NCBI GenBank assembly: GCA_001775055.1
Contig: MFBU01000022.1
Coordinates: forward strand, 3,278-67,277
Length of the DNA stretch: 64,000 nt
Direction: 5' to 3'
Source of the DNA: Candidatus Curtissbacteria bacterium RIFCSPLOWO2_02_41_11
GTDB lineage: Bacteria > Patescibacteriota > Microgenomatia > Curtissbacterales > GWA2-41-24
Below the pieces are notes generated by a model. It made no database searches. It had not been told where the DNA came from and worked only from the letters and a program-made list of their open reading frames with translations. The position numbers were made by a program, and so were the translations under genes. Within the stretch, counting starts at the first letter, position 1; each line of letters opens with the position of its first letter. This document shows positions 1 through 64,000 of this stretch, in pieces.

Positions 1-1
1 A

Positions 2-1198
2 GGACTTGAAGCTGATTACCTTGTTTTTAATGGCGGCTGGATATTTATAAGGCAAATTTTGACAAGCCTTAGTACACTTGCCATAGTATTTTTCTTTACA
101 AGGTTTGGGTCTAAAGAGGATTTTGGCGCTTATAATTTAATTCTTTCAATCTCTGCTTTGGCTTCCGTTTTTTCACTTCCCGGTGTCGCAACTGCAGTTA
201 TTCAATCTGTTGCTTCAGGTTTTGACCGTTCTTATTTTGTAGGTTTGAGGTTGCGATTTTTCTTTTCAATTACCGGTTCATTCTTTTTGATGACTCTTGC
301 TTATTATTACTTCTTAAAACAAGCTGAGGCTCTTTCTGTTTCTATTTTTTTAGTCGCACTCGTTTTTCCATTTTTAAATACGTTCGGCACTTATGACTCA
401 TTACTGAGCGGTAAAAAACTTTTTAGGAACCAATCGATAAGTTCTGTTTCAATTTCCGGGATTGTTTCTTTGGGGACAATTGTAGCAATTTTTCTTAAAC
501 TAAACGTTATTTTTATAATTTTTACCTATTTTTTCCTGACTACAGTTCTAAATATTTTTTTTCATAGTTTTTTTACTAAATACTTAAGTAAAGACTCACA
601 AACGGATAGCAAATTCAAAGAATATTCATATTTTATGTCTTTTATTTCCGGCTTGTCGCTTGTTGCGGCTAATCTGGACAAAATCCTCCTTGGATCTTTG
701 AGTGGGTTTTCGTCACTTGCGATTTATTCAACGGCTCTTTTAATTCCAGATGGGATAACCCGGAACCTAAAGGCGTTTATGGGCATTTATACGGTAAAAT
801 TGGCCGGCAAAAGTTCTTTGGAGAATAAAAAAGTACTGGCTTATTATTATTTAAGATTAATACTAATCGGGTTTATATTATCTTTTGCTTTATGGTTTAC
901 TCTTCCGTTTCTGATACCCTTTTTGTTTTCTGCTAAGTATGTTGAGGCGGTTGGATTCGCAAGATTAATTTCAATCACTTTGATTCTTTCTCCCATTGTA
1001 ACTGCACTTTCTTCAGCTGTTGTTTTTGAAAAACGTTACAAGGATACTTTACTTTTTAATATATTTCCTCAGGGAATTAAGATTCTTTTATATTTTATCT
1101 TAATTCCCTCTTTTGGGATACTCGGAATAGTATTTTCCTTGATGTTTGAAAGGCTTATCAGTGTGTCGCTTTTAACTTATATAGTTTTTAAAAAATGA
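2..1198 (+). CDS. Wzx/PST-family polysaccharide flippase-like membrane protein, 5' partial. The frame is open to the window edge, and the first in-window start is TTG at 59.
   Basis: The ORF track gives 59..1198, but the same frame has no stop back to position 2. The product is a multi-TM hydrophobic protein whose C-terminal half resembles polysaccharide biosynthesis or O-unit flippase proteins. It ends with ATGA overlapping the next gene. Confidence 0.5.
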   Translation, partial: GLEADYLVFNGGWIFIRQILTSLSTLAIVFFFTRFGSKEDFGAYNLILSISALASVFSLPGVATAVIQSVASGFDRSYFVGLRLRFFFSITGSFFLMTLAYYYFLKQAEALSVSIFLVALVFPFLNTFGTYDSLLSGKKLFRNQSISSVSISGIVSLGTIVAIFLKLNVIFIIFTYFFLTTVLNIFFHSFFTKYLSKDSQTDSKFKEYSYFMSFISGLSLVAANLDKILLGSLSGFSSLAIYSTALLIPDGITRNLKAFMGIYTVKLAGKSSLENKKVLAYYYLRLILIGFILSFALWFTLPFLIPFLFSAKYVEAVGFARLISITLILSPIVTALSSAVVFEKRYKDTLLFNIFPQGIKILLYFILIPSFGILGIVFSLMFERLISVSLLTYIVFKK

Positions 1199-2250
1199 AA
1201 AAGATCGTTGTATTATTCCCTCCGAGGGACAAACGCTCTGACGGCTATTACTTTCGCGTGGAACAGGAAATAAAAATATTATCAAGAAATTATGAGTTGG
1301 AGATTATCGAATTAGAACCTAAGGCTGACGGACTTCGAAAATTTATAAATTCATTACAGATTTTGCCAGTGTTAGTTAAAGCTATAAAAAATTCGGATAT
1401 AGTTCTTTTATATCCTTCTTGGATGTGGTATTTAACGGCTCCACTTACGAAGGTTTTTGACAATAAACTGGTTTTGGATCATTTCACGACAAACCTTTAT
1501 AATTTTGAATTTTCAAATTTTTCGGGTAAGTTCATCGTTAAGTTTATAGACGGATTGGTCTATAAACTTTTTGACGTTGTTATTACTCATACTGAAAGCA
1601 TGAAAAAACTGCTTGCCCAAACATATAAAATAGCTAAGGATAAAATTACTGTGAGTAATAGTTGTGTCGATGAAAGAATTTTTAAACAAGAAGCTAAGAA
1701 CAAAAATTTACTAAAAGAGTTAGGGTTACCGGTTGATAAGAAAATCATCATCTATAGTGGACTTTTCCATCCTTTTCATGGGGTCGATACCATTCTGGAT
1801 ACGACAAGGAGTTTGACGAAAAGAGATGATCTGTTTTTTATCATTTTAGGACGCAAGTTAAACAATGAGCCGAAAAATGTTTTTTCATTAAATTCTGTTC
1901 CGTATGGACAATTTCCAAAATATCTTTCGGTGGGTGATCTTTGGGTAGGAACTGTTGGCAGCGGTATACAAGGAGAAAGAGCTTTGTCTTCTAACATGAT
2001 TTCCGCTATGGCGATGGGATTAGTTGTTATCGTCGGTGATTGGGATGAAAACAAAGTGATAATTCACGACGGACTAAACGGATTTCTTGTGAAAAGAAAT
2101 GATGCTACAGTTTTATCTTCAAAGATCGTGAGCGTTTTAAAAAATAGGAATTTAAAAAAGATTAAACAAAATGCAAGAAAAACAGCAATCGAGAATTTTT
2201 CGATCAAAGTAATGGAGCAAAAGTTTACCACACTTTTTAACAAGTTATGA
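1195..2250 (+). CDS. GT4-family (GT-B, group 1) glycosyltransferase
   Basis: The C-terminal domain shows the pattern 'VGDWDENKVIIHDGLNGFLV', typical of the Glycos_transf_1 nucleotide-sugar binding domain. The gene is translationally coupled to its neighbours. Confidence 0.65.
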   Translation: MKKIVVLFPPRDKRSDGYYFRVEQEIKILSRNYELEIIELEPKADGLRKFINSLQILPVLVKAIKNSDIVLLYPSWMWYLTAPLTKVFDNKLVLDHFTTNLYNFEFSNFSGKFIVKFIDGLVYKLFDVVITHTESMKKLLAQTYKIAKDKITVSNSCVDERIFKQEAKNKNLLKELGLPVDKKIIIYSGLFHPFHGVDTILDTTRSLTKRDDLFFIILGRKLNNEPKNVFSLNSVPYGQFPKYLSVGDLWVGTVGSGIQGERALSSNMISAMAMGLVVIVGDWDENKVIIHDGLNGFLVKRNDATVLSSKIVSVLKNRNLKKIKQNARKTAIENFSIKVMEQKFTTLFNKL

Positions 2251-2888
2251 AAAAAGACGATTACTTCCAGACCCATTTTGCAGGTTGTTATTATAGGGAA
2301 AAAAATAACCCTACTAATCAAAAAAAACTAAAAGAGATTATTTATTTAGGTTATAAGAACGGTAGGATTTTGGACATTGGTTGTGCTTATGGATTTTTCC
2401 TTGGAGAAGCAGACAAATATGGTTTTGAAACTTATGGTATTGATATCTCAAAATATGCCTTAGGTCAAGCTGATAAAAATACAAAAGCAAAGCTTGTTCG
2501 CTTAAATTTATCTACCGACAAAATTCCTTTTAAAGATGTTGACGTTTGTGTAATGCTAAATACTCTGGAGCATATTCCTAATTACTGGCAGCTTTTAGAA
2601 GAGGTAAAGAGGATATTAAAAAGAAAGGGGCTTCTGTGTTTATTCGTTCCAACAGAAAAACGCTGGCTCACAGATCCAACTCACATTAATTTTTTCACTG
2701 TTAATACACTAAGATTTGTTTTAGAAAAAGCTGGTTTTAAGATAATAAAAATTGGCGAAGAAGGAGGCATTTTCCAAATTCCCTTAGGGGTATTTAGACT
2801 TTTGGTTAAAGGTAATACTAATTTCAATTTCGTGCCTGAAGGAACCGGTTCCTTCATTTCCTGTTTTGCCCAGAAATATTTTTTTTAA
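2247..2888 (+). CDS. Class I SAM-dependent methyltransferase
   Basis: Motif I 'ILDIGCAYGFF' (a GxGxG-like SAM-binding loop) is present, followed by an acidic residue at the end of beta2 and 'LNTLEHIP' (motif II/III). The size is about 210 aa. Confidence 0.65.
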   Translation: MKKDDYFQTHFAGCYYREKNNPTNQKKLKEIIYLGYKNGRILDIGCAYGFFLGEADKYGFETYGIDISKYALGQADKNTKAKLVRLNLSTDKIPFKDVDVCVMLNTLEHIPNYWQLLEEVKRILKRKGLLCLFVPTEKRWLTDPTHINFFTVNTLRFVLEKAGFKIIKIGEEGGIFQIPLGVFRLLVKGNTNFNFVPEGTGSFISCFAQKYFF

Positions 2889-4599
2889 ACGCTAAAATAT
2901 TTTCGTCTCCATTAAAATTTTTGCTTATTTGTAATTCAACAAATTGATAATCTTTTTCAATCATTTTAGAAAACCACGTAGGTTCTATTTTTTCATCAAC
3001 TATTAGCCATTGAACATTATTGTTTTTGAAATAATTTTCAAAATTTACAATAAATTCTGGGTTTTCATCTAATTCCTGTTTAACTTTAGATATAGCTGTG
3101 TTTTCATCTGTAAAATATTTCTTTGAGGAGGGTGGTAAATTCGGGACTATGTCTGGAACTGTACTAACAACAAGTCCCTTAGCATACCAAAGTTGATGAG
3201 GGCCATGCAGTGAAAAAATTTTAGCTTCTGGATTATAAACACGTATATAATCATAAATCTCTCTATACTTTGTTGTATAACCTAAGCCCGGATCAGGGAA
3301 AGAGTTTGCAACGGTAACACTTGTAAAAAGTGTATTTTTAGTTAGATTTGGAATAGAGATTTTGACGCCGAATAGTAAAATAATCACCGCAGCAATTAAT
3401 AATGCCGAATTGCTACCTAATTTTAGGATCTTTACAGCTTTGTATATTGTGAAAATTACTCCCTGGGCAAAAAACCAATAAACAATTACGACCGCAGGGA
3501 AAAGATATCTAAGATTGTTGTATCTATTGGTTGCAAAAATCATTAACCCTAAATAACTAATAAGTAGAACTAACAAGAAAATGTTTTGATTTTTTTGAAC
3601 AGACTCTCTTTGTGTTAGCACATAAACTATCCCGACGGCAATCAAAATTAGAGCGAAAAGCGGCTGGGCGAAAAACTTTATTGATAAAAAGAAGTATTCA
3701 ATATTTGGTTGAGAAAATTCTATATGATTTCCAAAAAACCTTAAGCCAAATATTCCGAAGATAATTGCAGAAATTAATAAGGTTAAAAGAAGGTTTTTCT
3801 TCTTTGAAAAAGTTATCTTGAGATATTGAATTCTATATAGACTAAAAAGTATCACTGTTGGGATTAACAAAACTGTAAGTGGATGGATTTGGTAGGTTAC
3901 AAAAAATAGAAGCAATCCTAAGACACTTAATAGAATTTGATTTTTGAACGTTACTTTTCCTTTAATAAGTCTGAGAATGAGATGGATTATTAGAAAAAAT
4001 AATGTATAAAACATTGTGTACATTCTTACTGTCCGAGTTTGCCAAATAAGAGTGGGGTCGAAAACCAATTGGCTGAAGAAAACTAAAGTAAAAAGACCAG
4101 TTCCTTCAGTTTTGTATGCTATTATCAAAACTACAACTAAAAATAAAGTTCCCCAAAAGACCGAGGGTGTCCGGGCTACTGTTTCGTTTACTCCAAAAAA
4201 TTTGAATGATTGAGCAACTTGCCAGGTATAAAAAGATGCACGATTGTAAATATAATTTATAGGTTTATTGGCCGTTCGGTCCCAGTATAGAAATTTTCCG
4301 GTTTTGTTAAATCCTTCTGCCGTAAAAACGTGTCTGAATTCGTCACCATAAAACTCTAAACTTCCCAAGTTCTCAATCCTTAGCCAAATACCCCAAATAA
4401 AAAATACCGCAAGTGATAAAAGAAAAAGAGGTCTCGGTACTCGTAAGATTTTAAAACTAAAATATTTGTTGAATTTACTTATTAAATTACTATTAACTGG
4501 TTTTATTAGAGTCAGGAGTAAAAACAAAAAAACGAAAAGTAGCAAAATTGCAATTGGAATGCGAGCATTTTGGATTAAAAAAATTGCAAATTCTGTCAT
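2854..4599 (-). CDS. Polytopic membrane protein, GT-C-like (ArnT/PMT-type DE motif), with a C-terminal extracytoplasmic domain
   Basis: There are about 10 predicted TM helices at the N-terminus. The motif 'YGDEFRHV' follows the first TM cluster, and a roughly 180-aa hydrophilic C-terminal domain completes the protein. Confidence 0.4.
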   Translation of the reverse strand: MTEFAIFLIQNARIPIAILLLFVFLFLLLTLIKPVNSNLISKFNKYFSFKILRVPRPLFLLSLAVFFIWGIWLRIENLGSLEFYGDEFRHVFTAEGFNKTGKFLYWDRTANKPINYIYNRASFYTWQVAQSFKFFGVNETVARTPSVFWGTLFLVVVLIIAYKTEGTGLFTLVFFSQLVFDPTLIWQTRTVRMYTMFYTLFFLIIHLILRLIKGKVTFKNQILLSVLGLLLFFVTYQIHPLTVLLIPTVILFSLYRIQYLKITFSKKKNLLLTLLISAIIFGIFGLRFFGNHIEFSQPNIEYFFLSIKFFAQPLFALILIAVGIVYVLTQRESVQKNQNIFLLVLLISYLGLMIFATNRYNNLRYLFPAVVIVYWFFAQGVIFTIYKAVKILKLGSNSALLIAAVIILLFGVKISIPNLTKNTLFTSVTVANSFPDPGLGYTTKYREIYDYIRVYNPEAKIFSLHGPHQLWYAKGLVVSTVPDIVPNLPPSSKKYFTDENTAISKVKQELDENPEFIVNFENYFKNNNVQWLIVDEKIEPTWFSKMIEKDYQFVELQISKNFNGDENILAFKKNISGQNRK

Positions 4600-4692
4600 T
4601 TATTCGAATAAAAATCGATAGATTAGCAGGAGTAATAGTATAGCATTAAAACTTCTTTAAGAAATAAACCTTCTTTTTTTAAAATTTCACAG

Positions 4693-5661
4693 GTGATGGT
4701 GATACAATACGCTAAAATGAAACCCCGTGTGAAAAAGCCTTTCTACTCGGTTGTTATTCCAGTCTACAACGAGGAGAAAAATGTTACTAATTTACATCAG
4801 GAAGTTGTTAGTGTAATGAAAGGTCTCAAGAAGAAATTCGAAATAATTTTTGTAAATGACGGGTCCACAGATAGGACCTTAGATAGACTCAAAATTCTTT
4901 CTCCAATTAAAATAATAAATTTTAGAGCTAATTTTGGTCAATCATCATCGTTAGACGCGGGAATCAAAAGCGCCCGAGGTGAAATAATCATAACAATGGA
5001 TGGGGATGGACAAAATGATCCTAAAGATATCCCTAATCTGCTGAAAAAATTAGGCTGTGGTTTTGATGTAGTTTGCGGTTGGCGATACAAGAGAAAAGAC
5101 CCTTTTTTAAAGAAATTTATCTCGTTAGGGGCAAGAGAACTGAAGAAAATATTCGTTCAAGATGAAATTCACGATTCTGTTTGTGCTCTTCGTGTTTACC
5201 GCAGGGAATGTTTTGAGGATTTAGACCTTTATGGTGAGCTTCATAGGATGATTCCGGGATTACTAAAATGGAGAGGTTTTAGGGTAACTGAGATAAAAGT
5301 TAATCATAGATTTCGTAGGTATGGTAAAAGCAAGTACGACTGGAAGAGGATAATTAGGGGATTTCTAGACATGATAGGAGTTTGGTTTTGGAGAAATTAC
5401 GAAAGTCGTCCATTACATCTATTCGGAACTTTAGGACTGATGACTACAGTAATTTCAATAATTTTTGGCATGTATTTAGCAATTATGAGGATGTTTTTTG
5501 GGTATTATTTAAGAGATAAAATTTGGCCTCTTGTTGTCACAACTGCTTTTATATTCGGTATACAACTATTAGTCTTTGGGCTTTTAGCTGATTTGATTCT
5601 CAAAAATCGCCCTAAGAAAGACTTCTATAAAATAAAGGAGATTATTGATAATAAAAGTTGA
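4693..5661 (+). CDS. Polyprenyl-phosphate sugar synthase, GT2 (GtrB/ArnC/DPM1-like) with two C-terminal TM helices
   Basis: The N-terminal GT-A signature is 'YSVVIPVYNEEKNV...FVNDGSTDRT...DGDGQ' (DXD-like). The hydrophobic C-terminal hairpin 'LHLFGTLGLMTTVISIIFG...LVVTTAFIFGIQLLVFGLLADLI' is classic for Und-P/Dol-P sugar synthases. Confidence 0.75.
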   Translation: MMVIQYAKMKPRVKKPFYSVVIPVYNEEKNVTNLHQEVVSVMKGLKKKFEIIFVNDGSTDRTLDRLKILSPIKIINFRANFGQSSSLDAGIKSARGEIIITMDGDGQNDPKDIPNLLKKLGCGFDVVCGWRYKRKDPFLKKFISLGARELKKIFVQDEIHDSVCALRVYRRECFEDLDLYGELHRMIPGLLKWRGFRVTEIKVNHRFRRYGKSKYDWKRIIRGFLDMIGVWFWRNYESRPLHLFGTLGLMTTVISIIFGMYLAIMRMFFGYYLRDKIWPLVVTTAFIFGIQLLVFGLLADLILKNRPKKDFYKIKEIIDNKS

Positions 5662-6604
5662 GTGTATGAAGCTGATACTTAGTAAGAAGATTCTTCTGAG
5701 GGTAGTTATTAGTGGTTTGCTTCTTCTGCTTATTTTACAAAAAATCTCGTTTGTTGAGATTTTAAAAATAATTGAAAAGGCAAATATTCTCCTTTTTCTC
5801 CAAGCTTTGCTTTTGGCAATTCTTTTTTTTGTATTAAAATCCTACCGTCTATATTTACTGGCTAAACTTATGGTGAAGAATTCAGAGATAAATTTTGGAA
5901 CTGTGTTAGGTAGTTCTCTTATAGGATATTTTTACAATTTGGTTCTACCTTCCAGTATTGGAGGAGATTTTGTTAAAGGTATTTATCTTTCAAATAGGAC
6001 CATTTCAAAAAGCAGCGGCATATTTTTGTCTTTTATCGACAGAGTTGCTGGATTATACGGTTTTGCTGTCCTCGGACTTTTAGGGATAACTCTAGTATTA
6101 ATTGAAAAGTTGTCCTTGCCTTTTTCGTTATTATTAGTGACATTAATTTTTATTTTTATTTCTCTAGGAATCTCTATTGCTATTTTGTTGTCTGAGAGCC
6201 TCGTAGGCATCGCAAGAAAAATTAAATTATTAAAATTTCTTTCATTTTTTGAGGAGATAGATTTTTCTCAGAAGAAAATTTTTTTTGTTTTGGCAACAGT
6301 CTCTGTTTTCTTTCAAATAATTAATGTCATAACCTACATTGTTGCTGCCAAATCGATAGGTATTTCTTTGCCCTTCGAGTATTTTTACGTTCTCATTCCC
6401 CTTTTGAGTTTAGTACTTACCTTGCCAATTACAATTTCTGGAATTGGCCTGAGAGAAGTATCTGCAGTCGCACTGTTTTATGGTCTAGGCGTTCCAAATG
6501 AGAAAATTGTAGCTATGACAACCATTATTTTTTCTCAATTCATAATTATAGGGTTGGCCGGTGGCATTTTGCAAATTTTTAAAACTGATAACAATAAACT
6601 TTAA
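5645..6604 (+). CDS. Flippase-like integral membrane protein (LPG-synthase TM region / UPF0104-like)
   Basis: The protein has about 8 TM helices with a conserved basic residue pattern ('KSYRLYLLAK'). It overlaps the preceding GtrB-like GT2 gene and is co-directional with it, an arrangement recurrently seen for GT2 plus flippase-domain pairs. Confidence 0.45.
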   Translation: MIIKVECMKLILSKKILLRVVISGLLLLLILQKISFVEILKIIEKANILLFLQALLLAILFFVLKSYRLYLLAKLMVKNSEINFGTVLGSSLIGYFYNLVLPSSIGGDFVKGIYLSNRTISKSSGIFLSFIDRVAGLYGFAVLGLLGITLVLIEKLSLPFSLLLVTLIFIFISLGISIAILLSESLVGIARKIKLLKFLSFFEEIDFSQKKIFFVLATVSVFFQIINVITYIVAAKSIGISLPFEYFYVLIPLLSLVLTLPITISGIGLREVSAVALFYGLGVPNEKIVAMTTIIFSQFIIIGLAGGILQIFKTDNNKL

Positions 6605-7263
6605 CTTTTTTTAAAAAAAATAAAATAACCGCAGACATAACTTTTTAAAAATTTCGAATTCTGGACTAAAATTGTTGAGTCTAAGTATGTTAACAAATCA
6701 AAAAATGGGAATAATAGATATAAAGGGTATCGCAGCAAAATCCAGGGCATGTTCGTTATTGCTGCCCTTAGAATCTCTGAAATCAATGTAAAAAAATAGC
6801 CCTGTTCTTCAAATATTTCGATTTTAAGTTTATTAATTTTTGCTAAAGATTCCCATTTTTCTCTACCAACCCTCTGGTAATCATTTGGATCAGGATGAAG
6901 TGGATACATGAATGGAGAGGATATGATTAAATGGCCCCTTTTTTTAAGAACTCTAACGCATTCAGAAAATCCTTTCTCATAATTATCGACGTGTTCAAAA
7001 AGTTCGGTTGCTTTAACTGTATCAAAACTTTCATCTTTAAAAGGCAATTTTGCCACCGAAGCAACAATATCAGGTTTAGTTTTTTTATCAATATCAACGA
7101 CAATCCATTTTTTAGTCCTAGGATGTTTAAATTTACCGTCCTTTTTACCTCCTCCGATATCAAGCACGTTTCCTTTAAAAAGGTACTGATATTCATTTAA
7201 GGCCTTATCCAGGGCTTTTCTTCTGTAGGTTGTAAGAAAATAATATTTTATTTCCTCAAACAT
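6601..7263 (-). CDS. Class I SAM-dependent methyltransferase
   Basis: Motif I is 'VLDIGGGKKDGKF', and 'TVKATELFEHV' marks the post-II region. The size is about 220 aa. Confidence 0.6.
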   Translation of the reverse strand: MFEEIKYYFLTTYRRKALDKALNEYQYLFKGNVLDIGGGKKDGKFKHPRTKKWIVVDIDKKTKPDIVASVAKLPFKDESFDTVKATELFEHVDNYEKGFSECVRVLKKRGHLIISSPFMYPLHPDPNDYQRVGREKWESLAKINKLKIEIFEEQGYFFTLISEILRAAITNMPWILLRYPLYLLFPFFDLLTYLDSTILVQNSKFLKSYVCGYFIFFKKS

Positions 7264-8329
7264 GCTTTAAGACATAATTTTCGGTTCTCAATAACAGTGT
7301 TAGACTGAAATCTTTTTCTATTTTCTTCCTAGCTTTCTTCCTCAACTTCTCCATTAAATTTTTATTCTCTAGAATTGTCTTTATTCCGCTACTTAATCCT
7401 TCGATGGACTCATTTACCAATAAACCGTTTTCGCCGTTATTAATTATATCCTTGTTACCCTCATTATCTGTTGCTACAACCGGTAACCCACAGGCCATGG
7501 CTTCCATTAATACCTTTGGGCTACCTTCTAAGTATGAAGGCAGAACAAAAATATCTGCTTGGTTATAAATTTTTGGCATTTTAGTATTTTCTACCTTGTC
7601 GATAATTTTAAGGTTTACCTTCTGCTGTTTGGCAACTTGCATTAAATGTGATTTTAAGCTGCCAGATCCAACAATTGTTAGATCCGCATTAACTTTCGAC
7701 ATAGCTTTTATTAAGTTTTCAAAATTTTTTTGTTTTTCTAATCTTCCGACGGAAAGGACCTGAATTCTTTTGTGTTTAGGTTTTATTTTAGTAGGTCTAA
7801 AAAAGTTGGTATCAACACCGTTTGGCAGGTAAATAGCTTTACTTTTTGGCAATTCTTTAAAGATTGGCTTGTTAGCCGCAAATATTTTGGAAGAGAAAAA
7901 TATCGCCAATGGAGACAATAATTTAAAAAATATAGCTTGCAAGTTCTTATTTTCGATTTGAGCAAATTTCGGGTAATCATATGCCCAGTTGAAAATAAAT
8001 GGTTTGCCCAAAAAAATTCTTGAAATAATCGCAGGGATAGTACCTGAAAGATGGTAAGCTCTTATTACATCGCAATCGAGAACATATTTGATATTGATAA
8101 TGGGCATAAGAAATCCATAAAGATAACGGTGCAATGCGTATTTATTGGCTACAAGAATTACATTTCTGGGTAAATCATTGACTTTTTCATTAGTATAAGA
8201 AAAGACATAGACTTTTGAAAATTCCTTGGCAAAAGCGGATAAATAAAATTTTTTAAAACGGACATCCTGGCCGGTTTTGGCCATGTCTTTGAAACTGTCC
8301 CCCGTTGCTAGAAAAATCCCCAAAGTCAT
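7256..8329 (-). CDS. GT4-family glycosyltransferase
   Basis: The motif 'EGSPKVLMEAMACGLPVVATDNEGNKDIINNGENGLLV' is the E-x7-E motif of retaining GT4 enzymes. Confidence 0.7.
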   Translation of the reverse strand: MTLGIFLATGDSFKDMAKTGQDVRFKKFYLSAFAKEFSKVYVFSYTNEKVNDLPRNVILVANKYALHRYLYGFLMPIINIKYVLDCDVIRAYHLSGTIPAIISRIFLGKPFIFNWAYDYPKFAQIENKNLQAIFFKLLSPLAIFFSSKIFAANKPIFKELPKSKAIYLPNGVDTNFFRPTKIKPKHKRIQVLSVGRLEKQKNFENLIKAMSKVNADLTIVGSGSLKSHLMQVAKQQKVNLKIIDKVENTKMPKIYNQADIFVLPSYLEGSPKVLMEAMACGLPVVATDNEGNKDIINNGENGLLVNESIEGLSSGIKTILENKNLMEKLRKKARKKIEKDFSLTLLLRTENYVLKHV

Positions 8330-9567
8330 CGTACTAATTTCCTGTAAATATCCAAATGCTCTGATACCAGTTTTTGATTAAAATTTTTAAGTTCAGAGTA
8401 ATTTTGAATGATGTTTTTTTGAAGAAAAGAATTCCTGTTGAGACTTTTGATTATCGTTTTTGCAAGACTTTTGGCATCGTTTTCGCTACCATAGCCAAAT
8501 ACTCCTTCACGAATTACTTCCACCAATCCTGTATTTTTGGTGAAGACAACAGGGGTCGCAAATGAAAGAGCTTCCAGTCCCACCCTTGGAAGAGGATCAG
8601 GCCAGTATGAGGGCACAACAACAAGTTTTGCCTTTTGGTAATAAGCAAATACCTGAGAGTGCTCTAAATGACCAAGATAGGAAATTTTTTTGTCAACCTT
8701 TGCAGCTTCTTTGACTTTTTGACTGAGTGGGCCACTGCCAATTATCACTAGTCGCGTCTTTGGATACTTCCTTCTCACCTTTTTATAAGCTTCTAGCAAT
8801 ATTGGCAGACCTTTTCCATATGTAAGTCTGCCAACAAACAATATGAAATTTTCTTTTTTTCTGCTGTTTGGATTAGTAAATATGTAGGGATTGTAAATAA
8901 CCTTTATTGGTCTGACAATGCCATTTGCTTTAAGAATCGAACCAACCTTATGGCTAATGGCGATGATCAAATCAACCCTGTTGATGAAAAATTTGAGAAA
9001 ATTTCTGGAGAAGCGTCCCCACACTGCGTAAAGTAGGTTTAAGAAAAGAGTTGTTAGTTTTTTATTTTCGACATAATTTTGATAGTACTTTCTAAAATCT
9101 TTGAAAAAATACTCTTTTAAGTTGCAGGCTTTATTTCTTTGAAAAAGGCATAAACCATAGTTACAAACAAGAATATAGTCTCTGACAGTGGCAACGACTG
9201 GTTTTTTTAAAAAAATATTGGCTAGCATTGCAGGAGGCACTGAATACTTTCCTTGAACATGAATAATGTCGGGGTTTTCTTTTCGTAATTTGAAAAATAA
9301 AAAAAGAGTAGACCAAAATATCCAAAGGGGGTTGGTGAATGCAAAATTCCCGGGAAAAGTACTTGTCGAGGTTAATCTTTTGTAAAATGGGTATCTTAAA
9401 ATTTTAATTCCATCTAAAATTTCTTCTTTTGGGGCACCAAAATTTGGAGTCAGGATAACAACCTTAACGTTTTTCTCCTTTAAAAGTTTAGCAATATAAA
9501 AAGTACTCCATTCTGCTCCACCTGCAGAAAAGGGTAGAAAATATTCAATAACAAAGGCCACTTTCAT
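8326..9567 (-). CDS. GT4-family glycosyltransferase
   Basis: The N-terminal segment 'FLPFSAGGAEWSTFYIAKLLKEKNVKVVILTP' matches the Glyco_trans_4-like N-domain. The C-terminal segment 'PSYWPDPLPRVGLEALSFATPVV' carries the E-x7-E variant. Confidence 0.7.
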   Translation of the reverse strand: MKVAFVIEYFLPFSAGGAEWSTFYIAKLLKEKNVKVVILTPNFGAPKEEILDGIKILRYPFYKRLTSTSTFPGNFAFTNPLWIFWSTLFLFFKLRKENPDIIHVQGKYSVPPAMLANIFLKKPVVATVRDYILVCNYGLCLFQRNKACNLKEYFFKDFRKYYQNYVENKKLTTLFLNLLYAVWGRFSRNFLKFFINRVDLIIAISHKVGSILKANGIVRPIKVIYNPYIFTNPNSRKKENFILFVGRLTYGKGLPILLEAYKKVRRKYPKTRLVIIGSGPLSQKVKEAAKVDKKISYLGHLEHSQVFAYYQKAKLVVVPSYWPDPLPRVGLEALSFATPVVFTKNTGLVEVIREGVFGYGSENDAKSLAKTIIKSLNRNSFLQKNIIQNYSELKNFNQKLVSEHLDIYRKLVR

Positions 9568-10460
9568 CTCTTTGCAAGTTGATTAATCCTTTGGATGACT
9601 CCTATTGCTTTCTTTGCGACCTTTTCTTGTGGGTCAGACCGGTCATTATTTTCTATTTTGTGGATAAATTTTCTGCACATTAAGGTTAATGGTTTGTCCT
9701 TGGATTTAAATAGAACTTTTCTCATCTTATTCTTTTGCAATAGAAAATCGTCTTCCCAAATTAATTTTTTCTTCAAAAGGACAAATTCTATCTGTTTTAT
9801 CTTTTTGGGAGAGTGGCGATTTATCTCAAAAAAACATTTGATGATTCTGCCTCTCTTTTTGAAATCCATTTTAAATTTGACTAGATCGAGATCTGTTTTG
9901 ATAGAATTTTGTTCTAGGATTTTAATACTGATCGGAGTACCAAAAAGATTTATCGCTAAGTAAACCTCATGGTAAGCCAAATTCCAAAGAAGATCTTCAT
10001 CAAAAGTTCCCCACTTTAACCATTTGAATCGCACTTGTGGGGGATACTCTTTCTTTAGAATTTGAGCAACTTTAAAAAAGATTGGATAATATACGAAAAT
10101 ATGGTCTATAAAGAGAAGAACCTTGTTAGCCTTGGCAATTTCTATTAACTCGTTTAGTTCACTTACTGAAGTTGTCGGGGGTTTTTCAAGAAAAACGTTT
10201 TTACCAGAAAGAAGAGCCTTTTTTGCTAAGTTAAAATGAGAAGAAATATTAGTGGCAATAATAACCGAATTTATACTTTTATCACTCAACACCCTCGTCA
10301 ATTTCGTAGTGATTTTGATATTAGGATAATATTTTTTGATCCACTGTAAATTTTCCTTATTGCCACGATAGCAACAGATTGAAACATCGGAAATTTTCTC
10401 CATTTCTCTGAGGAGTTTCTTTCCCCATCTGCCGATTCCAACAATAGCTGTTTTCACCAT
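9564..10460 (-). CDS. Gfo/Idh/MocA-family NAD(P)-dependent oxidoreductase (sugar dehydrogenase-like)
   Basis: The N-terminal Rossmann segment 'MVKTAIVGIGRWGKKLLREM' is present. The 'FLEKPPTTSVSELNELIEIAKANKVLLFIDH' motif (EKP plus dimerisation helix) is characteristic of this family. Confidence 0.6.
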   Translation of the reverse strand: MVKTAIVGIGRWGKKLLREMEKISDVSICCYRGNKENLQWIKKYYPNIKITTKLTRVLSDKSINSVIIATNISSHFNLAKKALLSGKNVFLEKPPTTSVSELNELIEIAKANKVLLFIDHIFVYYPIFFKVAQILKKEYPPQVRFKWLKWGTFDEDLLWNLAYHEVYLAINLFGTPISIKILEQNSIKTDLDLVKFKMDFKKRGRIIKCFFEINRHSPKKIKQIEFVLLKKKLIWEDDFLLQKNKMRKVLFKSKDKPLTLMCRKFIHKIENNDRSDPQEKVAKKAIGVIQRINQLAKR

Positions 10461-10468
10461 TTTGAAAG

Positions 10469-11557
10469 ATGGGGATATTATATTACAATTTCCTCATAGA
10501 AATTTTTATGAGAGGTAAAAGAATTGCTGTGATCGGAGGCGGGATTTACGGAATTACCATTGCCTCAGTCCTGAGTGCGAGTAACAAGGTTACATTATTT
10601 GAGAAAAATGACGATATTTTATCTGCCGCCTCAGGAATCAACCAATTTAGACTTCACCGAGGTTATCATTACCCCAGAAGTCCTAAGACTGTGATTTCTT
10701 CTTTGAAATCAGAAAAGAGTTTTGCGCAAGAATATAGACCAGCAATAATGGCCAATACCGAAAATTACTACTGCATTGCAAAGGAGAAAAGTAAAACTAG
10801 TCAGAAAAAATATTTAAAGTTCTTGGGGAAATTCAAACTCGAATACAAAGTTGAAGAAATTCCCTCCCTAGAAGTTAGAAATGTAGATCTATCAATCAGA
10901 GTTAAAGAATATCTGCTAAATCCCCTAATCCTCAAAAAAAAATGCTGGGCAAAATTGAAAAAAAGCAAAGTCAAAGTGTTATTAAAAACTGAAGCCAGTG
11001 ATAGAGTATTTGATGATTTTGATCATGTGATCATTTGTACTTATGCAGATATCAACCGCCTTTTGAAAAAATTTCCAAAGCATCAACAGGTTTATCAGTA
11101 TGAGCTGTGTGAAAAAATTGTCGTTCGACTGCCAAAAGAGTTCAAAAACAAGAGCATTGTGGTTTTAGATGGACCATTTATGTGTGTTGATCCATATGGC
11201 ACGACCAATCTTTTTCTAATGGGCAATGTCGATCATGCAATCCACGAAGCGAATATAGGTAAATTTCCTGTTATCATAAACAAATATCACAAACTTCTAA
11301 ATAAAGGGGTGATAAAAGACCCTCCGATTACTAATTTTAAAAAATTTATCGATAGTACCGAACATTTTATTCCGCTGATAACAAAGGCTAAACATGTCGG
11401 ATCTATGTATACGATTAGAACTGTTCTTCCCTACAAAGATAAAACTGACGAGCGGCCTACCATCGTGAGGAGAATAAACCGAAAAATATTTACTGTTTTT
11501 TCCGGAAAAATAGCCAATTGTGTTGAAGCCGCCGAAAAAATCAAGAAAATTATTTAG
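10469..11557 (+). CDS. FAD-dependent oxidoreductase (DAO/LhgO-like); the real start is probably the internal Met at ~10508
   Basis: 'KRIAVIGGGIYGITIASVLSA...VTLFEKND' is a GxGxxG dinucleotide fold with an acidic residue at the end of beta2. 'GINQFRLHRGYHYPRS' resembles the DAO-family second FAD motif. Confidence 0.4.
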   Translation: MGILYYNFLIEIFMRGKRIAVIGGGIYGITIASVLSASNKVTLFEKNDDILSAASGINQFRLHRGYHYPRSPKTVISSLKSEKSFAQEYRPAIMANTENYYCIAKEKSKTSQKKYLKFLGKFKLEYKVEEIPSLEVRNVDLSIRVKEYLLNPLILKKKCWAKLKKSKVKVLLKTEASDRVFDDFDHVIICTYADINRLLKKFPKHQQVYQYELCEKIVVRLPKEFKNKSIVVLDGPFMCVDPYGTTNLFLMGNVDHAIHEANIGKFPVIINKYHKLLNKGVIKDPPITNFKKFIDSTEHFIPLITKAKHVGSMYTIRTVLPYKDKTDERPTIVRRINRKIFTVFSGKIANCVEAAEKIKKII

Positions 11558-11561
11558 AAAA

Positions 11562-12764
11562 TCAAATCACTTCGTGATACAGTCTCAAAAATTTTTTTGC
11601 TTGATTTTCCCATGAGTAACGACTCGCCTTCTCTTTTGCAACTTGCCCAAGTTGTCTGGCAGATGTTCTATCAGACAGCAATCTGTCAATAGCGGCTGAC
11701 AGTGCCTTAGTATCTCCTGCCTTTATAAGAAGTCCCTCCTGACCATCCTTCATAAGAGGATCAGATTCGTAAGTAGTAATAATGGGAAGACCGGAAGCCA
11801 TTGCTTCCATAAGTACCCCAGGCGATGCATCTGCGTAAGAAGGCAAACAAAAGATGCCTGCCTTTAAAAATATCTGACGTTTATTCTGATAACTAACAGC
11901 TCCTGTGAATTTAACTTGCTTTTTTAAGTTTTTTGCTTTTTTCTTTAATGCATAAATGATTCTTGGGGATCCAGAACCTGCGATTATTAATCTTGCTTTA
12001 GGAAATTTAGCCACTACTTGAAGAAAAACATCTATTAGGTCAAATATTCCTTTTCGCCAAGAGAGCTGCCCCATAAAAAGGACTGTTTGCGTTTGGCTTG
12101 TTTTAATCTTCGAGAATTTTTCAAAGTGGACCCCTTTGTGGATGTAAGAAAGATTCTTCAACTTTTTTTTCTTTAAAAAATCTAGGCCTTTTTGATGCTT
12201 TGAGATTAGTCTACCTTCTTGGCAATTATAAAAATTTTCTTGTCTCAAAAACTTCAAAAGAAACCAGTAGAATAAATTTTCAAAAAAGACGCTAGGAGAG
12301 AATTTTAAAGGTGATAACTCCTTTAGTCTTTCATTGGTATCTTTTTCAAAGTTTTTGTATTTTTTGGGTAGGATTACTCCCCAGAAAAAAATTGGTACAT
12401 TTGTAAAAAAATTTATTAAGGTATGAGTAAACTGAATAAATTGTATTATGTCTGGCTTGAAATCACGAATGGCCCTCAATGCGGTTAAATCCAATCTAAA
12501 CATCAGACTCCCTTCATATTTTCCTGATGCTGCCGAAGAGTTTGCCATATAGTGCTTGACATTTTCTTTTCTTAAGACTTTGCCAAACTCGATATTGAAT
12601 CTTTTTTGGTGAGTTTGTATTGGTTTGGGCGAAACTATAGCCACTTGGTGGCCAAGTGTGGAAAAGGCGCAAGCTAGCTCAAAAGTATCTCTCCAGACTC
12701 CTGAGTGATGAAACGAACCTTTAACTCCCCCATCAATCCATTTGGAAACTAAAAGAATTCGCAT
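11562..12764 (-). CDS. GT4-family glycosyltransferase
   Basis: The C-terminal motif 'PSYADASPGVLMEAMASGLPIITT' is present. The N-terminal GT-B domain has 'GG..........ELA..F..LGHQV'. Confidence 0.65.
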   Translation of the reverse strand: MRILLVSKWIDGGVKGSFHHSGVWRDTFELACAFSTLGHQVAIVSPKPIQTHQKRFNIEFGKVLRKENVKHYMANSSAASGKYEGSLMFRLDLTALRAIRDFKPDIIQFIQFTHTLINFFTNVPIFFWGVILPKKYKNFEKDTNERLKELSPLKFSPSVFFENLFYWFLLKFLRQENFYNCQEGRLISKHQKGLDFLKKKKLKNLSYIHKGVHFEKFSKIKTSQTQTVLFMGQLSWRKGIFDLIDVFLQVVAKFPKARLIIAGSGSPRIIYALKKKAKNLKKQVKFTGAVSYQNKRQIFLKAGIFCLPSYADASPGVLMEAMASGLPIITTYESDPLMKDGQEGLLIKAGDTKALSAAIDRLLSDRTSARQLGQVAKEKASRYSWENQAKKFLRLYHEVI

Positions 12765-12858
12765 AAACGATGCAAATATTCTAATTGATGCTAATTATAC
12801 GAATTGGTATTTTTTTATTAGTATCATTAGTATGCATTCGTATATTAGAATCGATTAA
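12765..12858 (-). promoter_or_regulatory. Intergenic region carrying a palindromic ATTCGTAT/ATACGAAT motif pair, shared with 28912-28998
   Basis: ATACGAAT at about 12796 and ATTCGTAT at about 12836 are reverse complements of each other. The flanking TTAGTATG and GATGCTAAT words also recur in the 28912-28998 spacer. The region lies immediately upstream of the minus-strand GT4 gene whose start is at 12764. Confidence 0.35.
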
Positions 12859-13623
12859 TTATGCTTTTCCTTTTACTGTATTTTGCTCCTGACTCTTGTT
12901 AATCTTGAGGATCACTTCTGTTAGGATAGTAGGCATAAATTGATTAAGGAGTTTTGTGTTGGGAATTATACAATGGCCACCAATTGTTCCTTTAACATAC
13001 TTTAGGATAGGTCTCAATACAAAAGGATTAGTCTTTGCATATCCCAAATTATAAATTTTATTAAACTTGGTATAAACATTGTTAAAATCTACTTTTTGCC
13101 TACTGCAAATTTCGGCAACAACTTTGTTGAAAATAATATTCCATGCATAATAAGTGCTATCTAACAATTTACCCAACTCAGATTCGATTGAATCATGTAA
13201 GGCAATGGTTTTGATACCAACACTGGACAAATGAACTTTAGCCAGTTTTAAAGACTTGGGACTTGTTGGCCCGATAAATTTAACAAACCTCATAATGTCT
13301 CGTCTTAGGTTTGGATGTTTCCCCATTATTGGGGAATGAACTGTAGGGATTTGCGTTTTTTGATAGATTTTTTGCGTTGTAGTTGGAATAACAGTTGCGT
13401 GGATAATAATTAAATTTGGTCGATTTTTTTCAACCTGGGAGATAACGGAGTTTATAAAACTATTCGTGTAAGGGATACAAACATGAAGAACATCAATCTT
13501 TGTATTTTTTAATTGATCGAAATTGCTATCCTTTTTTAAAACTTTAAACTGAGAGGAAAATATTTGAGAAATTGCTTTGCCTACTTCACCTATTCCTAAA
13601 ACACCAATCGTATATTTTGTCAT
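12859..13623 (-). CDS. NAD(P)-binding Rossmann-fold oxidoreductase (6PGDH/UDP-sugar dehydrogenase N-domain-like)
   Basis: The N-terminal segment 'YTIGVLGIGEVGKAISQIF' is a GxGxxG fold. The family is otherwise unassigned. Confidence 0.35.
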   Translation of the reverse strand: MTKYTIGVLGIGEVGKAISQIFSSQFKVLKKDSNFDQLKNTKIDVLHVCIPYTNSFINSVISQVEKNRPNLIIIHATVIPTTTQKIYQKTQIPTVHSPIMGKHPNLRRDIMRFVKFIGPTSPKSLKLAKVHLSSVGIKTIALHDSIESELGKLLDSTYYAWNIIFNKVVAEICSRQKVDFNNVYTKFNKIYNLGYAKTNPFVLRPILKYVKGTIGGHCIIPNTKLLNQFMPTILTEVILKINKSQEQNTVKGKA

Positions 13624-13635
13624 AAATGGAAATAA

Positions 13636-14535
13636 TTAAGTTTCCTTATTAATTTTATCGATAATGAATTCAACTCGGTGAGCGAAAGTATGATTTCTTA
13701 AAATTAAATTTCTCCCATTTTCAGAAAGTTCCTTTCTCTCGCCTTCACAATTTAAATAATAAAAAACCTTTTCCTTAAAATCCAAAACTGTATAATAGCA
13801 AATAACGGTCTTTCCGAAAACTTCTTCGATACCTCGAACATAATCGGTAATTATGAATCCTCCCGAAGCTAGCACGTCAAATATTCTGTTACTTATAAAG
13901 CCATTTTCGCTCATATCAGACCAGTGATCATTAAGAACAATTTTTGCGGAAGAATAGAGAAGTCTGAGTTGATTGTTGGGGAAAAATTCCGCTTCTAGAT
14001 ATTTAGTGTCTATGTATTTTTGCCATCCTTTACCCCAGATTTTCAAGCTAAAACCGGCATCTACAGCAAATTTGACTACCTCTCTGTAAAAACCTTTTGT
14101 ATTACCAATAAAAATGAGGTCATTTCTGAATTTTTTATCGTTTTGATAGAAAAAAAACTTTGGATTACTTGCCTGAAGAAGAGGATATAAAGGCTTTTTA
14201 ACTAGGTCTTGAAGCACTTTTGCCAGTTTTAAAGACGCCACAAAAATTAGGTCGAAATCGTAATATTCATCTAGAGATATACTTTCCGGATGGCTGATAT
14301 GCCAAATGACATTTACCTTAGCTTTTTTTTTGAATGGGTATTTTCTTAGTCCTCGTAAGTGTAGATGTATATCATACGTATTACCTTCGCTTGACCATTC
14401 ATCCATAGCAGAAATTTTATAATCATAACTGTACTTCTTAAACTCTTCACCTAAAGACAATGCGAAGTAATAATCTCCCCATTTTTTAGCCTCGTCTTTA
14501 TTGGGAGCACAAATTGTCAGAAGAATTTTTTTCAT
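13636..14535 (-). CDS. CgeB-like / Glyco_trans_1_2-type glycosyltransferase
   Basis: The C-terminal segment 'NRIFDVLASGGFIITDYVRGIEEVFGKTVICY' resembles the CgeB/DUF3880 GT family. It is paralogous to the C-terminal domain of the 14532-16673 product ('SRIFEAGACGAAVLSDELMEFKRVF'). Confidence 0.45.
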   Translation of the reverse strand: MKKILLTICAPNKDEAKKWGDYYFALSLGEEFKKYSYDYKISAMDEWSSEGNTYDIHLHLRGLRKYPFKKKAKVNVIWHISHPESISLDEYYDFDLIFVASLKLAKVLQDLVKKPLYPLLQASNPKFFFYQNDKKFRNDLIFIGNTKGFYREVVKFAVDAGFSLKIWGKGWQKYIDTKYLEAEFFPNNQLRLLYSSAKIVLNDHWSDMSENGFISNRIFDVLASGGFIITDYVRGIEEVFGKTVICYYTVLDFKEKVFYYLNCEGERKELSENGRNLILRNHTFAHRVEFIIDKINKET

Positions 14536-16673
14536 GACTGCCTATCATTCAGCTCCTGCTTTATGTAGTTTATGAGTTGATTCGCTCTTACCAAGTATGA
14601 ATGACTCTCTTTGATATTTCGCATTAATCTTGACCCAATTATCTGTCTCTCGCTTTGATTCTGAAGTAAATACTTTAACTTACTCTTAAATTCACTGTAA
14701 TTAGAATAAGTCAAGTATGAATTCTTAGGAAAGACCCTTTTAAATTCCATCAGTTCATCTGAAAGCACAGCCGCTCCACAGGCTCCTGCTTCGAAAATTC
14801 GAGAATTGATAAAATCCCATTTTTTCGTAAGGTGCTCGAGATGGTCTTCTATTACTATCTTTGAATTAGAATAAAGGATGGGAAGTTTCTCGTATCCTAT
14901 TTCACCACACCAAATCTTTTTAAGTCCCGGGTAATTTCCAATGTTTTTACCGAAAACTCCTATTTTTATATTTTTTTTAAACTTTTCAGGAAGCTGTGAA
15001 AGATAAGTCAGGGCTTTTCTTTCAACCCCAAAGTAATTACCTACAAAAACTACATCAAAACTAAATTCCTCGTTCCTTTCACTTTTTTTAAAGTTTTCTA
15101 TATCAGCTCCCAGTCTCAAAACTTGGGTTTTTACCCCAGTCGTTTTGGCAATTTCATTGGAAGCAATAGTTGAACCAGTTAAGATGAGATCATATTTGGT
15201 GAAATCAGACTGACTAAACCAATCTGTAAGCCGATTTCTAATCCACGCTACTTTATATATTTGATTGTTAATCTTACTGTTGGCGTTGAAAATATCTAAA
15301 TTTGATAAAAGATTAATAATTATATCGATATCTTCTTTTTCTATGATATCGGGATCAGTGTTGTAAGTTTTTTTATCGATGAGGATAAAATCATAGCCAA
15401 TTTGCTTAAGATACTTGCTCAAATTCATGGCTGTAAAATAATCACCATAAAATGAACTTTCATTATTTTCAGTAACCAGGAGGCCAAATTTTAAAGGTGT
15501 ACTCGAAAAGACAAATTTTTTTTCTATTTTATCGAGTAAATACTCCTTTCTAAGATATGAAGCCCATCGCAAGGTAAGTAATTTCTTGTTTTTTGCACGA
15601 TTATCTCTGATTTGATTCTTTTCTAAGACCATCTTTTGCGAGGCAAACTCATGATGGAAAAGGATGCTAGTCGGAACATACTCTGTTTTGAAACCTGATT
15701 TTTTTGCTTTCAAACAAAAATCCACATCCTCATATCCGTAGTGATAATCTTCATAAAAACCTCCTAATTTGAAAAATAGAGCCTTTTTGACAAACATACA
15801 GGCGCCGGTTACAGCAGCAATCTCTTTTTTAAAACACGACTCCACAGAAAAAGGGTGGTCACCCCGATCAAAATTCTCAGGATAAAGAAAGTTGTCTATC
15901 TTTGAAAATTTTATTCCCTGGTGCTGAATTGTGCAATCAAAAGAAGTGGAATCTGGAAATTCATTATCATTTCGTTTGGGGTAGATTAACTTTGAGCCGA
16001 GAATTGAATCTGGCCTTTTCTCTATCTGCTCAAATAACGCACTGAGCCATCCATTGAGGGGGATTGTATCGTTATTTAAAAAAATTAGATATTCCCCACT
16101 TGCTTTTTTTGCAGCCAAATTATTTGCCATTGCGAAGCTTAAATTTTCTTTGAATTCTAATATTTTGATTTTAATTTTTCTTCCACCTCTAATTTTTTCT
16201 AAGAAAGATTTCGTCTTAATATCATGGGAACCATTGTCAACATAAATTATTTCGTAATTTTTATAATTTGTATTTTTAATCAGAGCAGAAATGCACTTTG
16301 AAGTATATTCATAACTATTATGATTAAGGACGATGATTGAGATTTTTCTTGAAAATTTTGTTTTTTTGTTTTCTAGTTTTTTTACAAAGGAAACTATCTC
16401 ATCTTCGTCTAACACGTTTCCTGAACGTTTGTAGGGTGTGAATTTGGATTGGGTTGCAATATCATCTTGTAGGCCAAATTGAAGATTTCGGAGAGCGTTA
16501 ATTAGATTTTTGCTCCTTGATTTGGCTTGATTTAAAATTTGCAAAAATTTATAGACCTTGGTGGAAGTAATTAAAACCCATGTCTGTTCAAGTTTTTCTT
16601 CTCTGAGCTTAAGCTCTTCTAATCTCTTGCTTAACTTTTGATTTTCTAACTTGAGTTTTTCAATACTTTCCAT
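14532..16673 (-). CDS. Three-module protein: N-terminal coiled coil, GT2 domain, and C-terminal CgeB-like GT domain
   Basis: The first ~35 residues form a heptad-rich coiled coil ('MESIEKLKLENQKLSKRLEELKLREEKLEQ'). The GT2 signature 'ISIIVLNHNSYEYTSKCISALIKNTNYKNYEIIYVDNGSHD...YEDVDF' follows. The C-terminal ~250 aa are paralogous to the upstream CgeB-like ORF. Confidence 0.6.
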   Translation of the reverse strand: MESIEKLKLENQKLSKRLEELKLREEKLEQTWVLITSTKVYKFLQILNQAKSRSKNLINALRNLQFGLQDDIATQSKFTPYKRSGNVLDEDEIVSFVKKLENKKTKFSRKISIIVLNHNSYEYTSKCISALIKNTNYKNYEIIYVDNGSHDIKTKSFLEKIRGGRKIKIKILEFKENLSFAMANNLAAKKASGEYLIFLNNDTIPLNGWLSALFEQIEKRPDSILGSKLIYPKRNDNEFPDSTSFDCTIQHQGIKFSKIDNFLYPENFDRGDHPFSVESCFKKEIAAVTGACMFVKKALFFKLGGFYEDYHYGYEDVDFCLKAKKSGFKTEYVPTSILFHHEFASQKMVLEKNQIRDNRAKNKKLLTLRWASYLRKEYLLDKIEKKFVFSSTPLKFGLLVTENNESSFYGDYFTAMNLSKYLKQIGYDFILIDKKTYNTDPDIIEKEDIDIIINLLSNLDIFNANSKINNQIYKVAWIRNRLTDWFSQSDFTKYDLILTGSTIASNEIAKTTGVKTQVLRLGADIENFKKSERNEEFSFDVVFVGNYFGVERKALTYLSQLPEKFKKNIKIGVFGKNIGNYPGLKKIWCGEIGYEKLPILYSNSKIVIEDHLEHLTKKWDFINSRIFEAGACGAAVLSDELMEFKRVFPKNSYLTYSNYSEFKSKLKYLLQNQSERQIIGSRLMRNIKESHSYLVRANQLINYIKQELNDRQS

Positions 16674-16677
16674 TTCA

Positions 16678-18873
16678 TCAATTTTTAGATGTAGAAGCGA
16701 TAGATATCGGCTTTAATAATACCTTTGAAATATTCATTGTAAGTTTCCATGTTCTAAAAATTTTTGCCGACTCAACAGAAGAAATTTTTTGACTTAAATC
16801 AGTAATTGACTTTTCTGTTTGATCAATCTCTTTTATTAGATTCATATTTTGATCAGCATGAATTTCTATTTCTTTAACGGTATCATTTAGTTTTAATTGA
16901 TGCAGAAGAAAACTTTGAAGAAAATCTTTACTGTTTTCAAAACGCTTTATTTTTTTATTTTTAAGTGTCATCATTATCTTCATGATTTTTCCTGCATACT
17001 TTTCTGGACTAAACTTTGATTTTGCAAAAGTTAATCCATTTTGCCCCATTACCTCCATCATCTTTCTATTTTTTAAGAAATATAATATTTTTTGCTTCAG
17101 GTCATTTATGTCCTCATAGTTGTAGAGGAAACCATTGTAGCCTTCTTTTATCTGCTCCAGAGCACCTCCTTTATCAGATCCGATCACCGGTTTTTTTAAA
17201 AGCATCGCCTCTACCAGTGTCCTACTAGACGCTTCACTCCTTGAACAAATCAGAAGTATGTCCGATTGATTAATATAAGGATAAGGATTTAAAACATTAT
17301 TTTCGAAATAAATTTTGTTGGTCTTTTTGGTCTTAATCAAGTTATTAAGTGAGATAAAATAAGGATCATTCTTGCTAAAGCTTCCGAGAACTAAGAGCTC
17401 GACATCGTAGCCTTCGTCAAGCAATCTCATTGTCGCTTTTATGGCCTGATCTTGTCCTTTAGACTTTGCTATAAAACCAGCAATAATAAGTTTTAGGGAC
17501 TTTTTTGATTTATACACTTGTTTGACTTTCTCTTTTAGGAGTTCTTCGGGTATTTCTATACTGTTATAAACAGTCTCTCCCCGATTGGGATCTATATAAT
17601 TTTTGAACTGATGTTGGACAGCTTTCGAATTATAAATTACCTTTTCGGATAACAGATTTATTAATCGAACTGATTCCTTCAGGGTCATATCGAAAGAGAA
17701 TCCATGATCTTTTTTGCCAAATTCACGTATGTGCCATAGGTGTGGTTTGTTCAGAAGAAAAGCGCTTAGTGCTCCCCAAGGAATAACAAGAGTATTTGTG
17801 TAAATTAAGTGGGGGTTAATTCTTTTCAATTCATCTAAATATCCGGTTATATTAATTAAGGAGTTAAAATGTCTTTCGTTGATGGAAGCTTGTCCTTTCG
17901 AAACCCACCAGCCAAAAGGAACAATATCAAAAGATACGGCTTTATTTTTTATCCTATCTACGAATGGGCCATTACTTGGAATAACTACATGTGATAAAGC
18001 ATCAAATTTTTTAATTTGATTTAATAAGTCTAGATGACTTCTCACAGCTCCTCCTAAGTTTGCGCGGTGAGAAAAATAAGTGACAAAAAGTGATTTTTGT
18101 TTAGGAATACAAAGCAAGTTTGCATAAGAATTCTCATTTATAAACTCTTGCCAAGAATATTTATTGTTGGTTAAGCGGTAATATTTTCTTTTTAGCTCAT
18201 CTATTAGGAAAATTTCAAAGCCAAGACTTTCAAGTTTTTTTAATAGATCATCGGGTTGAAAGCCTGCATTTTTTTGCATCTTAGGATTAAACTCTACAAG
18301 CATAGAGAGATTTTTGTTATTTTTTAAAGTAGTTTTTAAACCTTCAAGTACCGCCATTTCATGACCTTCGATGTCGATTTTTATAAAATCAATTTTTTTC
18401 TTTTTAAGAATCTGGTCTGGGGGATAACTTTTAATCTTTATTATTTTCTTTGTCTTGGTTAGAGGATGTTCGTAAAATCCGGCAGAATCCGATGCCTCTG
18501 TTAAATTAAAATCTTTTACTTCTTTTTTGTTGGAAGCTGCGAAATTGTATAGTTTGGCATTTTTAACATTATTAAGTTTGATATTCTTTTTGAGTACTTC
18601 AAAATTTTTCTTGACGGGCTCTATGGCAATTATTTTTGTATTTTTCTGGGAATGGTAAGCAAGTAGGGAGTAATAGCCAAAATGGGCGCCAAGATCGACA
18701 AAAGTAGAATTAGGTTTTAGATAATTCTTGATTATTTCAGATGAGAATGGTTCGTATTTATTTTTAACATAATGTTGAACAAAACGGGGGTAAATGTACA
18801 TCGAAAAATTCTCCAAATTTATTTTTTTGATTTTTTTTAAATTGTATTCGTTCTTAAACATGTCCAACTTCAT
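16678..18873 (-). CDS. Three-module protein: FkbM-type methyltransferase, GT4 glycosyltransferase, and C-terminal coiled coil (WbdD/WsaE-like terminator architecture)
   Basis: The N-terminal segment 'DLGAHFGYYSLLAY...IIAIEPVKKNFEVLKKNI' matches the FkbM family. The middle segment 'CSRSEASSRTLVEAMLLKKPVIGSDKGGALEQIKEGYNGFL' is a GT4 E-x7-E motif. The C-terminal ~70 aa have heptad-repeat character. Confidence 0.6.
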   Translation of the reverse strand: MKLDMFKNEYNLKKIKKINLENFSMYIYPRFVQHYVKNKYEPFSSEIIKNYLKPNSTFVDLGAHFGYYSLLAYHSQKNTKIIAIEPVKKNFEVLKKNIKLNNVKNAKLYNFAASNKKEVKDFNLTEASDSAGFYEHPLTKTKKIIKIKSYPPDQILKKKKIDFIKIDIEGHEMAVLEGLKTTLKNNKNLSMLVEFNPKMQKNAGFQPDDLLKKLESLGFEIFLIDELKRKYYRLTNNKYSWQEFINENSYANLLCIPKQKSLFVTYFSHRANLGGAVRSHLDLLNQIKKFDALSHVVIPSNGPFVDRIKNKAVSFDIVPFGWWVSKGQASINERHFNSLINITGYLDELKRINPHLIYTNTLVIPWGALSAFLLNKPHLWHIREFGKKDHGFSFDMTLKESVRLINLLSEKVIYNSKAVQHQFKNYIDPNRGETVYNSIEIPEELLKEKVKQVYKSKKSLKLIIAGFIAKSKGQDQAIKATMRLLDEGYDVELLVLGSFSKNDPYFISLNNLIKTKKTNKIYFENNVLNPYPYINQSDILLICSRSEASSRTLVEAMLLKKPVIGSDKGGALEQIKEGYNGFLYNYEDINDLKQKILYFLKNRKMMEVMGQNGLTFAKSKFSPEKYAGKIMKIMMTLKNKKIKRFENSKDFLQSFLLHQLKLNDTVKEIEIHADQNMNLIKEIDQTEKSITDLSQKISSVESAKIFRTWKLTMNISKVLLKPISIASTSKN

Positions 18874-19591
18874 TTTGAAAATTTTTGTAATAGGCGATTA
18901 TTTTATCTATTTTGTCAATTTCCGCCATCCTACCAGATTTTAAGACGATCCCTTTTTGGCAGACTTGACCGATTGTTTCCAAATTGTGACTTACTAAAAT
19001 AATTGTTTTTTCTGAATTGAAAAATTCTTTCATCTTGCTTAAAGACTTTTGTTTAAACTCCGCATCTCCTACGGCCAATACTTCATCAAGAAGTAAAATA
19101 TCCCACTCTAAGTGGATTGAAACAGAAAAAGCAAGTCTTATAAACATTCCGGATGAGTAGTGTTTTACCGGCGTATCCAGGAATTTTTTAATCCCGGAAA
19201 ACTCGACAATCTCATCAAATCTCTTTGTAATTTCTCTTGCTTCCATACCTAAGATTGAGCCTGAAAGATAAATATTATCTTTTCCAGTTAATTCCGGGTG
19301 GAATCCAGCCCCAAGTCCTAAAAGTGCAGTTACCTTACCGTTTACAATCACGGTACCTTTTGTCGGCGTGGTAATACCCGCAATTGTCTGAAGTAAAGTC
19401 GATTTACCGGATCCGTTAGGCCCTATGATGCCAATTTTTTCTCCTTCTTTCACCTGAAGATTAATTCCTTTAAGAGCCAAAAACTCCTTTTGGTATCGAT
19501 CTGAAAAGAAAAGTGGAATCGCGTGGGTCAATGTCCTTGGTTGACCGATTCTATATTTTTTCCAAAGGTTTTTTAGTTCAATAGCGTACAT
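18854..19591 (-). CDS. wzt: ABC transporter ATP-binding protein of glycan exporters (Wzt/TagH-type, short form without a C-terminal carbohydrate-binding domain)
   Basis: Walker A 'GPNGSGKSTL', the LSGGM-like signature 'YSSGMFIRLAF', and Walker B 'ILLLDEVLAVGD' are all present. The gene is adjacent to an ABC-2 permease. Confidence 0.8.
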   Translation of the reverse strand: MYAIELKNLWKKYRIGQPRTLTHAIPLFFSDRYQKEFLALKGINLQVKEGEKIGIIGPNGSGKSTLLQTIAGITTPTKGTVIVNGKVTALLGLGAGFHPELTGKDNIYLSGSILGMEAREITKRFDEIVEFSGIKKFLDTPVKHYSSGMFIRLAFSVSIHLEWDILLLDEVLAVGDAEFKQKSLSKMKEFFNSEKTIILVSHNLETIGQVCQKGIVLKSGRMAEIDKIDKIIAYYKNFQNEVGHV

Positions 19592-19593
19592 AT

Positions 19594-20373
19594 TTATATT
19601 ACGTCTGCAAAATTTTTTTCAAGTTTTTTAAAAAGTACATAACCTATTAAAAATAAAGCGATTGTGATCACAAGCGAAAAAGATAAAGGTAAAAAATCAG
19701 GAGGACTTTTTAAAAGAAGACTGCTCTTTATGCCTTCAACTATGCCGGTCATGGGATTTAAAAATAATATTTTTTGATATTGTTGAGGAATCTTCTCAAT
19801 ACTGTAAATAATTGGGGTTGCAAAAAGCCATGCTGTCATCAGTAAGGGTAAAAAGGCACTAACATCCTTGAAATAAACGTTGAGAGAAGAAAAAATCAGA
19901 GCAAAAGCAGAAATCAGCAAAACCTCGAGAAGCAATATAGGAATAATCCACAAAACATTAAAAGAAATCCCTATTTTATAAAAAACCATCAGAAGAATTA
20001 GGACTATGAATGAGGATGCCAGATCAACAAGTCTAACAACAATAGGAGAAAAAACAAGAATTTCTCTGGGAAAGTAACTTTTAAGAACCAAGTTTGAATT
20101 GGAGGTAACTGAAGTTGCTGAAGATGAGACGGTTTGAGAAAAGAAGTTCCAAAAAGTTAACCTTGTAAAGATAAGCAAGAGGTAAGGGGTGGGGCCGGAA
20201 TGAATTTTCAAAAATAGACCAAAGATAAACCAAAAAACGATTGCTAAAACTATAGGTGAAATAAGAGCCCAGGCAATACCTAAAATCGCCTGTCTATATC
20301 TAACCTTAAGATCTCGAAGGGATAGGAAGTAAAACAGCTCTTTATACTGCCACAGGTTTTTGATTAATTGCAT
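19594..20373 (-). CDS. wzm: ABC-2 type permease of glycan exporter (Wzm/TagG-like)
   Basis: The protein is about 260 aa with 6 TM helices. The N-terminal segment 'LIKNLWQYKELFYFLSLRDLKVRYRQAILGIAW' is typical of Wzm/KpsM permeases. The gene is immediately upstream of and translationally coupled to the ATPase. Confidence 0.7.
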   Translation of the reverse strand: MQLIKNLWQYKELFYFLSLRDLKVRYRQAILGIAWALISPIVLAIVFWFIFGLFLKIHSGPTPYLLLIFTRLTFWNFFSQTVSSSATSVTSNSNLVLKSYFPREILVFSPIVVRLVDLASSFIVLILLMVFYKIGISFNVLWIIPILLLEVLLISAFALIFSSLNVYFKDVSAFLPLLMTAWLFATPIIYSIEKIPQQYQKILFLNPMTGIVEGIKSSLLLKSPPDFLPLSFSLVITIALFLIGYVLFKKLEKNFADVI

Positions 20374-21130
20374 AGATCTGAAAACCGACAGACTCTTGTG
20401 GATTTTTTAAAACTTTGCGCTTTTTCCATTCGAGTAGTTTTTTGTAAACTGTCAAAGAAAATCCGCCAATTAAATCAAATACAGGAGCCAAAGGCATGTC
20501 TAAAACGACAGGTCTTACGAATTTTACTTCAAAATTGTACTTTCGGCAAAGCTTTTCGATCTCCCCTTTGGTATATTCCCGTTTATGATCATAATCAGAA
20601 TAATAAAAAAGGCCAACACTTGCCTGAAGCTTTTTCCATGAAGTTTCTCGATTGGGAAGTGATAAAAAAAGTTTCCCCTTTGGCTTCAAAACTCTTCTGA
20701 TCTCTCGCATTGCCAAATTTTGATTTTTAAGATGTTCCAGAACGTCTAAACACAGAACTGACGAAAAAAAGTTATCTATGTATGGAAAAGATTTCTCAGC
20801 ATTGACTGCTTCAAATCGTATATTTTTGATTTTTTCGTCACTTGCTCTTCTGGATGCAATCTCGATTATCTTGCTAGAAATATCAAAGGCAACAACTTTT
20901 TTAACTTTTGGGCTGATGTTTATTGAGTGTTGACCAAGGCCACAGCCCATATCCAAGACAATGTCTTTTGCGGAAAGATATTTTAAGTACCACGGAGTTT
21001 TTTTAATTAAATGTTTCGGGTGGATTGGATATTTTGATTTGCCAGTAATTTTTGTAAGCCTTATTGAAAGTGCCGATAAATACTGCAGCTTCTGAAGGGT
21101 CAGAATCACATTTCTATTCAATAACCTCAT
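20342..21130 (-). CDS. Class I SAM-dependent methyltransferase
   Basis: Motif I is 'VLDMGCGLGQHSINIS', with the acidic residue in 'VVAFDIS'. The post-II segment is 'LCLDVLEHL'. Confidence 0.65.
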   Translation of the reverse strand: MRLLNRNVILTLQKLQYLSALSIRLTKITGKSKYPIHPKHLIKKTPWYLKYLSAKDIVLDMGCGLGQHSINISPKVKKVVAFDISSKIIEIASRRASDEKIKNIRFEAVNAEKSFPYIDNFFSSVLCLDVLEHLKNQNLAMREIRRVLKPKGKLFLSLPNRETSWKKLQASVGLFYYSDYDHKREYTKGEIEKLCRKYNFEVKFVRPVVLDMPLAPVFDLIGGFSLTVYKKLLEWKKRKVLKNPQESVGFQIYAINQKPVAV

Positions 21131-22239
21131 GACACCAGTTTTTGGAAAATTTCTTCTCGCCGGCTAACTAATTTTTGCCAGTTAAACTCCCTTTCTGCTT
21201 TTCGAAGAGCATTTATACCCAGTGACTTTCTCAATTTTTCACTTGTTATTAACTGACTAACTTTCCCAATCCAGTCATTTAAATCATTTTCTTTGGCTAA
21301 AAAGCCATTAATACCGGGGACGATAGCTTCACGTGCCGACCAAGCATCCGTAGCCACAACTGGTTTTGTACAGGACATTGCCTCACCGATTACAATTCCA
21401 AAACCTTCGTCTTTGCTGGGGATGACAAAAATGTCACAGAGATTGAAATGCTTAAGTTTGGCGTCTCCAAATACCTTGCCGACGAAAATAACATCTGTTA
21501 ATTTTTTTTCTTTTACAAAAGAAAGCATTGTTTTTTTTAGCGGTCCCTCTCCACAAATTAGTAGTCCGACATTTTGATACTTTATCTTCAAATTTTGAAA
21601 CAATTTTAATAAAAACAACGGGTTTTTTCTTTCGATAAGAAGACCCATAAACATTAAGATAACCTTACCCTCTAGGCGATATTTTTTTAGAAGCGATGCA
21701 TCTTTTGGTTGTGGTTTTAGAAACATGTCAGTGCCGTTGTAAATTACATGGATTTTATTTTTAACCAAACCATATCTTTTAACCAGCCAGTTTTTGACGT
21801 ATAAACTTACGGTAATAATCGCATCATATTTTGCGGCGGTCATTTTATTTATTAGATCAAAAAGCATATTATTTTCTACTAAATGATGAGTGGTAGTAAT
21901 CGGTACTTGGGGGTGAAAGAATTTAAAAATCAATGCGCCGAGGCCGACAAAGTAAGGATTGTGAACTCTTAAGATATCAAACTTTTCTTTTTTGTAGGTG
22001 CTAAATAAATAAGGAATAATTAAAAAATTAAAAAGAAAGGCCGGTATGTGTTTGAAAGGAGCTCTCTGGACAATTATGTTATGGTGTTTTCCGTATGGTC
22101 GATCCTTAGGCAAATAAACAAAAATTGTGTGGCCTCTCTTGGCAAGTGAATGCAAAACAAAATGGTCATGAACTTCTCCGCCGAGGTCAGAGTTGGGATT
22201 AAATCCTAATTGAGGAGAGCAAATTTTTAGCTTTCTCAT
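21127..22239 (-). CDS. GT4-family glycosyltransferase
   Basis: The motif 'PSKDEGFGIVIGEAMSCTKPVVATD' is present. Confidence 0.7.
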   Translation of the reverse strand: MRKLKICSPQLGFNPNSDLGGEVHDHFVLHSLAKRGHTIFVYLPKDRPYGKHHNIIVQRAPFKHIPAFLFNFLIIPYLFSTYKKEKFDILRVHNPYFVGLGALIFKFFHPQVPITTTHHLVENNMLFDLINKMTAAKYDAIITVSLYVKNWLVKRYGLVKNKIHVIYNGTDMFLKPQPKDASLLKKYRLEGKVILMFMGLLIERKNPLFLLKLFQNLKIKYQNVGLLICGEGPLKKTMLSFVKEKKLTDVIFVGKVFGDAKLKHFNLCDIFVIPSKDEGFGIVIGEAMSCTKPVVATDAWSAREAIVPGINGFLAKENDLNDWIGKVSQLITSEKLRKSLGINALRKAEREFNWQKLVSRREEIFQKLVS

Positions 22240-23057
22240 GCAATTTTAAATAGTCTTGCCAATTTGGTTTTCAGTCCAATTGGCATAAAATAAGTCAATA
22301 AGAACATTTTTGTGAGACCATAAAGACCAAACAAATCAATGCCATCTCTTTTAATTGATTCCCATTTGATTCTTAGGTCAAGTCTATTCATTAAACCCAT
22401 TTGACTGATTGATCTTCTGCTGTTGCTTAGACGCCACATGAGTAATTTTTTATTGAGATTTGCCATTTTGAAATTTTTTCTTGCTCTCATTAATAGATCG
22501 TATTCTTCAGTAAAATCAAATTCACTTCTGTAACCTCCGGATTTTACAAAAAAATCTCTTTTTCCCATAAATGTTGGGTGGATGATACAAGGATAAATAC
22601 TTAAAGTTCTTTTGATCTGCCGATTGGTGGTAGGTCTGGTCTTACTACCAACTATTTTACCCGTATCATCTATTAGAGTGACCCATGTTCCACAAAGATC
22701 AATTTCCTGATGCTTAGTAAGATATTTTATTTGTTCTTCAAAACGGTTAGATAAACTTATGTCATCAGCATCCATTCTGGCGATGAAGTCGCCCTGAGCA
22801 AGGCGTATGGCAATATTTAGAGACGCAGCTAGTCCCAAGTTTTTTTTATTTTGAATAAGCTTTACTCTTTTGTCTTTCAGACTTTTCAAAAACTGCCAAG
22901 TTTTGTCGCGCGACGCATCATCAACGATGATAAATTCGAAATTTTTGTAGGTTTGGTTAAGAATGCTTTTTACAGCCTCTTTTAGATAAGGCAAACCATT
23001 ATAAACAGACATAATGACGCAAATTTTAGGATCTCTTTTCAAGGTTCGGTCGCTCAT
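22236..23057 (-). CDS. GT2-family glycosyltransferase
   Basis: The motif 'ICVIMSVYNGLPYLKEAVKSILNQTYKNFEFIIVDDASRDKT...ARMDADD' is present. Confidence 0.7.
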   Translation of the reverse strand: MSDRTLKRDPKICVIMSVYNGLPYLKEAVKSILNQTYKNFEFIIVDDASRDKTWQFLKSLKDKRVKLIQNKKNLGLAASLNIAIRLAQGDFIARMDADDISLSNRFEEQIKYLTKHQEIDLCGTWVTLIDDTGKIVGSKTRPTTNRQIKRTLSIYPCIIHPTFMGKRDFFVKSGGYRSEFDFTEEYDLLMRARKNFKMANLNKKLLMWRLSNSRRSISQMGLMNRLDLRIKWESIKRDGIDLFGLYGLTKMFLLTYFMPIGLKTKLARLFKIA

Positions 23058-24121
23058 GTCAATGTTTGGTAAATTTTAAATATTTTTTTAGCAGTTTCGT
23101 CCCAGGAGTAATTTTTCTTTACTATTTCATAACCTCTTTGGCCATATTTATCTATATCTTTTGCAAAAAGAAGGCCAATAATTGCTTTTTCGAGTCCTTT
23201 GTAATCACCTGGGTTGACTAATATCCCGTTTTCTTTATCCTTAACAATCTGTTTGAGACTTCCCACTCGTGTTGCAATAACTGGCAACTTGGCCGCCCAT
23301 GCTTCTAAAACAACAATACCCTGCCCCTCATAAAGAGAGGGGAGGACAAAAATACTGGCCTTCTTATACTCTTCGATTAGTTTTTTGCCAATCAGTTTTC
23401 CTTTAAGCAAAATTCTGCCTTTTAAGTTGTTAGAACTGACAAAATCTCGGATATTTTTTTCCTCTCTGCCATAACCAACTAAAACGAATTTGAGATTTTT
23501 AATCTTTTTACAAAGGTCATTGGCGACTTGAAGTAATAAGCTAATGCTCTTTTGAGGATGAAAGCGACCAACAAAAAGAATAGTCGGCACCTTATATTTT
23601 GCGACTTTAACTTTATTAAACTGAGATATATCAACACCGTCTGGAACATAATAAACTTTGTTTTTATTGGAAATCTTTAAGAATTCGGTGTTGTCAGTAA
23701 TTTGGGCAGAATATCTTAATTTAAGAACTAGGAACTTCTCAAGAAGATTATTAGTATTAAGTGCGAATACAGAAAAAATAGTGGGTGTTTTATTGAAGTG
23801 GCTAGCAGCCAATACTGGAAAACCGGCAACAAATGGGAAGGCATGAACAATGTCATACTTTTTCCCCAGGAGATATTTAAAAGAAAGAAGGATAAAAATT
23901 AAGCGAGAAAAATTATTATTCCAGGGTAATCTAGGGCCTAAATAAATTATTTTTAGATTTTTGGGTAATGTTTGAATTTTTTGATTGGGAAATCTGCGTG
24001 TGATAATATCAACTTGACAAGAAAAATCGGCGGTTAGCCTTTTGGCGACTTCCCAGGCAACTTTAGGACCTCCGCCTATTATTGGAAACCAGGTGTCCGA
24101 CATTATACAAACTTTAAACAT
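23054..24121 (-). CDS. GT4-family glycosyltransferase
   Basis: The motif 'PSLYEGQGIVVLEAWAAKLPVIATRVGSLKQIVKDKENGILV' is present. Confidence 0.7.
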   Translation of the reverse strand: MFKVCIMSDTWFPIIGGGPKVAWEVAKRLTADFSCQVDIITRRFPNQKIQTLPKNLKIIYLGPRLPWNNNFSRLIFILLSFKYLLGKKYDIVHAFPFVAGFPVLAASHFNKTPTIFSVFALNTNNLLEKFLVLKLRYSAQITDNTEFLKISNKNKVYYVPDGVDISQFNKVKVAKYKVPTILFVGRFHPQKSISLLLQVANDLCKKIKNLKFVLVGYGREEKNIRDFVSSNNLKGRILLKGKLIGKKLIEEYKKASIFVLPSLYEGQGIVVLEAWAAKLPVIATRVGSLKQIVKDKENGILVNPGDYKGLEKAIIGLLFAKDIDKYGQRGYEIVKKNYSWDETAKKIFKIYQTLT

Positions 24122-24157
24122 TGCTCAAATTATAGCAAGCTGTTCTCTATTAAACTA

Positions 24158-25015
24158 ATGAGATATTTAGTAACAGGAGCAAACGGGTTTATCGGAAGAG
24201 AAGTAATTAAACATCTCAGAGGTGAAGTTCGTTGCCTAACCCATAAAGAATTCCTGACGGATCACCCGAAAAACATAGTCCATTTCAAAGGTAATTTATC
24301 CGACAGACAGAGTCTCGATCAGGCAGTTGAAGGAGTAGATGTAATTATTCATCTGGCTGCGATAACCAGATCTAAAAATAAACAAGATTATTTCTTAATA
24401 AATACACTTGGCACTAAGAATCTCCTCGAATCTGCCGAAAAAGCTCATGTTAAAAGGTTTATACATATTAGTACCTGGGCGTTAGATCCCAGAGGTGGTG
24501 CTTATTCGGTTTCCAAATTAAAAGCTGAAGAAGAAGTTCGAAAACATAAAAATTGGGTGATAATAAGACCCGCAGATGTATATGGAGATCAAGGATGGCT
24601 AAAAACTCTTGTTAAATTCATAGAAAAATCACCTCTGGTCCCTATTATTGGGGACGGAAAACAGCTAGTTTCCCCGGTTTTCGTTGAAGATGTGGCAAAA
24701 GCAATCTCTGCATCAAGCCTAAAAAAAACACTGTATAAAAACTATACACTGTGCGGTCCTGAGCTTTTAAAATTTGATGAGATGACCAAAAAAATCTCAC
24801 AGTTTTTAAAACTTAAAAGAAGAATCATCTATGTTCCAAAGAGACCTGTTATTTTATTTGCAAAATTGATGTCTTTGGCAGGCTTTCCTAACATAGAAGA
24901 AATGGTCCGGCGTCAATTATCATTTAAATACTACAAAAGTGAAAATAATCCCAAAGAACTAAGTTTTAATCCGATTAACTTCGAAAAAGGACTTACAAGA
25001 GTGTTATCAAGTTAA
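24158..25015 (+). CDS. NAD-dependent epimerase/dehydratase (extended SDR)
   Basis: The N-terminal motif 'VTGANGFIGREV' is a GxxGxxG fold. The catalytic YxxxK is present as 'YSVSKLKAEE'. The size is about 285 aa. Confidence 0.7.
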   Translation: MRYLVTGANGFIGREVIKHLRGEVRCLTHKEFLTDHPKNIVHFKGNLSDRQSLDQAVEGVDVIIHLAAITRSKNKQDYFLINTLGTKNLLESAEKAHVKRFIHISTWALDPRGGAYSVSKLKAEEEVRKHKNWVIIRPADVYGDQGWLKTLVKFIEKSPLVPIIGDGKQLVSPVFVEDVAKAISASSLKKTLYKNYTLCGPELLKFDEMTKKISQFLKLKRRIIYVPKRPVILFAKLMSLAGFPNIEEMVRRQLSFKYYKSENNPKELSFNPINFEKGLTRVLSS

Positions 25016-25041
25016 ATTTCTAAAAAAAATTACTACTGATC

Positions 25042-26181
25042 TTACAAATTTCTGCTAACTGTAGATTTGTAAACTTCTTCGGTGTATTTGGCAACCTTTT
25101 GCCAACTATAAATTCCAGCTAATTGCTTTGCCTGCTTACTTTTTTGATTATACAGAGTTTTCCTAGTTAACAACTCATAAAATCTTTTTGAAAAGAGTAG
25201 TGGTTCTCGGGGATCTACCATAAAACCGCCTTTTGAATTATTGGTTACTTCTCGGTGAGCAGGAATATCAGAATTAACATAAGGAAGGCCTGCGCAGCAA
25301 GCTTCAATAGTAGCAATGCCAAAACCTTCCACTAAACTTGGTAATGAAAAAATGTGCGAAGACTTAATTAATCGAATCAATTCTTTTCGTGGTAAATTGA
25401 AAAGAAATTGCACTTTAGAGTTTATTTTGAGGGCTTTGGTCAGATTTTTTAAGTTGTGATACTCGGGTCCAGTTCCAACAATTATTAATCTCACCTCCTT
25501 TAGCCTTGTTGAAAGGTGGGCAAATGCAAGAATTAAAGTCCTTAAATTTTTATATTTAGCAAGTCTGGAGACACAGATAATCGTCGGTTTTGGGAATTTT
25601 TTAAGGGAAGTTTTAAACTCTTTGTGATCGATTCCGCACGGCACAGTATAAATTCTACCTTTAATTCGCCCTTTAAGCTTTTGGGCGGTCTGTTTGGAAA
25701 TGGCAATATACGAATCGAAACCAAGTATTAAATTTAATCTTTCCAAAATTTCCCCAAAAATACCCCAAAAGCCTGCATTATTAATCCAAGAGCCGACCCA
25801 AACATCCGGATACCAAGCCACGGAGGGAATTTTTTTTCTTTTGGCAATTATTTTGGCAATGAAATGTGTAATAAAATTTGACCCATCAACAACCTCTATA
25901 TCAAGGGTAGTACCAAAACTGATTGCATCTTTAATAAAATAGATTCTTTTTGACAAACCACCGACCGTTGCCATGTATGAACGTCTAGGCCCAACACGAT
26001 AAACAGTAAAGTTAAACATCTTTTCTACTTTCGGACTAGTTAAGCCTCTGCTTGTGATTACACAAATCTGATGTTTTCTGGCTAGATATTTTGCAAGATA
26101 AAATGTTCTGGCTTCAACTCCACCAGAAAATTTTAAATCTTTCCCTGTCGGGAAAAATTCAGAAATTAGAAGAATTTTCAT
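25042..26181 (-). CDS. GT4-family glycosyltransferase
   Basis: The motif 'PSLVEGFGIATIEACCAGLPYVNSDIPAHREV' is present. Confidence 0.7.
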   Translation of the reverse strand: MKILLISEFFPTGKDLKFSGGVEARTFYLAKYLARKHQICVITSRGLTSPKVEKMFNFTVYRVGPRRSYMATVGGLSKRIYFIKDAISFGTTLDIEVVDGSNFITHFIAKIIAKRKKIPSVAWYPDVWVGSWINNAGFWGIFGEILERLNLILGFDSYIAISKQTAQKLKGRIKGRIYTVPCGIDHKEFKTSLKKFPKPTIICVSRLAKYKNLRTLILAFAHLSTRLKEVRLIIVGTGPEYHNLKNLTKALKINSKVQFLFNLPRKELIRLIKSSHIFSLPSLVEGFGIATIEACCAGLPYVNSDIPAHREVTNNSKGGFMVDPREPLLFSKRFYELLTRKTLYNQKSKQAKQLAGIYSWQKVAKYTEEVYKSTVSRNL

Positions 26182-26546
26182 TTTTTGCTTGTTTTTTGAC
26201 GATTCTTCACAGAAGAATGAGAAGAATTTTGGAGGGCAAGTTGTCTAATAAGATATGTAATTTCGTGACGGAGATCTTCGATCATTACATAAATTCTAAA
26301 TACCAAATAAAAAAGGAGAGCCAAAGAAAGGTAAACGATAACATCAACACCTCTGCCGACACCAAAATATGAGGCAAGCTTCGTTGTCGTCCCGGGTAGG
26401 ATAACGCCCACGAAAGCCGCTAACCAAATCAAGAACCAAAAGAATCCGACCTGGGTAGAAATAACTTTTTCTTTAATTCTTAAAAGTACTCTTGAAATAG
26501 CAAATAATATAAAGACCAATAGTACAATTTGGATGGTTGTCAACAT
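26178..26546 (-). CDS. Small 3-4 TM membrane protein (DUF2304-like), frequently partnered with DPM1-like GT2 genes
   Basis: The protein is 122 aa and hydrophobic. The pattern 'IQIVLLVFILFAISRVL...FFWFLIWLA...GRGVDVIVYLSLALLFYLVFRIYV' is present. It lies directly downstream of a soluble DPM1-like GT2. Confidence 0.4.
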   Translation of the reverse strand: MLTTIQIVLLVFILFAISRVLLRIKEKVISTQVGFFWFLIWLAAFVGVILPGTTTKLASYFGVGRGVDVIVYLSLALLFYLVFRIYVMIEDLRHEITYLIRQLALQNSSHSSVKNRQKTSKK

Positions 26547-26610
26547 TTCAAAAATTCGCTGGTATTATATATCAGCCCTGCTGGCTCAGCAACAAGTTGA
26601 ACGATTAACT

Positions 26611-27291
26611 TTATCTCAGTAACTTAACTAAAAATCTTGCAAAAACCGGGATTGCATTAATATTTTTTTGGCCTTTGATTCTGGAATAATCCGTATAGAT
26701 TGCCTTTATTGGCACTTCAATAACTTTCAAATTATGCCTCTTTGCCTCAAGAAGTATTTCTGATGAAAAATCCATTCTGTCGGCCTTGAAATCAATAAGA
26801 TCTATAGTTTTTTTGGAAAATGCTCTAAGTCCAGATTGTGAATCCGTAGAAAGAACTCCATATAGAATAAAAGTGGCAAAGTTGGCAAACCAATTAAGAA
26901 GAAACCGATCGGATGGGATTACTTGCTTATTTAAAAAGCGTGAACCGATGACCACATCCGCTTTTTTTAAAATAATTGGCTGAATTAACTTTGAGATATC
27001 GCGAGGATCATGCTGTCCATCTGCGTCAAAAGTAACTACGATATCAGCATTTTGCTTTTTTGCCCAAGAAAAACCGGTTTTAATTGCTGCGCCAAGACCT
27101 CTATTTAATAAATGTCTGACAATATTAACGTCGGCTCTTTGCGCTTCTTTAAGTGTCTGATCCAATGACCCATCGTCAATTACGACAACATCAACATTCG
27201 AAACGCCCTTAAGTCTTCTGGGTAAAGATTTTAAAACCTTAAATATTACTTGGGATTCATTAAATGCTGGAACAGCAATAACAATTTTCAC
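26611..27291 (-). CDS. Polyprenyl-phosphate sugar synthase-like GT2 (DPM1/ArnC-like, soluble)
   Basis: The motif 'KIVIAVPAFNESQVIFKVLKSLP...VVVIDDGSLDQT...FDADGQHD' is present. Confidence 0.7.
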   Translation of the reverse strand: MKIVIAVPAFNESQVIFKVLKSLPRRLKGVSNVDVVVIDDGSLDQTLKEAQRADVNIVRHLLNRGLGAAIKTGFSWAKKQNADIVVTFDADGQHDPRDISKLIQPIILKKADVVIGSRFLNKQVIPSDRFLLNWFANFATFILYGVLSTDSQSGLRAFSKKTIDLIDFKADRMDFSSEILLEAKRHNLKVIEVPIKAIYTDYSRIKGQKNINAIPVFARFLVKLLR

Positions 27292-27297
27292 TGCTAA

Positions 27298-27741
27298 TTA
27301 CGAACGGGCTACAATAAAAATACCAAAAAGCATCACTACTATACCAACTATTCTTATAAAAGAAACATCCTCATTTAAAAATTTTATAGAACCAATGGTA
27401 GTAAACATAAAAACTATCGTTGCAAAAATTGGATAAGCCCGTGAGAGGTCATTAAATGTTAATACACGAAGCCAAATTAAAAAAGAAAGGCCATAAAGGC
27501 CAAGTCCTGCCAGGATAAATGGATTTGCCGCAGCTTTCGATATTTCAAGAAAAAGTTTTGTCAAGTTTCCACTCAAACCACCAAATGATAAAACCCCTTT
27601 TTTAAGAAGAATATTTGCCGTCACATTAAAAGTAACGCTTGTCAGTAAAAGAGCGTAAAAGTTTTGGAAAAAACTCATGGTGTGATCATACCATTGACAG
27701 CTGACAACTGACAACTGACCCTTCGATGGACTCAGGGTCAT
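27298..27741 (-). CDS. SMR/EamA-like 4-TM membrane protein (ArnE/ArnF-like lipid-linked sugar flippase subunit candidate). The start is uncertain (Met at 27741 or internal Met at ~27678).
   Basis: The core is about 125 aa with 4 hydrophobic helices. It lies immediately upstream of the DPM1-like GT2. The first 21 codons of the track ORF run through a GC-rich heptamer-repeat element. Confidence 0.4.
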   Translation of the reverse strand: MTLSPSKGQLSVVSCQWYDHTMSFFQNFYALLLTSVTFNVTANILLKKGVLSFGGLSGNLTKLFLEISKAAANPFILAGLGLYGLSFLIWLRVLTFNDLSRAYPIFATIVFMFTTIGSIKFLNEDVSFIRIVGIVVMLFGIFIVARS

Positions 27742-27780
27742 CCTGAGCTTGTCGAATGGATGACAACTGACATTTGCTGA
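27695..27780. repeat. GC-rich element with heptamer tandem repeats (CTGACAA-type x4) flanking a unique ~40-nt core. A shortened copy lies inside the CDS at 32255-32287.
   Basis: The sequence 'ttgacagctgacaactgacaactgaccc ... atgacaactgacatttg' is seen directly. The nearly identical 'ttgacaactgacaactgaccactgacatttg' occurs at 32255-32287. Confidence 0.5.
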
Positions 27781-27819
27781 ATCATTTTGATATTTGAAAT
27801 TTAATATTTGATATTGGCT

Positions 27820-28911
27820 TTACGCTACCCAATATCCTTGAGTGAAAAGGGTAGTGCTGATTAAAAGAAGCATCACAAAAATTGTTAGGATTAAAATCTT
27901 AAAAAGAGTACTCTTAATTAAGCCTAAGACGATAAAAATTGGAAAGGCTACCAAGATGTATCTTGGCATTGAAGTCAGCGTTCCGGTTAAAGTCGGAGTT
28001 AAAACTGCCAAAAAACTAAAGACGAGCCACTCTGTTTTAACCTTCTTGTAAGCTACGACTAAAATAGCTAGAGCAAAGACAGTAGCAGTCAGCTCGAAAG
28101 CAGCTGATAACAAAGTCAACCCATTGGTTGTTGCAAGAATCTTCAAATACCTCCAAAAAACCTGTGGCAAAAGTACTATTTGAGTAGTTGATCTTTCTTG
28201 TCCCCAAACAGCTTGTGACGTTAAAAAATAAAAGGGATTATTGAACTCGATCCTTAAATAAAACATATAGACTAATAACCCTAGTGGTACTATCAATAAA
28301 GGAATTAATGACGTGACTTTTTTGCCCAACATCAGTGAAGGGGTAAGGAAAATTCCGATAAGTCTTGTCAAAGATGCGAATAAACCAATAATTGAGGCTA
28401 ACCAAATCTTATTTTTATCAAAAAGAAGAAAAACAGAAATTATCATTAAAAAAAATAAACCTTCGGTGTAAATTGAACCAAAATAGAAAGATGTCGGAAA
28501 TGTTAATAAAAAAAGACACGACCAAAAAGCTATTTTTCCGCCATGATATTTGTTAACAAGTTTGTGAAATATTACTAAAGCGAAAAAAAATGCAATATTG
28601 GAAATCAAAAGTCCAGCTATCAGAAAATTTCCAAAAGTTAAAAACGCGACAAATTTAATAAGTAAAGGGTAAAGTGGAAAGAAAGCCTGAGTATATTGAT
28701 AGACATAGCCATCTTTGGCAATTCTTAAATAGTGAACTCCATCAAAATTTCCAAATGACCAGATAAAGTGCGGTAAGTCAGTGTTAATTAACTCTTCTTC
28801 ATAGTAAGGAAAGCTTTTGCCGAAATTTGGTGGTAAAACTTGAGTGGCAATTGAGGTCACCGCAAACAACCCAATGCGCCAAATAAAGAAAAGAAGAAAG
28901 ATCTTTTGCAT
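27820..28911 (-). CDS. Polytopic membrane protein, GT-C-like (PIG-V/GT76-like mannosyltransferase family candidate)
   Basis: There are about 9 TM helices. The first loop 'FGNFDGVHYLRIAKDGYVYQYTQAFFPLYP' resembles the PIG-V family DxxHY...GY...AFFP pattern. Confidence 0.4.
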   Translation of the reverse strand: MQKIFLLFFIWRIGLFAVTSIATQVLPPNFGKSFPYYEEELINTDLPHFIWSFGNFDGVHYLRIAKDGYVYQYTQAFFPLYPLLIKFVAFLTFGNFLIAGLLISNIAFFFALVIFHKLVNKYHGGKIAFWSCLFLLTFPTSFYFGSIYTEGLFFLMIISVFLLFDKNKIWLASIIGLFASLTRLIGIFLTPSLMLGKKVTSLIPLLIVPLGLLVYMFYLRIEFNNPFYFLTSQAVWGQERSTTQIVLLPQVFWRYLKILATTNGLTLLSAAFELTATVFALAILVVAYKKVKTEWLVFSFLAVLTPTLTGTLTSMPRYILVAFPIFIVLGLIKSTLFKILILTIFVMLLLISTTLFTQGYWVA

Positions 28912-28998
28912 TTTTCTACATTCGTATGATTAGTATGAATTCGTATATTTGTATCGATGCTAATCTACTAATGGATGCTACTGATACGAATTTTAATC
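28912..28998 (-). promoter_or_regulatory. Intergenic region with ATTCGTAT (x2) and ATACGAAT half-sites, related to 12765-12858
   Basis: It shares TTAGTATGAATTCGTATATT, GATGCTAAT and ATACGAATT words with the 12765-12858 spacer. It lies upstream of the PIG-V-like gene start at 28911. Confidence 0.35.
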
Positions 28999-30033
28999 TC
29001 ACTTAACTATTGATTTATAGACTGCAATTGTTTGTCTGGCTACTTTTTGCCAGTTAAATTTAGATGCATGTTTAATTAATTTCTGGGAGGAAATTTCTTT
29101 TTGCCTTTTTGAAAGATTTAAGGCATGAGTTATTTTTTGGGCAATATCAGGAGGGTCTGTTGGATCACAAAAAATCGCATTATTGCCGGTAAATTCCGCT
29201 AGTGATGCTACATTAGAGCAAACCACCGGTGTACCACAAGCCATACTTTCTAAAACCGGCAGCCCAAAACCTTCATAAAATGACGGCAAAACAGTAAGCC
29301 CCGCAAGGTTGTAGATATATATCAGATCATTCTCATTGATATATCCCGTTTTGATAATTTGCTTTTGTAAACCTAGTTTTTTAATTATCTGATTAATTTC
29401 TTTAACTTGAGTTAAACTATCATCAGTCAGTGCCTTACCAACCATTACCAGATTGACTTTGGCAATTTTAACAGCCTCAAGTAAATTTGGAAGATTTTTA
29501 TTCCAGTTAACATCTCCAACATAAAGAACAAATTTTTTGGGGAGAATATATTTTTTTGAAACTGAAAAAAGGGTATTTTCGTCAGTTATCTCCTTAAAGT
29601 TGAAACCGGCAGCTAAATAAACAACATGAATTTTGTCTTTGGGGAAAGAAAGTTTTGAAACAATATCCTTCTTGGATGCTTGCGAATCACAGATAATTGC
29701 ATCGACATTTTTGAGAGATCTCTTTTGAAAAAACAGACTGATGTAACCTTTAAGCCCAACTGGGAAGTAGTGGGGAAAGACTAAAGGAATAACATCATGG
29801 ATAGTCACTACCCTATTCGTAGTCTTTTTCATTGGCAGTGTATGAAAAAAAAGATCAAAATAAGGATAGTGAATAACGTCTGCTGGTGGGGGAGAGGTGG
29901 GTTTTGAGAAAAATTCAAATTCTATCCCCCAATCTCTTTTTTTAAACTCCTCTGTCAATCTTTGGGTATATGAACCAATTCCTCTTGTCTTATGCCCTGT
30001 TCCAAGTGGGCTTATGTCAATCGCGACTTTCAC
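28999..30033 (-). CDS. GT4-family glycosyltransferase
   Basis: The motif 'PSFYEGFGLPVLESMACGTPVVCSNVASLAEF' is present. Confidence 0.7.
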   Translation of the reverse strand: MKVAIDISPLGTGHKTRGIGSYTQRLTEEFKKRDWGIEFEFFSKPTSPPPADVIHYPYFDLFFHTLPMKKTTNRVVTIHDVIPLVFPHYFPVGLKGYISLFFQKRSLKNVDAIICDSQASKKDIVSKLSFPKDKIHVVYLAAGFNFKEITDENTLFSVSKKYILPKKFVLYVGDVNWNKNLPNLLEAVKIAKVNLVMVGKALTDDSLTQVKEINQIIKKLGLQKQIIKTGYINENDLIYIYNLAGLTVLPSFYEGFGLPVLESMACGTPVVCSNVASLAEFTGNNAIFCDPTDPPDIAQKITHALNLSKRQKEISSQKLIKHASKFNWQKVARQTIAVYKSIVK

Positions 30034-30057
30034 AATGATTTAATTATATCAACAAAC

Positions 30058-30118
30058 CAAAAAAACCCACCTTCCGTTGACTTAATAGGATATTCCTTTA
30101 TCAAACCGTTAAGGTGGG
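30058..30118 (-). terminator. Rho-independent terminator/attenuator candidate: a stem of CCCACCTT/AAGGTGGG, then a T7 tract on the minus strand
   Basis: On the minus strand the sequence reads cccacctt-(loop ~37 nt with inner GGA/TCC pairing)-aaggtggg followed by TTTTTTTGGTTTGTT. It lies 140 nt downstream of the 30259 stop and 25 nt upstream of the 30033 start. Confidence 0.45.
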
Positions 30119-30142
30119 CAGACTTTGCAAAGTCTTAAAAAC

Positions 30143-30172
30143 TTATCTCTTCTTCTTTCGTTTCTTTGCCAT
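30143..30172 (-). other. Mini-ORF of 9 codons (MAKKRKKKR) with a canonical Shine-Dalgarno sequence (AAAGGAGGT, 8-nt spacer)
   Basis: The minus strand reads ggaaaggaggtagagatct ATG GCA AAG AAA CGA AAG AAG AAG AGA TAA. It is followed by the palindrome GACTTTGCAAAGTC and then the terminator hairpin. Confidence 0.25.
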
Positions 30173-30258
30173 AGATCTCTACCTCCTTTCCAAAACTTGA
30201 GTATATAACTAAAATTGTTAGCAAGTTTTAAATATTTATGCAATAGGGCAAAATGATG

Positions 30259-31023
30259 CTAGCGGCGTTCCCAATATTTGACATACGCGTAGAAGTGGTG
30301 TGCCGCCGAAAATAAAGCCCAGACAAACCCCCTAAAACCATCAACATAACCCCGATGTCTAACAAAAATATCGAAAAAAGTGACAAGTGGCTTTAGAACC
30401 ATGTAGTAAAAAACCGGCCAAGGCCCCCTACCCGGATCTATCTCTCTAAGCTTTTGAGCAGTTTGATCTGTATAACGGTCGGCTCGATAAAGGTATCTGG
30501 CAAATGAGGGATCGGCCATGTGAAGAATGTCGTTTTTTAGATACCCTACTTCCCCATCAATTGCAACCTGTTCATGAACACTAACTTCGGGAAGCCTGCC
30601 TTTGCCTCGTCTAAAAAGCCTAATCACACTATCAGGATAAGCTCCGCCCTTTGTTAAATAACCGCCTAAAAACCAATTGCGACGATTGATCCAAAAACCG
30701 TTCTCTTTGGGGTTTTTAGAGATAATTCCTTTGATCTCACCGACTAATTCTTTACTGACCCTTTCATCGGCATCCATTAGAAAAATCCAGTCGCTAGTGC
30801 AATTATCTATAGCTAAATTTTTATTAATGTGAAACATTGGTTTATTAGTTGTTTTAATAATTTTTGCACCCAGATTCTCTGCCAGTTCTCTGGTTCTGTC
30901 TGTTGATGACCCGTCAGCTACCACTATCTCATCGGCAAAATTTTTTAAAGACTCGATACAATCAACAATATTTTCCTCCTCATTAAATGTTGCCAGTGCA
31001 GCTGAAATTTTTATCTTTTTCAT
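30259..31023 (-). CDS. GT2-family glycosyltransferase (WaaE/KdtX-like subfamily); paralog of 51411-52172 and 56118-57023
   Basis: The motif 'ISAALATFNEEENIVDCIESLKNFADEIVVADGSSTDRT...MDADER' is present. The shared C-terminal 'GG.YPD...RLFRRGKG' motif links the three paralogs. Confidence 0.65.
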   Translation of the reverse strand: MKKIKISAALATFNEEENIVDCIESLKNFADEIVVADGSSTDRTRELAENLGAKIIKTTNKPMFHINKNLAIDNCTSDWIFLMDADERVSKELVGEIKGIISKNPKENGFWINRRNWFLGGYLTKGGAYPDSVIRLFRRGKGRLPEVSVHEQVAIDGEVGYLKNDILHMADPSFARYLYRADRYTDQTAQKLREIDPGRGPWPVFYYMVLKPLVTFFDIFVRHRGYVDGFRGFVWALFSAAHHFYAYVKYWERR

Positions 31024-32621
31024 TTTGGATGACCTATTTTAATCGCTTCTTTTCCGTTAGGATAATAAATTGTTTCAATGACTTCAAAGCCGCCGGGGAA
31101 ATTTCCGCTATCGGCAATAAAAAGCTCACTGGGAGTTGTCGGCGGTTTGGTGTCGAAGTAATATTTGTCAAAGTTTTGCCTCGTACCGCTTTGTTGATAA
31201 CTCCTGGGGTCATACTTAGTATTAAAAAGCCAGAACACGTACGCCTGTTCGATTGAATGATCGACATTAATTTTAGTGTATTGATTTTTGATTTTCTCGG
31301 ATTCTAGAACAGCTTCCTTATATCCATACTGCCAAAAATCTGCCTTGTCGTATGGATAATGTCTCCAGTAGTTATGAAGGTAAACTATGATTGATACACC
31401 AATCCATAAGATATAAAAATATTGAACAGGTTTTTTAAGTAAAAACTCCATAGAAAAAATTGAAACCAGCGCATAGGCACTAATGATCTGAAGCGCTGGG
31501 TCCATCGGTAGAGACCGGTTACCATGCGGATTAGGAACAGCCGGTGTTGCAGGAATTGGGGCAATCAGAAGCCATGCAAGAAGAAAGGCTGAAGTTTTAT
31601 TGCGATTTCTAACAAGCAAAAAGATACCATATAAAACTAGAGGAAATTGAAAAAGATAGACCATCCCTATATTTCCAATATGATGCCTGAAATTATCATC
31701 GCCTTTAGTGAAAAGAAAATTAAAATCAAAATGAGAAAGATAATTGCCAAACCATGTTTGGCCAATAACAAATCTTCTGTTATGAATATATTTGCCGAGC
31801 TTCGATCCCCTTTCCTGATCTTCTAGAATAAATTTTATTGATTTTTCGATATCCTCAAGTCTTGGTCTGCCAGTGGTAACTTCAAATCTTTGTAAGATTA
31901 CTTTTGGCGGTATTAATATTACAAGCGGCAGTCCGATTAGAATAGTAATGATGATAAAAATACCTAGATACCTTTTAGAAACGGTAAGTATCTCTTTTCT
32001 CCAAATAAAAAATGTTGCTATAAAAAGTAGCGGTACAAAAATCCGCTCTGAATGATAGGTATAAGTAGAAATCCCTAAAAATATGCCGCTTACTATTAAC
32101 CATCTTCTACTGGCTAACCCATATAAAAATGCAGTAATGGCTGCGACTGCAAAAAAAAGGCCAACCGTAGCCTCAAAACCGACTCGAGAAAATTGCAAGT
32201 GCCAAGGCGAAATGGCCAACATTAGCATAGATAGAAGAGCGATTGACTCACTCTTGACAACTGACAACTGACCACTGACATTTGACTTTTCAAAGATTTT
32301 TCTGGCTAAAAAATACATTGCTGGAACTGTCAAAAAACCAAAAAATGCGGAAGGAAGTCTTGCGGCAAATGGGGTTAGACCAAAAATTGCCACTGTCACT
32401 ACATTCAAATACATGTATAGAGGGGGTTTATAATCATCAAAGGAGCGATTGGTAATCGGCAAAAAGTTGCCGTATTCATCCCGTCCAGTTTTAAGAATCG
32501 AGTAGGCATTGTAAGCATTACTGTTTTCATCCCAATCCAAACTTAGTGGAATTTCTCCTAATTTATAAAATCTCAAAATAAAAGCCAAAACTAAAATCGC
32601 CCAAAAGATTTTTTTTGTCAT
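31020..32621 (-). CDS. ArnT/PMT-like GT-C glycosyltransferase, tandem paralog 1 of 5
   Basis: There are about 12 TM helices. The segment 'LDWDENSNAYNAYSILKTGRDEYGNFLPI' is the loop-1 DE motif. 'ISPWHLQFSRVGFEA' is conserved across the paralogs. The C-terminal soluble domain is about 120 aa. Confidence 0.65.
   Translation of the reverse strand: MTKKIFWAILVLAFILRFYKLGEIPLSLDWDENSNAYNAYSILKTGRDEYGNFLPITNRSFDDYKPPLYMYLNVVTVAIFGLTPFAARLPSAFFGFLTVPAMYFLARKIFEKSNVSGQLSVVKSESIALLSMLMLAISPWHLQFSRVGFEATVGLFFAVAAITAFLYGLASRRWLIVSGIFLGISTYTYHSERIFVPLLFIATFFIWRKEILTVSKRYLGIFIIITILIGLPLVILIPPKVILQRFEVTTGRPRLEDIEKSIKFILEDQERGSKLGKYIHNRRFVIGQTWFGNYLSHFDFNFLFTKGDDNFRHHIGNIGMVYLFQFPLVLYGIFLLVRNRNKTSAFLLAWLLIAPIPATPAVPNPHGNRSLPMDPALQIISAYALVSIFSMEFLLKKPVQYFYILWIGVSIIVYLHNYWRHYPYDKADFWQYGYKEAVLESEKIKNQYTKINVDHSIEQAYVFWLFNTKYDPRSYQQSGTRQNFDKYYFDTKPPTTPSELFIADSGNFPGGFEVIETIYYPNGKEAIKIGHPK
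32255..32287. repeat. In-frame heptamer tandem repeat (CTGACAA-type x4-5) inside ArnT-like paralog 1, encoding SGQLSVVK
   Basis: 'ttgacaactgacaactgaccactgacatttg' is seen directly. It is related to 27695-27780 and 59217-59236. Confidence 0.5.
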
Positions 32622-34399
32622 GGTAATTTGACCTGACTGACATCATAGATTTCAAAAATTGTGTCGCCTCGCAAATCATCTATAGTGTAGATTGGCGGTT
32701 TAGGAAACTCGATTTCTTTTTCCCCCGCAACAATTAACGTTTTTGTCGGTAGACGATCGATCCCTGGTACTGAGTCGACAAAATCGTATTTTCCGATGCT
32801 ATCAAGTATTACCCAACCGTCCTGGGATTTATGTCTTTGGGCATTTTGAATAAAGTAAGCCGGGTTAACCTTTGCAAAATAGAGATACTGCATATATTGA
32901 TGACCATAGTCAATTTTTCTTGAAATGACAATCTTGTCGTATTCCTGTTCTTTTGAGGCAAGATAGTTAAAAAGCTCCTTGTACCCGAATCTTTGAAAAC
33001 GGCTGGTAAAATATGGCTCACTGTAAAACATATCAGGTATCAACTTAACTACTGATCCTAAAATAGTGATAGTCAATACGATAATAAAAATATTTTTAAA
33101 GAATTTTGACTTTAATGAAGCTACAAAAGTATAAATGCCAAAGGCAACAATGATCTCAAGCGATGGCATAATCAGATTAATTCTTCCATAATTACCAGAT
33201 CCGGCAAAGGAAGCGCCTATTGGCACAAAAAGCAGCCAAGGTATTAATATTTTTAGTGCTTGATTTTTTTGCTTTATAAGTAAAAATATCCCCAAAATTA
33301 AAAATGGTAACTCAAACAAGTAAACTACACTTCTGGTGCTAAATGACTGGAAACCAGATGGATTTGCTTTATCAAAATAAGTCTTAAAAGATAAATTCCC
33401 AGCATAATTGCTAATATAAGTTGAAGCAAAAGTTAAAAATTTATTGTAGGTTAATGTACAAAAAATATTTGGCAGATGTTCTTTACAAACACCGCGCCTC
33501 TCATTTATATCAGCATTGATTCCAGCTCGAGCCACCCCGGAAATAAAACTCTCCTGAAGAAATCTCGACTGACCCTTAAAGGTTAGTACTGTAGGCAGGA
33601 GAGGTAAAAACAATATAAAGGCCAAAATCAAATTCTTGGCTAAATATACTTTTGGTATTTTAAACTGCTGTCTAAACGAGTAGATCACTACTGATATAAA
33701 CAGTGGCAAAAAAACCCAAGCAGATCGATAAACATAAAAAGAAATAACAAAACCTAAAAAAGAAAAGGTAATAAATTTTTTATTTTTTAAACCTACTAAG
33801 AAAAAGTAAGTTGAGATGGTTATAAAGAAAACTAATAAATCAGACTCAAAAGCATTTCTTGATGCCGCTATATGCCAGGGTGAAATTGCCAGAAGAAATG
33901 CAGCTACGAGGGCTATGACTTCGTTGCGGGTCCTGTCAGTCGTTTCCTTCCCGCCAGTGCTCGCTTTGTGCAAGTTCGTTATTTTACTTTGATTCCATAT
34001 AGAAGCTCCGCGCTGTCGGGAACCTTCCCACAACTGCCACCCGCTCCTGTCTTCGAATAGTTTTTTCGTCAATAAATAAGTAGCAAAGACTGCAAAAACT
34101 CCAAACAAGGCTGATGGGAATCGCGTTGCAAATTCATTCATACCGAAGAAAAATTGAGATATAGCTGTGAGGTAAAGATAGACTACAAGCTTCCAGTCAC
34201 CAAAACTTTCGAAAGCAGGAAAGGGTAAAAACCTGCCCCACTCATCCATGCCGGTTTTTAAAATCGAATAGGCATTATAGCCAAAAGCAGCTTCGTCATC
34301 GTTAAATCCAACTGGAATACTTGCCAGATTTATAAAACGAAGAAGAATTGCTACTGTAATTATCGAAATTATGATTAAATTATTTTTGAGATACTTCAT
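32618..34399 (-). CDS. ArnT/PMT-like GT-C glycosyltransferase, tandem paralog 2 of 5 (carries a 45-aa GC-rich insert)
   Basis: The motifs 'GFNDDEAAFGYNAYSILKTGMDEWGRFLP' and 'ISPWHIAASRNAFES' are present. An insert 'RSGWQLWEGSRQRGASIWNQSKITNLHKASTGGKETTDRTRNE' lies between the conserved blocks. Confidence 0.65.
   Translation of the reverse strand: MKYLKNNLIIISIITVAILLRFINLASIPVGFNDDEAAFGYNAYSILKTGMDEWGRFLPFPAFESFGDWKLVVYLYLTAISQFFFGMNEFATRFPSALFGVFAVFATYLLTKKLFEDRSGWQLWEGSRQRGASIWNQSKITNLHKASTGGKETTDRTRNEVIALVAAFLLAISPWHIAASRNAFESDLLVFFITISTYFFLVGLKNKKFITFSFLGFVISFYVYRSAWVFLPLFISVVIYSFRQQFKIPKVYLAKNLILAFILFLPLLPTVLTFKGQSRFLQESFISGVARAGINADINERRGVCKEHLPNIFCTLTYNKFLTFASTYISNYAGNLSFKTYFDKANPSGFQSFSTRSVVYLFELPFLILGIFLLIKQKNQALKILIPWLLFVPIGASFAGSGNYGRINLIMPSLEIIVAFGIYTFVASLKSKFFKNIFIIVLTITILGSVVKLIPDMFYSEPYFTSRFQRFGYKELFNYLASKEQEYDKIVISRKIDYGHQYMQYLYFAKVNPAYFIQNAQRHKSQDGWVILDSIGKYDFVDSVPGIDRLPTKTLIVAGEKEIEFPKPPIYTIDDLRGDTIFEIYDVSQVKLP
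33905..34060. repeat. GC-rich ~150-nt island embedded in-frame in an AT-rich CDS (insert of paralog 2)
   Basis: There is a local composition shift (e.g. 'gcgggtcctgtcagtcgtttccttcccgccagtgctcgc', 'gctccgcgctgtcgggaaccttcccacaactgccacccgctcc'). The flanking sequence is otherwise AT-rich. Confidence 0.4.
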
Positions 34400-34401
34400 T
34401 A

Positions 34402-35910
34402 TTAAGGAACTACTTCATAAAACCGCATAAAACTATTACCTCTACCCTTTTGGTATTTGCCAATTAATTTAAGACGAGGGTTACCCGGGTCATCAGGAAG
34501 GTTTTGGTTTTCGTTAAAGACAAAAAAAGTCTTTTTAACTTTGGCAGCTTCCAAAACCTGCTGTGGAATATCCCTAACTGGCCAGAATCCGGTAATCTGG
34601 ATATTTGGATTACTATAAAAGTAAATTTGAATAGCAAAAGGTAAAAGCCCAAAGGTGCCTTCAGTTCCAACATAGACTGGTTGGCTTTTTGTTTCATGTT
34701 TTAGGATTGCCACAATTTCCTCCACACCATAACCGGCCGGCCAGTCATTTAAGTATTGACCAAGATCTGCATCGGCAATATTGGCCTTTGGAGGTTCTGT
34801 TAGTAATCTATATGAATTGATAGCCGGAAAAACAAAAATGATCGCAAAAATCACCCACAAATATTTCAAGTAATTTTTCCACCTAATTAAATTTATTACA
34901 CCAAAAGATACTAGGATAACTATATAAGGGAAATAAAAAAGCATAAAACGAGGATATAAAACTTTATTAAAAATACTCTCTGCCAGAAACGGCGCCAAAG
35001 CATAAACCGAAAGCAAAATAATTACCCCCTTTCGCCTAATTAAACCCCATGTAATAACCAAAACGGCAATAATTGTCAGCGGCCAGCCATTATATTGAAC
35101 AAACCATGAAATTAAGGCATGAAGATTGCTGGGCAATTGAATAAATGGGTTATTTATAATTTCGTTAAAAGATCTGATAAATTCAGATTCTTTACGCTCA
35201 ATCATATAAAACAGTGGCGAGAGTCTTAAACTATTGTAAATTACCTGTGAGAGCAAAAAAGTAACAACTGAAAAGATAACCCATTTAAATAATCTAAAAC
35301 TGTAATCTCTACTCTTGAAATTAAAAACCAATAGAGAAAAAGGGAGTAGATACAAAAAAAGGATGCCTGAAGATTTAGTAATCATTGTTAGTCCAATAGC
35401 AAAACTGGCAAGCATGGCAGTTTCAAATCTTGGATCTTTGGCCATCTTTATCGAAAAGTAAACTGCCCAAATACCCAACATGGTAAGCAGAGAATCAAAA
35501 AGGGCCATTCGGTCATACAGGAGCGTGAAGGGTAAAATGACATATAAAAAGGCCGCAAGTTTGGCCACTTTCTCAGAAAATAACAGTCTGGCTAAGAAAT
35601 AGATTCCTACCAGAGAACCAAACCCTGCAAAAACAGAAACGAGTCTTCCGGCTATTAACGGATCAGGGATAAATTGCTGAAAAATTGCTGCAATCCAAAT
35701 GAATAAAGGCTGCTTTCCATCCTCCAGAGAAATAAATCTGTTAGCAGGATCATGGAGTGCTACTTGTGCCCAATAAGTATAAATTGCCTCATCAGTAAAT
35801 ATTGGAACTATTTTTAAATTGATAAGTCTTGTAGCAAAATAAAGTACACTAAAGCTAGACCAAAGGATCAAAGATTGCAGTTGGATTAAAACTACGGGTT
35901 TAGGCTTCAT
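34402..35910 (-). CDS. ArnT-like GT-C glycosyltransferase (PMT_2-type, GT39/GT83-like)
   Basis: The motif 'FTDEAIYTYWAQV' follows TM1, and the protein has about 13 TM helices. It is distinct from the five-paralog family and is inserted between paralogs 2 and 3. Confidence 0.5.
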   Translation of the reverse strand: MKPKPVVLIQLQSLILWSSFSVLYFATRLINLKIVPIFTDEAIYTYWAQVALHDPANRFISLEDGKQPLFIWIAAIFQQFIPDPLIAGRLVSVFAGFGSLVGIYFLARLLFSEKVAKLAAFLYVILPFTLLYDRMALFDSLLTMLGIWAVYFSIKMAKDPRFETAMLASFAIGLTMITKSSGILFLYLLPFSLLVFNFKSRDYSFRLFKWVIFSVVTFLLSQVIYNSLRLSPLFYMIERKESEFIRSFNEIINNPFIQLPSNLHALISWFVQYNGWPLTIIAVLVITWGLIRRKGVIILLSVYALAPFLAESIFNKVLYPRFMLFYFPYIVILVSFGVINLIRWKNYLKYLWVIFAIIFVFPAINSYRLLTEPPKANIADADLGQYLNDWPAGYGVEEIVAILKHETKSQPVYVGTEGTFGLLPFAIQIYFYSNPNIQITGFWPVRDIPQQVLEAAKVKKTFFVFNENQNLPDDPGNPRLKLIGKYQKGRGNSFMRFYEVVP

Positions 35911-37622
35911 CTAATCTCTAATTCTCCGACATCGAATACACTAGTTCCGTCAAGCCTTGAGATTGTCTTAAGTTTTTGAACCGAAGGTGGGAGCGCATTG
36001 GGTGAAGTAACATACAACACCTTACCGGAAACCGAAGTTTCATTTAAACTGTCTGTGAAGCGTAATTTACCAAAACCGTCAACGTCTATAAAAAAGAATT
36101 TGTCTCTTGTAATTTGAGCGCTTTTCCAATACTCCCGAGGATCAAATTGCATATATAATAAAAAGTAAATGTAAGGTCTTCCTTGAGCTTTAGTCACTAC
36201 CACATAATCAACGTCATTGTATCTTGGTTTAATAAATTCTACCGCTTCTTTGTATCCAAACTGCCACTCTCCTGAATAATTTCTCGGCCAGTGAACATAA
36301 TACATATGCAGATAAAATAAAAAGTTAAAAGTAAAAAGTAAAAAGTAAAAAATTATAAAAAGTTTTTTATATCTAATTACTCGATAAAGATAAAATAAGC
36401 CAAAAGCGGCAAGTATTTGAAAAGTAGGCAAGATATGAATCATCCTGAGCGCATGGGGAGTTTCTCGGGCAGTTGCCGGTCCAAACGGTGAAATAAGAAG
36501 CCAACCAATAATTAAAAAGCGATATTTTTGTTTGGTAGCAAATAAAAAGTAGATACCAGCAAGAATAAATAGTAGATCAACATAATAAAGTTCGCCTACT
36601 TCCTGAACAGAAAGCCTTGGATTAACATCGCCTTTTGTAAAAAGGAACCTCGGATTGAATGAATCAAAATAATGGGTGAGATATTCATATGAATAGAATA
36701 GACGCCGGTTATGAATAATGTCTGACCACCAAGAAAAATTGTCTCTTGCGCGATACCGAATTGAGTCATTAATCGGTTGCAGATCTTTAAAAATAGTTAC
36801 TTCATCAAATCTCAGTCTGCCTTCAATAGTTTGGGTTGTAAAAATAAAAAGAGGCCAAAATAAAATACTAGTAATTAAGGCTGTTATTAAAACAATTTTG
36901 ATTTGGGCAAAAACCTGTTTTCGAAATTGAATCGCTAGTACTAAAAGAATAAAAGGGACAAACAAGCGTTGGCCTGTAAAAGTATACATCCCGGCAAGAA
37001 ACGAAAGAACAGACGGCAAAATCCATAATGGATTATCTTGAGCAAATTTCAGAAACAGCCAAATACCAAGAACTGAGAAAAAAAGACCCAGATTTGCTTC
37101 AAACGCGCCTCTTGAAAATTGAAGATGCCAAGGGGAAATAGCCAGGAAAAAGGCGGATAGTAAAGCAATTGTTTCAGAAGTACTAAAGGTACGAGAAGTA
37201 CCAGAAGTACGAGAGGTTAAGTTCAGAGATTGCTTTTCGTACCTTTCATACTTTTCGTACTTGTGATACTTTTCTACAAAGAGTTTTTTGGCCAGAAAAT
37301 ATGTCAATAAAACTGTCAAAACACCAAAAAAAGCAGATGGAAATCTAATTGTAAATTCAGTTAGGCCAAAGGCGGCAATTGAAGGCACTGTCGCATAGAT
37401 ATAGCCTGGTGGTTTGTAATCACCGAATGCTGCAAAGTTGGTAATTGGTAAAAATTTACCGTGTTCATCATGACCAGTTTTTAAAATTGAGTAGGCATTA
37501 TAACCAAGTGATGCCTCGTCCCAATAAAGAGAAGGTGGAACAGATCCGAGTTTATAAAACCTTAATACTGCCGCAATGAAAATAATAACGATAAGTATAT
37601 ATTTACTTAATTTTTTGGGCAT
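35907..37622 (-). CDS. ArnT/PMT-like GT-C glycosyltransferase, tandem paralog 3 of 5 (carries a repeat-hairpin insert)
   Basis: The motifs 'LYWDEASLGYNAYSILKTGHDEHGKFLPI' and 'ISPWHLQFSRGAFEA' are present. An insert 'KYHKYEKYERYEKQSLNLTSRTSGTSRTFSTSE' lies between the conserved blocks. Confidence 0.65.
   Translation of the reverse strand: MPKKLSKYILIVIIFIAAVLRFYKLGSVPPSLYWDEASLGYNAYSILKTGHDEHGKFLPITNFAAFGDYKPPGYIYATVPSIAAFGLTEFTIRFPSAFFGVLTVLLTYFLAKKLFVEKYHKYEKYERYEKQSLNLTSRTSGTSRTFSTSETIALLSAFFLAISPWHLQFSRGAFEANLGLFFSVLGIWLFLKFAQDNPLWILPSVLSFLAGMYTFTGQRLFVPFILLVLAIQFRKQVFAQIKIVLITALITSILFWPLFIFTTQTIEGRLRFDEVTIFKDLQPINDSIRYRARDNFSWWSDIIHNRRLFYSYEYLTHYFDSFNPRFLFTKGDVNPRLSVQEVGELYYVDLLFILAGIYFLFATKQKYRFLIIGWLLISPFGPATARETPHALRMIHILPTFQILAAFGLFYLYRVIRYKKLFIIFYFLLFTFNFLFYLHMYYVHWPRNYSGEWQFGYKEAVEFIKPRYNDVDYVVVTKAQGRPYIYFLLYMQFDPREYWKSAQITRDKFFFIDVDGFGKLRFTDSLNETSVSGKVLYVTSPNALPPSVQKLKTISRLDGTSVFDVGELEIR
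37176..37274. repeat. Inverted pair of 9-nt tandem repeats (GTACGAGAA-type arms) forming a ~100-nt imperfect hairpin, in-frame within paralog 3
   Basis: The left arm is 'ggtacgagaagtaccagaagtacgagag'. The right arm, 'cttttcgtacctttcatacttttcgtacttgtgatacttttc', is its approximate reverse complement. Confidence 0.5.
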
Positions 37623-37658
37623 GTTTATAAAAATTTATAATTAATCATAACAAATTTG

Positions 37659-38234
37659 CTAATTAAAAAAGATCTCATTACAAATTGAATTCATCTGCCA
37701 ACCGAAAATAAAATACCAGAAAGACATAATTACCAAGAGGATAAATACTATTTTAGCTAATTTTGTTTTTAGAAAAAGATCAATTCCCCAGAGAGAAAAG
37801 CTATACCAGGATATTACCAGAAGAAAAAAAGAGGCTTTTGAACTTAGAGTAAAAATTGCAATAAATGATGCGATTAAAATCAATATAAAATGGAATTTTG
37901 CTAAATACTTTCTTTTTTTAAAAACTTCTAAAAAGGCAGTTACTACTAGAATTAAGCCTACTGGACCTAAAAACTCCCCTAAGAATCTTGGCTGAAAAGT
38001 TGAAGCGAAAGATTTAGATAACTCAAAAATACCAACAGTTACCTTATTGTGAAACAACCTAGAAATATTCCTATCAACTCCCAAATCAGTATTGACATTA
38101 GTTTCAACACTAACTTTTATAGAAAGAGGGTTAAAGTAAAAACTTAAAAACTTTTTGCACCCAGTAGTTTGCCAACCTCTAAATGAAAAAAGAGAGAATA
38201 AAACGATAATAAAAAGAATCTTAATTTTGTCCAT
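37659..38234 (-). CDS. Small hydrophobic protein (191 aa); possible remnant or accessory subunit between ArnT-like paralogs
   Basis: An N-terminal signal-like helix is followed by a ~70-aa hydrophilic stretch and 3 TM helices. No recognisable motif was found. Confidence 0.25.
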   Translation of the reverse strand: MDKIKILFIIVLFSLFSFRGWQTTGCKKFLSFYFNPLSIKVSVETNVNTDLGVDRNISRLFHNKVTVGIFELSKSFASTFQPRFLGEFLGPVGLILVVTAFLEVFKKRKYLAKFHFILILIASFIAIFTLSSKASFFLLVISWYSFSLWGIDLFLKTKLAKIVFILLVIMSFWYFIFGWQMNSICNEIFFN

Positions 38235-39855
38235 TTACCTCCCAGAGGGTGTAAATATGTCTGCCGACTGAATCATCAACGGCAGCCAAAAAATTACCGT
38301 CTACTTTTTTCCATGAGGGAGCAACATAAAGAATTCTTCCCTGCCAGCCGGCAGGCAGGGCTTTATCGTAGATATTGACATCATCTGAAATAAAGACATA
38401 TTTATCGAAAGCATCTCTAGTACCGCCTGAATTTATAAATTTCTGCGGGTCATATTTTTGATAAAAAAGCAGATAGATATACGGTACCTGATTAATGTTG
38501 GTAACATAAACTTTATTAAATTGGTCTTGATATTTTTGCACTTGAGCAACCATTGCTTTGTAACCGTCTTGCCAGTCAGCTGCAAATTTTTTGGGATAGT
38601 GGATCAAAAGTAAATGCAAATAAGTTAAAAATGAATAGCCAATAATCACTATCATTATTATTTTTACTAGCAGCAATTTTTTTTGAGAAAAAATTAAATA
38701 GGCTCCAAATCCCGAAAAGAATGCTAAGGGAATCGCTATCTGGAGAGTTCTGTATGCATGAGGCGAAGGAGTAACAATGATTGCTGGAATGGGCGCTAAA
38801 ATTAACCAAGAAAACATTATTTTTTTTGTTTGCGCATTTAACTTTTTAAAAGCGATAATTGAAACTATCAATAAAATTCCTTCAAATAAATAAATTTGAC
38901 CCATATCGACCTGTGAGTGCCTCCCTATCTGATCACCTTTAAAAAACAAGAAGCTAGGAGAAAAATGATCAATGTAGGTATTAAATGCCAAATAGCTAAA
39001 ATAGAAAGGCCAGTACCAGTACTTTGACAAAAACCTAAGAGGCTTTTTAGACTTCTGATCATAATCAATACGGTTTGTTTCAAATCCGGCATAACTGAAC
39101 GCCGATTGAGAAATTGCTCTAGAGCGACCCTCTTTCGAAATTGTAAAAATTATGATCGGAAAAATTAGTATCAATGCTAAAAGTGCTGGCAATATCAATT
39201 TCGCGGCTATCTTTTTGACAACTTCCAGATAAATTAAAAGAAGTGAAATCACAAATAGAGGTGTAAAAATTCGATAAGCGTGGTAAAAATACATAGATAA
39301 AGTGAAAAGTCCCGCCGTCGCTAAAGCTATGGCGGGCAAGAAAAAGGCAGACCGAGGCTTCGTCTTTCGATCATCGATTAGAAACAAGAAAAAATAAACG
39401 GCAGAAGTTACGAAGAAAAGACCTACGGTTGATTCAAAACCAGCTCTGGAAAACTGTATATGCCAAGGTGAAATTGCCAGAAAAAAAGTACAAAATAGAG
39501 AAAGCCTAATATTTTTAGTCAATTTTTTAACAATAAAGAAAAAGACAATTATGGTCAAAGACCCAAAGAAGGCACTCGGGAAACGAACGGCAAATTCATT
39601 AAGGCCAAAAACAGCAATAGATAGAACTAGAAGATAGTGATAACCTGGCAATTTCCAATCACCGAAACTTTCAAAAAATAACGGCAAAGTAACGCCATGA
39701 TGATCCTTCCCTGTTTTAAGAATTGAATAGGCATCATAACCAAATACGGCTTCATCCCAATAAAGTCCTGGAGGATTGATACCCAATTTATAAAACCTCA
39801 AAATAAAAGCAGTAAATATGATTAAAATTAATAGAGTTATTTGGAATCTCTTCAT
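38221..39855 (-). CDS. ArnT/PMT-like GT-C glycosyltransferase, tandem paralog 4 of 5
   Basis: The motifs 'LYWDEAVFGYDAYSILKTGKDHHGVTLPL' and 'ISPWHIQFSRAGFES' are present, with no large insert. Confidence 0.65.
   Translation of the reverse strand: MKRFQITLLILIIFTAFILRFYKLGINPPGLYWDEAVFGYDAYSILKTGKDHHGVTLPLFFESFGDWKLPGYHYLLVLSIAVFGLNEFAVRFPSAFFGSLTIIVFFFIVKKLTKNIRLSLFCTFFLAISPWHIQFSRAGFESTVGLFFVTSAVYFFLFLIDDRKTKPRSAFFLPAIALATAGLFTLSMYFYHAYRIFTPLFVISLLLIYLEVVKKIAAKLILPALLALILIFPIIIFTISKEGRSRAISQSAFSYAGFETNRIDYDQKSKKPLRFLSKYWYWPFYFSYLAFNTYIDHFSPSFLFFKGDQIGRHSQVDMGQIYLFEGILLIVSIIAFKKLNAQTKKIMFSWLILAPIPAIIVTPSPHAYRTLQIAIPLAFFSGFGAYLIFSQKKLLLVKIIMIVIIGYSFLTYLHLLLIHYPKKFAADWQDGYKAMVAQVQKYQDQFNKVYVTNINQVPYIYLLFYQKYDPQKFINSGGTRDAFDKYVFISDDVNIYDKALPAGWQGRILYVAPSWKKVDGNFLAAVDDSVGRHIYTLWEVNGQN
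39311..39337. repeat. 27-nt GC-rich palindromic motif (CCCGCC-N15-GGCGGG) that is 24/27 identical to 59233-59259 in an unrelated gene
   Basis: 'cccgccgtcgctaaagctatggcgggc' here compares with 'cccgccttcgctaaagcttcggcgggc' at 59233. Both are in-frame and encode PA(I/E)AL(A)(T/K)AG. Confidence 0.5.
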
Positions 39856-39873
39856 TGATGACGCTATTAATTA

Positions 39874-41496
39874 TTAACTACTAACTATATATATCGCCGG
39901 TTCACCGTTAAGATAATAAACGATTTTCAAAATCTTGATATTTGATGGGAATTCTGAAGGTAAACCGACAAATAAAGTTTTAGCCTCTTTTTGTTGTTTA
40001 TCAAAATCAATTGGTTTAAAGAAATATTTGTCGAATTTGTTTTTATCCTCCAAATATCCTCCAGAAACTGTACCGCCTTCAGTAAGATATTTTTGAGGAT
40101 CATACTTGAGGTAATACAGCCAAAATTCGTGTGATTGATCTATTTTAGTTGAAACAATAATTCTATCATAATTATTTTTAACACTTTCACTAAATAATGC
40201 AGCCTCCCTGCGCCCATAAAGCCAGCTCTTGGAGTACTCAATTGGCATATGGACATAATACTGGTGAAGGTAAAAAGCAAAATTTATAAAAAGAGCAGTC
40301 GCAGTTAAAATCAAATACAATCTTTTAAATCTGACATATTTATAAAATATGTAGACTCCAATTGCCGTAAATATTTGGTAAGTTGGCAGATAAATTTCAC
40401 TACGAAGCGCATGCGGTACACCCCAAGTTACCGAAGAGGCAACTGGCGCAATTAAAAACCACCAAAAAATAATTATTTTTGGCTTAGTTTCAAATTTTTT
40501 TCTAATTAAAAAATAGACACCGGCCAAAACAAAGGGTAAATCCCAAAGATAAAGAAGTCCAATCTGTGGGGCATGGTGTCTATCCATGTCGGCAGTAAAA
40601 AATAAATAAGTTGGTTTGAGATGAGAAAGATAGTTTTCGACAAGTATGGGAATATAGACAAAACGGCGGTTGTGAAGAATTCGGCCAACTGTTAACTGAC
40701 CTGATTGCTCATCTTGGGCTATTAACTGCGATGCCTTATATTGCGGTGAAAGATCGGCAAATATCGTAGTTCCTTTATAACGGAGCTGGCCTGAAATTGA
40801 GAAAATGATAGGAATAAGAACTGCTGAAAAAATAATGGCGATTATGGCCGGAACGACTAAGTATTTTTTATTTTTAAGAAGCCAGTCTTTAGAAATAAAT
40901 AAAAGTATAATAGAAAAAATAGGAATAAAAACCCGGGCATTGTGATACATAAAAAGATTAACACCAAAAGCGATAGCTGTAAGAGACATCCAAGCAGTAA
41001 TTCTCAGTCCCTTAGCTCTAATTCCCTTTAAAAAAGCCCAAGTGCCTAAAACAGACCAAAAAATTGCACTATTTGTTTCAAAAGCTACTCTTGAAAATTG
41101 GAGATGCCAAGGAGAGATGGCTAAAAATAATGAAGACAAAAAGGCAATAGTTCTATTTTTGAATAATTCAAAGACCATAAAATAAGTGAAGATAACAGTC
41201 AAAACTCCAAGTGCCGCTGAAGGAAATCTGACAGCAAAGTCATTTAAGCCGAAAGCAGCAATCGAAGGAACAACTAAATATGTGTAAATTGGAGGTTTGT
41301 AATCGTCAAACGATCTAAAAGAAAGTGGCAGTCTATATCCATACTCATCTCTACCTGTTTTTAAAATTGAATAGGCATTATAACCGTGAGCGGTTTCGTC
41401 CCAATTAAGACTCGGAGGATTTTGGCCGAGTTGATAAAATCTAAGGACTGTTGCCAAGATAATAATGAAAATCAAACTGAGATTATTTTTTAACAT
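39874..41496 (-). CDS. ArnT/PMT-like GT-C glycosyltransferase, tandem paralog 5 of 5
   Basis: The motifs 'LNWDETAHGYNAYSILKTGRDEYGYRLPL' and 'ISPWHLQFSRVAFET' are present. Confidence 0.65.
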   Translation of the reverse strand: MLKNNLSLIFIIILATVLRFYQLGQNPPSLNWDETAHGYNAYSILKTGRDEYGYRLPLSFRSFDDYKPPIYTYLVVPSIAAFGLNDFAVRFPSAALGVLTVIFTYFMVFELFKNRTIAFLSSLFLAISPWHLQFSRVAFETNSAIFWSVLGTWAFLKGIRAKGLRITAWMSLTAIAFGVNLFMYHNARVFIPIFSIILLFISKDWLLKNKKYLVVPAIIAIIFSAVLIPIIFSISGQLRYKGTTIFADLSPQYKASQLIAQDEQSGQLTVGRILHNRRFVYIPILVENYLSHLKPTYLFFTADMDRHHAPQIGLLYLWDLPFVLAGVYFLIRKKFETKPKIIIFWWFLIAPVASSVTWGVPHALRSEIYLPTYQIFTAIGVYIFYKYVRFKRLYLILTATALFINFAFYLHQYYVHMPIEYSKSWLYGRREAALFSESVKNNYDRIIVSTKIDQSHEFWLYYLKYDPQKYLTEGGTVSGGYLEDKNKFDKYFFKPIDFDKQQKEAKTLFVGLPSEFPSNIKILKIVYYLNGEPAIYIVSS

Positions 41497-43234
41497 TTGT
41501 TACAATGACTCCAATTGCTAAAAATAACGACCCCAAAGACAAATAATCAGCAAAAAGCCTAAGTGGTGTTTCGCCAAAATTTGCATTAACTTGATGTTTA
41601 CCTTTTGCCAGATTGATAAGCATTAGTCCGGAGGCGTCCTGCTCTTTTTCTAAATGAAGACTCGATGGGTTAGTAATTGTCAAATCATTAAATGCAAACA
41701 GCAGGTTTTTATTATCCCTTACTGAAACTCCCGGAAAATAAAACTTATTGATCCTGATTTGAACATTTTGTGTAAAAACTTCTGCATCAAAAGAGACCCT
41801 GTTTGTTTTAGTCAAAACGTTATAAATATCAGCTTCACCTGATATCCGCTCCACTGTTTTGCCTAAAACAAAACCAATCGGCACCCTGGTTGATTGACGC
41901 CATTCGGGAGTAAATTCGTCATACTGGGTTGCCGTACCTGTATAACTGGAAAAGAACTGATCATCGCGAATTAATATCTGGTTGATGCGTAAGTGATTCC
42001 GATTGGCAACTAAAACAAAAATTATAAGAAAAAGAAAAATTAACCCAGGCTTTATTGTTTTTGCAACAAAAGCAGTTAGAAAAGAAAGTGAAAGTATTGT
42101 TACACCCAGAAATCTCCAAGGAATATCAATTAGTTTAAGAAGGTGAATATGCTGCCAAATAAATAAGGATGGTTTTGTTTGAATCATCAAAGAGATAGTT
42201 ATAAGAAAAATAATAATGAAGAAAAAAGTTAAAATTAGAGGTAGTTGACTAATCTCATCTAAAACAATTTTGCCAATCTTCTCAAAAGGCATAAATTTCT
42301 TTAATACAAAATAGATTATCAAGAAGAGGACTAATGCGAAAATTAAAAGGTGGGCAAGTCCGATCTGAAAAGACATCTGATCATTAACAGTTCCGGGCAA
42401 ATCAAATCCGTAGCCCCACGGCGATCTGATTAGTTGTTTTAAAGTCACAAAATGATTCTCATAGGCCACTTTGATAATTTCATCGAGACGTACAAAATTG
42501 CGCTCAAATATTGAAGGGAGATAAGTGATGGCGGCAATTGCCAGTCCCCACAAACTGGAAATAACGCTATAAATAAAGTATTTTAGGGATTTAAAGTAAA
42601 TCGTTTGAATCAGTATGTAGAAACCTATAACCGGCAGGGTGATCATTGCGACCAAATTTTGCGACAAAAATAAAAGCGCTATGGATAGAGCACAAAGGGC
42701 AACCCATTTAAGATTATTTTTCTGGGCTAGTTTTGTGTATGAGTAAAAAACTAATGGCAAAAAAGTGTAGGCTAAAAGCTCTGAAATTGAGGCACGGACG
42801 TAGATAAGTGAAAATCGATAAGGAGCCCAGACATAAAATAGAGCACCCAAAAATGCAGCCTTTTCGCTTTTGAAAACTTCTTTTAACCACAAATAGGAAA
42901 AAATGGCCGAGAAAATAAATCCTAGGGCCATTAAAATTTCAAAAGAATCGGTAAAGGAAAAACTCAATAAATGAACTAGTGACCCTAAAAAGTAAGGCAA
43001 GGGATAGATATAAACAAAAATCGGACTACCTAATCCATTATAAAATGAACCGGCGAAGCGAGGCGGCAGTTGACCATCGGCGAGGGCCTGGTAATATTGG
43101 GCAATTCTGGCGGTATGGGTCTCGCCATCATGACTGGTATAAAATCCGCCTATTGCCAGACTTTTAAGCGCGGGAATTGAAAGTACCAGAAGTGCAACGA
43201 TTGCCAAAAAGTTGGGATTATACCAAAACTTCAC
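41483..43234 (-). CDS. Large polytopic membrane protein, GT-C-like (YfhO/PTPS-related membrane protein class); family-mate of 58468-60330
   Basis: The motif 'GGFYTSHDGETHTARIAQY' follows TM1. There are about 13 TM helices and a ~180-aa C-terminal extracytoplasmic domain. Confidence 0.4.
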   Translation of the reverse strand: MKFWYNPNFLAIVALLVLSIPALKSLAIGGFYTSHDGETHTARIAQYYQALADGQLPPRFAGSFYNGLGSPIFVYIYPLPYFLGSLVHLLSFSFTDSFEILMALGFIFSAIFSYLWLKEVFKSEKAAFLGALFYVWAPYRFSLIYVRASISELLAYTFLPLVFYSYTKLAQKNNLKWVALCALSIALLFLSQNLVAMITLPVIGFYILIQTIYFKSLKYFIYSVISSLWGLAIAAITYLPSIFERNFVRLDEIIKVAYENHFVTLKQLIRSPWGYGFDLPGTVNDQMSFQIGLAHLLIFALVLFLIIYFVLKKFMPFEKIGKIVLDEISQLPLILTFFFIIIFLITISLMIQTKPSLFIWQHIHLLKLIDIPWRFLGVTILSLSFLTAFVAKTIKPGLIFLFLIIFVLVANRNHLRINQILIRDDQFFSSYTGTATQYDEFTPEWRQSTRVPIGFVLGKTVERISGEADIYNVLTKTNRVSFDAEVFTQNVQIRINKFYFPGVSVRDNKNLLFAFNDLTITNPSSLHLEKEQDASGLMLINLAKGKHQVNANFGETPLRLFADYLSLGSLFLAIGVIVTNVKK

Positions 43235-43275
43235 TCCTTGGAAATTCTAGCACAATTAACATAGATGGTAGAAAA

Positions 43276-44349
43276 TCAATCAGGATAAATAACTTTACCT
43301 TGTGGTTTACCTGAAAACCTGCCGTTTTCAAAAATTATTTGGCCGCGAAGAACAACTTTTTTAATCTCTCCCCTGCCTTCTAATCCAACAAATGGTGTCC
43401 AGCCGCATTTGGTGAATAAACCTTTTTTGGAAATTTTATATCTTTCTTCCAAATTGACAGTCATAAAAGTGTTTGGTTGGGCTGGGAGATGGAAAATTTT
43501 GCGGGGATTAGTTGAGGTCATTTCAACCAGTCTCCCAATTGAAATTTTTCCACGAGCTACAGCTTCAAGCATTAAAGGCAGAGTCGTTTCCAGTCCAGGG
43601 ACGCCAAATTTTGGAGATGATTGATCATACTTTTCTTCAAGAGTATGAGGGGCATGATCCGTCGAGATCATGTCAATTTCCGACAAATTCATCCAGAGTT
43701 TTTGTTGGTCACTTTTTGACAAGAGAGGCGGCTTCATCATACCTAAAGGACCAAGCCTTTTGAGATCACTTCTATTTAAAAACAGATGGTGAGGACAGAC
43801 CTCACAGGTGATTTTTAATCCTTCTTTCCTGGCTTTTTTAATGGCTTTTAGTTGGTTTGCAGTCATATGACAGATATGAATTTTACGTTTATATTTTTTT
43901 GCCAGTCTTATGGCCACTTCGACTAATTCATCTTCTGCGTGAACCATAGTTGGCAGATTGCTTAGCCAAGATTTGAAAATTAAATCTTGTTCCTGGAGTT
44001 TATTGACAAGCAATGGGCCTGTTGTTTGGCTCATGTAAATCTTCAGGCCGAAAGTTTTTTTGTAGACTTTTGGGAAATATCTTGTGGAATCGACAGTTGC
44101 TCCAAAATTAAAGCCTAGGTCACACCAAATTTTGCCTTTGGATACTCTGATCTTTTCCTGTAGTCTAGCAGGTGTGGTTGTTGGATTGACATTATTTGGC
44201 ATATCCAAAATCTGGGTATAACCACCGGCCACTGCCGCGCGGGTTCCAGACTCAAAATCTTCTTTATAAGTAGCTCCGGGTTCACGAAGGTGAACATGCA
44301 CGTCCACTAAGCCGGGCAATTTAATAATGTCTTCTTTTTTAACAATCAT
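43276..44349 (-). CDS. pyrC: Dihydroorotase (cyclic amidohydrolase superfamily)
   Basis: 'LPGLVDVHVHLREPG' is the HxH metal-binding signature of dihydroorotases. It is followed by '...HICHMT...' and '...DHAPH', and the size is about 357 aa. Confidence 0.65.
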   Translation of the reverse strand: MIVKKEDIIKLPGLVDVHVHLREPGATYKEDFESGTRAAVAGGYTQILDMPNNVNPTTTPARLQEKIRVSKGKIWCDLGFNFGATVDSTRYFPKVYKKTFGLKIYMSQTTGPLLVNKLQEQDLIFKSWLSNLPTMVHAEDELVEVAIRLAKKYKRKIHICHMTANQLKAIKKARKEGLKITCEVCPHHLFLNRSDLKRLGPLGMMKPPLLSKSDQQKLWMNLSEIDMISTDHAPHTLEEKYDQSSPKFGVPGLETTLPLMLEAVARGKISIGRLVEMTSTNPRKIFHLPAQPNTFMTVNLEERYKISKKGLFTKCGWTPFVGLEGRGEIKKVVLRGQIIFENGRFSGKPQGKVIYPD

Positions 44350-44426
44350 TTTTTAAACATTTATCCTGCAAGAACTATTATATCAACAGGTGCCAGTCTA
44401 TCTCTTTTGTTATAATTTTAGAGTTC
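44350..44426 (+). promoter_or_regulatory. Divergent promoter region; an extended -10 (TGTTATAAT) lies 10 nt before the ATG of the 44427 gene, so that gene may be near-leaderless
   Basis: 'ttttgttataattttagagttcATG' is seen directly, with no SD-like purine run. Confidence 0.3.
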
Positions 44427-45647
44427 ATGACAAAGATCAACTTTTCTTATCTTGCTCCCCTTACTGTTTTAATTTTTGCGGTCTTTTTGGGTTTTATCAT
44501 TTACAGAACAGCTTGGTTTGGCATTGATAAACATTTTTCACTGCTTGCCCAAAGTTTTCTTCATAATGATCTATATCTTAATCCCAATAATTTGCCTGAC
44601 GGTGATTATGCAGATTTTAACGGAAAACAATATTTATTTTTTGGACCTATGCCCTCAATTCTTTTAATGCCACTTGTTTTTATTTGGGGCAAAAATTTCC
44701 CGCAAATGACTTTATCGATTACTTCTCTGGTCGTAATTTATCTTACAATCTTTATCTTGTGTAGAAAACTGAAATTCACAAAAATTGACGCTTTTTGGCT
44801 TGCCAATTTTTTTGTATTTGGTACAGTTTTATATTTTGTGGGACTCGTTAATATATCGGCTTACTTAGTCCAAACAGTTGGAACTGCATTTGTAGTTTTA
44901 TCTATTTTGGAATATTTTACTAAACGAAGATGGCTTCTAATCGGAATACTGATTGCTGCAGCCGGTGCAACCAGGATTTCATTATTTGGAATGACTGTCT
45001 TTTTTATACTCGAGTTAATCCGTTTGTATAAAAATCTAAATTTTACTCGCAGTCTCATCTTTCTACTTCTTCCAATAATTTTTTCTATAGGGATGTTGAG
45101 TCTATACAATTTCCGTCGATTTCATTCAGTTTTCGATTCAGGATATACCCACAACGTTTCAGTTTTAGATAAAGATTATTTAAATTACAAAGAGGGTTTT
45201 TTTAGTTTAAAGCATATACCTGCAAATTTATACCTGCTTCTATTTAAAGCCCCCGAACCTGTATTAAAAGAAAGAGTCCAATTTGTTCTAAGATTTCCTT
45301 ATCTTAAAGTCAACGACATTGGGATGGCTATTTGGTTTACTTCTCCTCTCTTTATATATTTACTTAAAGCAAGAAGGGCCTCTTATACAATTTCTGCAAC
45401 GATTGGAATTTTTACACTTATGATTCCTTCACTCGTCTATTTTGGCCTAGGAACAAGCCAGTTCGGATATAGATACAGCCTAGATTTTTTACCTTTATTG
45501 TTTCTGATATTACTCACGGGCTTCAGGGGTGAACTGCCCAGTTTGGCAAAAATCTTGATTACTTTCGGAATTGTCTTTGATATTTTTTATATGTCGAATA
45601 TCTGGGGTACATATCCTCTACTTTCGTTCTTTGATTATCTGAGGTAG
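44427..45647 (+). CDS. Polytopic membrane protein, putative GT-C-like glycosyltransferase or polymerase (unassigned family)
   Basis: There are about 11 TM helices. The first loop 'NPNNLPDGDYADFNGKQYLFFGPMPS' carries acidic residues. A 'RFPYLKVNDIGMAIWFTSP' loop follows. Confidence 0.3.
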   Translation: MTKINFSYLAPLTVLIFAVFLGFIIYRTAWFGIDKHFSLLAQSFLHNDLYLNPNNLPDGDYADFNGKQYLFFGPMPSILLMPLVFIWGKNFPQMTLSITSLVVIYLTIFILCRKLKFTKIDAFWLANFFVFGTVLYFVGLVNISAYLVQTVGTAFVVLSILEYFTKRRWLLIGILIAAAGATRISLFGMTVFFILELIRLYKNLNFTRSLIFLLLPIIFSIGMLSLYNFRRFHSVFDSGYTHNVSVLDKDYLNYKEGFFSLKHIPANLYLLLFKAPEPVLKERVQFVLRFPYLKVNDIGMAIWFTSPLFIYLLKARRASYTISATIGIFTLMIPSLVYFGLGTSQFGYRYSLDFLPLLFLILLTGFRGELPSLAKILITFGIVFDIFYMSNIWGTYPLLSFFDYLR

Positions 45648-45655
45648 TTTGACGA

Positions 45656-46432
45656 TTACCAATTTGATTTAAATAAACTGCTACGAATTATCCCTAATTC
45701 ATATAAGAGATAAATAAGCACAGTCCAAATCGTCATGACACCATATTTCAAGGATCTTTGCAAATTAATCGTTGATGCCTCTGGAAAATATTTGCAGGGA
45801 ACGGGAATTTCAGAAATATTAAATCCAAAAGAGAGCGCTGAAATTAAAATTTGCTGGTCGAAAATGAAATCATTGGAGAATTTTTGATAGGGAATTGTTC
45901 TTAAAACTTTGCTTGAGTAAGCTCGAAAACCGGTGTGATATTCGGAGAGATTTAGACCCATCGCCAGATTTTCCACCAGTGTCAGAAAACGATTAGCAAA
46001 GTATTTCCATAAGGGCATTCCTCCTGCCAAAACTTGACGGCGAGTTTGAATCCGTGAACCAAGCATCACATCTGCTCTACCATTGACAATGGACTCACAC
46101 AATACCCCAACAAGCTTGGCATCATATTGATAATCAGGATGAACCATTACTACTATATCTGGTTTTCTCTTCAGCGCCTGATCATAACAGGTTTTTTGGT
46201 TGGCACCATAACCTTTATTTTCTTTGTGAGTATAAACAGTGATTCCCATCTTTTTGGCTCTCTGGACAGTTTTGTCACGCGAAGCATCATCAACAAGAAT
46301 TACTTCGGAAATTAAATCTTTGGGCAAATCGTCAACAGTTTTTTTAACAGTCTTTTCGGCATTATATGCCGGCATAATGACTACTATTCTGGGTTTTAGT
46401 TTTGGATTCCAAAGGATATTATGATTTTGCAA
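45656..46432 (-). CDS. Polyprenyl-phosphate sugar synthase-like GT2 (DPM1-like, soluble)
   Basis: The motif 'IVVIMPAYNAEKTVKKTVDDLPKDLISEVILVDDASRDKT...HPDYQY' is present. Confidence 0.7.
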   Translation of the reverse strand: MQNHNILWNPKLKPRIVVIMPAYNAEKTVKKTVDDLPKDLISEVILVDDASRDKTVQRAKKMGITVYTHKENKGYGANQKTCYDQALKRKPDIVVMVHPDYQYDAKLVGVLCESIVNGRADVMLGSRIQTRRQVLAGGMPLWKYFANRFLTLVENLAMGLNLSEYHTGFRAYSSKVLRTIPYQKFSNDFIFDQQILISALSFGFNISEIPVPCKYFPEASTINLQRSLKYGVMTIWTVLIYLLYELGIIRSSLFKSNW

Positions 46433-47387
46433 ATTTATTTAAGACCTCCCTGTCAGATAGTGAATAAGCAGAGCTTGCGGTCCTCGTCTGCGCCTGCGGG
46501 TCTAAGTGCATAGTGAATAGTGAATAGTCAAAAATCAATTTTGGGAGCTGAATAATTGCCCAGAAAAAGCCAGCAAAGAAGGCAAGATCGAAAGTTGCCA
46601 TTGATTTGGCAAGATGATACGGTAACCAAAAAAGATGTTGGAGAAGCCAAAATGGGTCAGTAATGTTTTTCCAAACAAAAAGAAATTGGTTTTTATAAGA
46701 AATGGTCTTAATAAAAAACTCGGATCTGGATTTTTGAATTACCCCCTCTTGGTGGAAATGATTTACCTTTGACATTGGCTCAAACAAGCATCTATAACCC
46801 ATCCGCCATGCCCTAAATGAGAGGTCTATATCTTCCCAGTAAAAAGGGGCAAAGTTGGTGTCAAAACCGCCAAGTTCTAAAAATTTTCTTTTATCGAAAA
46901 GGCCTGATCCGCCAGAAACCCAAAGGGTTTCAGCTGATCTTGATGGTAAAGCAAAATGATTAACAAAACCCTTTTTAAAAATAGCTCCTCCTCTACCCCT
47001 TATCACAATCTTGCCATTTTCGTGGCTATGATCGGCAAGGCCAACTGCGAAAATCCGCTGGCTGGCTGATTCATTTTTGAAATGAGAAAGAGCAGGTGGC
47101 AAGAAATTTGCTTGCGGCGAAACATCGGAATTCAAAAGCAGCACCAGATCGCCATTAGCTTTTCTTACTCCCTCATTAACCGCGTGGGCAAACCCCTTAT
47201 TTTTTGCAAGTTGAATTACTTTTATCTGCCTAAAATTCTTTTGGAGAAAATCAACCGAATCGTCGCCTGATGCATCATCAACAATAATTATTTCACAATC
47301 AGCGCAATTTTTAATTACGTTGGGTAGATTCTTGAATAATAGTTGCCTACCGTTATAATTTGGGATTATTACTGATATTTTCGCCAT
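46419..47387 (-). CDS. GT2-family glycosyltransferase with a GC-rich C-terminal tail
   Basis: The motif 'ISVIIPNYNGRQLLFKNLPNVIKNCADCEIIIVDDASGDDS' is present. The last ~25 codons are encoded by the GC-rich region 46440-46530. Confidence 0.7.
   Translation of the reverse strand: MAKISVIIPNYNGRQLLFKNLPNVIKNCADCEIIIVDDASGDDSVDFLQKNFRQIKVIQLAKNKGFAHAVNEGVRKANGDLVLLLNSDVSPQANFLPPALSHFKNESASQRIFAVGLADHSHENGKIVIRGRGGAIFKKGFVNHFALPSRSAETLWVSGGSGLFDKRKFLELGGFDTNFAPFYWEDIDLSFRAWRMGYRCLFEPMSKVNHFHQEGVIQKSRSEFFIKTISYKNQFLFVWKNITDPFWLLQHLFWLPYHLAKSMATFDLAFFAGFFWAIIQLPKLIFDYSLFTMHLDPQAQTRTASSAYSLSDREVLNKFAKS
46451..46529. repeat. GC-rich segment plus ATAGTGAAT heptamer-type tandem (x3) at the 3' end of a GT2 gene, overlapping the start of the next gene
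   Basis: 'tgtcagatagtgaataagcagagcttgcggtcctcgtctgcgcctgcgggtctaagtgcatagtgaatagtgaatagtc' is seen directly. Confidence 0.4.
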
Positions 47388-49693
47388 AAATATAGTGCAG
47401 AAAGTGCTGTTAGAACAACGCCTACTGTTGAAAGATAAAGACCATTATAAAATGTTTGAGATCTAAATTTAAATTCAACTTCATGTTGACCTTCGGGAAC
47501 AATTACAGACTGAAACATAAAGTTCACCTTTTTAATCTCTGTTTTATTCCCATCAACATAAGCCTGCCAGCCAGGATAATAGACATTTGAAAGAATTAGT
47601 GGTGCTTGTTTATCAACATTAACTAAAAGTTTAAACGACTGATCAAAGTATTCGGTAAAACTTAAAGAGCTCTTAATATCTTGTTTTGGAAACTCAAATG
47701 AGCTCGAAACGGCACTGGTTTTAATATCAAAGTTTTTATCCAGCAATTTTGCCAGTTCTTGTTCTTTCCTTGTAACTTTGACGACTTGATTTACGAAAAA
47801 TGCTCGGGGCAGTACATTTTTATTTAGATAAACTTTTGTATCGCCCTCCTGTATTATTTTTTCGAAATCACTACTTGATAATTCATCAAAAGTTAGAACA
47901 TACTTAACATTAAGAAAATTAGCGATTTGTGAGTCATATTTTTGGGGTGTAACTATTCTATTAAAAGATCCAGCAGGAGCTGGTTTACCCGATTGCCAGC
48001 TTGAGACTAACTGAGCATAGTCTTTTAAGAAAAGCGGATCATAACCATCGACAGATTCTATTTTAAAAACACTTGAGGTATTAGGGTGAAGAATCCTTCT
48101 ATCAGTTGACATTATCCTAAACGGTTTCTCTTGAGAAGTTAGATATTGTATTGATTTGGTCTCGGGAAAAATCCAAGATAGCTTTGAAAATGAAGTGAAT
48201 TTATAACCAAACCGGAAAAGTTCTCCAAGTGTAACAGCAAATAAAACAAGAATGATTAATTTCTTTGAAAGGTTGAAATACCAAAAAATACTAGTTATGA
48301 AAAGAATAAATACAGTAACTATTGGCAAGGCCAGATTTCTTAAGGCTATGCTGCTTGCCGAAATGTTGGAAACTGTTGGAAAAGAATTTTTATTAAGCAC
48401 CGTATAGATAACTAACAATAATAAGACAAAAAAGATTAAAATTTGAGGAACAAAAATTTTTTTATCCTTTTTGTTTTTTAAAAAATAGTCGAGCCCGTAA
48501 GCAGATAAAACGCTCATTGCAAAAACAAATAAAAATAAAATTCTTGATGGCTGCAGTGATGATAAAAAAGGTGTTTTTAAAAGGTAAGGAATTTTCGAGA
48601 TAGGATTAGCCAGCGCTAAAATTATTGATATAACCGCAAGAAAGATAAAGAAAATTGCATGAGGTTTTTTTTTAAGAATAGTCAGTAAAGCAAGTGCAAG
48701 AGGAATTATTCCAATGAAACTGACAAATTCTGCCCAGTTCCAGACTCCCCAATAATTGTATGTAGTTGGACTACCAAAAAAATCGGGAGCAATAAGCTGG
48801 ATAAAATGTTGTATTGGCAGAAACCAATCAGGTCTTTGGGGATAATAACTTTGATCTACCTCTCTTGCTGATAATTTGATAAATTCCAATGCCGGCAAAA
48901 GTTGTACTGAGGAGACTAAAATTCCCAAAATAAGAGCAACTATGGTAAGAACTGTTGGCGTAAGTTTTCTAAACTTATAAATTAAAAAGGCAAAATACAT
49001 TAATGTAGCTAGAAATACATACAAAGCAGTTTGAGCATGACCAGCGAAGATTGTTTGAGAAGCTGAAAAAACTATAATAAAAAACCATAGAACTGATTGT
49101 TTGTTAAATAATTTATTCAATGACAAAAGTATTAATGGCAACCACACAGCCGTTGTCACAATAGTCCCCCAGGTCAACCAAGCAATAAAAAAACCTGAAA
49201 AAGGTAAAACAAAACCTCCAAAGACCGATGCTACTGGGGAAATTTTTAAGTTTCTCAAGAAGAAAAACATAAGAAGACTTGTTAAGATCGGCGGCAGGAT
49301 TATCTGAATTGACCAAGCTATTTTAAATGGAAAAATGAAAAAGAAAATATTAAATACCTGAAATGTTGAAGATTGAATATTTGCCAAAAGCGGTTGACCT
49401 GAAAAGCTATAAGGATTCCATAGAGGTAGATTTCCTTCCTTTATATTAAATACTGCCAAATTGCGCCATGGATATGTCTGCAAGACCGGATCTGTTATCA
49501 GAGGATTTTTAACGGGAAATTTCCCTACATTGTAACCATCATACGTTTGATCTCTCCAAGGGTGGTAAAGTCCTAAAAGATCATCGGCAGGGATAGGCAC
49601 TTTACCAATTAGCAAATTTGGCAAGAAAAAAAGAAATGTTAAGATGCAAACGATTACTGCCCCAAAAAAAGTCTTAGAAGATAATTTTTTCAT
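47369..49693 (-). CDS. Large polytopic membrane protein, YfhO-like GT-C glycosyltransferase candidate
   Basis: The protein is 774 aa. The 'PIPADDLLGLYHPWR' DD motif follows TM1. About 14 TM helices are followed by a ~230-aa C-terminal extracytoplasmic domain and a final TM helix. Confidence 0.4.
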   Translation of the reverse strand: MKKLSSKTFFGAVIVCILTFLFFLPNLLIGKVPIPADDLLGLYHPWRDQTYDGYNVGKFPVKNPLITDPVLQTYPWRNLAVFNIKEGNLPLWNPYSFSGQPLLANIQSSTFQVFNIFFFIFPFKIAWSIQIILPPILTSLLMFFFLRNLKISPVASVFGGFVLPFSGFFIAWLTWGTIVTTAVWLPLILLSLNKLFNKQSVLWFFIIVFSASQTIFAGHAQTALYVFLATLMYFAFLIYKFRKLTPTVLTIVALILGILVSSVQLLPALEFIKLSAREVDQSYYPQRPDWFLPIQHFIQLIAPDFFGSPTTYNYWGVWNWAEFVSFIGIIPLALALLTILKKKPHAIFFIFLAVISIILALANPISKIPYLLKTPFLSSLQPSRILFLFVFAMSVLSAYGLDYFLKNKKDKKIFVPQILIFFVLLLLVIYTVLNKNSFPTVSNISASSIALRNLALPIVTVFILFITSIFWYFNLSKKLIILVLFAVTLGELFRFGYKFTSFSKLSWIFPETKSIQYLTSQEKPFRIMSTDRRILHPNTSSVFKIESVDGYDPLFLKDYAQLVSSWQSGKPAPAGSFNRIVTPQKYDSQIANFLNVKYVLTFDELSSSDFEKIIQEGDTKVYLNKNVLPRAFFVNQVVKVTRKEQELAKLLDKNFDIKTSAVSSSFEFPKQDIKSSLSFTEYFDQSFKLLVNVDKQAPLILSNVYYPGWQAYVDGNKTEIKKVNFMFQSVIVPEGQHEVEFKFRSQTFYNGLYLSTVGVVLTALSALYLWRKYQ

Positions 49694-50723
49694 ATTCCCT
49701 AAAGAAAACCTCCTGGCTAAATCTTCGACTATTTTTAATGGCGGCTGCCGAAAGTTTTAAAAACTGATCTTTATTGTTAATAACACTTAACGTTGCCTCA
49801 TAAAGCTGGGCTTTAGTTGACCATAACCTGCCATTTTTACCATCTTCTACGATTTCTTTTTGCCCACCTTTTTCAATTACTATTGGAACAGCACCGGCAG
49901 CAGACCCCTCAACTGTTGCTATCCCAAAGTGTTCCATTTTCTGGGGAAATTTTATTTCATCTTCTCCAAAGCCAGTAGCATGCCAATAGATGGAAGTCTG
50001 GGAATAGAGATTTCTCAATTTATCAACCGGTAAATTCTCAAAAATTCTAATGCCATAACCTCTGGCCGCCTTTTTCAAACTGTGTACGTACTTATAATCC
50101 TCTTTTTTAGACTGACCGACTAAAACTAATCTCCAAGAGGGTACTTTCTTGTAAATCTCTTTGAAGACCTCGATCAAAACTTCCTGTTTTTTAGGATGAA
50201 GTTGTCCTTTGCTGAATCTACCAACTGAGAGTATTATTTTTTCTTTTTTCCCAAGCTTAATTCGGTTAACATCAACAGGCGGATAAATTACTTTAGAATC
50301 AACTCCGAAGCTCTTGTCGATATAACTCTTGGTAAAATTTGAGTTGGCCACAATCCAGCCATATCTTGTAAGTTTAACTTTTGTCCGCAGTGATACCGGA
50401 GGGAAATTAAACGGAACTTGAAAATGAAGAACATTCCGAGATGCTAAAGTTAAAGGTACGCTGCCATCCGACAAGATAAAAATAAAATTATATCCAAAAG
50501 TTGAATAGGTTTTTTTAAAAAAACTTGCCTTAAAAATATTCTTAACAAATCTGGTATTTGCTAGATCGATTTTTAAAAAACGAGCCAAAGGGGCTTTAAT
50601 CGCGGGATCATCCCAGAAAATATCAACTATATGGCCCTTCGAAAGATGTGAAGCTAGAGTTAGCATATATCTTTCCCCTCCACCAAAAGTATCAAGATAT
50701 GGACTATAAAAACCAAATTTCAT
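49674..50723 (-). CDS. GT4-family glycosyltransferase
   Basis: The C-terminal motif 'EHFGIATVEGSAAGAVPIVIEKGGQKEIVEDGKNGRL' is present. Confidence 0.6.
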   Translation of the reverse strand: MKFGFYSPYLDTFGGGERYMLTLASHLSKGHIVDIFWDDPAIKAPLARFLKIDLANTRFVKNIFKASFFKKTYSTFGYNFIFILSDGSVPLTLASRNVLHFQVPFNFPPVSLRTKVKLTRYGWIVANSNFTKSYIDKSFGVDSKVIYPPVDVNRIKLGKKEKIILSVGRFSKGQLHPKKQEVLIEVFKEIYKKVPSWRLVLVGQSKKEDYKYVHSLKKAARGYGIRIFENLPVDKLRNLYSQTSIYWHATGFGEDEIKFPQKMEHFGIATVEGSAAGAVPIVIEKGGQKEIVEDGKNGRLWSTKAQLYEATLSVINNKDQFLKLSAAAIKNSRRFSQEVFFREYEKIIF

Positions 50724-51433
50724 ATTTTCTTTTTAAGAATTAAGTATGCCCGATTGACCGACTCGGAAAATGGTCTTTGTGATAGAAAAAAGTAAAGAAT
50801 AGGGTTTGTTAAAAAATTAAAAATCAATTTAGTAAAAAATACAACTCTTCGCACTAATCTAATTTTTAAATCAAATATAAAAAGCATAAATAAATATTTG
50901 TTAACGGTAATATTTCCAGAATAGAAAACCTGGCAGTTTTGATCTTTTGTAAACATAGTTATATCAGGCACTGAAGGAAGCCCAAATTTTATGTGCTCTT
51001 TAAGATAAGTCACTTCTTGACCTGTTTTAGAGAACCAATTTTGAATCTCTTTCTCATACTGAATGTGTTTTTTTGTCCCAATTGGAAAAGATAAAATTGT
51101 TCTTTTTGAACAGACATTAACTAGTCTTTCGATAAAATTTTTTCTTCGCGTCTTTGGAATATGTTCGAGAACATCTATGGCACAAACAACATCAAAAGAG
51201 TTTTTCCTAAAAGGCAGACTGTCTTTTTTGATGATTACATCACCGCTTGTTAAATTGGCAACTACTATCTTGGAGGCACTACAGAATTGTGACAAATGAT
51301 TGAGTTCACCACCCACATCGACAACTGATTCATTTTTCTTTATAAAACTGCCAGCTTTTCGGTGCCTTTCATAAACGTCATACGGTAGAAACAATTTAAA
51401 TGATAACAACCTACTTAATTTTTTTCTGAGCAT
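50720..51433 (-). CDS. SAM-dependent methyltransferase (class I, divergent)
   Basis: Motif I is 'VVDVGGELNHLSQF', and the post-II segment is 'VVCAIDVLEHIP'. Confidence 0.5.
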   Translation of the reverse strand: MLRKKLSRLLSFKLFLPYDVYERHRKAGSFIKKNESVVDVGGELNHLSQFCSASKIVVANLTSGDVIIKKDSLPFRKNSFDVVCAIDVLEHIPKTRRKNFIERLVNVCSKRTILSFPIGTKKHIQYEKEIQNWFSKTGQEVTYLKEHIKFGLPSVPDITMFTKDQNCQVFYSGNITVNKYLFMLFIFDLKIRLVRRVVFFTKLIFNFLTNPILYFFLSQRPFSESVNRAYLILKKKI

Positions 51434-52172
51434 TGTTTTGTAACTCCCAAAGATAGACTAAAACAATCGCTTGATGAAATGTTTGGTAAATGGACTCGAG
51501 TAATCCAGCCTGACCATCTAGAAATCCCATTTTTATAAAATATCGCTTAAAAAATTCAAAAAATAATGCTTTGGAGACTTTTAAGGCAGAAACTTTTGTG
51601 CAGTAAGTTTTGTAATAAAGCTCTGCCTCGATTTTGGCCCACTTTATGGATTTTTTAAGCATTTGACTTAGATTCCTGCCTGTGAGATGAATTAAGGGTG
51701 ATTTAAAATGACCAAACTGGCCTTGAATCTTAGGAGTCTCATGGACTTTACCTTCCCAATTGATCAACTGACTGCGCCTGATGAGTCTTGGGACATAATC
51801 CGGCCACCACCCGCCATGTTTTAACCATTTCCCAAAGATTATATTTTTTCTGGGGAAATAGTAAGCCATATAATGATTTTTGTTCGTCGCTTCCCTGATT
51901 TCTTTGATAAGACTTTGATCTATACGTTCATCGGCATCTATGTAAAATAACCAGTCTCCTTTTGCTAGACTTGCCAAGATGTTTCGATTCTTATCAAAAG
52001 CTTCAGATTTTGTGGTGTAAATACGTTTGGTATAACGTTTTGCAATCTCTTGTGTTTTATCTGCCGAATTTTGATCTAAAAGGATAATTTCATCTACAAA
52101 ATCCAGTTGCTTTAGACAATCACTAATCATTATCTCTTCATTATTAGTAAGGATAAGGGCTGAAATTTTCAT
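51411..52172 (-). CDS. GT2-family glycosyltransferase (WaaE/KdtX-like), paralog
   Basis: The motifs 'ISALILTNNEEIMISDCLKQLDFVDEIILLDQNSADKT' and 'GGWWPDYVPRLIRR' are present. Confidence 0.65.
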   Translation of the reverse strand: MKISALILTNNEEIMISDCLKQLDFVDEIILLDQNSADKTQEIAKRYTKRIYTTKSEAFDKNRNILASLAKGDWLFYIDADERIDQSLIKEIREATNKNHYMAYYFPRKNIIFGKWLKHGGWWPDYVPRLIRRSQLINWEGKVHETPKIQGQFGHFKSPLIHLTGRNLSQMLKKSIKWAKIEAELYYKTYCTKVSALKVSKALFFEFFKRYFIKMGFLDGQAGLLESIYQTFHQAIVLVYLWELQNNAQKKIK

Positions 52173-53077
52173 AGAAAACTGCCTTTGCCAAAATTAAAAG
52201 TCACAAAATCAATCAGTGCTTTTCTTTTGACAGGTATATTTATTTGACTTAAGTTTTGTCTGAATACTGCAAGTTTTGTTCTTAACTTGGCGTATTTAAA
52301 AGCAAAAAGTAAGCGGTTTCGAGTTATAAAATAATCTTGAGTGACTGAACCTGAACCACCAGCAGAACTTGCATTCTTGTGCCATAAAAATGCTTTGGGT
52401 TCAAAAATTATTTTAAAACCGGCTCTTTTTGCTCTAACACAAAAATCCATGTCTTCAAGATATAAAAAATATTTTTTATCAAAAAAACCGATTTTTTCAA
52501 AGACCTGTCGCTTGATTAACATACAAGCACCAGTTGCCAGATCAATTTCCAGTCTTTTTGAAAATTGGCCGTGATCGACATCATCAACACCTATATGTTT
52601 ACCGATTATATTTTGCCAATCTATCCTGCCCCCTGCATACCAAATAACTTTTCCGCTTTCACTTTTAGTGTATCTTAATTTGTGAAATTCAAAACCGGGA
52701 GCAAAGTAAATTTTTGGTGAGATAATCCCGCCATATTGGGAAGAGTTTAGTAAATTTTTAATCAAGAACCTATCTACAATCGTGTCATTATTTAAAATTA
52801 GAATAAAATCGGTTTCTTTTTTTAAAGCTGCCTCAATGCCGACATTAATTCCCCCAGCAAATCCCAGATTTTTTTGATTTTCAATCAGATTAACATCTTC
52901 TAATTTTAATAAGGCTTCAACTGATCCATCATCTGAATTATTATCAACAACGATAAACTCCGTTTTGAGATTATCTTGACTACATCTTCGCAGAGAATCA
53001 AGACACTCAAGCGTGTCTTCGAGGCCTTTATAATTTAAAATAACAGCTATTATTTTTAATTTATCCATGGTTGCCAA
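52169..53077 (-). CDS. GT2-family glycosyltransferase (rhamnosyl/galactofuranosyl-transferase-like)
   Basis: The motif 'IIAVILNYKGLEDTLECLDSLRRCSQDNLKTEFIVVDNNSDDGS...LEDMDF' is present. Confidence 0.7.
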   Translation of the reverse strand: MATMDKLKIIAVILNYKGLEDTLECLDSLRRCSQDNLKTEFIVVDNNSDDGSVEALLKLEDVNLIENQKNLGFAGGINVGIEAALKKETDFILILNNDTIVDRFLIKNLLNSSQYGGIISPKIYFAPGFEFHKLRYTKSESGKVIWYAGGRIDWQNIIGKHIGVDDVDHGQFSKRLEIDLATGACMLIKRQVFEKIGFFDKKYFLYLEDMDFCVRAKRAGFKIIFEPKAFLWHKNASSAGGSGSVTQDYFITRNRLLFAFKYAKLRTKLAVFRQNLSQINIPVKRKALIDFVTFNFGKGSFL

Positions 53078-56000
53078 CCTTCGAACAGGTCGAAAGGAGA
53101 TAAGAACTTTGAAAATGATTGAAATTCAAAGCTAAATATACCTGGTGTATAACTTTTGAAGCCAAGTAATTTTGAGCCGGGGATTGATAGGCCAAAAACC
53201 GGCATAGAATCTATTCTAGAATATTTAATAATTTTAAGTACAGATTTGACGGGAGACACCGCCTTATTATAAAAAGTTAACAAGGTTAATTTTTTCTTGT
53301 TTAAATTGTTCTCTTGCGCTGACGGTTTGACAATGTCTTGACCGTTAGTTGTTATGCTACTTGTACTGATCTGTACTTCCCTATTATCAAGTATTAAAAT
53401 TAAACGATCAAATTTTTCCAGAATTTCCAACTTTTTTACAGACCCTAAATTAATTTGATTAGCAAGCATTAAATTATCAATAATTGCTGGAACTTTTCTA
53501 TTAAGATATTGATTTTCATCCGCATAAAAGAAGTCTTTAAATGGCATTTGTGAGTAGTAACGCAGATCTTTCAAGAAATAACTGCTGTCTTCTTTAAAAA
53601 CTGCGACTCTAAATTTGGGTGACATATACCAGAAGTTCTCGCTTTTTTTAAGTAAATGGGCGGGAGAGATACCAGGATACTTCTCTCGGTACCAATTGGC
53701 AAAATTAGACATCGTTACAATTGCCAAACCTTCGGATTTTTGCATAGCTTCAAGAATATCTAGCTGTTTGGCAAATTCTTCGGAAAATCTCTGAGCTTCC
53801 TGACCTGCCTCAAGTCCAATGGTTATCTGAATGAAATCGTTGTTTTTGGAATTTGCTAGATAATCATCTAGAAGAGTAACAAAGTAATTTGTGTTATAGC
53901 CATTACTGATGTAATCGTTTGCCTGAAAACTTTGCCGTGAGTCTTTAATTTCTTTCCCGTAGCCTAAAACTGGATCTCTTTGCGCCCATTGAATATTTAC
54001 AATTGGAATTTTATTTGACTGATTTATAGCCGGTTCAAGAGTATTTAATTTTGAAGGATAAAAAGGCATTCCCCAATATTTTCCCCAGACAGAGGCTGCA
54101 TCAGTATCATATTGATCGGCAACTGTTAATGCAGATTTAACACCTAATTTAGAAAGATAAACTTGCGAGTTGGCATCAATGTACCAGCCTCCTACTGATT
54201 GAGGATCTTTGCCGAAAATTGTATGGAATTTATCAAAATACGTTTTTATTAATTTTTGACGATCTTGTGGTGTATATCCGGATAAAAATAGCTTGTCTGG
54301 TCGGTAATAATCTCCGATGGCAACTTTGTAGAGAACTCTGGCATCAGTTGCCCATTTTTCGCTCACCTCCAGAAAAGCTCCAATTTCTTGATCTTTTTGA
54401 CCGTTAAGAAGACCAAGTAGCTCTTGGTCAAATAAACTTTCATAGCTAAGAAGCCATGTTGCATTTAAATTTCTATCTGTTATCTGTTTCAGTTGAGAAC
54501 TAATAACCTTCGCTGACTGATTATTCCAAAGATATCTTGGCCTTACAGGGTTAACGATGGTTATGAATTTAGGTAGTCTTGGTTCCTCTGGCTTTTGTTT
54601 TGAAAGTCTAATAAGTTTTATGTCGCCATTCATGTTCCAAATACCCTTAACGAATGACGGTTGAAAGCTGGCGATTTCAAATAGAGAGTTTTGTCTAACG
54701 ACTCTGGCTGGATCGCGAGTTATTACATAGAGGTTTTGAGGATAGTCGTAATGCTCTATACCCTCGGGTTTCTTGCCATAAATAGACGTCAAATAGCGAT
54801 AAGTCATAGCGCGAGAATCACCATCAAGCGTAGACGTAATATTAAATGATTCATTTTGGATATCGCTCGCAATAATTTGTGAAATATTTCTGATTTCTTT
54901 TAAAGTTAAATCCTCTGGCATAGTGTAACCCGACGATGAAAAGAAATCATTTTTTTGGAATAAAAAAATGGATATTATAATCAAGATTAATAAAGGGAAG
55001 GCCTTATTAATTTTTTTTGTAAAATATATGACAACACCAGCAAGAATAAAGATGGAAGGATAACTTACCGCTAAATAATGAGGCATTAATTGGCCAGAGT
55101 ATAAACTGGCAAAAACGACATTAATCACCAGAATACTTACCAAAAAATTAATAATAATTTTTTGTTCTGCCGATGCCTGTTTCATAATTTTGAAAATTAT
55201 CAATATAAACATAACTGAAAAGATCAAAATGAGAGAACTAAAGCCAATAGTATCAATGCTCATAAATCGTACTGATAAGATTAATTTCTCAATGAAATTG
55301 ACAATGGTCAAATTAAAAGGAGTTGTATTTAACTGTTTCAAAAATTGACTTGTTAGGAAAAAATCATTTCTAGACTCAAATAGAATTATGGGGGAGATTG
55401 CAAAAGCTATTCCTAGTAACAAACTGAGTATGTACCTCATTTTTAATAATTCTCGATTGTTCAACAAATAAATTAAGAAAGCAGGAAGAATAATCAAGCC
55501 TAAATAATGAAGATGAAAGGCAAAACCAGTCAAAAGACCAAAAATTGCAAAAATAATCGGTGAATTTTTTTTCTTTACAGTTAGAAGAAAAATTATTAGA
55601 GAGGTGATCGGTAATATGAAATAGGGATTCGACGGAAAGCCAAGATAGTTAACCCAGTAAGGAGAAAGCGTGGCAATAACTCCAGAAATGATTGCCGCAT
55701 TGACTGAGAATATTTTTTTAGTAACGAGATAGATCAAAAAAATTGTAACAAGTCTCGCCAAAACAGTAGCATAGGATGCTCCAATTGGATCTAATTTTGT
55801 CAGCCATATAAACGGGGCTAATAAATAGTAATAAAATGGCCCTAAGTAGAGTGTTGATAAACCATTATATGGACCAATTCTCGGACCAAGAAGAGTTAAG
55901 TTGCCTTTAAGAATTGGTCTAATATTCTCTAAATCATATCCCTGATCTCCTCCAAAAGTGGTTAATGCCTCAAGACGCCAGAAGCGAAGGATTGCTGCAA

Positions 56001-56091
56001 TAATCAGAATTATTATTATTGGCCAATTTGATTTTAAGAACTTTCTTATTTGCACTGCCTGATTATATCTTAAGGAAGTAAGGGCATCCAA
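53056..56091 (-). CDS. Giant (1011 aa) membrane protein: N-terminal GT-C-like polytopic domain plus a ~600-aa extracytoplasmic C-terminal domain of unknown function
   Basis: There are about 13 TM helices in the first 400 aa, with 'FGGDQGYDLENI' after TM1. The hydrophilic C-terminal region has no recognisable catalytic motif. Confidence 0.4.
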   Translation of the reverse strand: MDALTSLRYNQAVQIRKFLKSNWPIIIILIIAAILRFWRLEALTTFGGDQGYDLENIRPILKGNLTLLGPRIGPYNGLSTLYLGPFYYYLLAPFIWLTKLDPIGASYATVLARLVTIFLIYLVTKKIFSVNAAIISGVIATLSPYWVNYLGFPSNPYFILPITSLIIFLLTVKKKNSPIIFAIFGLLTGFAFHLHYLGLIILPAFLIYLLNNRELLKMRYILSLLLGIAFAISPIILFESRNDFFLTSQFLKQLNTTPFNLTIVNFIEKLILSVRFMSIDTIGFSSLILIFSVMFILIIFKIMKQASAEQKIIINFLVSILVINVVFASLYSGQLMPHYLAVSYPSIFILAGVVIYFTKKINKAFPLLILIIISIFLFQKNDFFSSSGYTMPEDLTLKEIRNISQIIASDIQNESFNITSTLDGDSRAMTYRYLTSIYGKKPEGIEHYDYPQNLYVITRDPARVVRQNSLFEIASFQPSFVKGIWNMNGDIKLIRLSKQKPEEPRLPKFITIVNPVRPRYLWNNQSAKVISSQLKQITDRNLNATWLLSYESLFDQELLGLLNGQKDQEIGAFLEVSEKWATDARVLYKVAIGDYYRPDKLFLSGYTPQDRQKLIKTYFDKFHTIFGKDPQSVGGWYIDANSQVYLSKLGVKSALTVADQYDTDAASVWGKYWGMPFYPSKLNTLEPAINQSNKIPIVNIQWAQRDPVLGYGKEIKDSRQSFQANDYISNGYNTNYFVTLLDDYLANSKNNDFIQITIGLEAGQEAQRFSEEFAKQLDILEAMQKSEGLAIVTMSNFANWYREKYPGISPAHLLKKSENFWYMSPKFRVAVFKEDSSYFLKDLRYYSQMPFKDFFYADENQYLNRKVPAIIDNLMLANQINLGSVKKLEILEKFDRLILILDNREVQISTSSITTNGQDIVKPSAQENNLNKKKLTLLTFYNKAVSPVKSVLKIIKYSRIDSMPVFGLSIPGSKLLGFKSYTPGIFSFEFQSFSKFLSPFDLFEGWQPWIN

Positions 56092-56117
56092 TAATTGCTG
56101 GAGCCAATTTAAACTGA

Positions 56118-57023
56118 TTAGCTGATTTTTCGGCGGAGTTTATAGTAGAGTTTTTTGGCTGGGTTTGCTTCAATCAATGTCTGGTAAATCCAATATCTAA
56201 TATCCCTAGTCACGTTTGAAAATTCCTTTACAACCTCGGAGAGAAAATTATCTGGGGTTAAATCGGCAAATTTTTCTTTTCTCTCCCAGACTTTGGCAAA
56301 AAATACCAGTGAATAAAAAGCTTGAAACATGGAAAGAATCAGGCCGTGGATTCCATCTTTATAGCCTTTCTCAAAGAAAAATGTTTTGACAAAATCATTC
56401 GTTGGCCAACGGATAGCATCATGCCAAACAATTTGTTGACCGCTTTTGAGGAAATTTTCAGTTTCTGATTCCGTGTAGGTTTTGTCGAGCTTTTGGATAA
56501 ACTGAGAGACAGTCTGATAATTATAGTGGATTAGAGGATTCGTCAATTTACCAACATCTCCAGTCACAACAAGCTTTTCATGCACATGCTTTTCGGGAAA
56601 TTTTCCTTTCCCGCGCCTGAAAAGTCGTAAATTATAATCCGGCCACCAGATAGAATGTCTAATCCATTTGCCAAAAATTATATTTTTTCGGGGAATTTCA
56701 TATCCTGAGAACTGATTGACGCTGATTTTAGATCGGATTTCGCGGATTAATTCTTTCGTGAGTCTTTCATCAGCGTCAAGGGAAATTATCCAGTCGCCTG
56801 TTGCCTTGCCAAATCCAAAATTTTTATTTTTATTAAGCATCACCGGGTCATTTGGTCTTATAAAAATTTTGTTTGTGTATTTTTTGGCAATTTCTACCGT
56901 TCTATCCTCCGAAGTGTTGTCCACGAAAATTATTTCATCAGCAACAAGTCTTGCAGATTTTAAACAATCCTCAATTAACTGTTGCTCATTATATGCGGAG
57001 ATAACAACACTAATTTTTTTCAT
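56118..57023 (-). CDS. GT2-family glycosyltransferase (WaaE/KdtX-like), paralog
   Basis: The motifs 'ISVVISAYNEQQLIEDCLKSARLVADEIIFVDNTSEDRT' and 'IWWPDYNLRLFRRGKG' are present. Confidence 0.65.
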   Translation of the reverse strand: MKKISVVISAYNEQQLIEDCLKSARLVADEIIFVDNTSEDRTVEIAKKYTNKIFIRPNDPVMLNKNKNFGFGKATGDWIISLDADERLTKELIREIRSKISVNQFSGYEIPRKNIIFGKWIRHSIWWPDYNLRLFRRGKGKFPEKHVHEKLVVTGDVGKLTNPLIHYNYQTVSQFIQKLDKTYTESETENFLKSGQQIVWHDAIRWPTNDFVKTFFFEKGYKDGIHGLILSMFQAFYSLVFFAKVWERKEKFADLTPDNFLSEVVKEFSNVTRDIRYWIYQTLIEANPAKKLYYKLRRKIS

Positions 57024-58492
57024 GATTTGGAAAGCAAAGAGCCAATGATCATTTTAGCATCTTCCACCAGATGCTTTTTAAAAATAGCGAGTGAAAGCAC
57101 AAAATAAACTATTGCCCCAAAAAGGATAATTAAAATTAGACTAGGTATACCTTGCACAAAATTTTGCTGAATTGTTCTTATTAAGAGAAACATAACTATT
57201 GATGTTAAAAGCGGGCCAAAAATACTCCTTCCGACAGAAATTGGAATTTCCTTTTTAACAATATAGATCGTAATAAGTGATGTTGATGCAACAATAGCAG
57301 ATGCAATACCTACACCGACAAAACCAAAATTTAAAACTAGAGGAATCGTCAAAATCCATGTCGAAGCTGTCCAGAAAAGCATCAAATTTAAAACTATTTT
57401 GGAACGGCCAGTAGCAAAAAGTGCATTAGTAAAAGTTGTCGATATTGACGAAAAAATACTGTTAACTGCAAACAGGTACAGCAAAGGCAAAGCTGGCTCC
57501 CATTTTTGATATTTGGGAATTACCTCGATAAGTTTTGGAGCAATAGCAGTTATCCCAAAGACAGAAGGATAAACAAGATATGTAACAAAAAATAGAGATT
57601 TTTCGATGGCTTTGCCCAACTCTTGTTTATGTTCTTGGAGTCTTGAGTAAGCAGGGAAAGTAACTTTGTTAACACTATCCATAAAAAATCTAAGCGGTAA
57701 AAAGGCGAATTTTTGAGACCAACCGATGTAACCGATTTGACCGAAGGTAAGAATCTTGCCTAGAACAACAACCAGAAGATCATCTTTCAAAAGGGCAATA
57801 ATGCTATTTAACTGAAATGGTATTCCGAAGGATGTAAGTTTTTTGGCAATGTTTTTATCGAAACTAAAAGATGGTTTCCACGGGGCAAGAATATAAATGA
57901 GCATTAGACCGGCAATACCCCTAGCCAGCACAGCCCAGGTAAAACTTGTTATCCCAAATCCTAAAATAGCCAAGACAACAGCTGTTGTATAAAAAACAAT
58001 GTTTTCGGCAACTTGAGGAATAACAAGCTTTGTAAAATTTAATCCTCTCTCAAGAATAATGGAAGGGATTGTTTTTAAAGAAGAAAGCAAGAGAGAAAAA
58101 ATCAAGATCCTAACCAACCATAAACCTTGATTGTCAAGATTGTAAAAATCGGTTATGGTTTTTGAAAAAATCAACCCTAATAAAACAAGAATCGCAACAA
58201 TAGTTTGCTGGATTGTAAAGGTGGTAGACAAGTCTTTTTGGTTTAACTCTTCTTTTTTTTGAATAAGAGCGGCGGCAAGTCCAATGTCAGAAAAATAAAC
58301 GAAAATGTTAATTAAGGCTGAAACAAAAACGTAAATTCCATAAGTAGGCTCATCCAGTATAATTGTAAGAACAAAAACTGCTATGTAAGAGAAAATCTGA
58401 ATAAAGAAAGTTCTAAGAGTAAAAGTCACAACTCCCGATATTGCCTTCTTCTTGATTAACTCTAAGTCTAGTGAATATCGCGGATTTTCCAT
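57020..58492 (-). CDS. Wzx/PST-family (MOP superfamily) polysaccharide flippase
   Basis: The protein is 490 aa with about 12-14 TM helices. Its N-terminus 'KKKAISGVVTFTLRTFFIQIFSYIAVFVLTIIL' is typical of O-unit flippases. Confidence 0.6.
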   Translation of the reverse strand: MENPRYSLDLELIKKKAISGVVTFTLRTFFIQIFSYIAVFVLTIILDEPTYGIYVFVSALINIFVYFSDIGLAAALIQKKEELNQKDLSTTFTIQQTIVAILVLLGLIFSKTITDFYNLDNQGLWLVRILIFSLLLSSLKTIPSIILERGLNFTKLVIPQVAENIVFYTTAVVLAILGFGITSFTWAVLARGIAGLMLIYILAPWKPSFSFDKNIAKKLTSFGIPFQLNSIIALLKDDLLVVVLGKILTFGQIGYIGWSQKFAFLPLRFFMDSVNKVTFPAYSRLQEHKQELGKAIEKSLFFVTYLVYPSVFGITAIAPKLIEVIPKYQKWEPALPLLYLFAVNSIFSSISTTFTNALFATGRSKIVLNLMLFWTASTWILTIPLVLNFGFVGVGIASAIVASTSLITIYIVKKEIPISVGRSIFGPLLTSIVMFLLIRTIQQNFVQGIPSLILIILFGAIVYFVLSLAIFKKHLVEDAKMIIGSLLSKS

Positions 58493-60330
58493 TGTCTGAT
58501 TATAAAGAAAAATAAAATTAGTAAAGATGTTAGACTTATTATATTGCCGGTAAACCTGTCGAAGGTATCTTTAAATTGTATTTCAACTCTATGAACTCCT
58601 TCGGGGATATTTAAGGTAATTAATTTAAGACGGTTATTGTCAGCTATTGTAAATTTTTTACCATCCACTTTAGCATTCCAGCCCGGAAAGTTAAAAACAT
58701 TAACCCTAACCTGTAATGGATCTTTAGCGTTAACAATAAAGTTGATCTTGGAAGGTGTCGAATTTAAACTGTTGATTTGAGCCAAACCGGATAATATTTG
58801 CACCTCCTCGGTCGGTATCTCTGACTTTTTGATATTCACGACATTGGTGCCTAACTCGCTTTTTTTTAGTTCAACTCCTTTCGGAATATATTCAAAGGAA
58901 GATTGAGAAATATCCCAGTTAATAATCTCTTCTGAAGTAGCAATTTCATCTGTTAAATCTGGGCGATATGTCTGTGGTTTAAAAAGTTTAAAGTTCGGGA
59001 TAGCAAGAAGGACTACAAGAATTAACGAAGCTATCAGTCTTAATATCGGCAATCTCAAAAGATAGACAAGTGCACCTGCTAGGATTGATGAGAAGAGTGA
59101 TGTGAATATTAGAAAACGCCAAGGGAATTGGGTATAGGCAAGAGGCGGTATCAAATCCCAAATCGGCTTTGAGTAAAAAGTGGTCATAAAGGCACTGAAT
59201 AGAAAAAGGACAAAGAAGACAATTGACAATTGACCCGCCTTCGCTAAAGCTTCGGCGGGCGAGCCATTGGCTCCTGAGAGTTTGAGTCTAATTAAATGAG
59301 CAATTGCCAGAACCGATGCTGCAATTGATGTGAAAACGTGCAGTTTGCCGATTTTGAAGGAAATCCCGTCGGTAAGACCAGCAGCAGAACCGCCAAAACC
59401 CCAAGGCCAGTTCCAAAGTTGTTGTGGGTAAATAAAGTGAATGTTGTAATTTGCGAGATTAACTAAAAGTAACTGATCAACAATAGTGTATTTTTTTTCA
59501 AGAAGGGCTGGTAGCCAAAAGAATGCGGAAAGTCCGAAAGAATAAACAATTGACGATAAACAATTGACGATAAACAATTTCTTATTTTCTGCTTTCCAAA
59601 TCAGAAATAGTAAATAAACTGGCAAGATGAGCATAAAGGGAAGAAATATCAGATTATGGGTAACCATCAGAAGTGCTAAAAAAATTGCTGATATGTAAAT
59701 GTAGAAAGCTTTTTCTGTCCTCTTTAGCCTATACAGTGACCAAAGGATTAGTGGTAACCAGACAAAAGAAAATGACTCACTCAATGCCCCTCTGACATAA
59801 ATGTCTAGGGCCCTGTAAGGTACTAAAAGATAAAAAACACTAGCTACAACCGCTGAATATTTATCCCAAAATTCCTTTGCTAGTATGTACATTGCGAAAC
59901 CTGAAGCAATAATTGATGCAAAAAAAACTAGTTTGATGGAATTTATGAAACCAGAACCTATTAGATGGAATAGTTCTCCAAGCATATAAACAAAAGGCGG
60001 ATAGAAAACAAACAATGGATAACCAAATCCGAATCCTAAACCATCAACCCAGCGGACAGGAAATTGACCTGATTTTAAAGCCTCGTCAAACAAAAAAAGC
60101 CTGGCTATTTGTTGGTCGTCATGAATGACATAAAGTCCAGGTTTTAAAAGAGGCAAAGAGATGACTATTGAAGCAAGAAGAATAACTAAGATTGCAACAA
60201 AATTTTTAATCATTGGGAATATAAATGTAAACTTGCTTATTAAATCCTTTCCTGAAATCAACAAGTAATTCACCCTTATTATAGTAGATAGAAAGCGTTG
60301 GATCATGGTAGATTGCCCAAATGGCAGCAT
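58468..60330 (-). CDS. Large polytopic membrane protein, GT-C-like (same class as 41483-43234). The real start is probably the internal Met at ~60213.
   Basis: The 'YVIHDDQQIARLFLFDEAL' HD motif follows TM1. There are about 13 TM helices plus a C-terminal extracytoplasmic domain and a final TM helix. The gene carries three in-frame repeat elements. Confidence 0.4.
   Translation of the reverse strand: MLPFGQSTMIQRFLSTIIRVNYLLISGKDLISKFTFIFPMIKNFVAILVILLASIVISLPLLKPGLYVIHDDQQIARLFLFDEALKSGQFPVRWVDGLGFGFGYPLFVFYPPFVYMLGELFHLIGSGFINSIKLVFFASIIASGFAMYILAKEFWDKYSAVVASVFYLLVPYRALDIYVRGALSESFSFVWLPLILWSLYRLKRTEKAFYIYISAIFLALLMVTHNLIFLPFMLILPVYLLFLIWKAENKKLFIVNCLSSIVYSFGLSAFFWLPALLEKKYTIVDQLLLVNLANYNIHFIYPQQLWNWPWGFGGSAAGLTDGISFKIGKLHVFTSIAASVLAIAHLIRLKLSGANGSPAEALAKAGQLSIVFFVLFLFSAFMTTFYSKPIWDLIPPLAYTQFPWRFLIFTSLFSSILAGALVYLLRLPILRLIASLILVVLLAIPNFKLFKPQTYRPDLTDEIATSEEIINWDISQSSFEYIPKGVELKKSELGTNVVNIKKSEIPTEEVQILSGLAQINSLNSTPSKINFIVNAKDPLQVRVNVFNFPGWNAKVDGKKFTIADNNRLKLITLNIPEGVHRVEIQFKDTFDRFTGNIISLTSLLILFFFIIRQWKIRDIH
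59217..59259. repeat. Heptamer tandem (GACAATT x2 plus GACCC) fused to a GC-rich CCCGCC-N15-GGCGGG palindrome, in-frame
   Basis: 'agacaattgacaattgacccgccttcgctaaagcttcggcgggcgagcc' is seen directly. It is related to 27695, 32255 and 39311. Confidence 0.5.
59544..59579. repeat. Tandem 14-nt repeat (AAACAATTGACGAT x2.6), in-frame
   Basis: 'aaacaattgacgataaacaattgacgataaacaatt' is seen directly. It shares the CAATTGAC core with the 59217 heptamers. Confidence 0.45.
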
Positions 60331-61639
60331 CGCCAGAAAGCGTTTGTCTCTCCCAACGGCTATTAAGCGGATATAAAATTACTGAGTCTGAAGGCAAAGT
60401 TGGAAAGCTTCTTTTGAGATTGGTACTTGCTTCACGGGCAGTTTTCTGAGCTTCTATCATCCATGAATTTATTTTGTAAAAAGAGAGAGTTGTATAAGAA
60501 GTAAATATCCATATCAATAAAATGGGGATAACCATGAAACTGTTCCTACTTAGGATGACGAGATATGCAATCAAGAAATAGATACCCATAGAAGAAAGCG
60601 TTAAATACATTGTGAAGGTATGGTTTGGCAAAATTAAAACAGGGGAAATTCCAGCAACAAACCAGAAGAGAGCAAATGTTAATAAACGAATATTTAAATG
60701 TAATCTTTGCTTAAGAAGGTAAAATATTGGGAGCCCAATTCCAAGAGCCACAATCCATATTGCGCCTATAAAATTCTTTACGACTAAAGGCCAAAATTCA
60801 AGTAGAAACTTACTATTAAAAACGATCAGATTGTTTACTACTTGTTTTTTAAACTCTTCGGGAATATTAAAAGTCCAGAGAAAATACCAAAGCAGAGCCT
60901 TAATCAACTCTTGATTAAATGAAAGTTGATATTCAGTAATCTGCGGGATTTTAATAAAGAATAATCTTAAAATGATGTATATGAATGAGACTAAGATAAA
61001 AGGGGCAAGGATTTTAAGGGATTTCATGAGAGAATTTCCAAGAACTAAAAAATAATAAAATCCGAAAATAACCGGCCAAGTTACTGAAAATTCGAACGAG
61101 CCAATTGTAATTAGAAAAACAATTAAAGATAAAGCATAAAAAATTATTCTTTTTCTTTCAAGAAATTTTAGAAAAAGCAAAGAAGTCAAAAGCCAAAAAA
61201 AGGTCCCCGTTATATTGTAGGCAGCAGCTATCCAAGTTATTGCCATAAAGTGGATAGATGATGTAAGCCAAAAAAAAGCACTAAGAAAGCCTATCCAAAT
61301 ATTGCCTGTAATTTTCTTTACAAGAACAATTAGTAAAATTGCACTTGAAAATAAAAGAGCAAATGTTAACACCCTAAAACCGCTAGGATCAAATCCGAAT
61401 ATTTTTAAAGATAAGAAAAAATAATTCTGCAGACTTATTGGTCTATAAGCAATAATGTCATCTCTGAATTTAAAGAACTCTAAATACTGACCCAAGTTTT
61501 GAGCCTTTGAAATATTAATCTCGAAAAAATCATCTTGAAAAAAATAATAATTTAAACTCGAATGATAAAGAGCAAAAGAAATAAAAAATATTATTAAAAT
61601 CAGAATTGCAAAAGTCTTACTCGATAATCTTTCAATCAT
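60206..61639 (-). CDS. Polytopic membrane protein with DD motif after TM1 (GT-C-like, unassigned family); tandem paralog A
   Basis: The motif 'YYFFQDDFFEIN...FKFRDDIIAYRP' is present, with about 12 TM helices and a short C-terminal soluble tail. Confidence 0.35.
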   Translation of the reverse strand: MIERLSSKTFAILILIIFFISFALYHSSLNYYFFQDDFFEINISKAQNLGQYLEFFKFRDDIIAYRPISLQNYFFLSLKIFGFDPSGFRVLTFALLFSSAILLIVLVKKITGNIWIGFLSAFFWLTSSIHFMAITWIAAAYNITGTFFWLLTSLLFLKFLERKRIIFYALSLIVFLITIGSFEFSVTWPVIFGFYYFLVLGNSLMKSLKILAPFILVSFIYIILRLFFIKIPQITEYQLSFNQELIKALLWYFLWTFNIPEEFKKQVVNNLIVFNSKFLLEFWPLVVKNFIGAIWIVALGIGLPIFYLLKQRLHLNIRLLTFALFWFVAGISPVLILPNHTFTMYLTLSSMGIYFLIAYLVILSRNSFMVIPILLIWIFTSYTTLSFYKINSWMIEAQKTAREASTNLKRSFPTLPSDSVILYPLNSRWERQTLSGDAAIWAIYHDPTLSIYYNKGELLVDFRKGFNKQVYIYIPND

Positions 61640-63056
61640 TTATCCTTGGGTTAATTTCAAAAATTTCAATACTTGATGGAAAAGTAAGCTCTCTTTGATG
61701 GGTTGTATAAATACTTTTTAAACTCGAATCATTATAAATAACTTGTATTGCATCTTGATCATTTAAAGATTGTTTGACATTTTCTTCTGTTTCAATCAAT
61801 GTAAAGCCATGCTTTTGGGAAAAGTCGATATCTGCAGGCTTTAGCACAAATAAAGAATCTGCAGCAGGCTTTTCAACTTTATTCACAATATAGCCTAGAT
61901 AAGCCTTGGAAATAGCCTGTTCGTTAACTGTCCAGTGAGTTTCTTTAGTAAAAGATAAGGTAAGATATGATGAAATAATCCAGATTGTAGAGAACATTAA
62001 CAAAAGTAAATTATTTTTTATTTGCAATTTTTCAAGACTTAAAGCGAAAAGATAAAACAGACCAATTGCTCCTACTGTCAAGTACATAGGGAATGCGTGC
62101 TTTGGTAACAAGAGTACTGGTGAGATGCCAAGAATAAACCATTCCACCCCTTTTATTATTTTTTTAAAATTAAGTTCCGACAAAAATACAGTAAATAGGA
62201 ATGTGATGATTAAGATTATCGGTAAGATCAAATACCTAATAAACTGAAGGCTTGCAATTATCGAAGATTTAGGTTTTGAAAAAAAGAAAATTGTAGACAT
62301 TTTTTCCGGGATGTTAAATGTCCAGACAAAATACCAAAATAGATTTGTTAAAATCCGAGGCCCAAAACCTATCTCATATTGATCTGTTCTTGGAAGAGGA
62401 AAAATAAAAAATCTTGCTATCAAATAAAAAATCGAGATAATTAAACAAGGCAATAATTTTTTTAATGTTGGCTTATTAATACCTTTTAAAATTAATAGAA
62501 TTGGAATAGCTATAAGAGTAAATTCCGATGCAGCAAGTGCAAAAAGGAAAAATGTAAAGGAAAAAATAATTTTTTGGGTTAAAAAAAGAATAAGAGTAGA
62601 AAGAATGAATGTAGGACCGATAACATAAGAAGTCGTTGAAAGCCAAGATAGAGGAACAAAATGGAAAGCAGCAGTTCCATATAAAAATGAGGACATTAAT
62701 GAAATTTTTTTACTAACTTTGAGTGTCCGAAAAAGGATATAGACGAGAATGATATTCAAAAAATGAAAAAAGAAGACAATCAGATGATATCCAAATGGTT
62801 TTAGATCAAAAAATACTTGGCCAATTTTAAAAAAAATCGGCATTGTAAGCGGCCGCCAGTAAATGATATCAGTGCGAAACTTAAAGAATGACCAAAAATC
62901 GTCAGTTCTAACCCAATTTAAAACAAACCAGTCGTCTTGAAAGAAATAATAACTAAGGCTTGGATAGTACAAATAAAAGCTTGCAGCAAAAATTCCCAAA
63001 AAGGCTAGAGGTATCTGGTATTTGCTAATTGTTTTTTTCAGTTTTGGGATACCCAT
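61632..63056 (-). CDS. Polytopic membrane protein with DD motif after TM1 (GT-C-like); tandem paralog B
   Basis: The motif 'SYYFFQDDWFVLN...FKFRTDIIYWRP' is present. The conserved blocks 'YFVWTFNIPE' and 'ISPVLLLP' are shared with paralog A. Confidence 0.35.
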   Translation of the reverse strand: MGIPKLKKTISKYQIPLAFLGIFAASFYLYYPSLSYYFFQDDWFVLNWVRTDDFWSFFKFRTDIIYWRPLTMPIFFKIGQVFFDLKPFGYHLIVFFFHFLNIILVYILFRTLKVSKKISLMSSFLYGTAAFHFVPLSWLSTTSYVIGPTFILSTLILFLTQKIIFSFTFFLFALAASEFTLIAIPILLILKGINKPTLKKLLPCLIISIFYLIARFFIFPLPRTDQYEIGFGPRILTNLFWYFVWTFNIPEKMSTIFFFSKPKSSIIASLQFIRYLILPIILIITFLFTVFLSELNFKKIIKGVEWFILGISPVLLLPKHAFPMYLTVGAIGLFYLFALSLEKLQIKNNLLLLMFSTIWIISSYLTLSFTKETHWTVNEQAISKAYLGYIVNKVEKPAADSLFVLKPADIDFSQKHGFTLIETEENVKQSLNDQDAIQVIYNDSSLKSIYTTHQRELTFPSSIEIFEINPRIND

Positions 63057-63747
63057 GAAGTTTTTTATTTATAGCCCAAAGATACCACTTGAGATATTTG
63101 GGGAGCCATTTTTTAAGATAGAAACGGGACTCTTTAGCACTGTATGTCCAAGTAGTTGGCACTTCGGTGACTCTGTAACCATCAAAATGGGCCTTAACTG
63201 TCAGCTCAAGCGCCAATTCAAAACCCCCATCAGATTCGATTTTGACATTTCGCAAAAATTTTCTTGAGTAAAGTCGAAATGAATTGGTTGCATCGTGAGT
63301 CGATAGTCCCACTAGGAAATGGAGACTGATACCGGCAACTCGAGATAAAACTTGTTTGACAAGCGGACCTCCAATTTGTTGACCGCCTCTCATGTAGCGC
63401 GAAGCAGCAATTACGTCATAACCTTGATCAAACTTGTCCATCATTTTATCTAAGACCTTTGGATCGTCCGTTAAATCAGCCATCATTACACAAACCGATT
63501 CACCTTTTGCCAGTTTCAGGCCGGTCTTGAGGGCGTTTAATGCACCTTTGCCAAAAATATTTTTGACCAGTCTAACACTTGGGTATTTTTTCTGGAGTTT
63601 TTCAACAACTGGAACGGTTGTATCCTCATCCATATCATAGATAATTAAAAGTTCATGGGGTATTTTGACTTGCGACTCGACTTGGCGGATCGTTTGGCCG
63701 ATTATCTTGCCCTCGTTGTAAACAGGCATGACAATAGAAAGCTGCAT
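63025..63747 (-). CDS. Polyprenyl-phosphate sugar synthase-like GT2 (DPM1-like, soluble)
   Basis: The motif 'LSIVMPVYNEGKIIGQTIRQVESQ...LLIIYDMDEDTT' is present. Confidence 0.65.
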   Translation of the reverse strand: MQLSIVMPVYNEGKIIGQTIRQVESQVKIPHELLIIYDMDEDTTVPVVEKLQKKYPSVRLVKNIFGKGALNALKTGLKLAKGESVCVMMADLTDDPKVLDKMMDKFDQGYDVIAASRYMRGGQQIGGPLVKQVLSRVAGISLHFLVGLSTHDATNSFRLYSRKFLRNVKIESDGGFELALELTVKAHFDGYRVTEVPTTWTYSAKESRFYLKKWLPKYLKWYLWAINKKLHGYPKTEKNN

Positions 63748-63779
63748 GTCTTAGATTTTAACTTTTAAGAGGATTGAGG

Positions 63780-64000
63780 TCAAAGATCACGCCATTTAGC
63801 TTCGAAGATATCACCGAGGCCTTCTGTTTGTTTCTTGGCTAAATGACTTTCCAATGACTTAACTGTAAAAATAATTTTATTAGTCCTAAAGATATTCCAA
63901 ACATCACAAATGACGCAATTTGCCGAGACTAGTTTCTTGACTTTGGCAATATCCAGATTTTGGTAATATGAATGGTTAGTCGCCAAAAAGATAAGGTCAG
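63780..64000 (-). CDS. Hypothetical protein, 5' partial (frame open to window end)
   Basis: The ORF has a TTG first in-window start at 63986, and the frame is open to 64000. No motif was recognised. Confidence 0.2.
   Translation of the reverse strand, partial: DLIFLATNHSYYQNLDIAKVKKLVSANCVICDVWNIFRTNKIIFTVKSLESHLAKKQTEGLGDIFEAKWRDL

Follow-up and report, generated by a model that had tools for sequence, protein, structure and literature searches.

Why should two non-coding spacers in a Candidatus Curtissbacteria genome, embedded in what is otherwise a tightly packed gene run, share the same short inverted words? The stretch of DNA analyzed here (the window; 64 kb, G+C 34-36%) consists for the most part of a long run of glycosyltransferase and polysaccharide genes on the minus strand, and a preliminary description took the shared words for the footprint of a common dimeric regulator acting at two operon heads. 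We favor a different reading, to which we assign a probability of roughly 0.6: the spacers would be cargo-less, REPIN/MITE-like inverted-repeat derivatives of a GxxExxY element, possibly co-opted, and not the operators of a regulon.

The shared words themselves are real, each having been recovered at the place where it was first noticed. Spacers 12765-12858 (sp1) and 28912-28998 (sp2) are two of the 14 gaps longer than 7 nt in the open reading frame (ORF) map of the window; their limits agree with that map, and each ends at a minus-strand ATG (GT4 start at 12764, PIG-V-like start at 28911), so that their position upstream of gene starts was also correctly described. The octamer ATTCGTAT occurs on the plus strand at 12836-12843, 28920-28927, and 28939-28946, and its complement, ATACGAAT, at 12797-12804 and 28984-28991, with a sixth match in the 64-kb search lying outside both spacers at 25708. 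Six matches compare with 2.0 expected, a count reached in 1 of 100 shuffles of the 64 kb, and five of the six fall within 181 nt of spacer, that is, within 0.28% of the window. Two further words, TTAGTATG and GATGCTAAT, are restricted to sp1 and sp2 within the window; their counts alone are ordinary, and it is their co-location that is unusual. The two spacers also share a 46-nt direct repeat (12810-12855 versus 28913-28958) at 83% identity.

These words belong to a larger module, a 39-nt arm in which four tandem ATTMGYAT octamers, at positions 0, 9, 19, and 27, are followed by a CG tip. In full, the module reads (T)ATTMGTAT-M-ATTMGYAT-NM-ATTMGTAT-ATTRGYAT-CG, the four octamers being direct repeats without an internal dyad. 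A position weight matrix and a profile HMM, both built from homologous modules of other genomes, were run on the window, and both models returned exactly four modules, all inside sp1 and sp2 and none elsewhere (matrix scores of 37.6-49.7 bits versus at most 15 bits in 20 shuffles; nhmmer E-values of 4e-11 to 6e-7), which bears out the earlier view of the motif as non-random and intergenic. The spacer at 4600-4692 was considered as a third copy and rejected, since it has the words ATCGAT and AGATTAGCA in common with the others but no module score. The features of the two spacers are as follows.

12765..12858, minus strand: sp1, a tips-outward doublet with M2 then M1 in the gene direction, set between the stop codon of gene 12859-13623 (254 aa) and the GT4 start (gene 11562-12764)
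12767..12805, minus strand: module M1, AATTCGTATAATTAGCATCAATTAGAATATTTGCATCGT (matrix 37.6 bits; nhmmer E=6e-7)
12781..12837, minus strand: arm-encoded ATG and 18-codon ORF, MHTNDTNKKIPIRIISIN, ending in a stop codon
12806..12815: 10-nt loop between the two O1 ends of sp1, plus strand GGTATTTTTT
12816..12854, plus strand: module M2, TATTAGTATCATTAGTATGCATTCGTATATTAGAATCGA (matrix 49.7 bits; nhmmer E=4e-11)
28912..28998, minus strand: sp2, a tips-inward doublet set between the stop codon of GT4 gene 28999-30033 and the PIG-V-like start (gene 27820-28911)
28919..28957, plus strand: module M3, CATTCGTATGATTAGTATGAATTCGTATATTTGTATCGA (matrix 47.5 bits; nhmmer E=7e-10)
28954..28992, minus strand: module M4, AATTCGTATCAGTAGCATCCATTAGTAGATTAGCATCGA, more degenerate (matrix 40.1 bits; nhmmer E=3e-7)

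In sp1, the CG tip of M1 is 3 nt away from the start codon of GT4 (12764), and the tip of M2 faces the stop codon of gene 12859-13623 at a distance of 5 nt. In sp2, the O1 end of M3 lies 8 nt from the PIG-V start codon, and M4 and M3 overlap by 4 nt at a common ATCGAT (28953-28958). Each doublet thus amounts to a short non-coding unit (87-94 nt in total in the window) on which the two inverted arms form terminal inverted repeats. The reverse-complementary octamers that had been noted 30-45 nt apart are explained by this arrangement, because they are corresponding octamers of two inverted arms: the inverted octamers are present as described, but they do not make up a compact dyad, lying as they do 31-56 nt apart in two separate 39-nt arms. 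The small ORF at 12781..12837 is probably not a functional gene; its first seven codons correspond to the arm-derived peptide that opens GxxExxY genes, to which we return below.

The module is by no means confined to this genome. The pattern ATTNGTATNATTNGTATNNATTNGTAT, derived from the window, was scanned against one genome per GTDB species, a search in which fewer than about one match would be expected by chance at uniform base composition, and it was found in at least 119 loci of other genomes; since these loci were ascertained with a window-derived pattern, frequencies among them are biased. Among the matches listed, CPR/Patescibacteria of many lineages form the majority (Jorgensen-, Wolfe-, Azam-, Magasanik-, Taylor-, Campbell-, Staskawicz-, Buchanan-, Sungii-, Levyi-, and Curtissbacteria, as well as Paceibacterota), together with many loci labeled Saccharibacteria, a few Bacteroidota, and some MAGs labeled Gammaproteobacteria, the taxon labels being those of the records and the genes of the loci being simple ORF calls. 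The Bacteroidota matches are genuine, because NadA/NadB and Nqr genes are present in those loci, and NusG similarity, with the E. coli NusG for comparison, suggests that the loci doubtfully labeled Gammaproteobacteria may be CPR-like. Conservation at positions 27-36, which the pattern leaves free, is 76-99% across the 148 modules of other genomes among the matches listed (A27 in 146 of 148, T28 in 143, T29 in 143, G31 in 143, A33 in 145, T34 in 142, C35 in 115, and G36 in 112). Positions 27-29, 31, 33, and 34 reach at least 96% and C35 and G36 76-78%, and positions 30 and 32 each take two states (R and Y). A further 52 matrix-only modules, which fail the strict pattern, bear out the positions that it does specify. 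In the literature searched, which took in few of the subscription journals, no description of the module was found under octamers, CPR promoters, CPR repeats or MITEs, or GxxExxY.

The placement of the modules relative to genes was then read from the loci listed. In 69 cases a same-strand start codon follows the tip at 2-20 nt (mode 7), and in 58 a stop codon of the opposite strand is 0-8 nt away from it (mode 2-3), so that modules abut gene ends as often as gene starts. Sensitive detection yielded 51 groups of tips-outward doublets, plus variants. These groups and the 40 strong doublets are almost all extragenic between co-directional genes, and the arms of the 40 are separated by gaps of 0-49 nt. 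The commonest layout for co-directional genes is a stop codon, an arm with its tip toward that stop, 0-49 nt, an arm with its tip toward the next start, and the start codon itself, which means that each doublet aims one arm antisense at the stop codon of the upstream gene. The tips-inward form seen in sp2 is rare elsewhere; it accounts for 2 of 42 strong pairs, and was also found in L071, L023, L081, and L113. True single arms point toward starts in 10 cases and toward stops in nine. The genes downstream of modules, as read from translated N-termini, include tuf, groEL, dnaK, dnaJ, ssb, rplK, rpsC, and pyrG, and epimerase genes and others also adjoin modules. With unrelated neighbors and nearly even single arms, the module is therefore tied to no functional class and shows no preference of orientation.

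The orthologous sites of the two spacers differ. For sp2, the junction upstream of the PIG-V-like gene was located in four relatives, listed here with the identity of the PIG-V protein.

L214: GT4/PIG-V junction, PIG-V protein 76%, 4-nt overlap
L008: GT4/PIG-V junction, PIG-V protein 70%, 4-nt gap
L010: junction with a different upstream gene, PIG-V protein 66%, 5-nt gap
L009: junction occupied by a four-helix-bundle "23S rRNA IVP" gene, PIG-V protein 69%

No module was found in any of the four, and sp2 is therefore an insertion in the lineage of the window; filled and empty sites exist among relatives. The overlap or 4-5-nt gap at the empty junctions suggests translational coupling, and the four-helix-bundle gene of L009 is flanked by other repeat words, TTCGAAAT-like. 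For sp1, a relative (L210/L211; GT4 81% identical) carries the same 94-nt spacer with three substitutions (91 of 94 positions, or 96.8%). Between L210 and the window, the genes flanking sp1 are 82-87% identical overall and 68-80% identical at third codon positions. At a neutral divergence of 20-32%, the range given by third codon positions, the binomial probability of three or fewer changes in sp1 is about 2e-6 to 3e-12, and it is about 1e-3 if the flanking genes' overall divergence, 13%, is used instead. These figures show constraint on sp1, which on the reading favored here is an older copy now under strong purifying selection. The spacer is absent in L213 (a 54% relative). The preliminary description had expected an operator to recur in the orthologous spacers of relatives; sp1 does so in L210/L211 (97%) and not in L213, and sp2 does so in none of L214, L008, L010, and L009. 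A comparison of the strains L001-L007 was uninformative, their spacers being identical.

It is against this background that the operator has to be weighed, that is, the proposal that the inverted words are bound by a dimeric or oligomeric host transcription factor co-regulating glycosyltransferase operons. Position-specific conservation, an exclusively intergenic location, the placement of both spacers before gene starts, and the retention of sp1 in a relative are all as such a site would have them, but the modules flank unrelated genes in many phyla, which is not a coherent regulon, they abut stop codons as often as start codons, and four relatives lack sp2 at the orthologous junction. The architectures of sp1 and sp2 are, moreover, opposite (tips out versus tips in), and no candidate regulator was seen next to the sites, none of the 10 neighboring proteins having stood out as a regulator in Pfam scans. 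These opposite architectures, the unrelated neighbor genes, and the parity of gene ends and gene starts, along with the link to GxxExxY genes, leave a common dimeric regulator at two operon heads unsupported. The operator interpretation is accordingly only partly supported, in the non-random, intergenic, and conserved character of the motif; as a regulon operator it is the least supported of the readings considered here, and we regard it as very improbable.

A role as outward promoters, although unlikely, has rather more in its favor. Each arm would be a housekeeping sigma-70-type promoter, with TATATT (24-29) as the -10 element, a 6-nt discriminator, and a start at C35-G36, and the gene after the tip would be predicted to have a very short leader without a Shine-Dalgarno sequence. 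The sequence geometry fits, with a near-invariant TATATT, a CG at about 76-78%, and correct spacing, and the 69 start codons found 2-20 nt (mode 7) past a tip include those of tuf, groEL, dnaK, ssb, and rplK. Shine-Dalgarno sequences are rare in the window organism (11 of 53 genes), TATAAT stands 6-10 nt before the ATG at other operon heads of the window, and M1 places AATATT 10 nt before the GT4 ATG, where L210 has TATATT; the constraint on sp1 would also be accounted for. Against this stands the neutral orientation of the arms (10 single arms toward starts versus nine toward upstream stops, and one arm of a doublet always antisense), as well as the lack of a -35 element: a sigma-70 consensus scanner calls nothing inside the modules, and the best -35 candidate, TTMGTA, fits three of six positions. 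Contacts with RNA polymerase would leave the design of four equal octamers unexplained, and the sp2 arm that faces PIG-V ends 44 nt from the ATG. The tuf gene offered a direct comparison, in that the reference tuf of L085 has a doublet upstream; among 75 related loci with tuf 68-88% identical to it, none has a module in the orthologous promoter region, and the idea of a conserved CPR promoter was rejected on this count. Together with the empty sp2 junctions, this result shows the element to be patchy in its distribution. As the primary function of the family, the promoter thus does not hold up, given the orientation of the arms, the lack of a -35 element, and the tuf result. Individual arms may still have been co-opted as promoters, which would explain the constraint on sp1.

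A physical tie to a gene, such as a mobile or selfish element would have, is seen in loci in which the arms have something between them. Tips-outward arms enclose an ORF of about 134 aa in five loci (L030, L039, L089, L093, and L119), and L124 has such an ORF with a complete doublet on each side. The enclosed ORF encodes a GxxExxY protein (TIGR04256 at 63-67 bits; PF13366, of the PD-(D/E)XK superfamily). A module lies within 150 nt of 11 of the 12 GxxExxY-like ORFs in the module loci, and seven of the 12 are bracketed on both sides, proportions that are biased by the choice of loci for their modules. The gene in fact begins inside the arm: the codons ATG-NAT-ACK-AAT-KAT-ACK-AAT, which are the reverse complement of O3 to O1, encode M-x-T-N-x-T-N. 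In a set of 5.8 billion proteins, this peptide is present in 87 of the best 120 homologs of one such GxxExxY protein, starting at residue 1 in 75, and these best 120 derive from Bacteroidota, Azam- and Wolfebacteria, Parcubacteria, Minisyncoccota, and Patescibacteria. Arm and gene therefore form one unit. The homolog count serves as an independent check of the arm-gene link. The wider family is large (1,431 GxxExxY-related protein clusters at 90% identity and E<=1e-10); a PDB sequence search gave no match for GxxExxY, and no demonstrated activity of these proteins was found in the literature searched. Doublet loops were also considered as recognizable remnants of the GxxExxY ORF, a view that found no support, the peptides that follow M-x-T-N-x-T-N being unrelated, rich in stops, and not conserved among doublets.

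How such a unit would move is constrained by one negative result: no direct repeat of 2-5 nt exceeded chance at six offsets around the 40 doublets, which is to say that no target-site duplication was detected there. A classical cut-and-paste or DDE-type MITE is consequently not supported.

The two arms of a doublet are, furthermore, not copies of each other. Across the 40 tips-outward doublets, paired arms are identical in 117 of 440 comparisons at degenerate positions, versus 200 +/- 10 expected by re-pairing across loci. An A in one arm goes with a C in its partner at positions 3, 8, 18, and 22, and with a G at position 30. The information shared by partners at the same position is 0.32-0.57 bits, and linkage within an arm is at most 0.15 bits; a strong within-arm association of 0.62 bits was observed for positions 17 and 37. 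Two fixed arm types (left and right) were considered as the cause of these differences and rejected, since linkage within modules is weak and the same-position signal between partners is stronger. The differences are nearly symmetric as to which arm is upstream; position 18 alone tracks the gene-start arm, and it is the C at that position that makes the ATG of the cargo gene. The longest perfect complementary run between partners averages 8.1 nt (mode 7) versus 11.8 nt in re-paired controls, a pattern of mismatch that is the opposite of compensatory change. Such forced mismatching is an unusual and clean signature, and suggests selection against hairpins while a binding code is kept: we infer that selection retains the core ATT-GYAT in both arms and bars a long perfect hairpin or cruciform, the A/C and A/G differences being what this selection would favor.

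The same mismatches weigh heavily on the possibility that the doublets act as RNA, that is, that a transcribed doublet folds into an AU-rich hairpin serving as an RNase III-like processing site, a terminator or insulator, or a stabilizer of mRNA. Doublets are inverted repeats placed in co-directional runs directly after stop codons, and sp1 folds somewhat better than its shuffles (z = -2.2 sense, -2.9 antisense). GxxExxY and four-helix-bundle genes are, in addition, known from rRNA intervening sequences, and a gene of the latter kind occupies the sp2 junction in L009. Partners nevertheless appear to be selected for mismatch at every degenerate position, with perfect stems capped at about 7-8 bp; the sense strand of sp2 folds no better than shuffles (z = -0.67); single arms occur in both orientations; and no GC-rich stem with a U-tract is present, a terminator scan of both spacers having been negative. 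No Rfam match was obtained for the whole window at the gathering threshold or for the spacers at E<=5, chance hairpins lying far below threshold. We therefore consider an RNA element to be quite unlikely. The single-strand folding z-scores are modest, and the antisense strand does better than the sense strand.

Several known systems resemble the cargo-less derivatives that we favor. One likeness is to REP/REPIN-RAYT systems and the BIMEs of E. coli, which are likewise short extragenic inverted doublets with a short spacer, located between co-directional genes or after stop codons, without target-site duplication, and related to a single small nuclease-type gene that is bracketed by two inverted repeats; the two non-identical partners of a doublet also recall the Y and Z units of BIMEs. 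The arm described here differs, however, in consisting of four direct octamers rather than a self-complementary hairpin, it has no GTAG/CGTC head, and its gene is a PD-(D/E)XK GxxExxY gene and not a Y1/HUH transposase. REPs are, besides, species-specific, whereas this repeat is nearly the same over many phylum-level lineages. The Correia (CREE) MITEs of Neisseria share the form of a non-coding unit of about 90 nt that ends in inverted repeats and is inserted into intergenic DNA in both orientations; orthologous sites may have or lack it, and in principle it can supply outward promoters or hairpins. Unlike those elements, the doublets show no target-site duplication; the presumed parent carries a 134-aa nuclease-fold protein instead of a known transposase, and the arms bear the mark of purifying selection at particular positions, where a recent burst would have left near-identity. 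We accordingly set the element apart from both the REPIN-RAYT and the MITE families as a new variant, because its arms are not hairpins and its gene is not a Y1 transposase. Intervening-sequence elements (TIGR02436/PF05635 and TIGR04256/PF13366) have the same GxxExxY family and flanking repeats, and one of their four-helix-bundle genes sits exactly at the GT4/PIG-V junction of L009. In contrast to them, the modules lie between protein genes and not in 23S rRNA helices, the copies in the window have either lost the ORF or never carried it, and the flanks of the L009 gene have words of the other, TTCGAAAT-like kind.

Under the reading that we prefer, the full element would consist of two arms bracketing the GxxExxY protein of about 134 aa, and the short doublets would be its cargo-less forms, related to the complete element as MITEs and REPINs are to their parents. 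The octamer array is a putative binding site, for either the protein that the element encodes or a conserved protein of the host, and the element would spread without making target-site duplications. Its spread may be horizontal, in a REPIN-RAYT- or homing-like manner, with GxxExxY putatively binding the octamer array and perhaps mobilizing the arms. On this account, sp1 would be an older, constrained copy and sp2 a recent, lineage-specific one, and the GT4-side arm of sp1 may now serve as a co-opted promoter with a short leader (AATATT, 10 nt, ATG).

Several observations sit less easily with this account. The copy number is low here, with two doublets only and no GxxExxY gene in about 83 kb of this genome. 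A simple terminal-inverted-repeat model leaves the tips-inward sp2 unexplained. A host function would account for the conservation of sp1, and for the near-identity of the core over distant lineages, no less well than selfish spread.

A broader proposal may be put forward tentatively, and with less assurance than the reading of the spacers themselves. The ATTMGYAT arm and the GxxExxY PD-(D/E)XK protein could together make up an undescribed repeat-plus-nuclease system, an analog of REPIN-RAYT with another nuclease fold and a direct-repeat binding array, which would have spread over CPR/Patescibacteria into Bacteroidota and whose cargo-less doublets would persist between essential genes under selection that keeps contacts and mismatches arms. 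If so, the large uncharacterized GxxExxY family (TIGR04256/PF13366) would gain a concrete, testable function, and the 39-nt module offers a handle on it. A large part of bacterial diversity falls within CPR/Patescibacteria, whose compact genomes of about 1 Mb contain very few recognized cis-acting or mobile elements; a 39-nt core that is nearly the same in CPR and Bacteroidota would mark horizontal exchange between them, and the module may also be a source of expression signals that could be carried over into the few CPR bacteria open to genetic work. For annotation, the two spacers carry a warning that shared inverted words need not mean a regulon.

One further possible resemblance may be mentioned. 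The STRR heptamers of heterocystous cyanobacteria are intergenic tandem arrays of 7-9-nt units, found in lineages that are rich in GxxExxY and four-helix-bundle genes. They differ from the arms in forming longer homogeneous runs, with no fixed number of four units, no CG tip, and no inverted partner, and the likeness would lie in the tandem 7-9-nt unit and its intergenic location.

The junction between the GT4 gene (28999-30033) and the PIG-V-like gene (27820-28911) carries different small elements in different genomes. In the window, this place is held by sp2, a spacer (28912-28998, minus strand) with a doublet of the 39-nt module whose tips point inward; in Curtissbacteria RBG_13_40_7 (locus L009), a gene for a four-helix-bundle protein is inserted at exactly the same junction:

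L009 1965-2500, four-helix-bundle "23S rRNA intervening sequence protein" gene (TIGR02436 / PF05635)

This gene is flanked by short repeat words (TTCGAAAT / ATTCGA-like) that are unlike those of the sp2 module, and it ends in ...GCATCGTTACAAATCA-ATG. Small selfish cassettes appear to have landed repeatedly at the GT4|PIG-V junction.

On the other side of GT4, the 225-nt gap upstream of the gene contains a conserved micro-gene, which two relatives (L008 and L009) also have at the orthologous position:

30034-30258, minus strand, conserved micro-gene upstream of GT4
L008 1242-1464 and L009 457-923, counterparts of the micro-gene

Upstream of an ORF of nine codons (MAKKRKKKR*) lie the conserved box CTTGCTAACAATTTT and a strong Shine-Dalgarno sequence (GGAAAGGAGG); downstream of the ORF come a hairpin (GACTTTGCAAAGTC) and then a long, terminator-like hairpin (CCCACCTTAACGG...CGGAAGGTGGG) with a T-run. 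The layout is the same in both relatives and the peptide nearly identical, and the region has no match in Rfam.

At several operon-head genes of the window, a TATAAT box lies just 6-10 nt before the start codon:

24121 (minus), 44427 (plus), 58492 (minus), 30033 (minus) and 10460 (minus), operon-head starts with a close TATAAT

Because of this spacing, and because a Shine-Dalgarno tetramer, even a loose one, is found in only 11 of the 53 ORFs of the window, the sequence suggests that leaderless or very short-leader mRNAs are widespread in this Curtissbacterium.

Within single arms of the modules in other genomes (L011-L129), position 17 (the base after octamer 2) and position 37 (the base after the CG tip), 20 nt apart, are strongly associated (0.62 bits), with G17 accompanying C37, and T, C or A17 accompanying A or T37. 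Neither the ATG, nor the partner effect (paired arms differing at degenerate positions), nor any pairing seen accounts for this association.

One further spacer of the window shares the words ATTCGAAT, ATCGAT and AGATTAGCA with sp2:

4600-4692, divergent spacer between 2854-4599 (minus) and 4693-5661 (plus)

It yields no module score with either the weight matrix or the profile HMM, and the shared words may represent a decayed arm or chance.

In tuf loci from other CPR genomes (L130-L168), none with the module, short-period tandem words other than the module's occur within 60 nt upstream of tuf, for example in L168, L153, L141, L148, L133 and L152:

L168, ATAAGCT x4
L153, AAATTTC-like
L141, TTAGGAT/TTAGAAT
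L133, CCTAAAA

Intergenic arrays of 7-9-nt units, with lineage-specific words, may be a general CPR feature.

Finally, paralogous segments (58-122 nt, 63-81% identical) are repeated across five consecutive minus-strand genes of 500-590 aa each at 32474-41466, which have two further genes as neighbours:

31020-32621 and 53056-56091, neighbouring PMT_2-type genes

Together, the shared segments and these neighbours indicate a putative tandem family of large membrane glycosyltransferases.

Follow-up and report, generated by a model that had tools for sequence, protein, structure and literature searches.

A dense array of GT-C-fold glycosyltransferases in a putative envelope-glycan gene cluster of Candidatus Curtissbacteria

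Why would a bacterium with a tiny genome devote so much of one locus to membrane glycosyltransferases? The host, Candidatus Curtissbacteria, is an uncultured groundwater bacterium (CPR, Microgenomates), with a genome that we take to be about 1 Mb. The 64-kb stretch of its DNA analyzed here (64,000 nucleotides, the window) contains 15 GT-C-fold membrane glycosyltransferases. The original prediction had placed all fifteen in positions 26178-63747 (the span); the number holds for the window, with 14 in the span and the other one upstream. Those 14 genes take up about 24.0 of the 37.6 kb of the span, by arithmetic from the ORF coordinates. ORFs are found at the predicted positions, in tight, operon-like packing, and almost all of them run along the minus strand (Table 1, where genes can be identified by their first coordinate). 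The span is probably the core of an envelope-glycan cluster of at least 64 kb, for the stepwise extracytoplasmic elongation, branching and decoration of a cell-wall glycopolymer.

Table 1. Features of the window
Position	Strand	Assignment	Basis
2854-4599	-	15th GT-C, PMT_2-like, outside the span, motif LRIENLGSL..FYGDEF	hhalign
4693-5661	+	GT2, ArnC/PgfS/GtrB type, putative polyprenyl-P-sugar synthase	Pfam GT2 3.2e-32
5645-6604	+	LPG_synthase_TM/TIGR00374 flippase-like membrane protein	PF03706 2.3e-38
18854-19591	-	ABC-2 exporter ATPase, Wzt-like	ABC_tran 5.1e-22
19594-20373	-	ABC-2 exporter permease, Wzm-like	ABC2_membrane 1.1e-18
26178-26546	-	DUF2304 small 3-TM protein, GacJ/Rv3632 type, adjoins GT2 26611	PF10066 1.4e-23
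26611-27291	-	Soluble GT2, PpgS/GacI/DPMS type, putative polyprenyl-P-HexNAc/hexose synthase	NCBIfam PpgS 1.5e-45
27298-27741	-	4-TM SMR/ArnF-like, putative polyprenyl-P-sugar flippase subunit	NCBIfam ArnF 1.5e-13
27820-28911	-	GT-C, PIG-V/Mannosyl_trans2 type, motif FGNFDGVHYLRIAKDGY after TM1	PF04188 1.5e-11
28999-30033	-	Cytoplasmic GT4	Glycos_transf_1 2.6e-33
30259-31023	-	Small GT2, SunS/TIGR04283-like, not DPM1 class	GT2 7.8e-21
31020-32621	-	GT-C, five-paralogue PMT_2/PMT family	PMT_2 7.5e-10
32618-34399	-	GT-C, five-paralogue PMT_2/PMT family	PMT_2 9.3e-8
34402-35910	-	Distinct PMT_2 GT-C, motif IFTDEAIY	PMT_2 7.9e-14
35907-37622	-	GT-C, five-paralogue family	PMT 1.2e-8
37659-38234	-	191-aa orphan, ~4 TM, inside GT-C array	Weak similarities only
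38221-39855	-	GT-C, five-paralogue family	PMT 1.6e-10
39874-41496	-	GT-C, five-paralogue family	PMT_2 1.5e-12
41483-43234	-	GT-C, PTPS_related type, motif SHDGETH	PF10131 1.5e-7
44427-45647	+	GT-C, family without Pfam/NCBIfam model	AlphaFold model
45656-46432	-	GT2, AglJ/PpgS/Dol-P-hexose transferase type, putative polyprenyl-P-sugar synthase	GT2 7.5e-20
46419-47387	-	Generic cytoplasmic GT2, EpsD/MftF/rhamnosyltransferase-like	
47369-49693	-	YfhO-family GT-C, 774 aa, motif PADDLLGLYHPWR	PF09586 2e-29
49674-50723	-	Cytoplasmic GT4	
50720-51433	-	Methyltransferase	
51411-52172	-	GT2	
52169-53077	-	GT2	
53056-56091	-	GT-C, 1011 aa, PMT_2 core residues 85-237	PMT_2 2.4e-10
56118-57023	-	Generic GT2	GT2 4.8e-25
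57020-58492	-	Wzx/MOP-family flippase	Polysacc_synt_3 1e-50, MurJ 1.6e-10
58468-60330	-	GT-C, PTPS_related-like, motif VIHDDQQ	Paralogue of 41483
60206-61639	-	GT-C, family without Pfam model	Paralogue of 61632
61632-63056	-	GT-C, family without Pfam model	hhalign and AF2 model
63025-63747	-	GT2, DPMS/PgfS/GtrB type, putative polyprenyl-P-sugar synthase	GT2 2e-26

The GT-C-fold enzymes

Every candidate tested by HMM searches, hhalign and AlphaFold/Foldseek is a GT-C protein and none is a transporter, so the possibility raised with the prediction, that most are transporters or unrelated permeases, is not borne out. Pfam gathering scores are passed by 10 of the 15: 31020, 32618, 34402, 35907, 38221, 39874 and 53056 for PMT_2/PMT, 27820 for PIG-V (44.7 bits for PF04188, cut-off 22.4), 41483 for PTPS_related (30.7 bits for PF10131, cut-off 26.4) and 47369 for YfhO (103 bits for PF09586, cut-off 28.5). 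The C-terminal region of 53056 (about 600 aa; 614 aa searched) has no Pfam match. Two other polytopic proteins of the span are not GT-C: 57020, a Wzx/MOP flippase by Pfam, and the unassigned 191-aa 37659.

The other five were assigned by different means. The protein from 58468 has no Pfam match but is a clear paralogue of 41483 (full-length in blastp, 27% identity over 595 aa, E 7e-47). The upstream protein (2854-4599), without a Pfam or NCBIfam match, was assigned by profile-profile comparison with the alignment of the five-paralogue family (hhalign probability 94.7%, E 5.6e-8), in which the DE motifs are aligned. Neither Pfam nor NCBIfam has a match for 61632, 60206 or 44427. The first two are mutual paralogues (E 9e-46) of a family found mainly in Curtissbacteria, with an invariant FFQDD after TM1 and an hhalign probability of 96.4% to the PMT_2-type family. 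AlphaFold modeling of 61632 and of 44427 gave matches to GT-C structures only. For 61632 (AF2 model, pLDDT 93.9), the top 18 Foldseek matches are PglB, STT3, AglB, ArnT, Pmt4 and ALG6, the best being oligosaccharyltransferases. For 44427, PglB, STT3, AglB and Pmt4 are also at the top of the list, together with PimE, and the best matches are ALG12, ArnT and Pmt4.

Members of the five-paralogue family share 29-39% identity (blastp), and four of the five exceed the Pfam threshold for PMT (PF02366). Among solved structures, their sequence profile retrieves ArnT alone, with a weak match (E 0.026).

As predicted, an acidic motif of catalytic type follows TM1 in all 15 proteins, and it is nearly invariant across hundreds of relatives. 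In the five-paralogue family, DE is present in 280 of 281 aligned residues, and the DE, SPWH and R..FE motifs are invariant. IFTDEAIY of 34402 is unchanged in 11/11 relatives, HD of 41483 is retained in 54-56 of 56, and in 44427 Asp60 is invariant and Asp48 and Asp63 are nearly so. Homology to GT-C enzymes and the position after TM1 suggest that these motifs face outward; a rough hydropathy and positive-inside count yielded no clear topology.

Donor synthesis, flipping and export

The four predicted DPM1/GtrB/ArnC-like GT2 enzymes have their best matches among PpgS, AglJ, PgfS, ArnC, DPMS and GtrB, all under the NCBIfam equivalog cut-offs. The 26611 protein matches PpgS over its full length (155 bits, cut-off 370), and its best PDB match is DPMS (5mlz, 2.8e-17). 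DPMS is matched by 63025 as well (5mlz, 9.7e-20), followed by GtrB (sll0501, 2.1e-14). PgfS is the best NCBIfam match of both 63025 (1.2e-21) and 4693 (149 bits); the latter also matches ArnC (148 bits), nearly full length in both cases, and has two C-terminal TM helices (residues 247-265 and 280-298). There is one C-terminal TM in 45656, which matches AglJ (1.6e-20) and PpgS (2e-16).

The predicted DUF2304 (26178) and LPG_synthase_TM (5645) proteins are both recognized by Pfam. The adjacency of 26178 and 26611 is the same as that in GacJ-GacI and Rv3632-PpgS. GacJ and Rv3632 stimulate GacI and PpgS, respectively (bioRxiv 10.1101/180810), boosting polyprenyl-P-sugar synthesis, and the GT-C GacL/Rv3779 then transfers the sugar outside (bioRxiv 10.1101/180810; PMC9671496). 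The 5645 protein scores 70.7 bits for TIGR00374 (cut-off 43.2), and its gene overlaps that of GT2 4693 by 17 nt. The 4-TM protein from 27298, predicted to be SMR/ArnE-like, proves to be ArnF-like but below the cut-off (51 bits, cut-off 99), with weaker matches to ArnE (2.3e-6) and Pfam Multi_Drug_Res (6.8e-4, under the gathering score). A GtrA/GtcA-family flippase was not detected here.

The components of a synthase-flippase-GT-C system are thus present in the window. The original prediction overlooked the ABC-2 exporter that lies upstream of the span and, within it, seven ordinary cytoplasmic GT2/GT4 genes and one Wzx flippase. These additional genes imply a conventionally assembled acceptor glycan, for which the exporter is the likely export route. 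Pfam scans found no priming phosphoglycosyltransferase, Wzy/WaaL-type polymerase or ligase, or LCP ligase in the window. The backbone pathway is therefore incomplete there, and a different acceptor could be involved.

Proposed pathway and possible acceptors

On the cytoplasmic face, the four GT2 enzymes, one of them teamed with the GacJ/Rv3632-type DUF2304 activator, would transfer single sugars from nucleotide sugars to polyprenyl phosphate. The lipid-linked sugars would be flipped, with the ArnF-like protein, the LPG_synthase_TM-type protein and Wzx as candidates, and passed by the 15 GT-C enzymes to acceptors at the outer face of the membrane. The excess of transferases over synthases (15 to 4), together with old, divergent paralogues kept one-to-one in synteny (see below), suggests that each donor serves several GT-C enzymes with different acceptors or linkages. 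They would then form a line for stepwise elongation, branching and decoration, rather than carrying out independent one-sugar decorations. We infer that a secondary cell-wall glycopolymer is the likeliest acceptor. The neighboring cytoplasmic GT2/GT4 enzymes would build its backbone, for export through Wzx or the ABC-2 transporter. Such a line would follow the logic of mycobacterial LM/LAM/arabinogalactan, streptococcal GAC and lactococcal Rha-CWPS side chains.

Among the closest known systems are the Gram-positive three-component systems (CsbB/GtcA/YfhO, GtlA/GtlB, Csd pairs, GacI/GacJ/GacK/GacL; PMC8035078; bioRxiv 10.1101/180810). They too have a GT2 synthase with or without a DUF2304 helper (26611 and 26178 resembling GacI and GacJ), a small or Wzx-type flippase, and a GT-C of PMT_2/YfhO type that works outside the membrane, and they lie in cell-wall polysaccharide loci that include an ABC exporter. 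The cytoplasmic GT2/GT4 and ABC-2 genes match the GAC model, in which an ABC-exported backbone is decorated outside (bioRxiv 10.1101/180810). Characterized genomes have 1-3 GT-A/GT-C pairs, usually 1:1, whereas the Curtissbacteria window, in which no GtrA/GtcA-family flippase was detected, has 15 GT-C genes for four synthases, mostly in tandem arrays, and comes from a CPR bacterium with a small genome.

It is possible that proteins (S-layer, pilins, adhesins) are the main acceptors instead, and that the array is an O-glycosylation machinery building glycans directly. Pili and S-layers are known from CPR cells, and there are precedents in actinobacterial and eukaryotic PMT (protein O-mannosyltransferases, GT39), Streptococcus mutans PgfS/PgfM1/PgfM2 and Pseudomonas TfpW. 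The PF02366 matches, the PgfS-like GT2 enzymes, and PglB, STT3, AglB and Pmt4 at the head of the lists for both models all agree with protein acceptors, and the DE motif is in loop 1, as it is in PMT. However, the PMT_2/PMT models also cover enzymes glycosylating LTA, WTA and rhamnan (PMC8035078, Table 2). The MIR domain is absent, no window protein has the oligosaccharyltransferase motif WWDxG, and the window has no gene for a candidate acceptor protein. Many cytoplasmic glycosyltransferases and an ABC-2 exporter of the polysaccharide type are encoded in the cluster.

We consider a lipomannan-like surface polymer, built on a membrane glycolipid or lipoglycan acceptor (ArnT- or PimE/Mpt-like) and not linked to the wall, to be unlikely, although sequence alone does not separate this from a cell-wall glycopolymer. 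The fold matches of 44427 to PimE and ArnT point in this direction, as does the retrieval of ArnT by the five-paralogue profile, weak as it is. No genes for lipid-anchor biosynthesis were found, although any GT4 genes with PimA/B-like functions could not be told apart from the others. The Gram-negative ArnC-ArnE/F-ArnT and GtrA-GtrB-GtrC systems have the same three-step logic, and 4693 (ArnC, full length) and 27298 (ArnF/ArnE) resemble the former. Unlike there, all scores are under equivalog cut-offs, GtrA was not found, the GT-C likeness to ArnT is marginal, and the host is a monoderm-like CPR cell without lipid A.

The mycobacterial/corynebacterial network (PimE, MptA-C, EmbA-C, AftA-D, Rv3779 and Pmt, fed by Ppm1, DPA synthesis and PpgS-Rv3632) is a further precedent for a glycolipid acceptor, with many GT-C enzymes fed by polyprenyl-P-mannose (PMC3485146). 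It shares with the Curtissbacteria cluster a PpgS-like GT2 and DUF2304 pair, a GT-C number of the same order, and a few polyprenyl-P-sugar donors common to many GT-C enzymes that build or decorate polymers outside the membrane. Its genes come from other GT-C families (GT53, GT85, GT87, GT89) and are dispersed throughout a genome of 4.4 Mb; no sequence-level orthology beyond the PpgS/DUF2304 pair and no arabinose donor pathway were found here. The GT-C count in mycobacteria is comparable. The prediction of a system far more elaborate than characterized examples is fair against Firmicutes, with at most three GT-A/GT-C pairs in characterized genomes (PMC8035078), but it ignored Corynebacteriales, where LM/LAM synthesis employs GT-C enzymes using polyprenyl-phosphate-mannose (PMC3485146). 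The Curtissbacteria array represents an established mechanism on a scale that is unusual and undescribed; a literature search found no paper describing such arrays of Curtissbacteria and related lineages.

Conservation of the array

The locus had been predicted to be typical of its uncultured lineage, and similar arrays are indeed found in relatives. Across Microgenomates, 55 of the 62 full-length related loci retrieved have 5-10 GT-C genes within 21.6 kb or less, a frequency conditional on one family member, for which the loci were chosen, and not a genome-wide census. Five other Curtissbacteria species have one-to-one orthologues with 38-75% identity (70-75% for 39874), in the same order and with few variable slots. 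The conserved core order comprises genes like 41483, 39874, 35907, 34402, 32618 and 31020.

This synteny favors a conserved multi-step extracytoplasmic pathway over the combinatorial system originally proposed. A combinatorial reading, which now appears quite improbable, would make the GT-C enzymes interchangeable and the surface decoration fast-varying (serotype-like, in a phage/host-specificity arms race). Modified surface glycans serve as phage receptors in Corynebacterium (PMC9671496), and the variable slots do contain extra paralogues of only 28-40% identity, with clear orthologues of 38221 in just two of the five species loci (L005 and L009). Nevertheless, genes like 39874 are found in 80/80 related loci, including those from other candidate phyla, and 35907 has a best-matching ORF in 75/80. 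The window paralogues are old (28-39% identity) rather than recent duplicates, and the ORFs scanned contain no phase-variation repeats or recombinases.

It is improbable, too, that several GT-C enzymes polymerize or ligate Wzx-flipped Und-PP-oligosaccharides in place of Wzy, WaaL and LCP: these are absent from the window, which does have two Wzx-like genes and numerous cytoplasmic glycosyltransferases, oligosaccharyltransferases top the matches of 61632, and a few 44427 homologues match EpsG (PF14897), but the OST-type C-terminal domain is missing along with WWDxG, 44427 is closest to the monosaccharide-transferring ALG12, ArnT and Pmt4, and the absent functions may be encoded elsewhere in the genome.

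The orphan at 37659, with no Pfam or NCBIfam match, may be an accessory protein or a remnant. The true start of the 58468-60330 gene is probably at 60213.

Overall organization of the gene cluster

The window is almost fully coding, with most genes on the minus strand and adjacent genes overlapping by a few bases or separated by gaps of less than 100 nt. The GC content is about 34% over the whole window, with no compositional break. A Pfam scan of every ORF of 120 aa or more (54 in total) indicates that glycan synthesis is the theme of nearly every gene. There are 37 glycosyltransferase genes, 15 of them of the GT-C type, over at least 64 kb (see table). A dihydroorotase gene (pyrC) is the sole clear outsider. 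It lies midway through the cluster, and occupies the same place in three contigs of the same species.

Features of the window, with coordinates or ORF start (the name used in the text)
Position	Strand	Feature	Source or score
window		GT-C-type membrane proteins, 15	Pfam, paralogy, hhalign, models
window		GT2 genes, 11	Pfam scan
window		GT4/GT1-type genes, 11	Pfam scan
window		Methyltransferases, five; one GT4 gene also has a fused FkbM methyltransferase domain
window		Epimerase, oxidoreductases, UDP-sugar-dehydrogenase-like gene	Pfam scan
59-1198		Wzx-like flippase
2854-4599		GT-C candidate upstream of the span	hhalign
5645-6604	+	LPG_synthase_TM flippase-like protein	TIGR00374, above cut-off
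18854-20373	-	ABC-2 exporter
26178-26546		DUF2304 protein	PF10066, 1.4e-23
27298-27741		SMR/ArnF-like protein	51 bits (cut-off 99)
27820		PIG-V	Pfam
31020, 32618, 34402, 35907, 38221, 39874, 53056		PMT_2 and/or PMT	Pfam
37659-38234	-	Orphan membrane protein, 191 aa
41483		PTPS_related	Pfam
43276-44349	-	Dihydroorotase (pyrC)	TIGR00857, 282.9 bits, above cut-off
47369		YfhO (PF09586)	103 bits (cut-off 28.5)
53056-54900	-	C-terminal region of 53056, ~600 residues	No Pfam match
57020-58492		Wzx-like flippase	Polysacc_synt_3, 1e-50

GT-C membrane proteins

In the span 26178-63747, ten proteins exceed the Pfam gathering scores for GT-C families. For PMT (PF02366, cut-off 22.7 bits), four members of a family of five paralogues, 31020, 35907, 38221 and 39874, score 25.2, 35.2, 41.4 and 39.8 bits, respectively, and the fifth, 32618, is under the cut-off at 20.1 bits.

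Four further candidates in the span (44427, 58468, 60206 and 61632) and one upstream of it (2854) have no match in Pfam and NCBIfam searches, the latter giving zero matches for six unassigned membrane proteins. Over its full length, 58468 is paralogous to 41483 (27% identity, E 7e-47), and 60206 and 61632 are paralogous to each other (30% identity, E 9e-46). In the alignment of 35 relatives of this pair, an F-x-Q-D-D motif is located directly after TM1, with FQDD invariant (35/35), and the alignment matches the PMT_2-type family with an hhalign probability of 96.4%. The AlphaFold model of 61632 (pLDDT 93.9) has as its best 18 Foldseek matches in the PDB the GT-C enzymes PglB, STT3, AglB, ArnT, Pmt4 and ALG6 (probability 1.0), and unrelated transporters rank only beneath them. 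For the 44427 family, hhalign finds no relation to the five-paralogue family (probability 14.7%), and its GT-C status required a structure model. In Foldseek, this model (pLDDT 85.9) matches Pmt4, ArnT, PimE, PglB and ALG3/9/12. Finally, hhalign relates 2854 to the five-paralogue family (94.7%), with its GDE placed on the DE of the family. Against the sequences of solved structures, neither the 61632 nor the 44427 family profile gives anything meaningful, and that of the five-paralogue family has ArnT (5ezm) as its sole, weak match (E 0.026).

Based on Pfam, the 61632 model, paralogy and hhalign, these polytopic proteins, with about 8-13 or more TM helices, belong to the GT-C fold; 58468 and 60206 qualify by paralogy, and 2854 by hhalign. 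The ten Pfam-assigned proteins, the four others resolved in the span and 2854 upstream give a total of 15 GT-C genes in the window. The original prediction had placed about 15 in the span; the number is the same, with 14 inside the span, occupying about 24 of its 37.6 kb, and the fifteenth outside it. Two of the GT-C families, that of 44427 and that of 60206/61632, have no Pfam or NCBIfam model and appear undescribed.

The possibility that the polytopic proteins of the span are transporters or permeases is rejected; the only ones that are not GT-Cs are 57020, a Wzx/MOP flippase, and 37659. An oligosaccharyltransferase (STT3/AglB/PglB) identity, which would entail a C-terminal soluble domain with a WWDxG motif, is also rejected because a motif of this type is absent from every protein of the window. 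The C-terminal part of 61632 is a small α/β region of only about 70 residues. Pfam detects no MIR domain among the PMT-type proteins. Bacterial PMTs also have no MIR domain, which is a feature of the eukaryotic members.

The region C-terminal to the GT-C core of the 1011-aa protein 53056 may be an extracytoplasmic acceptor-binding domain, by analogy with AftD or S. aureus YfhO. The 37659 protein, with about four TM helices, is located within the GT-C array and has no match in Pfam or NCBIfam. Its hhalign probability to the central portion of the five-paralogue proteins (9.8%) is too weak for a call, and it has weak similarity to residues 321-415 of the YfhO protein 47369. Its length is constant in all contigs of the same species. 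An accessory subunit and a GT-C remnant are both conceivable identities for it.

The mechanically defined ORF 58468-60330 overlaps 60206-61639 by 125 nt. Its start is probably the ATG at 60213 (MIKNFVAIL...), giving an overlap of 8 nt. The public gene calls of 45656 and 41483 (239 and 574 aa, respectively) also start later than the longest ORF.

The acidic motif after TM1

As originally proposed, acidic residues follow the first hydrophobic helix in all 15 candidates, at a distance of about 5-30 residues. In the 44427 family, D60 is invariant (30/30). To describe their conservation, GT-C ORFs from 80 related genome loci were aligned family by family. The DE of the five-paralogue family is present in 280 of 281 aligned sequences, and the HD of the PTPS_related-like proteins in 54-56 of 56. 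A D is found at this position in 59 of the 62 sequences similar to 53056, and the first D of the YfhO-like proteins is kept in 42 of 51. The segment FTDEAIY is identical in all sequences similar to 34402 (11/11). Such conservation would be expected of a motif for catalysis or donor binding, and the putative donor is a lipid-phosphate-linked sugar.

In the 61632 model, D41 and D42 begin a short helix directly after the TM1 helix (residues 3-35). A crude hydropathy and positive-inside count gives an ambiguous orientation for the GT-C candidates. Their homology to GT-C enzymes and their short, Lys/Arg-rich N-termini suggest that the motif faces outward.

Putative donor synthases and flippases

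Eight GT2 genes are located in the span. Only 26611, 45656 and 63025, together with 4693 upstream, resemble the polyprenyl-phosphate-sugar synthase class. The 26611 protein has a full-length match to PpgS (155 bits) and also matches DPMS (5mlz, 2.8e-17), and 45656 matches AglJ, PpgS and Dol-P-hexose transferase. The matches of 63025 are DPMS (9.7e-20), GtrB sll0501 (2.1e-14) and PgfS. The 4693 protein, which has two C-terminal TM helices, matches PgfS and ArnC over its full length (about 149 bits each). These four had been proposed as DPM1/GtrB/ArnC-like enzymes, and this class is their best match and likely the correct one, with every NCBIfam score under the equivalog cut-off and the activity putative. 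The other five GT2 genes of the span, beyond the three synthase-like ones named originally, are generic (SunS/TIGR04283-like, EpsD-like or rhamnosyltransferase-like).

The 26611 gene lies beside the DUF2304 gene 26178, 64 nt apart and on the same strand, the arrangement of a soluble GT2 and a co-directional 3-TM DUF2304 protein seen in the GacI-GacJ and PpgS-Rv3632 pairs. There, the small membrane partner binds to the polyprenyl-phosphate-sugar synthase and stimulates it strongly, and a GT-C (GacL, Rv3779) finishes the transfer outside the membrane (bioRxiv 10.1101/180810; PMC9671496). The genes after 26611 are the ArnF-like 27298 and the PIG-V-type GT-C 27820. As the DUF2304, GT2, ArnF-like and GT-C genes are consecutive, the region 26178-28911 reads as a putative complete four-gene module.

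No GtrA-family flippase is matched in the window. The flippase candidates are 5645, the strong Wzx match 57020 and the ArnF-like 27298, which is below its cut-off. The ArnC/PgfS-like, membrane-anchored GT2 gene 4693 overlaps the LPG_synthase_TM gene by 17 nt (4693-6604, plus strand), and the GT-C gene 2854 is divergent from it, 93 nt upstream. The genes in 2854-6604 look like a second self-contained module of synthase, flippase and GT-C, outside the span.

A conserved core and its distribution

The large number of GT-C genes had been taken to point to a combinatorial glycosylation system. The comparison with relatives does not bear this out. Identity among the paralogues of the window is only 28-39%, and they are therefore old. 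Because of their age, the pyrC gene inside the cluster and the flat GC content, a mobile or recently duplicated island is ruled out. Five other Curtissbacteria species have a common gene order (41483-like, 39874-like, one or two variable slots, then 35907-, 34402-, 32618- and 31020-like), most of which is retained in each locus, and the best match of each gene is its positional counterpart, at 38-75% identity. Genes similar to 39874 are present in 80 of the 80 related loci and those similar to 35907 in 75, including loci of other candidate phyla, typically at about 40% identity. The few variable slots include 38221, for which just two of the five species loci have a clear orthologue, as well as extra paralogues at 28-40% identity. 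From these sequences, the array reads as a conserved core with distinct enzyme roles and a smaller variable fringe, and does not look freely combinatorial.

Metagenome contigs in ENA, reaching 111 kb in length, also carry an identical locus. Homologues with source names, including those in the alignment of 35 relatives of 60206/61632, are from Candidatus Curtissbacteria. A pattern scan with one genome per species finds at least 588 stretches that encode relatives of the five-paralogue family, and the lineages named among the best 80 of them are Curtiss-, Gottesman-, Levy-, Woese- and Chisholmbacteria and unclassified Patescibacteria/Microgenomates. About 30 of the best 80 are titled, for example, 'uncultured Gammaproteobacteria' or 'uncultured bacterium'. 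These titles are probably taxonomic mislabels, as the loci look the same as the named ones. Microgenomates-type GT-C arrays are seen in many TPA 'binchicken' MAGs titled 'uncultured Gammaproteobacteria' (L010, L013, L020, L024, L027, L029 and others).

HMMs built from the GT-C proteins of the window find 6-10 GT-C ORFs, usually in tandem, in 55 of the 62 related loci longer than 15 kb, a frequency that is not an unbiased census because the loci were selected for containing one family member. Even with this selection, the trend is clear. The arrays consist of 2-7 copies from the five-paralogue family together with YfhO-like, PTPS_related-like and 53056-like genes. The five-paralogue family is large: among 1.84 billion proteins clustered at 50% identity, 5,442 representatives match it at E ≤ 1e-30.

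Possible assembly of an envelope glycan

Much of bacterial diversity belongs to the CPR (Patescibacteria), whose genomes measure about 1 Mb and which presumably live attached to other cells. To our knowledge, their surface chemistry is essentially uncharted. The recurrence of the array in Curtiss-, Gottesman-, Levy-, Woese- and Chisholmbacteria points to a conserved, probably important and so far uncharacterised surface glycan.

In multi-component transmembrane glycosylation, a GT-A enzyme makes a C55-P-sugar, a flippase moves it, and a GT-C transfers the sugar to a cell-wall polymer (PMC8035078). The parts encoded in the window would fit this scheme. The tandem organization of the GT-C genes is different, however, and in characterised Firmicutes the maximum is three 1:1 pairs (PMC8035078), compared to 15 GT-Cs and four synthases here. 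In mycobacterial LM/LAM synthesis, GT-C enzymes use polyprenyl-phosphate-mannose (PMC3485146), so that many GT-Cs share few donors, as we propose for this window. In the model for the group A carbohydrate, a backbone assembled in the cell leaves through an ABC transporter, and a GT-C decorates it outside (bioRxiv 10.1101/180810); similarly, the cluster here has cytoplasmic GT2 and GT4 enzymes, Wzx and an ABC-2 exporter. The mycobacteria-like ratio of GT-Cs to donors and the backbone and export genes like those for the group A carbohydrate suggest that an exported envelope glycopolymer would be elongated, branched and decorated stepwise outside the membrane.

The acceptors may instead be proteins, as for PMT or Pgf-like systems, or a lipid or lipoglycan. 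Some of the GT-Cs may also be a polymerase or ligase: the 64-kb window has no gene for Wzy, WaaL or LCP and none for a priming phosphoglycosyltransferase, but the WWDxG motif of oligosaccharyltransferases is missing there as well.

Stepwise extracytoplasmic assembly, if true, would make a second, independent case of the mycobacterial strategy. With low confidence, we extend it to the Microgenomates-group CPR: these ultrasmall bacteria would assemble a major heteroglycan or lipoglycan of the envelope for the most part outside the membrane, with at least ten GT-Cs, at least two families of which are outside Pfam/NCBIfam, and few polyprenyl-phosphate sugars, a mycobacteria-style polymerisation strategy of independent origin, and the product could be a surface layer for host attachment or recognition. 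The proposed biochemistry is known, and its scale and organization in CPR appear undescribed. A full-text literature search, covering journals other than subscription ones, found no description of GT-C arrays in CPR, Curtissbacteria or Microgenomates, and one Microgenomates genome paper merely counts '29 genes of glycosyl transferases' (PMC7143001). Concrete targets are the large five-paralogue GT-C family, the two GT-C families that have no model, and the GacI/GacJ-like donor module.

The region 14532-20373 (minus strand) encodes two fusion proteins, both adjoining the Wzm/Wzt-like ABC-2 exporter. The first, of 713 aa, joins an N-terminal sequence that is coiled-coil-like to GT2 and Glyco_trans_1_2 domains; the second, of 731 aa, is a fusion of an FkbM methyltransferase and a GT4. 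By analogy, the region resembles an ABC-transporter-dependent polysaccharide synthesis system with a putative methyl chain terminator (WbdD-like logic).

Follow-up and report, generated by a model that had tools for sequence, protein, structure and literature searches.

Heptanucleotide arrays with a nested hairpin in a glycosylation gene cluster of Candidatus Curtissbacteria are probably fixed repeats read in frame rather than phase switches

Introduction

According to their classical description, STRRs are mainly intergenic, and their occurrence inside the RNase P RNA gene is an exception to this placement. The SDRs of Nostoc punctiforme, which Elhai and colleagues are said to have described in 2008, reportedly measure 21–27 nt, are highly repeated, have hairpin potential and lie nested in heptamer arrays; filled as well as empty sites are said to exist, and the elements reportedly lack a transposase of their own. 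Among long simple repeats of bacteria, heptamers are the most frequent, and STRRs, or heptanucleotide long simple sequence repeats (LSSRs), are known from heterocystous cyanobacteria, as far as the survey by Mrazek et al. 2007 is summarized in PMC4679880. Direct repeats of the sister unit TAACTGA occur in marine Beggiatoaceae, cyanobacteria and Bacteroidetes (MacGregor 2015, PMC4679880). All three frames of their forward strand contain stops; in the reverse direction, the repeats are open and sometimes form part of ORFs, at positions that tolerate them, and they are spread over several phyla without a known vector (PMC4679880). Palindromic DNA may also reside in genes: Rickettsia palindromic elements (RPEs) are selfish sequences present in frame in unrelated genes, where they are apparently tolerated (PMC10969869). 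Finally, repeats with a 7-bp unit are known from SSR contingency loci, e.g. upstream of the Haemophilus influenzae hmw genes (PMC8262952).

Here, we analysed a stretch of 64,000 nt (the window) from an uncultured Candidatus Curtissbacteria (CPR/Microgenomates), whose gene content, as judged by profile searches, comprises glycosylation genes only. The original prediction for this DNA had noted CTGACAA-type repeats at three sites and had offered two readings, namely phase-variable contingency loci or a family of small mobile repeats whose in-frame insertion is tolerated.

Results

Site 1 extends from 27694 to 27776 and consists of a TGACAAC-type heptamer array interrupted by a 41-nt imperfect hairpin. 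It is flanked by a promoter-like element on one side and by a further array on the other:

27676–27690, reverse strand: extended −10-like box, TG-n-TATGAT at 27690–27685, followed after 6 nt by ATG at 27678–27676
27694–27719, forward strand: left part of the site-1 array, TTGACAG CTGACAA CTGACAA CTGAC; GTTGTCA units on the gene strand; intergenic
27720–27760, forward strand: imperfect hairpin of 41 nt, CCTTCGATGGACTCAGGGTCATCCTGAGCTTGTCGAATGGA, inside the site-1 array, with TGAC flanking both sides
27761–27776, forward strand: right part of the site-1 array, TGACAA CTGACAT TTG, with the terminus CTGACATTTG common to site 2
27786–27815, forward strand: second heptamer array, TTTGATA (AAATATC on the gene strand) × 4.3, an unrelated unit adjoining site 1

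At 27695–27719, TRF reports TGACAAC × 3.6. The neighbouring AAATATC array is missing from the closest orthologous spacer (L127), and L004 carries an AAATTTC array in its place. Site 1 had been located upstream of or within the 5′ end of an ArnE-like gene. The upstream, intergenic position is correct; the site does not lie within the gene, since the start codon is the ATG at 27678 according to the JGI gene call and the orthologues. The SMR/ArnE-like gene accordingly comprises 126 aa, and the 147-aa ORF is a mere upstream extension of it. Directly 5′ of this ATG, the array overlaps a sigma-70-like promoter, to which its left part contributes the −35-like hexamer TTGTCA at 27714–27709. In the promoter scan, TTGTCA-18-TATGAT with TG preceding the −10 box matched at 10/12 positions. 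The units nearest the gene probably double as the −35-like hexamer of this predicted promoter, and from its layout the gene looks leaderless. Owing to the self-similarity of the array, the promoter would stay the same if a unit upstream were gained or lost. The arrangement of NTTGTCA units, ATGGTAnnAT and ATG recurs in L127, L157, L129, L138, L140, L163, L164 and L169; the orthologous spacers of L175, L176, L147, L151 and L125 are devoid of NTTGTCA units. Retention of NTTGTCA just 5′ of the −10 box in several genomes suggests that site 1 may be at least partly functional. A role of the hairpin as terminator was considered and rejected, as it lacks a T-run and the terminator scan found nothing. 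No Rfam family reached its gathering score anywhere in the window, a relaxed threshold of E ≤ 10 brought up nothing but noise in the surroundings of site 1, and a homologue search with the 40-aa translation of site 1 returned no candidate.

The other two sites are located in frame within their genes, as had been predicted, and the proposed translation GQLSVV applies to sites 1 and 2, with GQLSIV at site 3:

32254–32284, forward strand: site-2 array, TTGACAA CTGACAA CTGACC ACTGACATTTG, in frame (SNVSGQLSVVKS) in the GT-C gene 31020..32621
59218–59234, forward strand: site-3 array, GACAATT × 2.4 (TCAATTG on the gene strand), in frame at a loop-to-helix junction
59235–59273, forward strand: GC-rich palindromes, CCCGCCTTCGCTAAAGCTTCGGCGGG and then GAGCCATTGGCTC, adjoining the site-3 array and translated as SGANGSPAEALAKAG
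59542–59579, forward strand: perfect 14-mer × 2.7, ATAAACAATTGACG, in the site-3 gene, translated as FIVNCLSSIVYSF, with which another helix begins
Predicted tryptic peptides: SNVSGQLSVVK (site 2) and LSGANGSPAEALAK (site 3)

Site 2 (3.7 units by TRF) equals the site-1 array without the hairpin. Both sites have the unit order and both termini in common, a likeness that could originate from en-bloc copying of the whole array and not from local slippage. The gene 31020..32621 matches PF13231 (7.5e-10; PMT/PMT_2 profile), and its GT-C fold is reflected by Foldseek matches to AglB, STT3, ArnT, ALG9 and Pmt4. Here, the insert occupies a coil between the predicted helices 84–109 and 119–136, with pLDDT values below 50 for residues 114–119, and its unit count is unchanged in an orthologue of only 65% identity. 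Loops are expanded at the same position in 53 of 140 GT-C paralogues (38%), and lag 7 is the sole periodicity that reaches 13/14 matches in them. All but one of 141 related GT-C loops are in frame, the exception being L129 with a frameshift inside a different, long insert. The insert types are scattered over a rough NJ tree of the orthologues, which was used for this purpose only. Independent insertion in two L004 paralogues was rejected because identity runs past the insert, pointing to conversion or duplication. The long insert in the paralogue 32618..34399 folds no better than shuffles.

Site 3 had been assigned to a GT-C gene at 58468–60330. The real start of this ORF is at codon 40, yielding a PTPS-related membrane protein of 581 aa that has no Pfam match of its own; homologues match PF10131 and some of them PF13231. 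At the orthologous place, L205 carries a perfect (TTGTCAG) × 4.7 tract, and other orthologues have different heptamer-coded peptides there. The GC-rich palindromes are absent from most orthologues, and the fold of the site-3 hairpin was not significant relative to shuffles. At the position of the 14-mer, all orthologues have a 7-aa periodicity and the same length, with different units.

The 41-nt hairpin of site 1 has arms of 18 nt with 72% complementarity (inverted-repeat analysis) and DNA folding z-scores of −2.2 and −3.2. Its ends read CCTT... and ...TGGA and are flanked by TGAC; with 4 nt added, its length amounts to 45 nt, that is 15 codons. An identical copy (41/41) is present in a coding GT-C loop of L140, although the GT-C orthologue in this genome is only ~61% identical. 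The L127 copy is interrupted by a further nested insert of ~78 nt. Two additional contexts are a signal-peptide region and an N-terminus resembling that of pilins, each with the junctions C/HPFDKLRMTLS..KG/Q (the DNA junctions for P0243 and P0244 were deduced from the peptides). Altogether, the identical hairpin was found in ~5 unrelated contexts, i.e. at low copy, and the junction always reads GTCA/.../GTCA. Filled sites are site 1 of the window and the L140 loop, and empty ones are site 2, the L004 loop and the L127 spacer. These sequence comparisons support the view that the hairpin is a clearly mobile piece nested in the arrays. GTCA on both sides is compatible with a 4-bp duplication or with array periodicity alone; we infer that insertion may generate a 4-bp target duplication and may depend on a transposase acting in trans. 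Within the window, with its glycosylation genes, no transposase was found, and the hairpin core had 0 matches in viral contigs. Composites of array and hairpin such as site 1 were identified by eye; when arrays split by a GC-rich middle were searched for automatically under strict settings, only 3 cases were retrieved, and imperfect arrays like site 1 escape such a search. Neither the hairpin at 27720–27760 nor the GC-rich hairpins at site 3 had been noticed in the first inspection of the sequence.

The existence of CTGACAA-type repeats at the three sites is far beyond chance. Allowing up to 2 mismatches, CTGACAACTGACAA has 7 matches in the window versus 0.30 expected, and none of 100 shuffles reached 7. 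Likewise, exact tandems with a 7-nt period and 2.4 or more units occur 5 times versus 0.3 expected. We also surveyed ~1.05 Mb of Microgenomates loci with TRF (score ≥ 40), which yielded 43 arrays of period 7 versus 0 simulated, 39 versus 12 of period 14, and 13 versus 1 of period 21. Period 7 is the leading tandem-repeat class in this related DNA and mostly lies inside long GT-C-like genes; the loci were gathered via GT-C homology, and ‘hot spot’ is therefore meant relative to clusters of this kind and not genome-wide. Of the 95 strong arrays of these three periods, 89 fall within stop-free frames that span 90 codons or more. Those of period 7 carry many different units, and some relatives possess perfect tracts of 4.7–5.7 units. 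Read directly, TGACAAC gives TGA in all three frames; in the loci, arrays of the TTGTCAG type are located on the gene strand. (TGACAAC)n occurs in at least 120 stretches across many phyla, and the unit is present in Nostoc, Dolichospermum, Calothrix, Tolypothrix, Microcoleus and Moorena. Among 82 non-coding cases in other phyla, TGACAAC immediately precedes a start codon in 46, and the orientation of the arrays studied here is opposite to that of these leader arrays.

At the strain level the tracts are invariant. Independent assemblies of 99.96%, 99.99% and 97.8% identity (L001–L003) agree at every base of sites 1 and 2, and site 3 together with the nearby perfect 14-mer tract is identical in six further contigs (L207–L212). 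Thus, the unit-number heterogeneity that had been suggested as a check is absent across strain assemblies; as these comparisons rest on assemblies (JGI, ENA), minority length variants are possible below this level. All 12 strain variants of the site-3 protein have 581 aa, and none of the indels in ~158 kb of close-strain alignments measures 7 nt or any multiple of it. The tracts comprise merely 2.4–3.7 units, with 89–94% matches at sites 1 and 2. A change by one unit would alter the frame in coding copies, 7 being no multiple of 3, but not the −35/−10 spacing at site 1.

Discussion

We favour, with a probability of about 70%, the reading that these loci are fixed heptanucleotide arrays with a nested mobile hairpin, which are read in frame at tolerant places and do not constitute an on/off switch. 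The arrays would be fixed copies of a TGAC-core class of heptanucleotide tandem arrays, whose unit also builds arrays in cyanobacteria and other phyla. In the Curtissbacteria lineage, they appear to be oriented with the stop-free strand (GTTGTCA) as gene strand, allowing them to survive in spacers as well as in tolerant coils and helix ends of GT-C-type glycosyltransferases. In these membrane proteins, coding arrays would be read through in frame, and the inserts are probably translated. In addition, the arrays may serve as landing pads for a tiny non-autonomous element, the 41-nt hairpin, which would insert at GTCA with a total gain of 45 nt (15 codons). Over evolutionary time, arrays presumably turn over by slippage or conversion, with unit changes spreading along the tract and selection preserving both its length and its frame; over strain-level times, the arrays would be stable. 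This supports, in sharper form, the second of the two original readings, a small mobile repeat family tolerant of in-frame insertion: the hairpin recurs in ~5 contexts, and period-7 arrays are widespread, with 43 of them in the related Microgenomates DNA.

The classification as phase-variable contingency loci, according to which 7-nt slippage would switch glycosyltransferase genes or tune the promoter of the SMR-like gene, is by comparison very improbable. It is true that the unit length is not divisible by 3, that the genes act at the cell surface, that some relatives have perfect tracts of 4.7–5.7 units and that one loop (L129) is frameshifted. Moreover, orthologous units differ by lineage in tracts that stay periodic, which implies unit gain, loss or conversion over evolutionary time. 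However, these short, imperfect tracts do not differ among any of the strain-level assemblies, lack 7n indels, encode site-3 protein variants of equal length and, at site 2, retain their unit count at 65% protein identity; 140 of 141 loops are in frame, and the site-1 array, being self-similar and 5′ of the −10 box, would not affect the −35/−10 spacing upon a change of units. The lack of variation between strains also speaks against adaptive variation at the protein level, that is, inserts diversifying an exposed GT-C loop under selection, e.g. in phage or host contact. This loop is indeed hypervariable in length and sequence among close orthologues, and the insert resides in a low-confidence coil that, by helix counting from the conserved DE loop, may face outward. 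Yet the variation shows 7-nt periodicity at the DNA level and nested palindromes, features that characterize repeat DNA and not selected residues, and the same elements are present in spacers, making such adaptation improbable. Chance matches of low complexity or an assembly artefact might be suspected in an AT-rich genome with many weak repeats in the TRF list, but the shuffling result, the 43 period-7 arrays versus 0 simulated and the identity of the tracts in independent JGI and ENA assemblies render this possibility negligible.

More can be said for a functional cis-element, in which GTTGTCA units belong to promoters, as −35-like or UP-like components, or serve as regulator sites of the glycosylation cluster, and coding copies are by-products or internal promoters. 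It would account for the 10/12 score of the promoter at site 1, for 2–3 NTTGTCA units directly before ATGGTAnnAT and ATG in at least eight related genomes, and for the frequent position of TGACAAC just upstream of start codons in other phyla (46/82 non-coding cases); a regulatory role has also been proposed for TAACTGA (PMC4679880). Nevertheless, many orthologous spacers lack the units, leader arrays in other phyla have the opposite orientation, and the same protein loops of relatives are filled by unrelated heptamers, which agrees better with tolerance than with a sequence-specific function. We know of no protein that binds GTTGTCA units, and overall we regard this explanation as unlikely. 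A more far-reaching idea, which we consider quite doubtful, is that the Microgenomates arrays are more than debris and that some heptamer-specific copy or rewrite process generates them and is shared or transferred among cyanobacteria, Planctomycetota, Acidobacteriota and phages with TGACAAC. It would regenerate arrays at fixed places of GT-C-type proteins, where they would be translated as loop or helix-end segments and act as docking sites for mini-hairpins. If true, CPR bacteria would possess a route to build and remodel membrane-protein segments.

With respect to known systems, the fixed arrays with their nested hairpin are a CPR in-frame variant of cyanobacterial STRR/SDR-type repeats, the SDR side being compared from its reported description. 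As in STRRs/LSSRs, 7-nt units are arranged head to tail, different units lie side by side and the arrays are scattered over many loci; the TGACAAC unit itself is common to cyanobacterial arrays, and AAATATC adjoins it at site 1. Unlike STRRs/LSSRs, they reside in a small CPR genome as short degenerate tracts, and most copies are in frame inside long genes. A small hairpin nested in a heptamer array, with filled and empty sites, is reminiscent of SDRs as they are said to be built; relative to that account, the present element differs by its 41 nt instead of 21–27 nt, by ~5 contexts at low copy in the available data and by its in-frame location in proteins. The resemblance to TAACTGA repeats extends to the units (CTGATAA versus CTGACAA) and to the peptides of the open strand (LSVISYQ versus LSVVSCQ). 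However, the Beggiatoaceae copies are mostly forward and right before start codons, whereas all arrays here are reverse and coding copies predominate; nested hairpins occur here, and none are described in PMC4679880. RPEs share the property of palindromic DNA in frame within unrelated protein-coding genes, but differ from the 41-nt hairpin in that they measure ~100–150 bp, carry a CGTC tag (PMC3733652) and are unconnected with heptamer arrays. REP/REPIN sequences resemble it in being short, imperfect hairpins that adjoin an invariant tetranucleotide, and some of the REPs are intragenic (PMC3116915, PMC3733652). In contrast to REP/REPIN-RAYT systems, the hairpin carries TGAC/GTCA flanks instead of a GTAG or CGTC tag (criterion of PMC3733652) and has no doublet structure, no RAYT is seen within the window, and the copy number is apparently low. 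Finally, SSR contingency loci likewise have 7-nt units in or near surface-related genes, but are long, perfect and polymorphic between strains, while the tracts described here are short, imperfect and invariant.

These results remove a tempting but wrong annotation, namely phase-variable surface glycosylation in a CPR bacterium. They extend the cyanobacterial architecture of heptamer arrays with nested hairpins to small Microgenomates genomes, where it is mostly intragenic and appears to be translated. About two-fifths of the GT-C paralogues have an insert in one loop, and in a second family helix starts are heptamer-coded in all orthologues, providing a data set on how non-triplet repeats persist and turn over within coding DNA. 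That a single heptamer unit recurs in many phyla and also in phage contigs stands out as unexplained. At the level of single proteins, many odd low-complexity peptides of CPR bacteria, such as LSVVSCQ, HPFDKLRMTLS and NWKLEIG, find an explanation in these repeats.

Three heptamer arrays in a glycosylation cluster

The three heptamer repeat sites of the original prediction were borne out by Tandem Repeats Finder, which reports all of them, and by an excess over chance: a 14-mer pattern allowing up to two mismatches matched seven times in the window (0.30 expected; seven was reached by no shuffle), and five exact period-7 tandems were seen (0.3 expected). What had been overlooked is the hairpin nested in site 1, a 41-nt imperfect palindrome.

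Repeat features of the window (host genes on the - strand)
27694-27719, + strand reading: site 1, left array, TTGACAG CTGACAA CTGACAA CTGAC
27720-27760, + strand reading: site 1, middle, 41-nt imperfect palindrome CCTTCGATGGACTCAGGGTCATCCTGAGCTTGTCGAATGGA
27761-27776, + strand reading: site 1, right array, TGACAA CTGACAT TTG
32254-32284, + strand reading: site 2, array TTGACAA CTGACAA CTGACC ACTGACATTTG
59218-59234: site 3, array GACAATT x2.4
Directly after the GACAATT array: site 3, GC-rich palindromes CCCGCC..GGCGGG and GAGCCATTGGCTC
59542-59579: second periodic place in the site-3 gene, perfect 14-mer x2.7 (ATAAACAATTGACG)

Site 2 has one unit fewer than site 1 and lacks the palindrome, and both termini are common to the two. 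Homologues are labelled Candidatus Curtissbacteria, one protein being 100% identical to a RIFCSPLOWO2_02_41_11 protein, and the window is one large glycosylation cluster, in which some ten GT-C-type paralogues occur. Site 1 had been placed upstream of or within an ArnE-like gene; the JGI gene call and orthologues put the ATG of this 126-aa SMR/ArnE-like protein, whose SMR and EamA matches are weak, at 27678, and the array lies upstream of the gene and not within it. The site-2 host gene (31020..32621) matches PMT_2, and its predicted structure resembles AglB, STT3, ArnT, ALG9 and Pmt4; in the model, the insert SNVSGQLSVVKS lies in a coil (110-118) between helices 84-109 and 119-136, with pLDDT below 50 at residues 114-119. 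Site 3 lies in a 581-aa membrane protein whose homologues match PF10131 (PTPS_related) and in some cases PMT_2. Its ORF (58468-60330, 620 codons) overlaps the upstream gene 60206-61639 by 125 nt, and homologues place the true start at codon 40, giving 581 aa.

A candidate promoter at site 1

Read along the gene strand, the spacer terminates in ..GTTGTCA GTTGTCA GCTGTCA ATGG TATGAT CACACC ATG, and a promoter scan scored TTGTCA-18-TATGAT at 10/12, with a TG ahead of the -10 box (window 27676-27714). Since the ATG follows 6 nt past the -10 box, the predicted transcript would have no leader or a very short one. Ahead of the orthologous gene, the related loci L127, L157, L129, L138, L140, L163, L164 and L169 share this conserved leaderless-looking layout of NTTGTCA units (two or three, abutting ATGGTAnnAT), TGnTAnnAT, ~6 nt and ATG, which is missing upstream of other orthologues. 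In L164, a different GC-rich hairpin sits between the NTTGTCA units of this layout. In L127, which is the closest relative (94% aa identity), the spacer is just ~50 nt long, without the hairpin and without the AAATATC array, which argues that the window spacer was enlarged by accretion. Judged from sequence, use of the site-1 units as a promoter is plausible, and gain or loss of upstream units would not affect the promoter-proximal sequence.

Tract lengths are constant across assemblies and frames are nearly always kept

The original prediction first read the arrays as phase-variable contingency loci in surface-glycosylation genes and proposed to look for unit-number differences among strains. 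However, the tracts were base-identical in independent assemblies at 99.96%, 99.99% and 97.8% identity, although these are consensus sequences, from which rare length variants would escape. Site 2 was identical in all three independent assemblies, and site 1 in the sole one covering that stretch. The site-3 protein is recorded on 16 contigs; in the six that were fetched, both the GACAATT tract and the perfect 14-mer tract at 59542-59579 were identical, and all 12 strain variants of this protein (98-100% identity) have 581 aa. Pairwise alignments of close relatives (~158 kb, including several uninformative pairs of 100% identity) contained indels of 1, 2 and 16 nt alone, none of 7 nt. In the more distant locus L004, the site-2 unit count is kept and 27/29 bases are identical at merely 65% protein identity. 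Moreover, the frame is kept and stop-free in 140/141 true GT-C loops of the site-2 type in the fetched DNA, the sole break lying within another, long insert. Nothing here acts like a contingency locus, and from the conserved frame we infer that the loop inserts are probably translated.

In an alignment of 41 orthologues of the site-2 host, the segment from LAKKLF to IALLSM..ISPWHLQFS is hypervariable. Many orthologues have an empty loop; the window, P0003 and the distant P0033 carry SNVSGQLSVVKS, and others carry NSKWKMVNGNS, NLKLEIGNWKLEI, KYQFSIF.. or long inserts, the insert types being dispersed across the orthologue tree. A metagenome scan for GT-C clusters, to which the sampling is thereby biased, gave 80 loci (~1.0 Mb of Microgenomates DNA). 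The 140 paralogue loops have a baseline spacing of 38 aa (59% at 37-39 aa), and 53 of them (38%) are 4 to 50 aa longer. In 13 expanded loops, lag 7 alone among DNA periodicities reached 13/14 matches, and most of the remaining ones scored 11-12 at this lag. At a TRF score of at least 40, the Microgenomates loci contain 43 period-7 arrays versus 0 in a simple Markov-2 simulation, 39 versus 12 of period 14 and 13 versus 1 of period 21. Of the 95 arrays, 89 fall in stop-free frames of 90 codons or more, mostly GT-C-like genes of 500-600 codons, although a few of these frames are non-coding upstream ORF extensions as at site 1. The period-7 excess and the location in genes thus make heptamer arrays, which are built from many distinct units, the dominant tandem repeat here, chiefly intragenic.

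Site 3 lies at a basic loop-to-helix junction in an alignment of 46 orthologues, nearly all of which have 7-aa-periodic peptides at this position (LSVVSCQLSVVFF, LSTVNCQLSTVFF, LPFTIYHLPFTFF, FSTLNSQFSILIF), while some carry long insertions rich in GC. In L205, which belongs to the genome of L140, the position holds a perfect (TTGTCAG)x4.7, the CTGACAA unit of the original prediction; its counterpart in the window is (TCAATTG)x2.4 with hairpins added, the units being one base apart, a difference that every copy carries. At 59542-59579, all orthologues keep a constant length with a differing periodic unit (IVNCLSSIV, TYHLSLITL, TSNQLLATIL, IYYLLFTIF), and more distant homologues show a like pattern, suggesting that an array has turned over in concert within coding DNA. 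Unit changes may spread along the tract in place, by slippage or conversion, with selection holding frame and length.

The nested hairpin is a separate element

The GT-C orthologue of L140 (~61% identical) has the loop EKSNVSG-HPFDKLRMTLSPSKG-QWSVVKSES, whose insert matches the site-1 41 nt at 41/41 bases, inside an array and in frame. Filled sites read ..GT(T/G)GTCA, the 41 nt, then GTCA GT(T/G)GTCA.., and exactly that block is missing from the empty sites, namely window site 2, L004 and the L127 spacer (the site-1 counterpart). The length gained is 41 + 4 = 45 nt, or 15 codons. L127/L131 show the hairpin with a ~78-nt additional insert nested mid-hairpin. Searching the 30-aa site-1 translation against 1.84 billion representative proteins yielded two further hosts alone, one with a pilin-like N-terminus (KKLVSC-HPFDKLRMTLSLSKG-QLSVVNC), the other in a signal-peptide region (LSIVKC-HPFDKLRMTLSPPKG-QLLIVS); as read from the peptides alone, both share the hairpin junctions and differ in the flanking unit variants. 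Filled and empty sites in such varied hosts indicate that the hairpin is a separate small element that entered at least five different arrays, each time at GTCA.

Its copies are few in the sequence searched, and it was not found in viral contigs. The hairpin folds with modest z scores (-2.2 and -3.2), no Rfam family matches, and it has neither the GTAG nor the CGTC tag seen in REP and RPE elements (PMC3733652). Other arrays of relatives likewise bear other GC-rich hairpins, as in L129 (AATTTTC x2, CCATCAAAGACGAGGCTCGCCTCTGGCGG, CAATTTTC x2). The representative search also returned P0242, an unrelated GC-rich protein whose repeats include SPFDKLRATFQT and PSTSSGQR and which has the motif FDKLR in common with the hairpin translation; palindrome-derived peptides akin to these seem common in other phyla.

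Distribution and relation to known repeats

Exact (TGACAAC)2.6 occurs in at least 120 stretches of species-representative genomes, the matches listed including Nostocales, Microcoleus, Moorena, Planctomycetota, Acidobacteriota, Bacteroidota, Calditrichia, Poribacteria, Chloroflexota and others, where most arrays are compound and include further heptamers next to TGACAAC. Among these matches, 46 of the 82 arrays outside long open frames are followed within 60 nt by the start of a long ORF when read in the forward, TGA-bearing orientation, against just 3 in reverse. In the Microgenomates loci, the stop-free strand is the gene strand for every convincing TTGTCAG-type array. (TGACAAC)3 is present in 63 viral-contig stretches (IMG/VR, L213-L275, e.g. 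IMGVR_UViG_3300043379_000009), with 3-5 arrays on some contigs; phages might be a vector of the cross-phylum spread or may simply mirror their hosts.

The architecture closest to site 1 is that of cyanobacterial STRR arrays, in which Elhai (2008) reportedly described nested SDR mini-elements. In the summary of Mrazek 2007 given in PMC4679880, heptamers are the most frequent of the long simple repeats in bacteria, and repeats with units of non-triplet length are mostly extragenic. The sister unit TAACTGA of Beggiatoaceae, cyanobacteria and Bacteroidetes has a strand logic like that of the TGACAAC arrays and rare ORF copies at protein peripheries (PMC4679880), and Rickettsia palindromic elements are a precedent for in-frame palindromic DNA in proteins (PMC10969869). 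What differs here is the CPR host, the mainly in-frame coding copies at fixed GT-C-type places and the GTCA-flanked 41-nt hairpin. This likeness and these differences together argue for a variant of a known repeat kind rather than a contingency locus.

Other repeats in the cluster

The neighbouring paralogue 32618..34399 (-) has a ~115-140-nt in-frame insert (33895-34050) in the same TM3-TM4 loop (EDRSGWQLWEGSRQRGAS...KETTDRTRNEV), whose predicted fold, a long imperfect hairpin, is no more stable than that of shuffled sequence (z -1.05). Orthologues of the other paralogue (P0016, P0020) have related inserts, and a frameshifted copy is present in L129 (~3348-3641). In the same loop of a third paralogue, 35907..37622 (-), 9/18-nt tandems at 37176-37274 (AGAAGTACG x4.3, CTTTTCATA x4.7) encode EKYHKYEKYERYEK and TSRTSGTSRTFSTS; thus the GT-C loop tolerates triplet-compatible repeats too. 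This gene also carries AAAGTAA x5.4 (14-mer x3.1) in frame at 36313-36355, ~residue 425, and similar arrays lie at 46505-46528 (AGTGAAT x3.4) and 51586-51613 (14-mer x2.0). The L004 paralogues 4717-6345 and 10001-11626 are near-identical in DNA through the loop insert and far past it, which points to gene conversion between the two or to a recent duplication. A 21-nt repeat (TAAGCAGAGCTTTTCTACGAA, up to 5.1 copies) marks the 3' end of a PIG-V-like gene in L138 (14588-14695), L199 (5643-5709) and L004 (14511-14556), and L191 has a GC-rich 21-mer x5.1 at 18827-18934.
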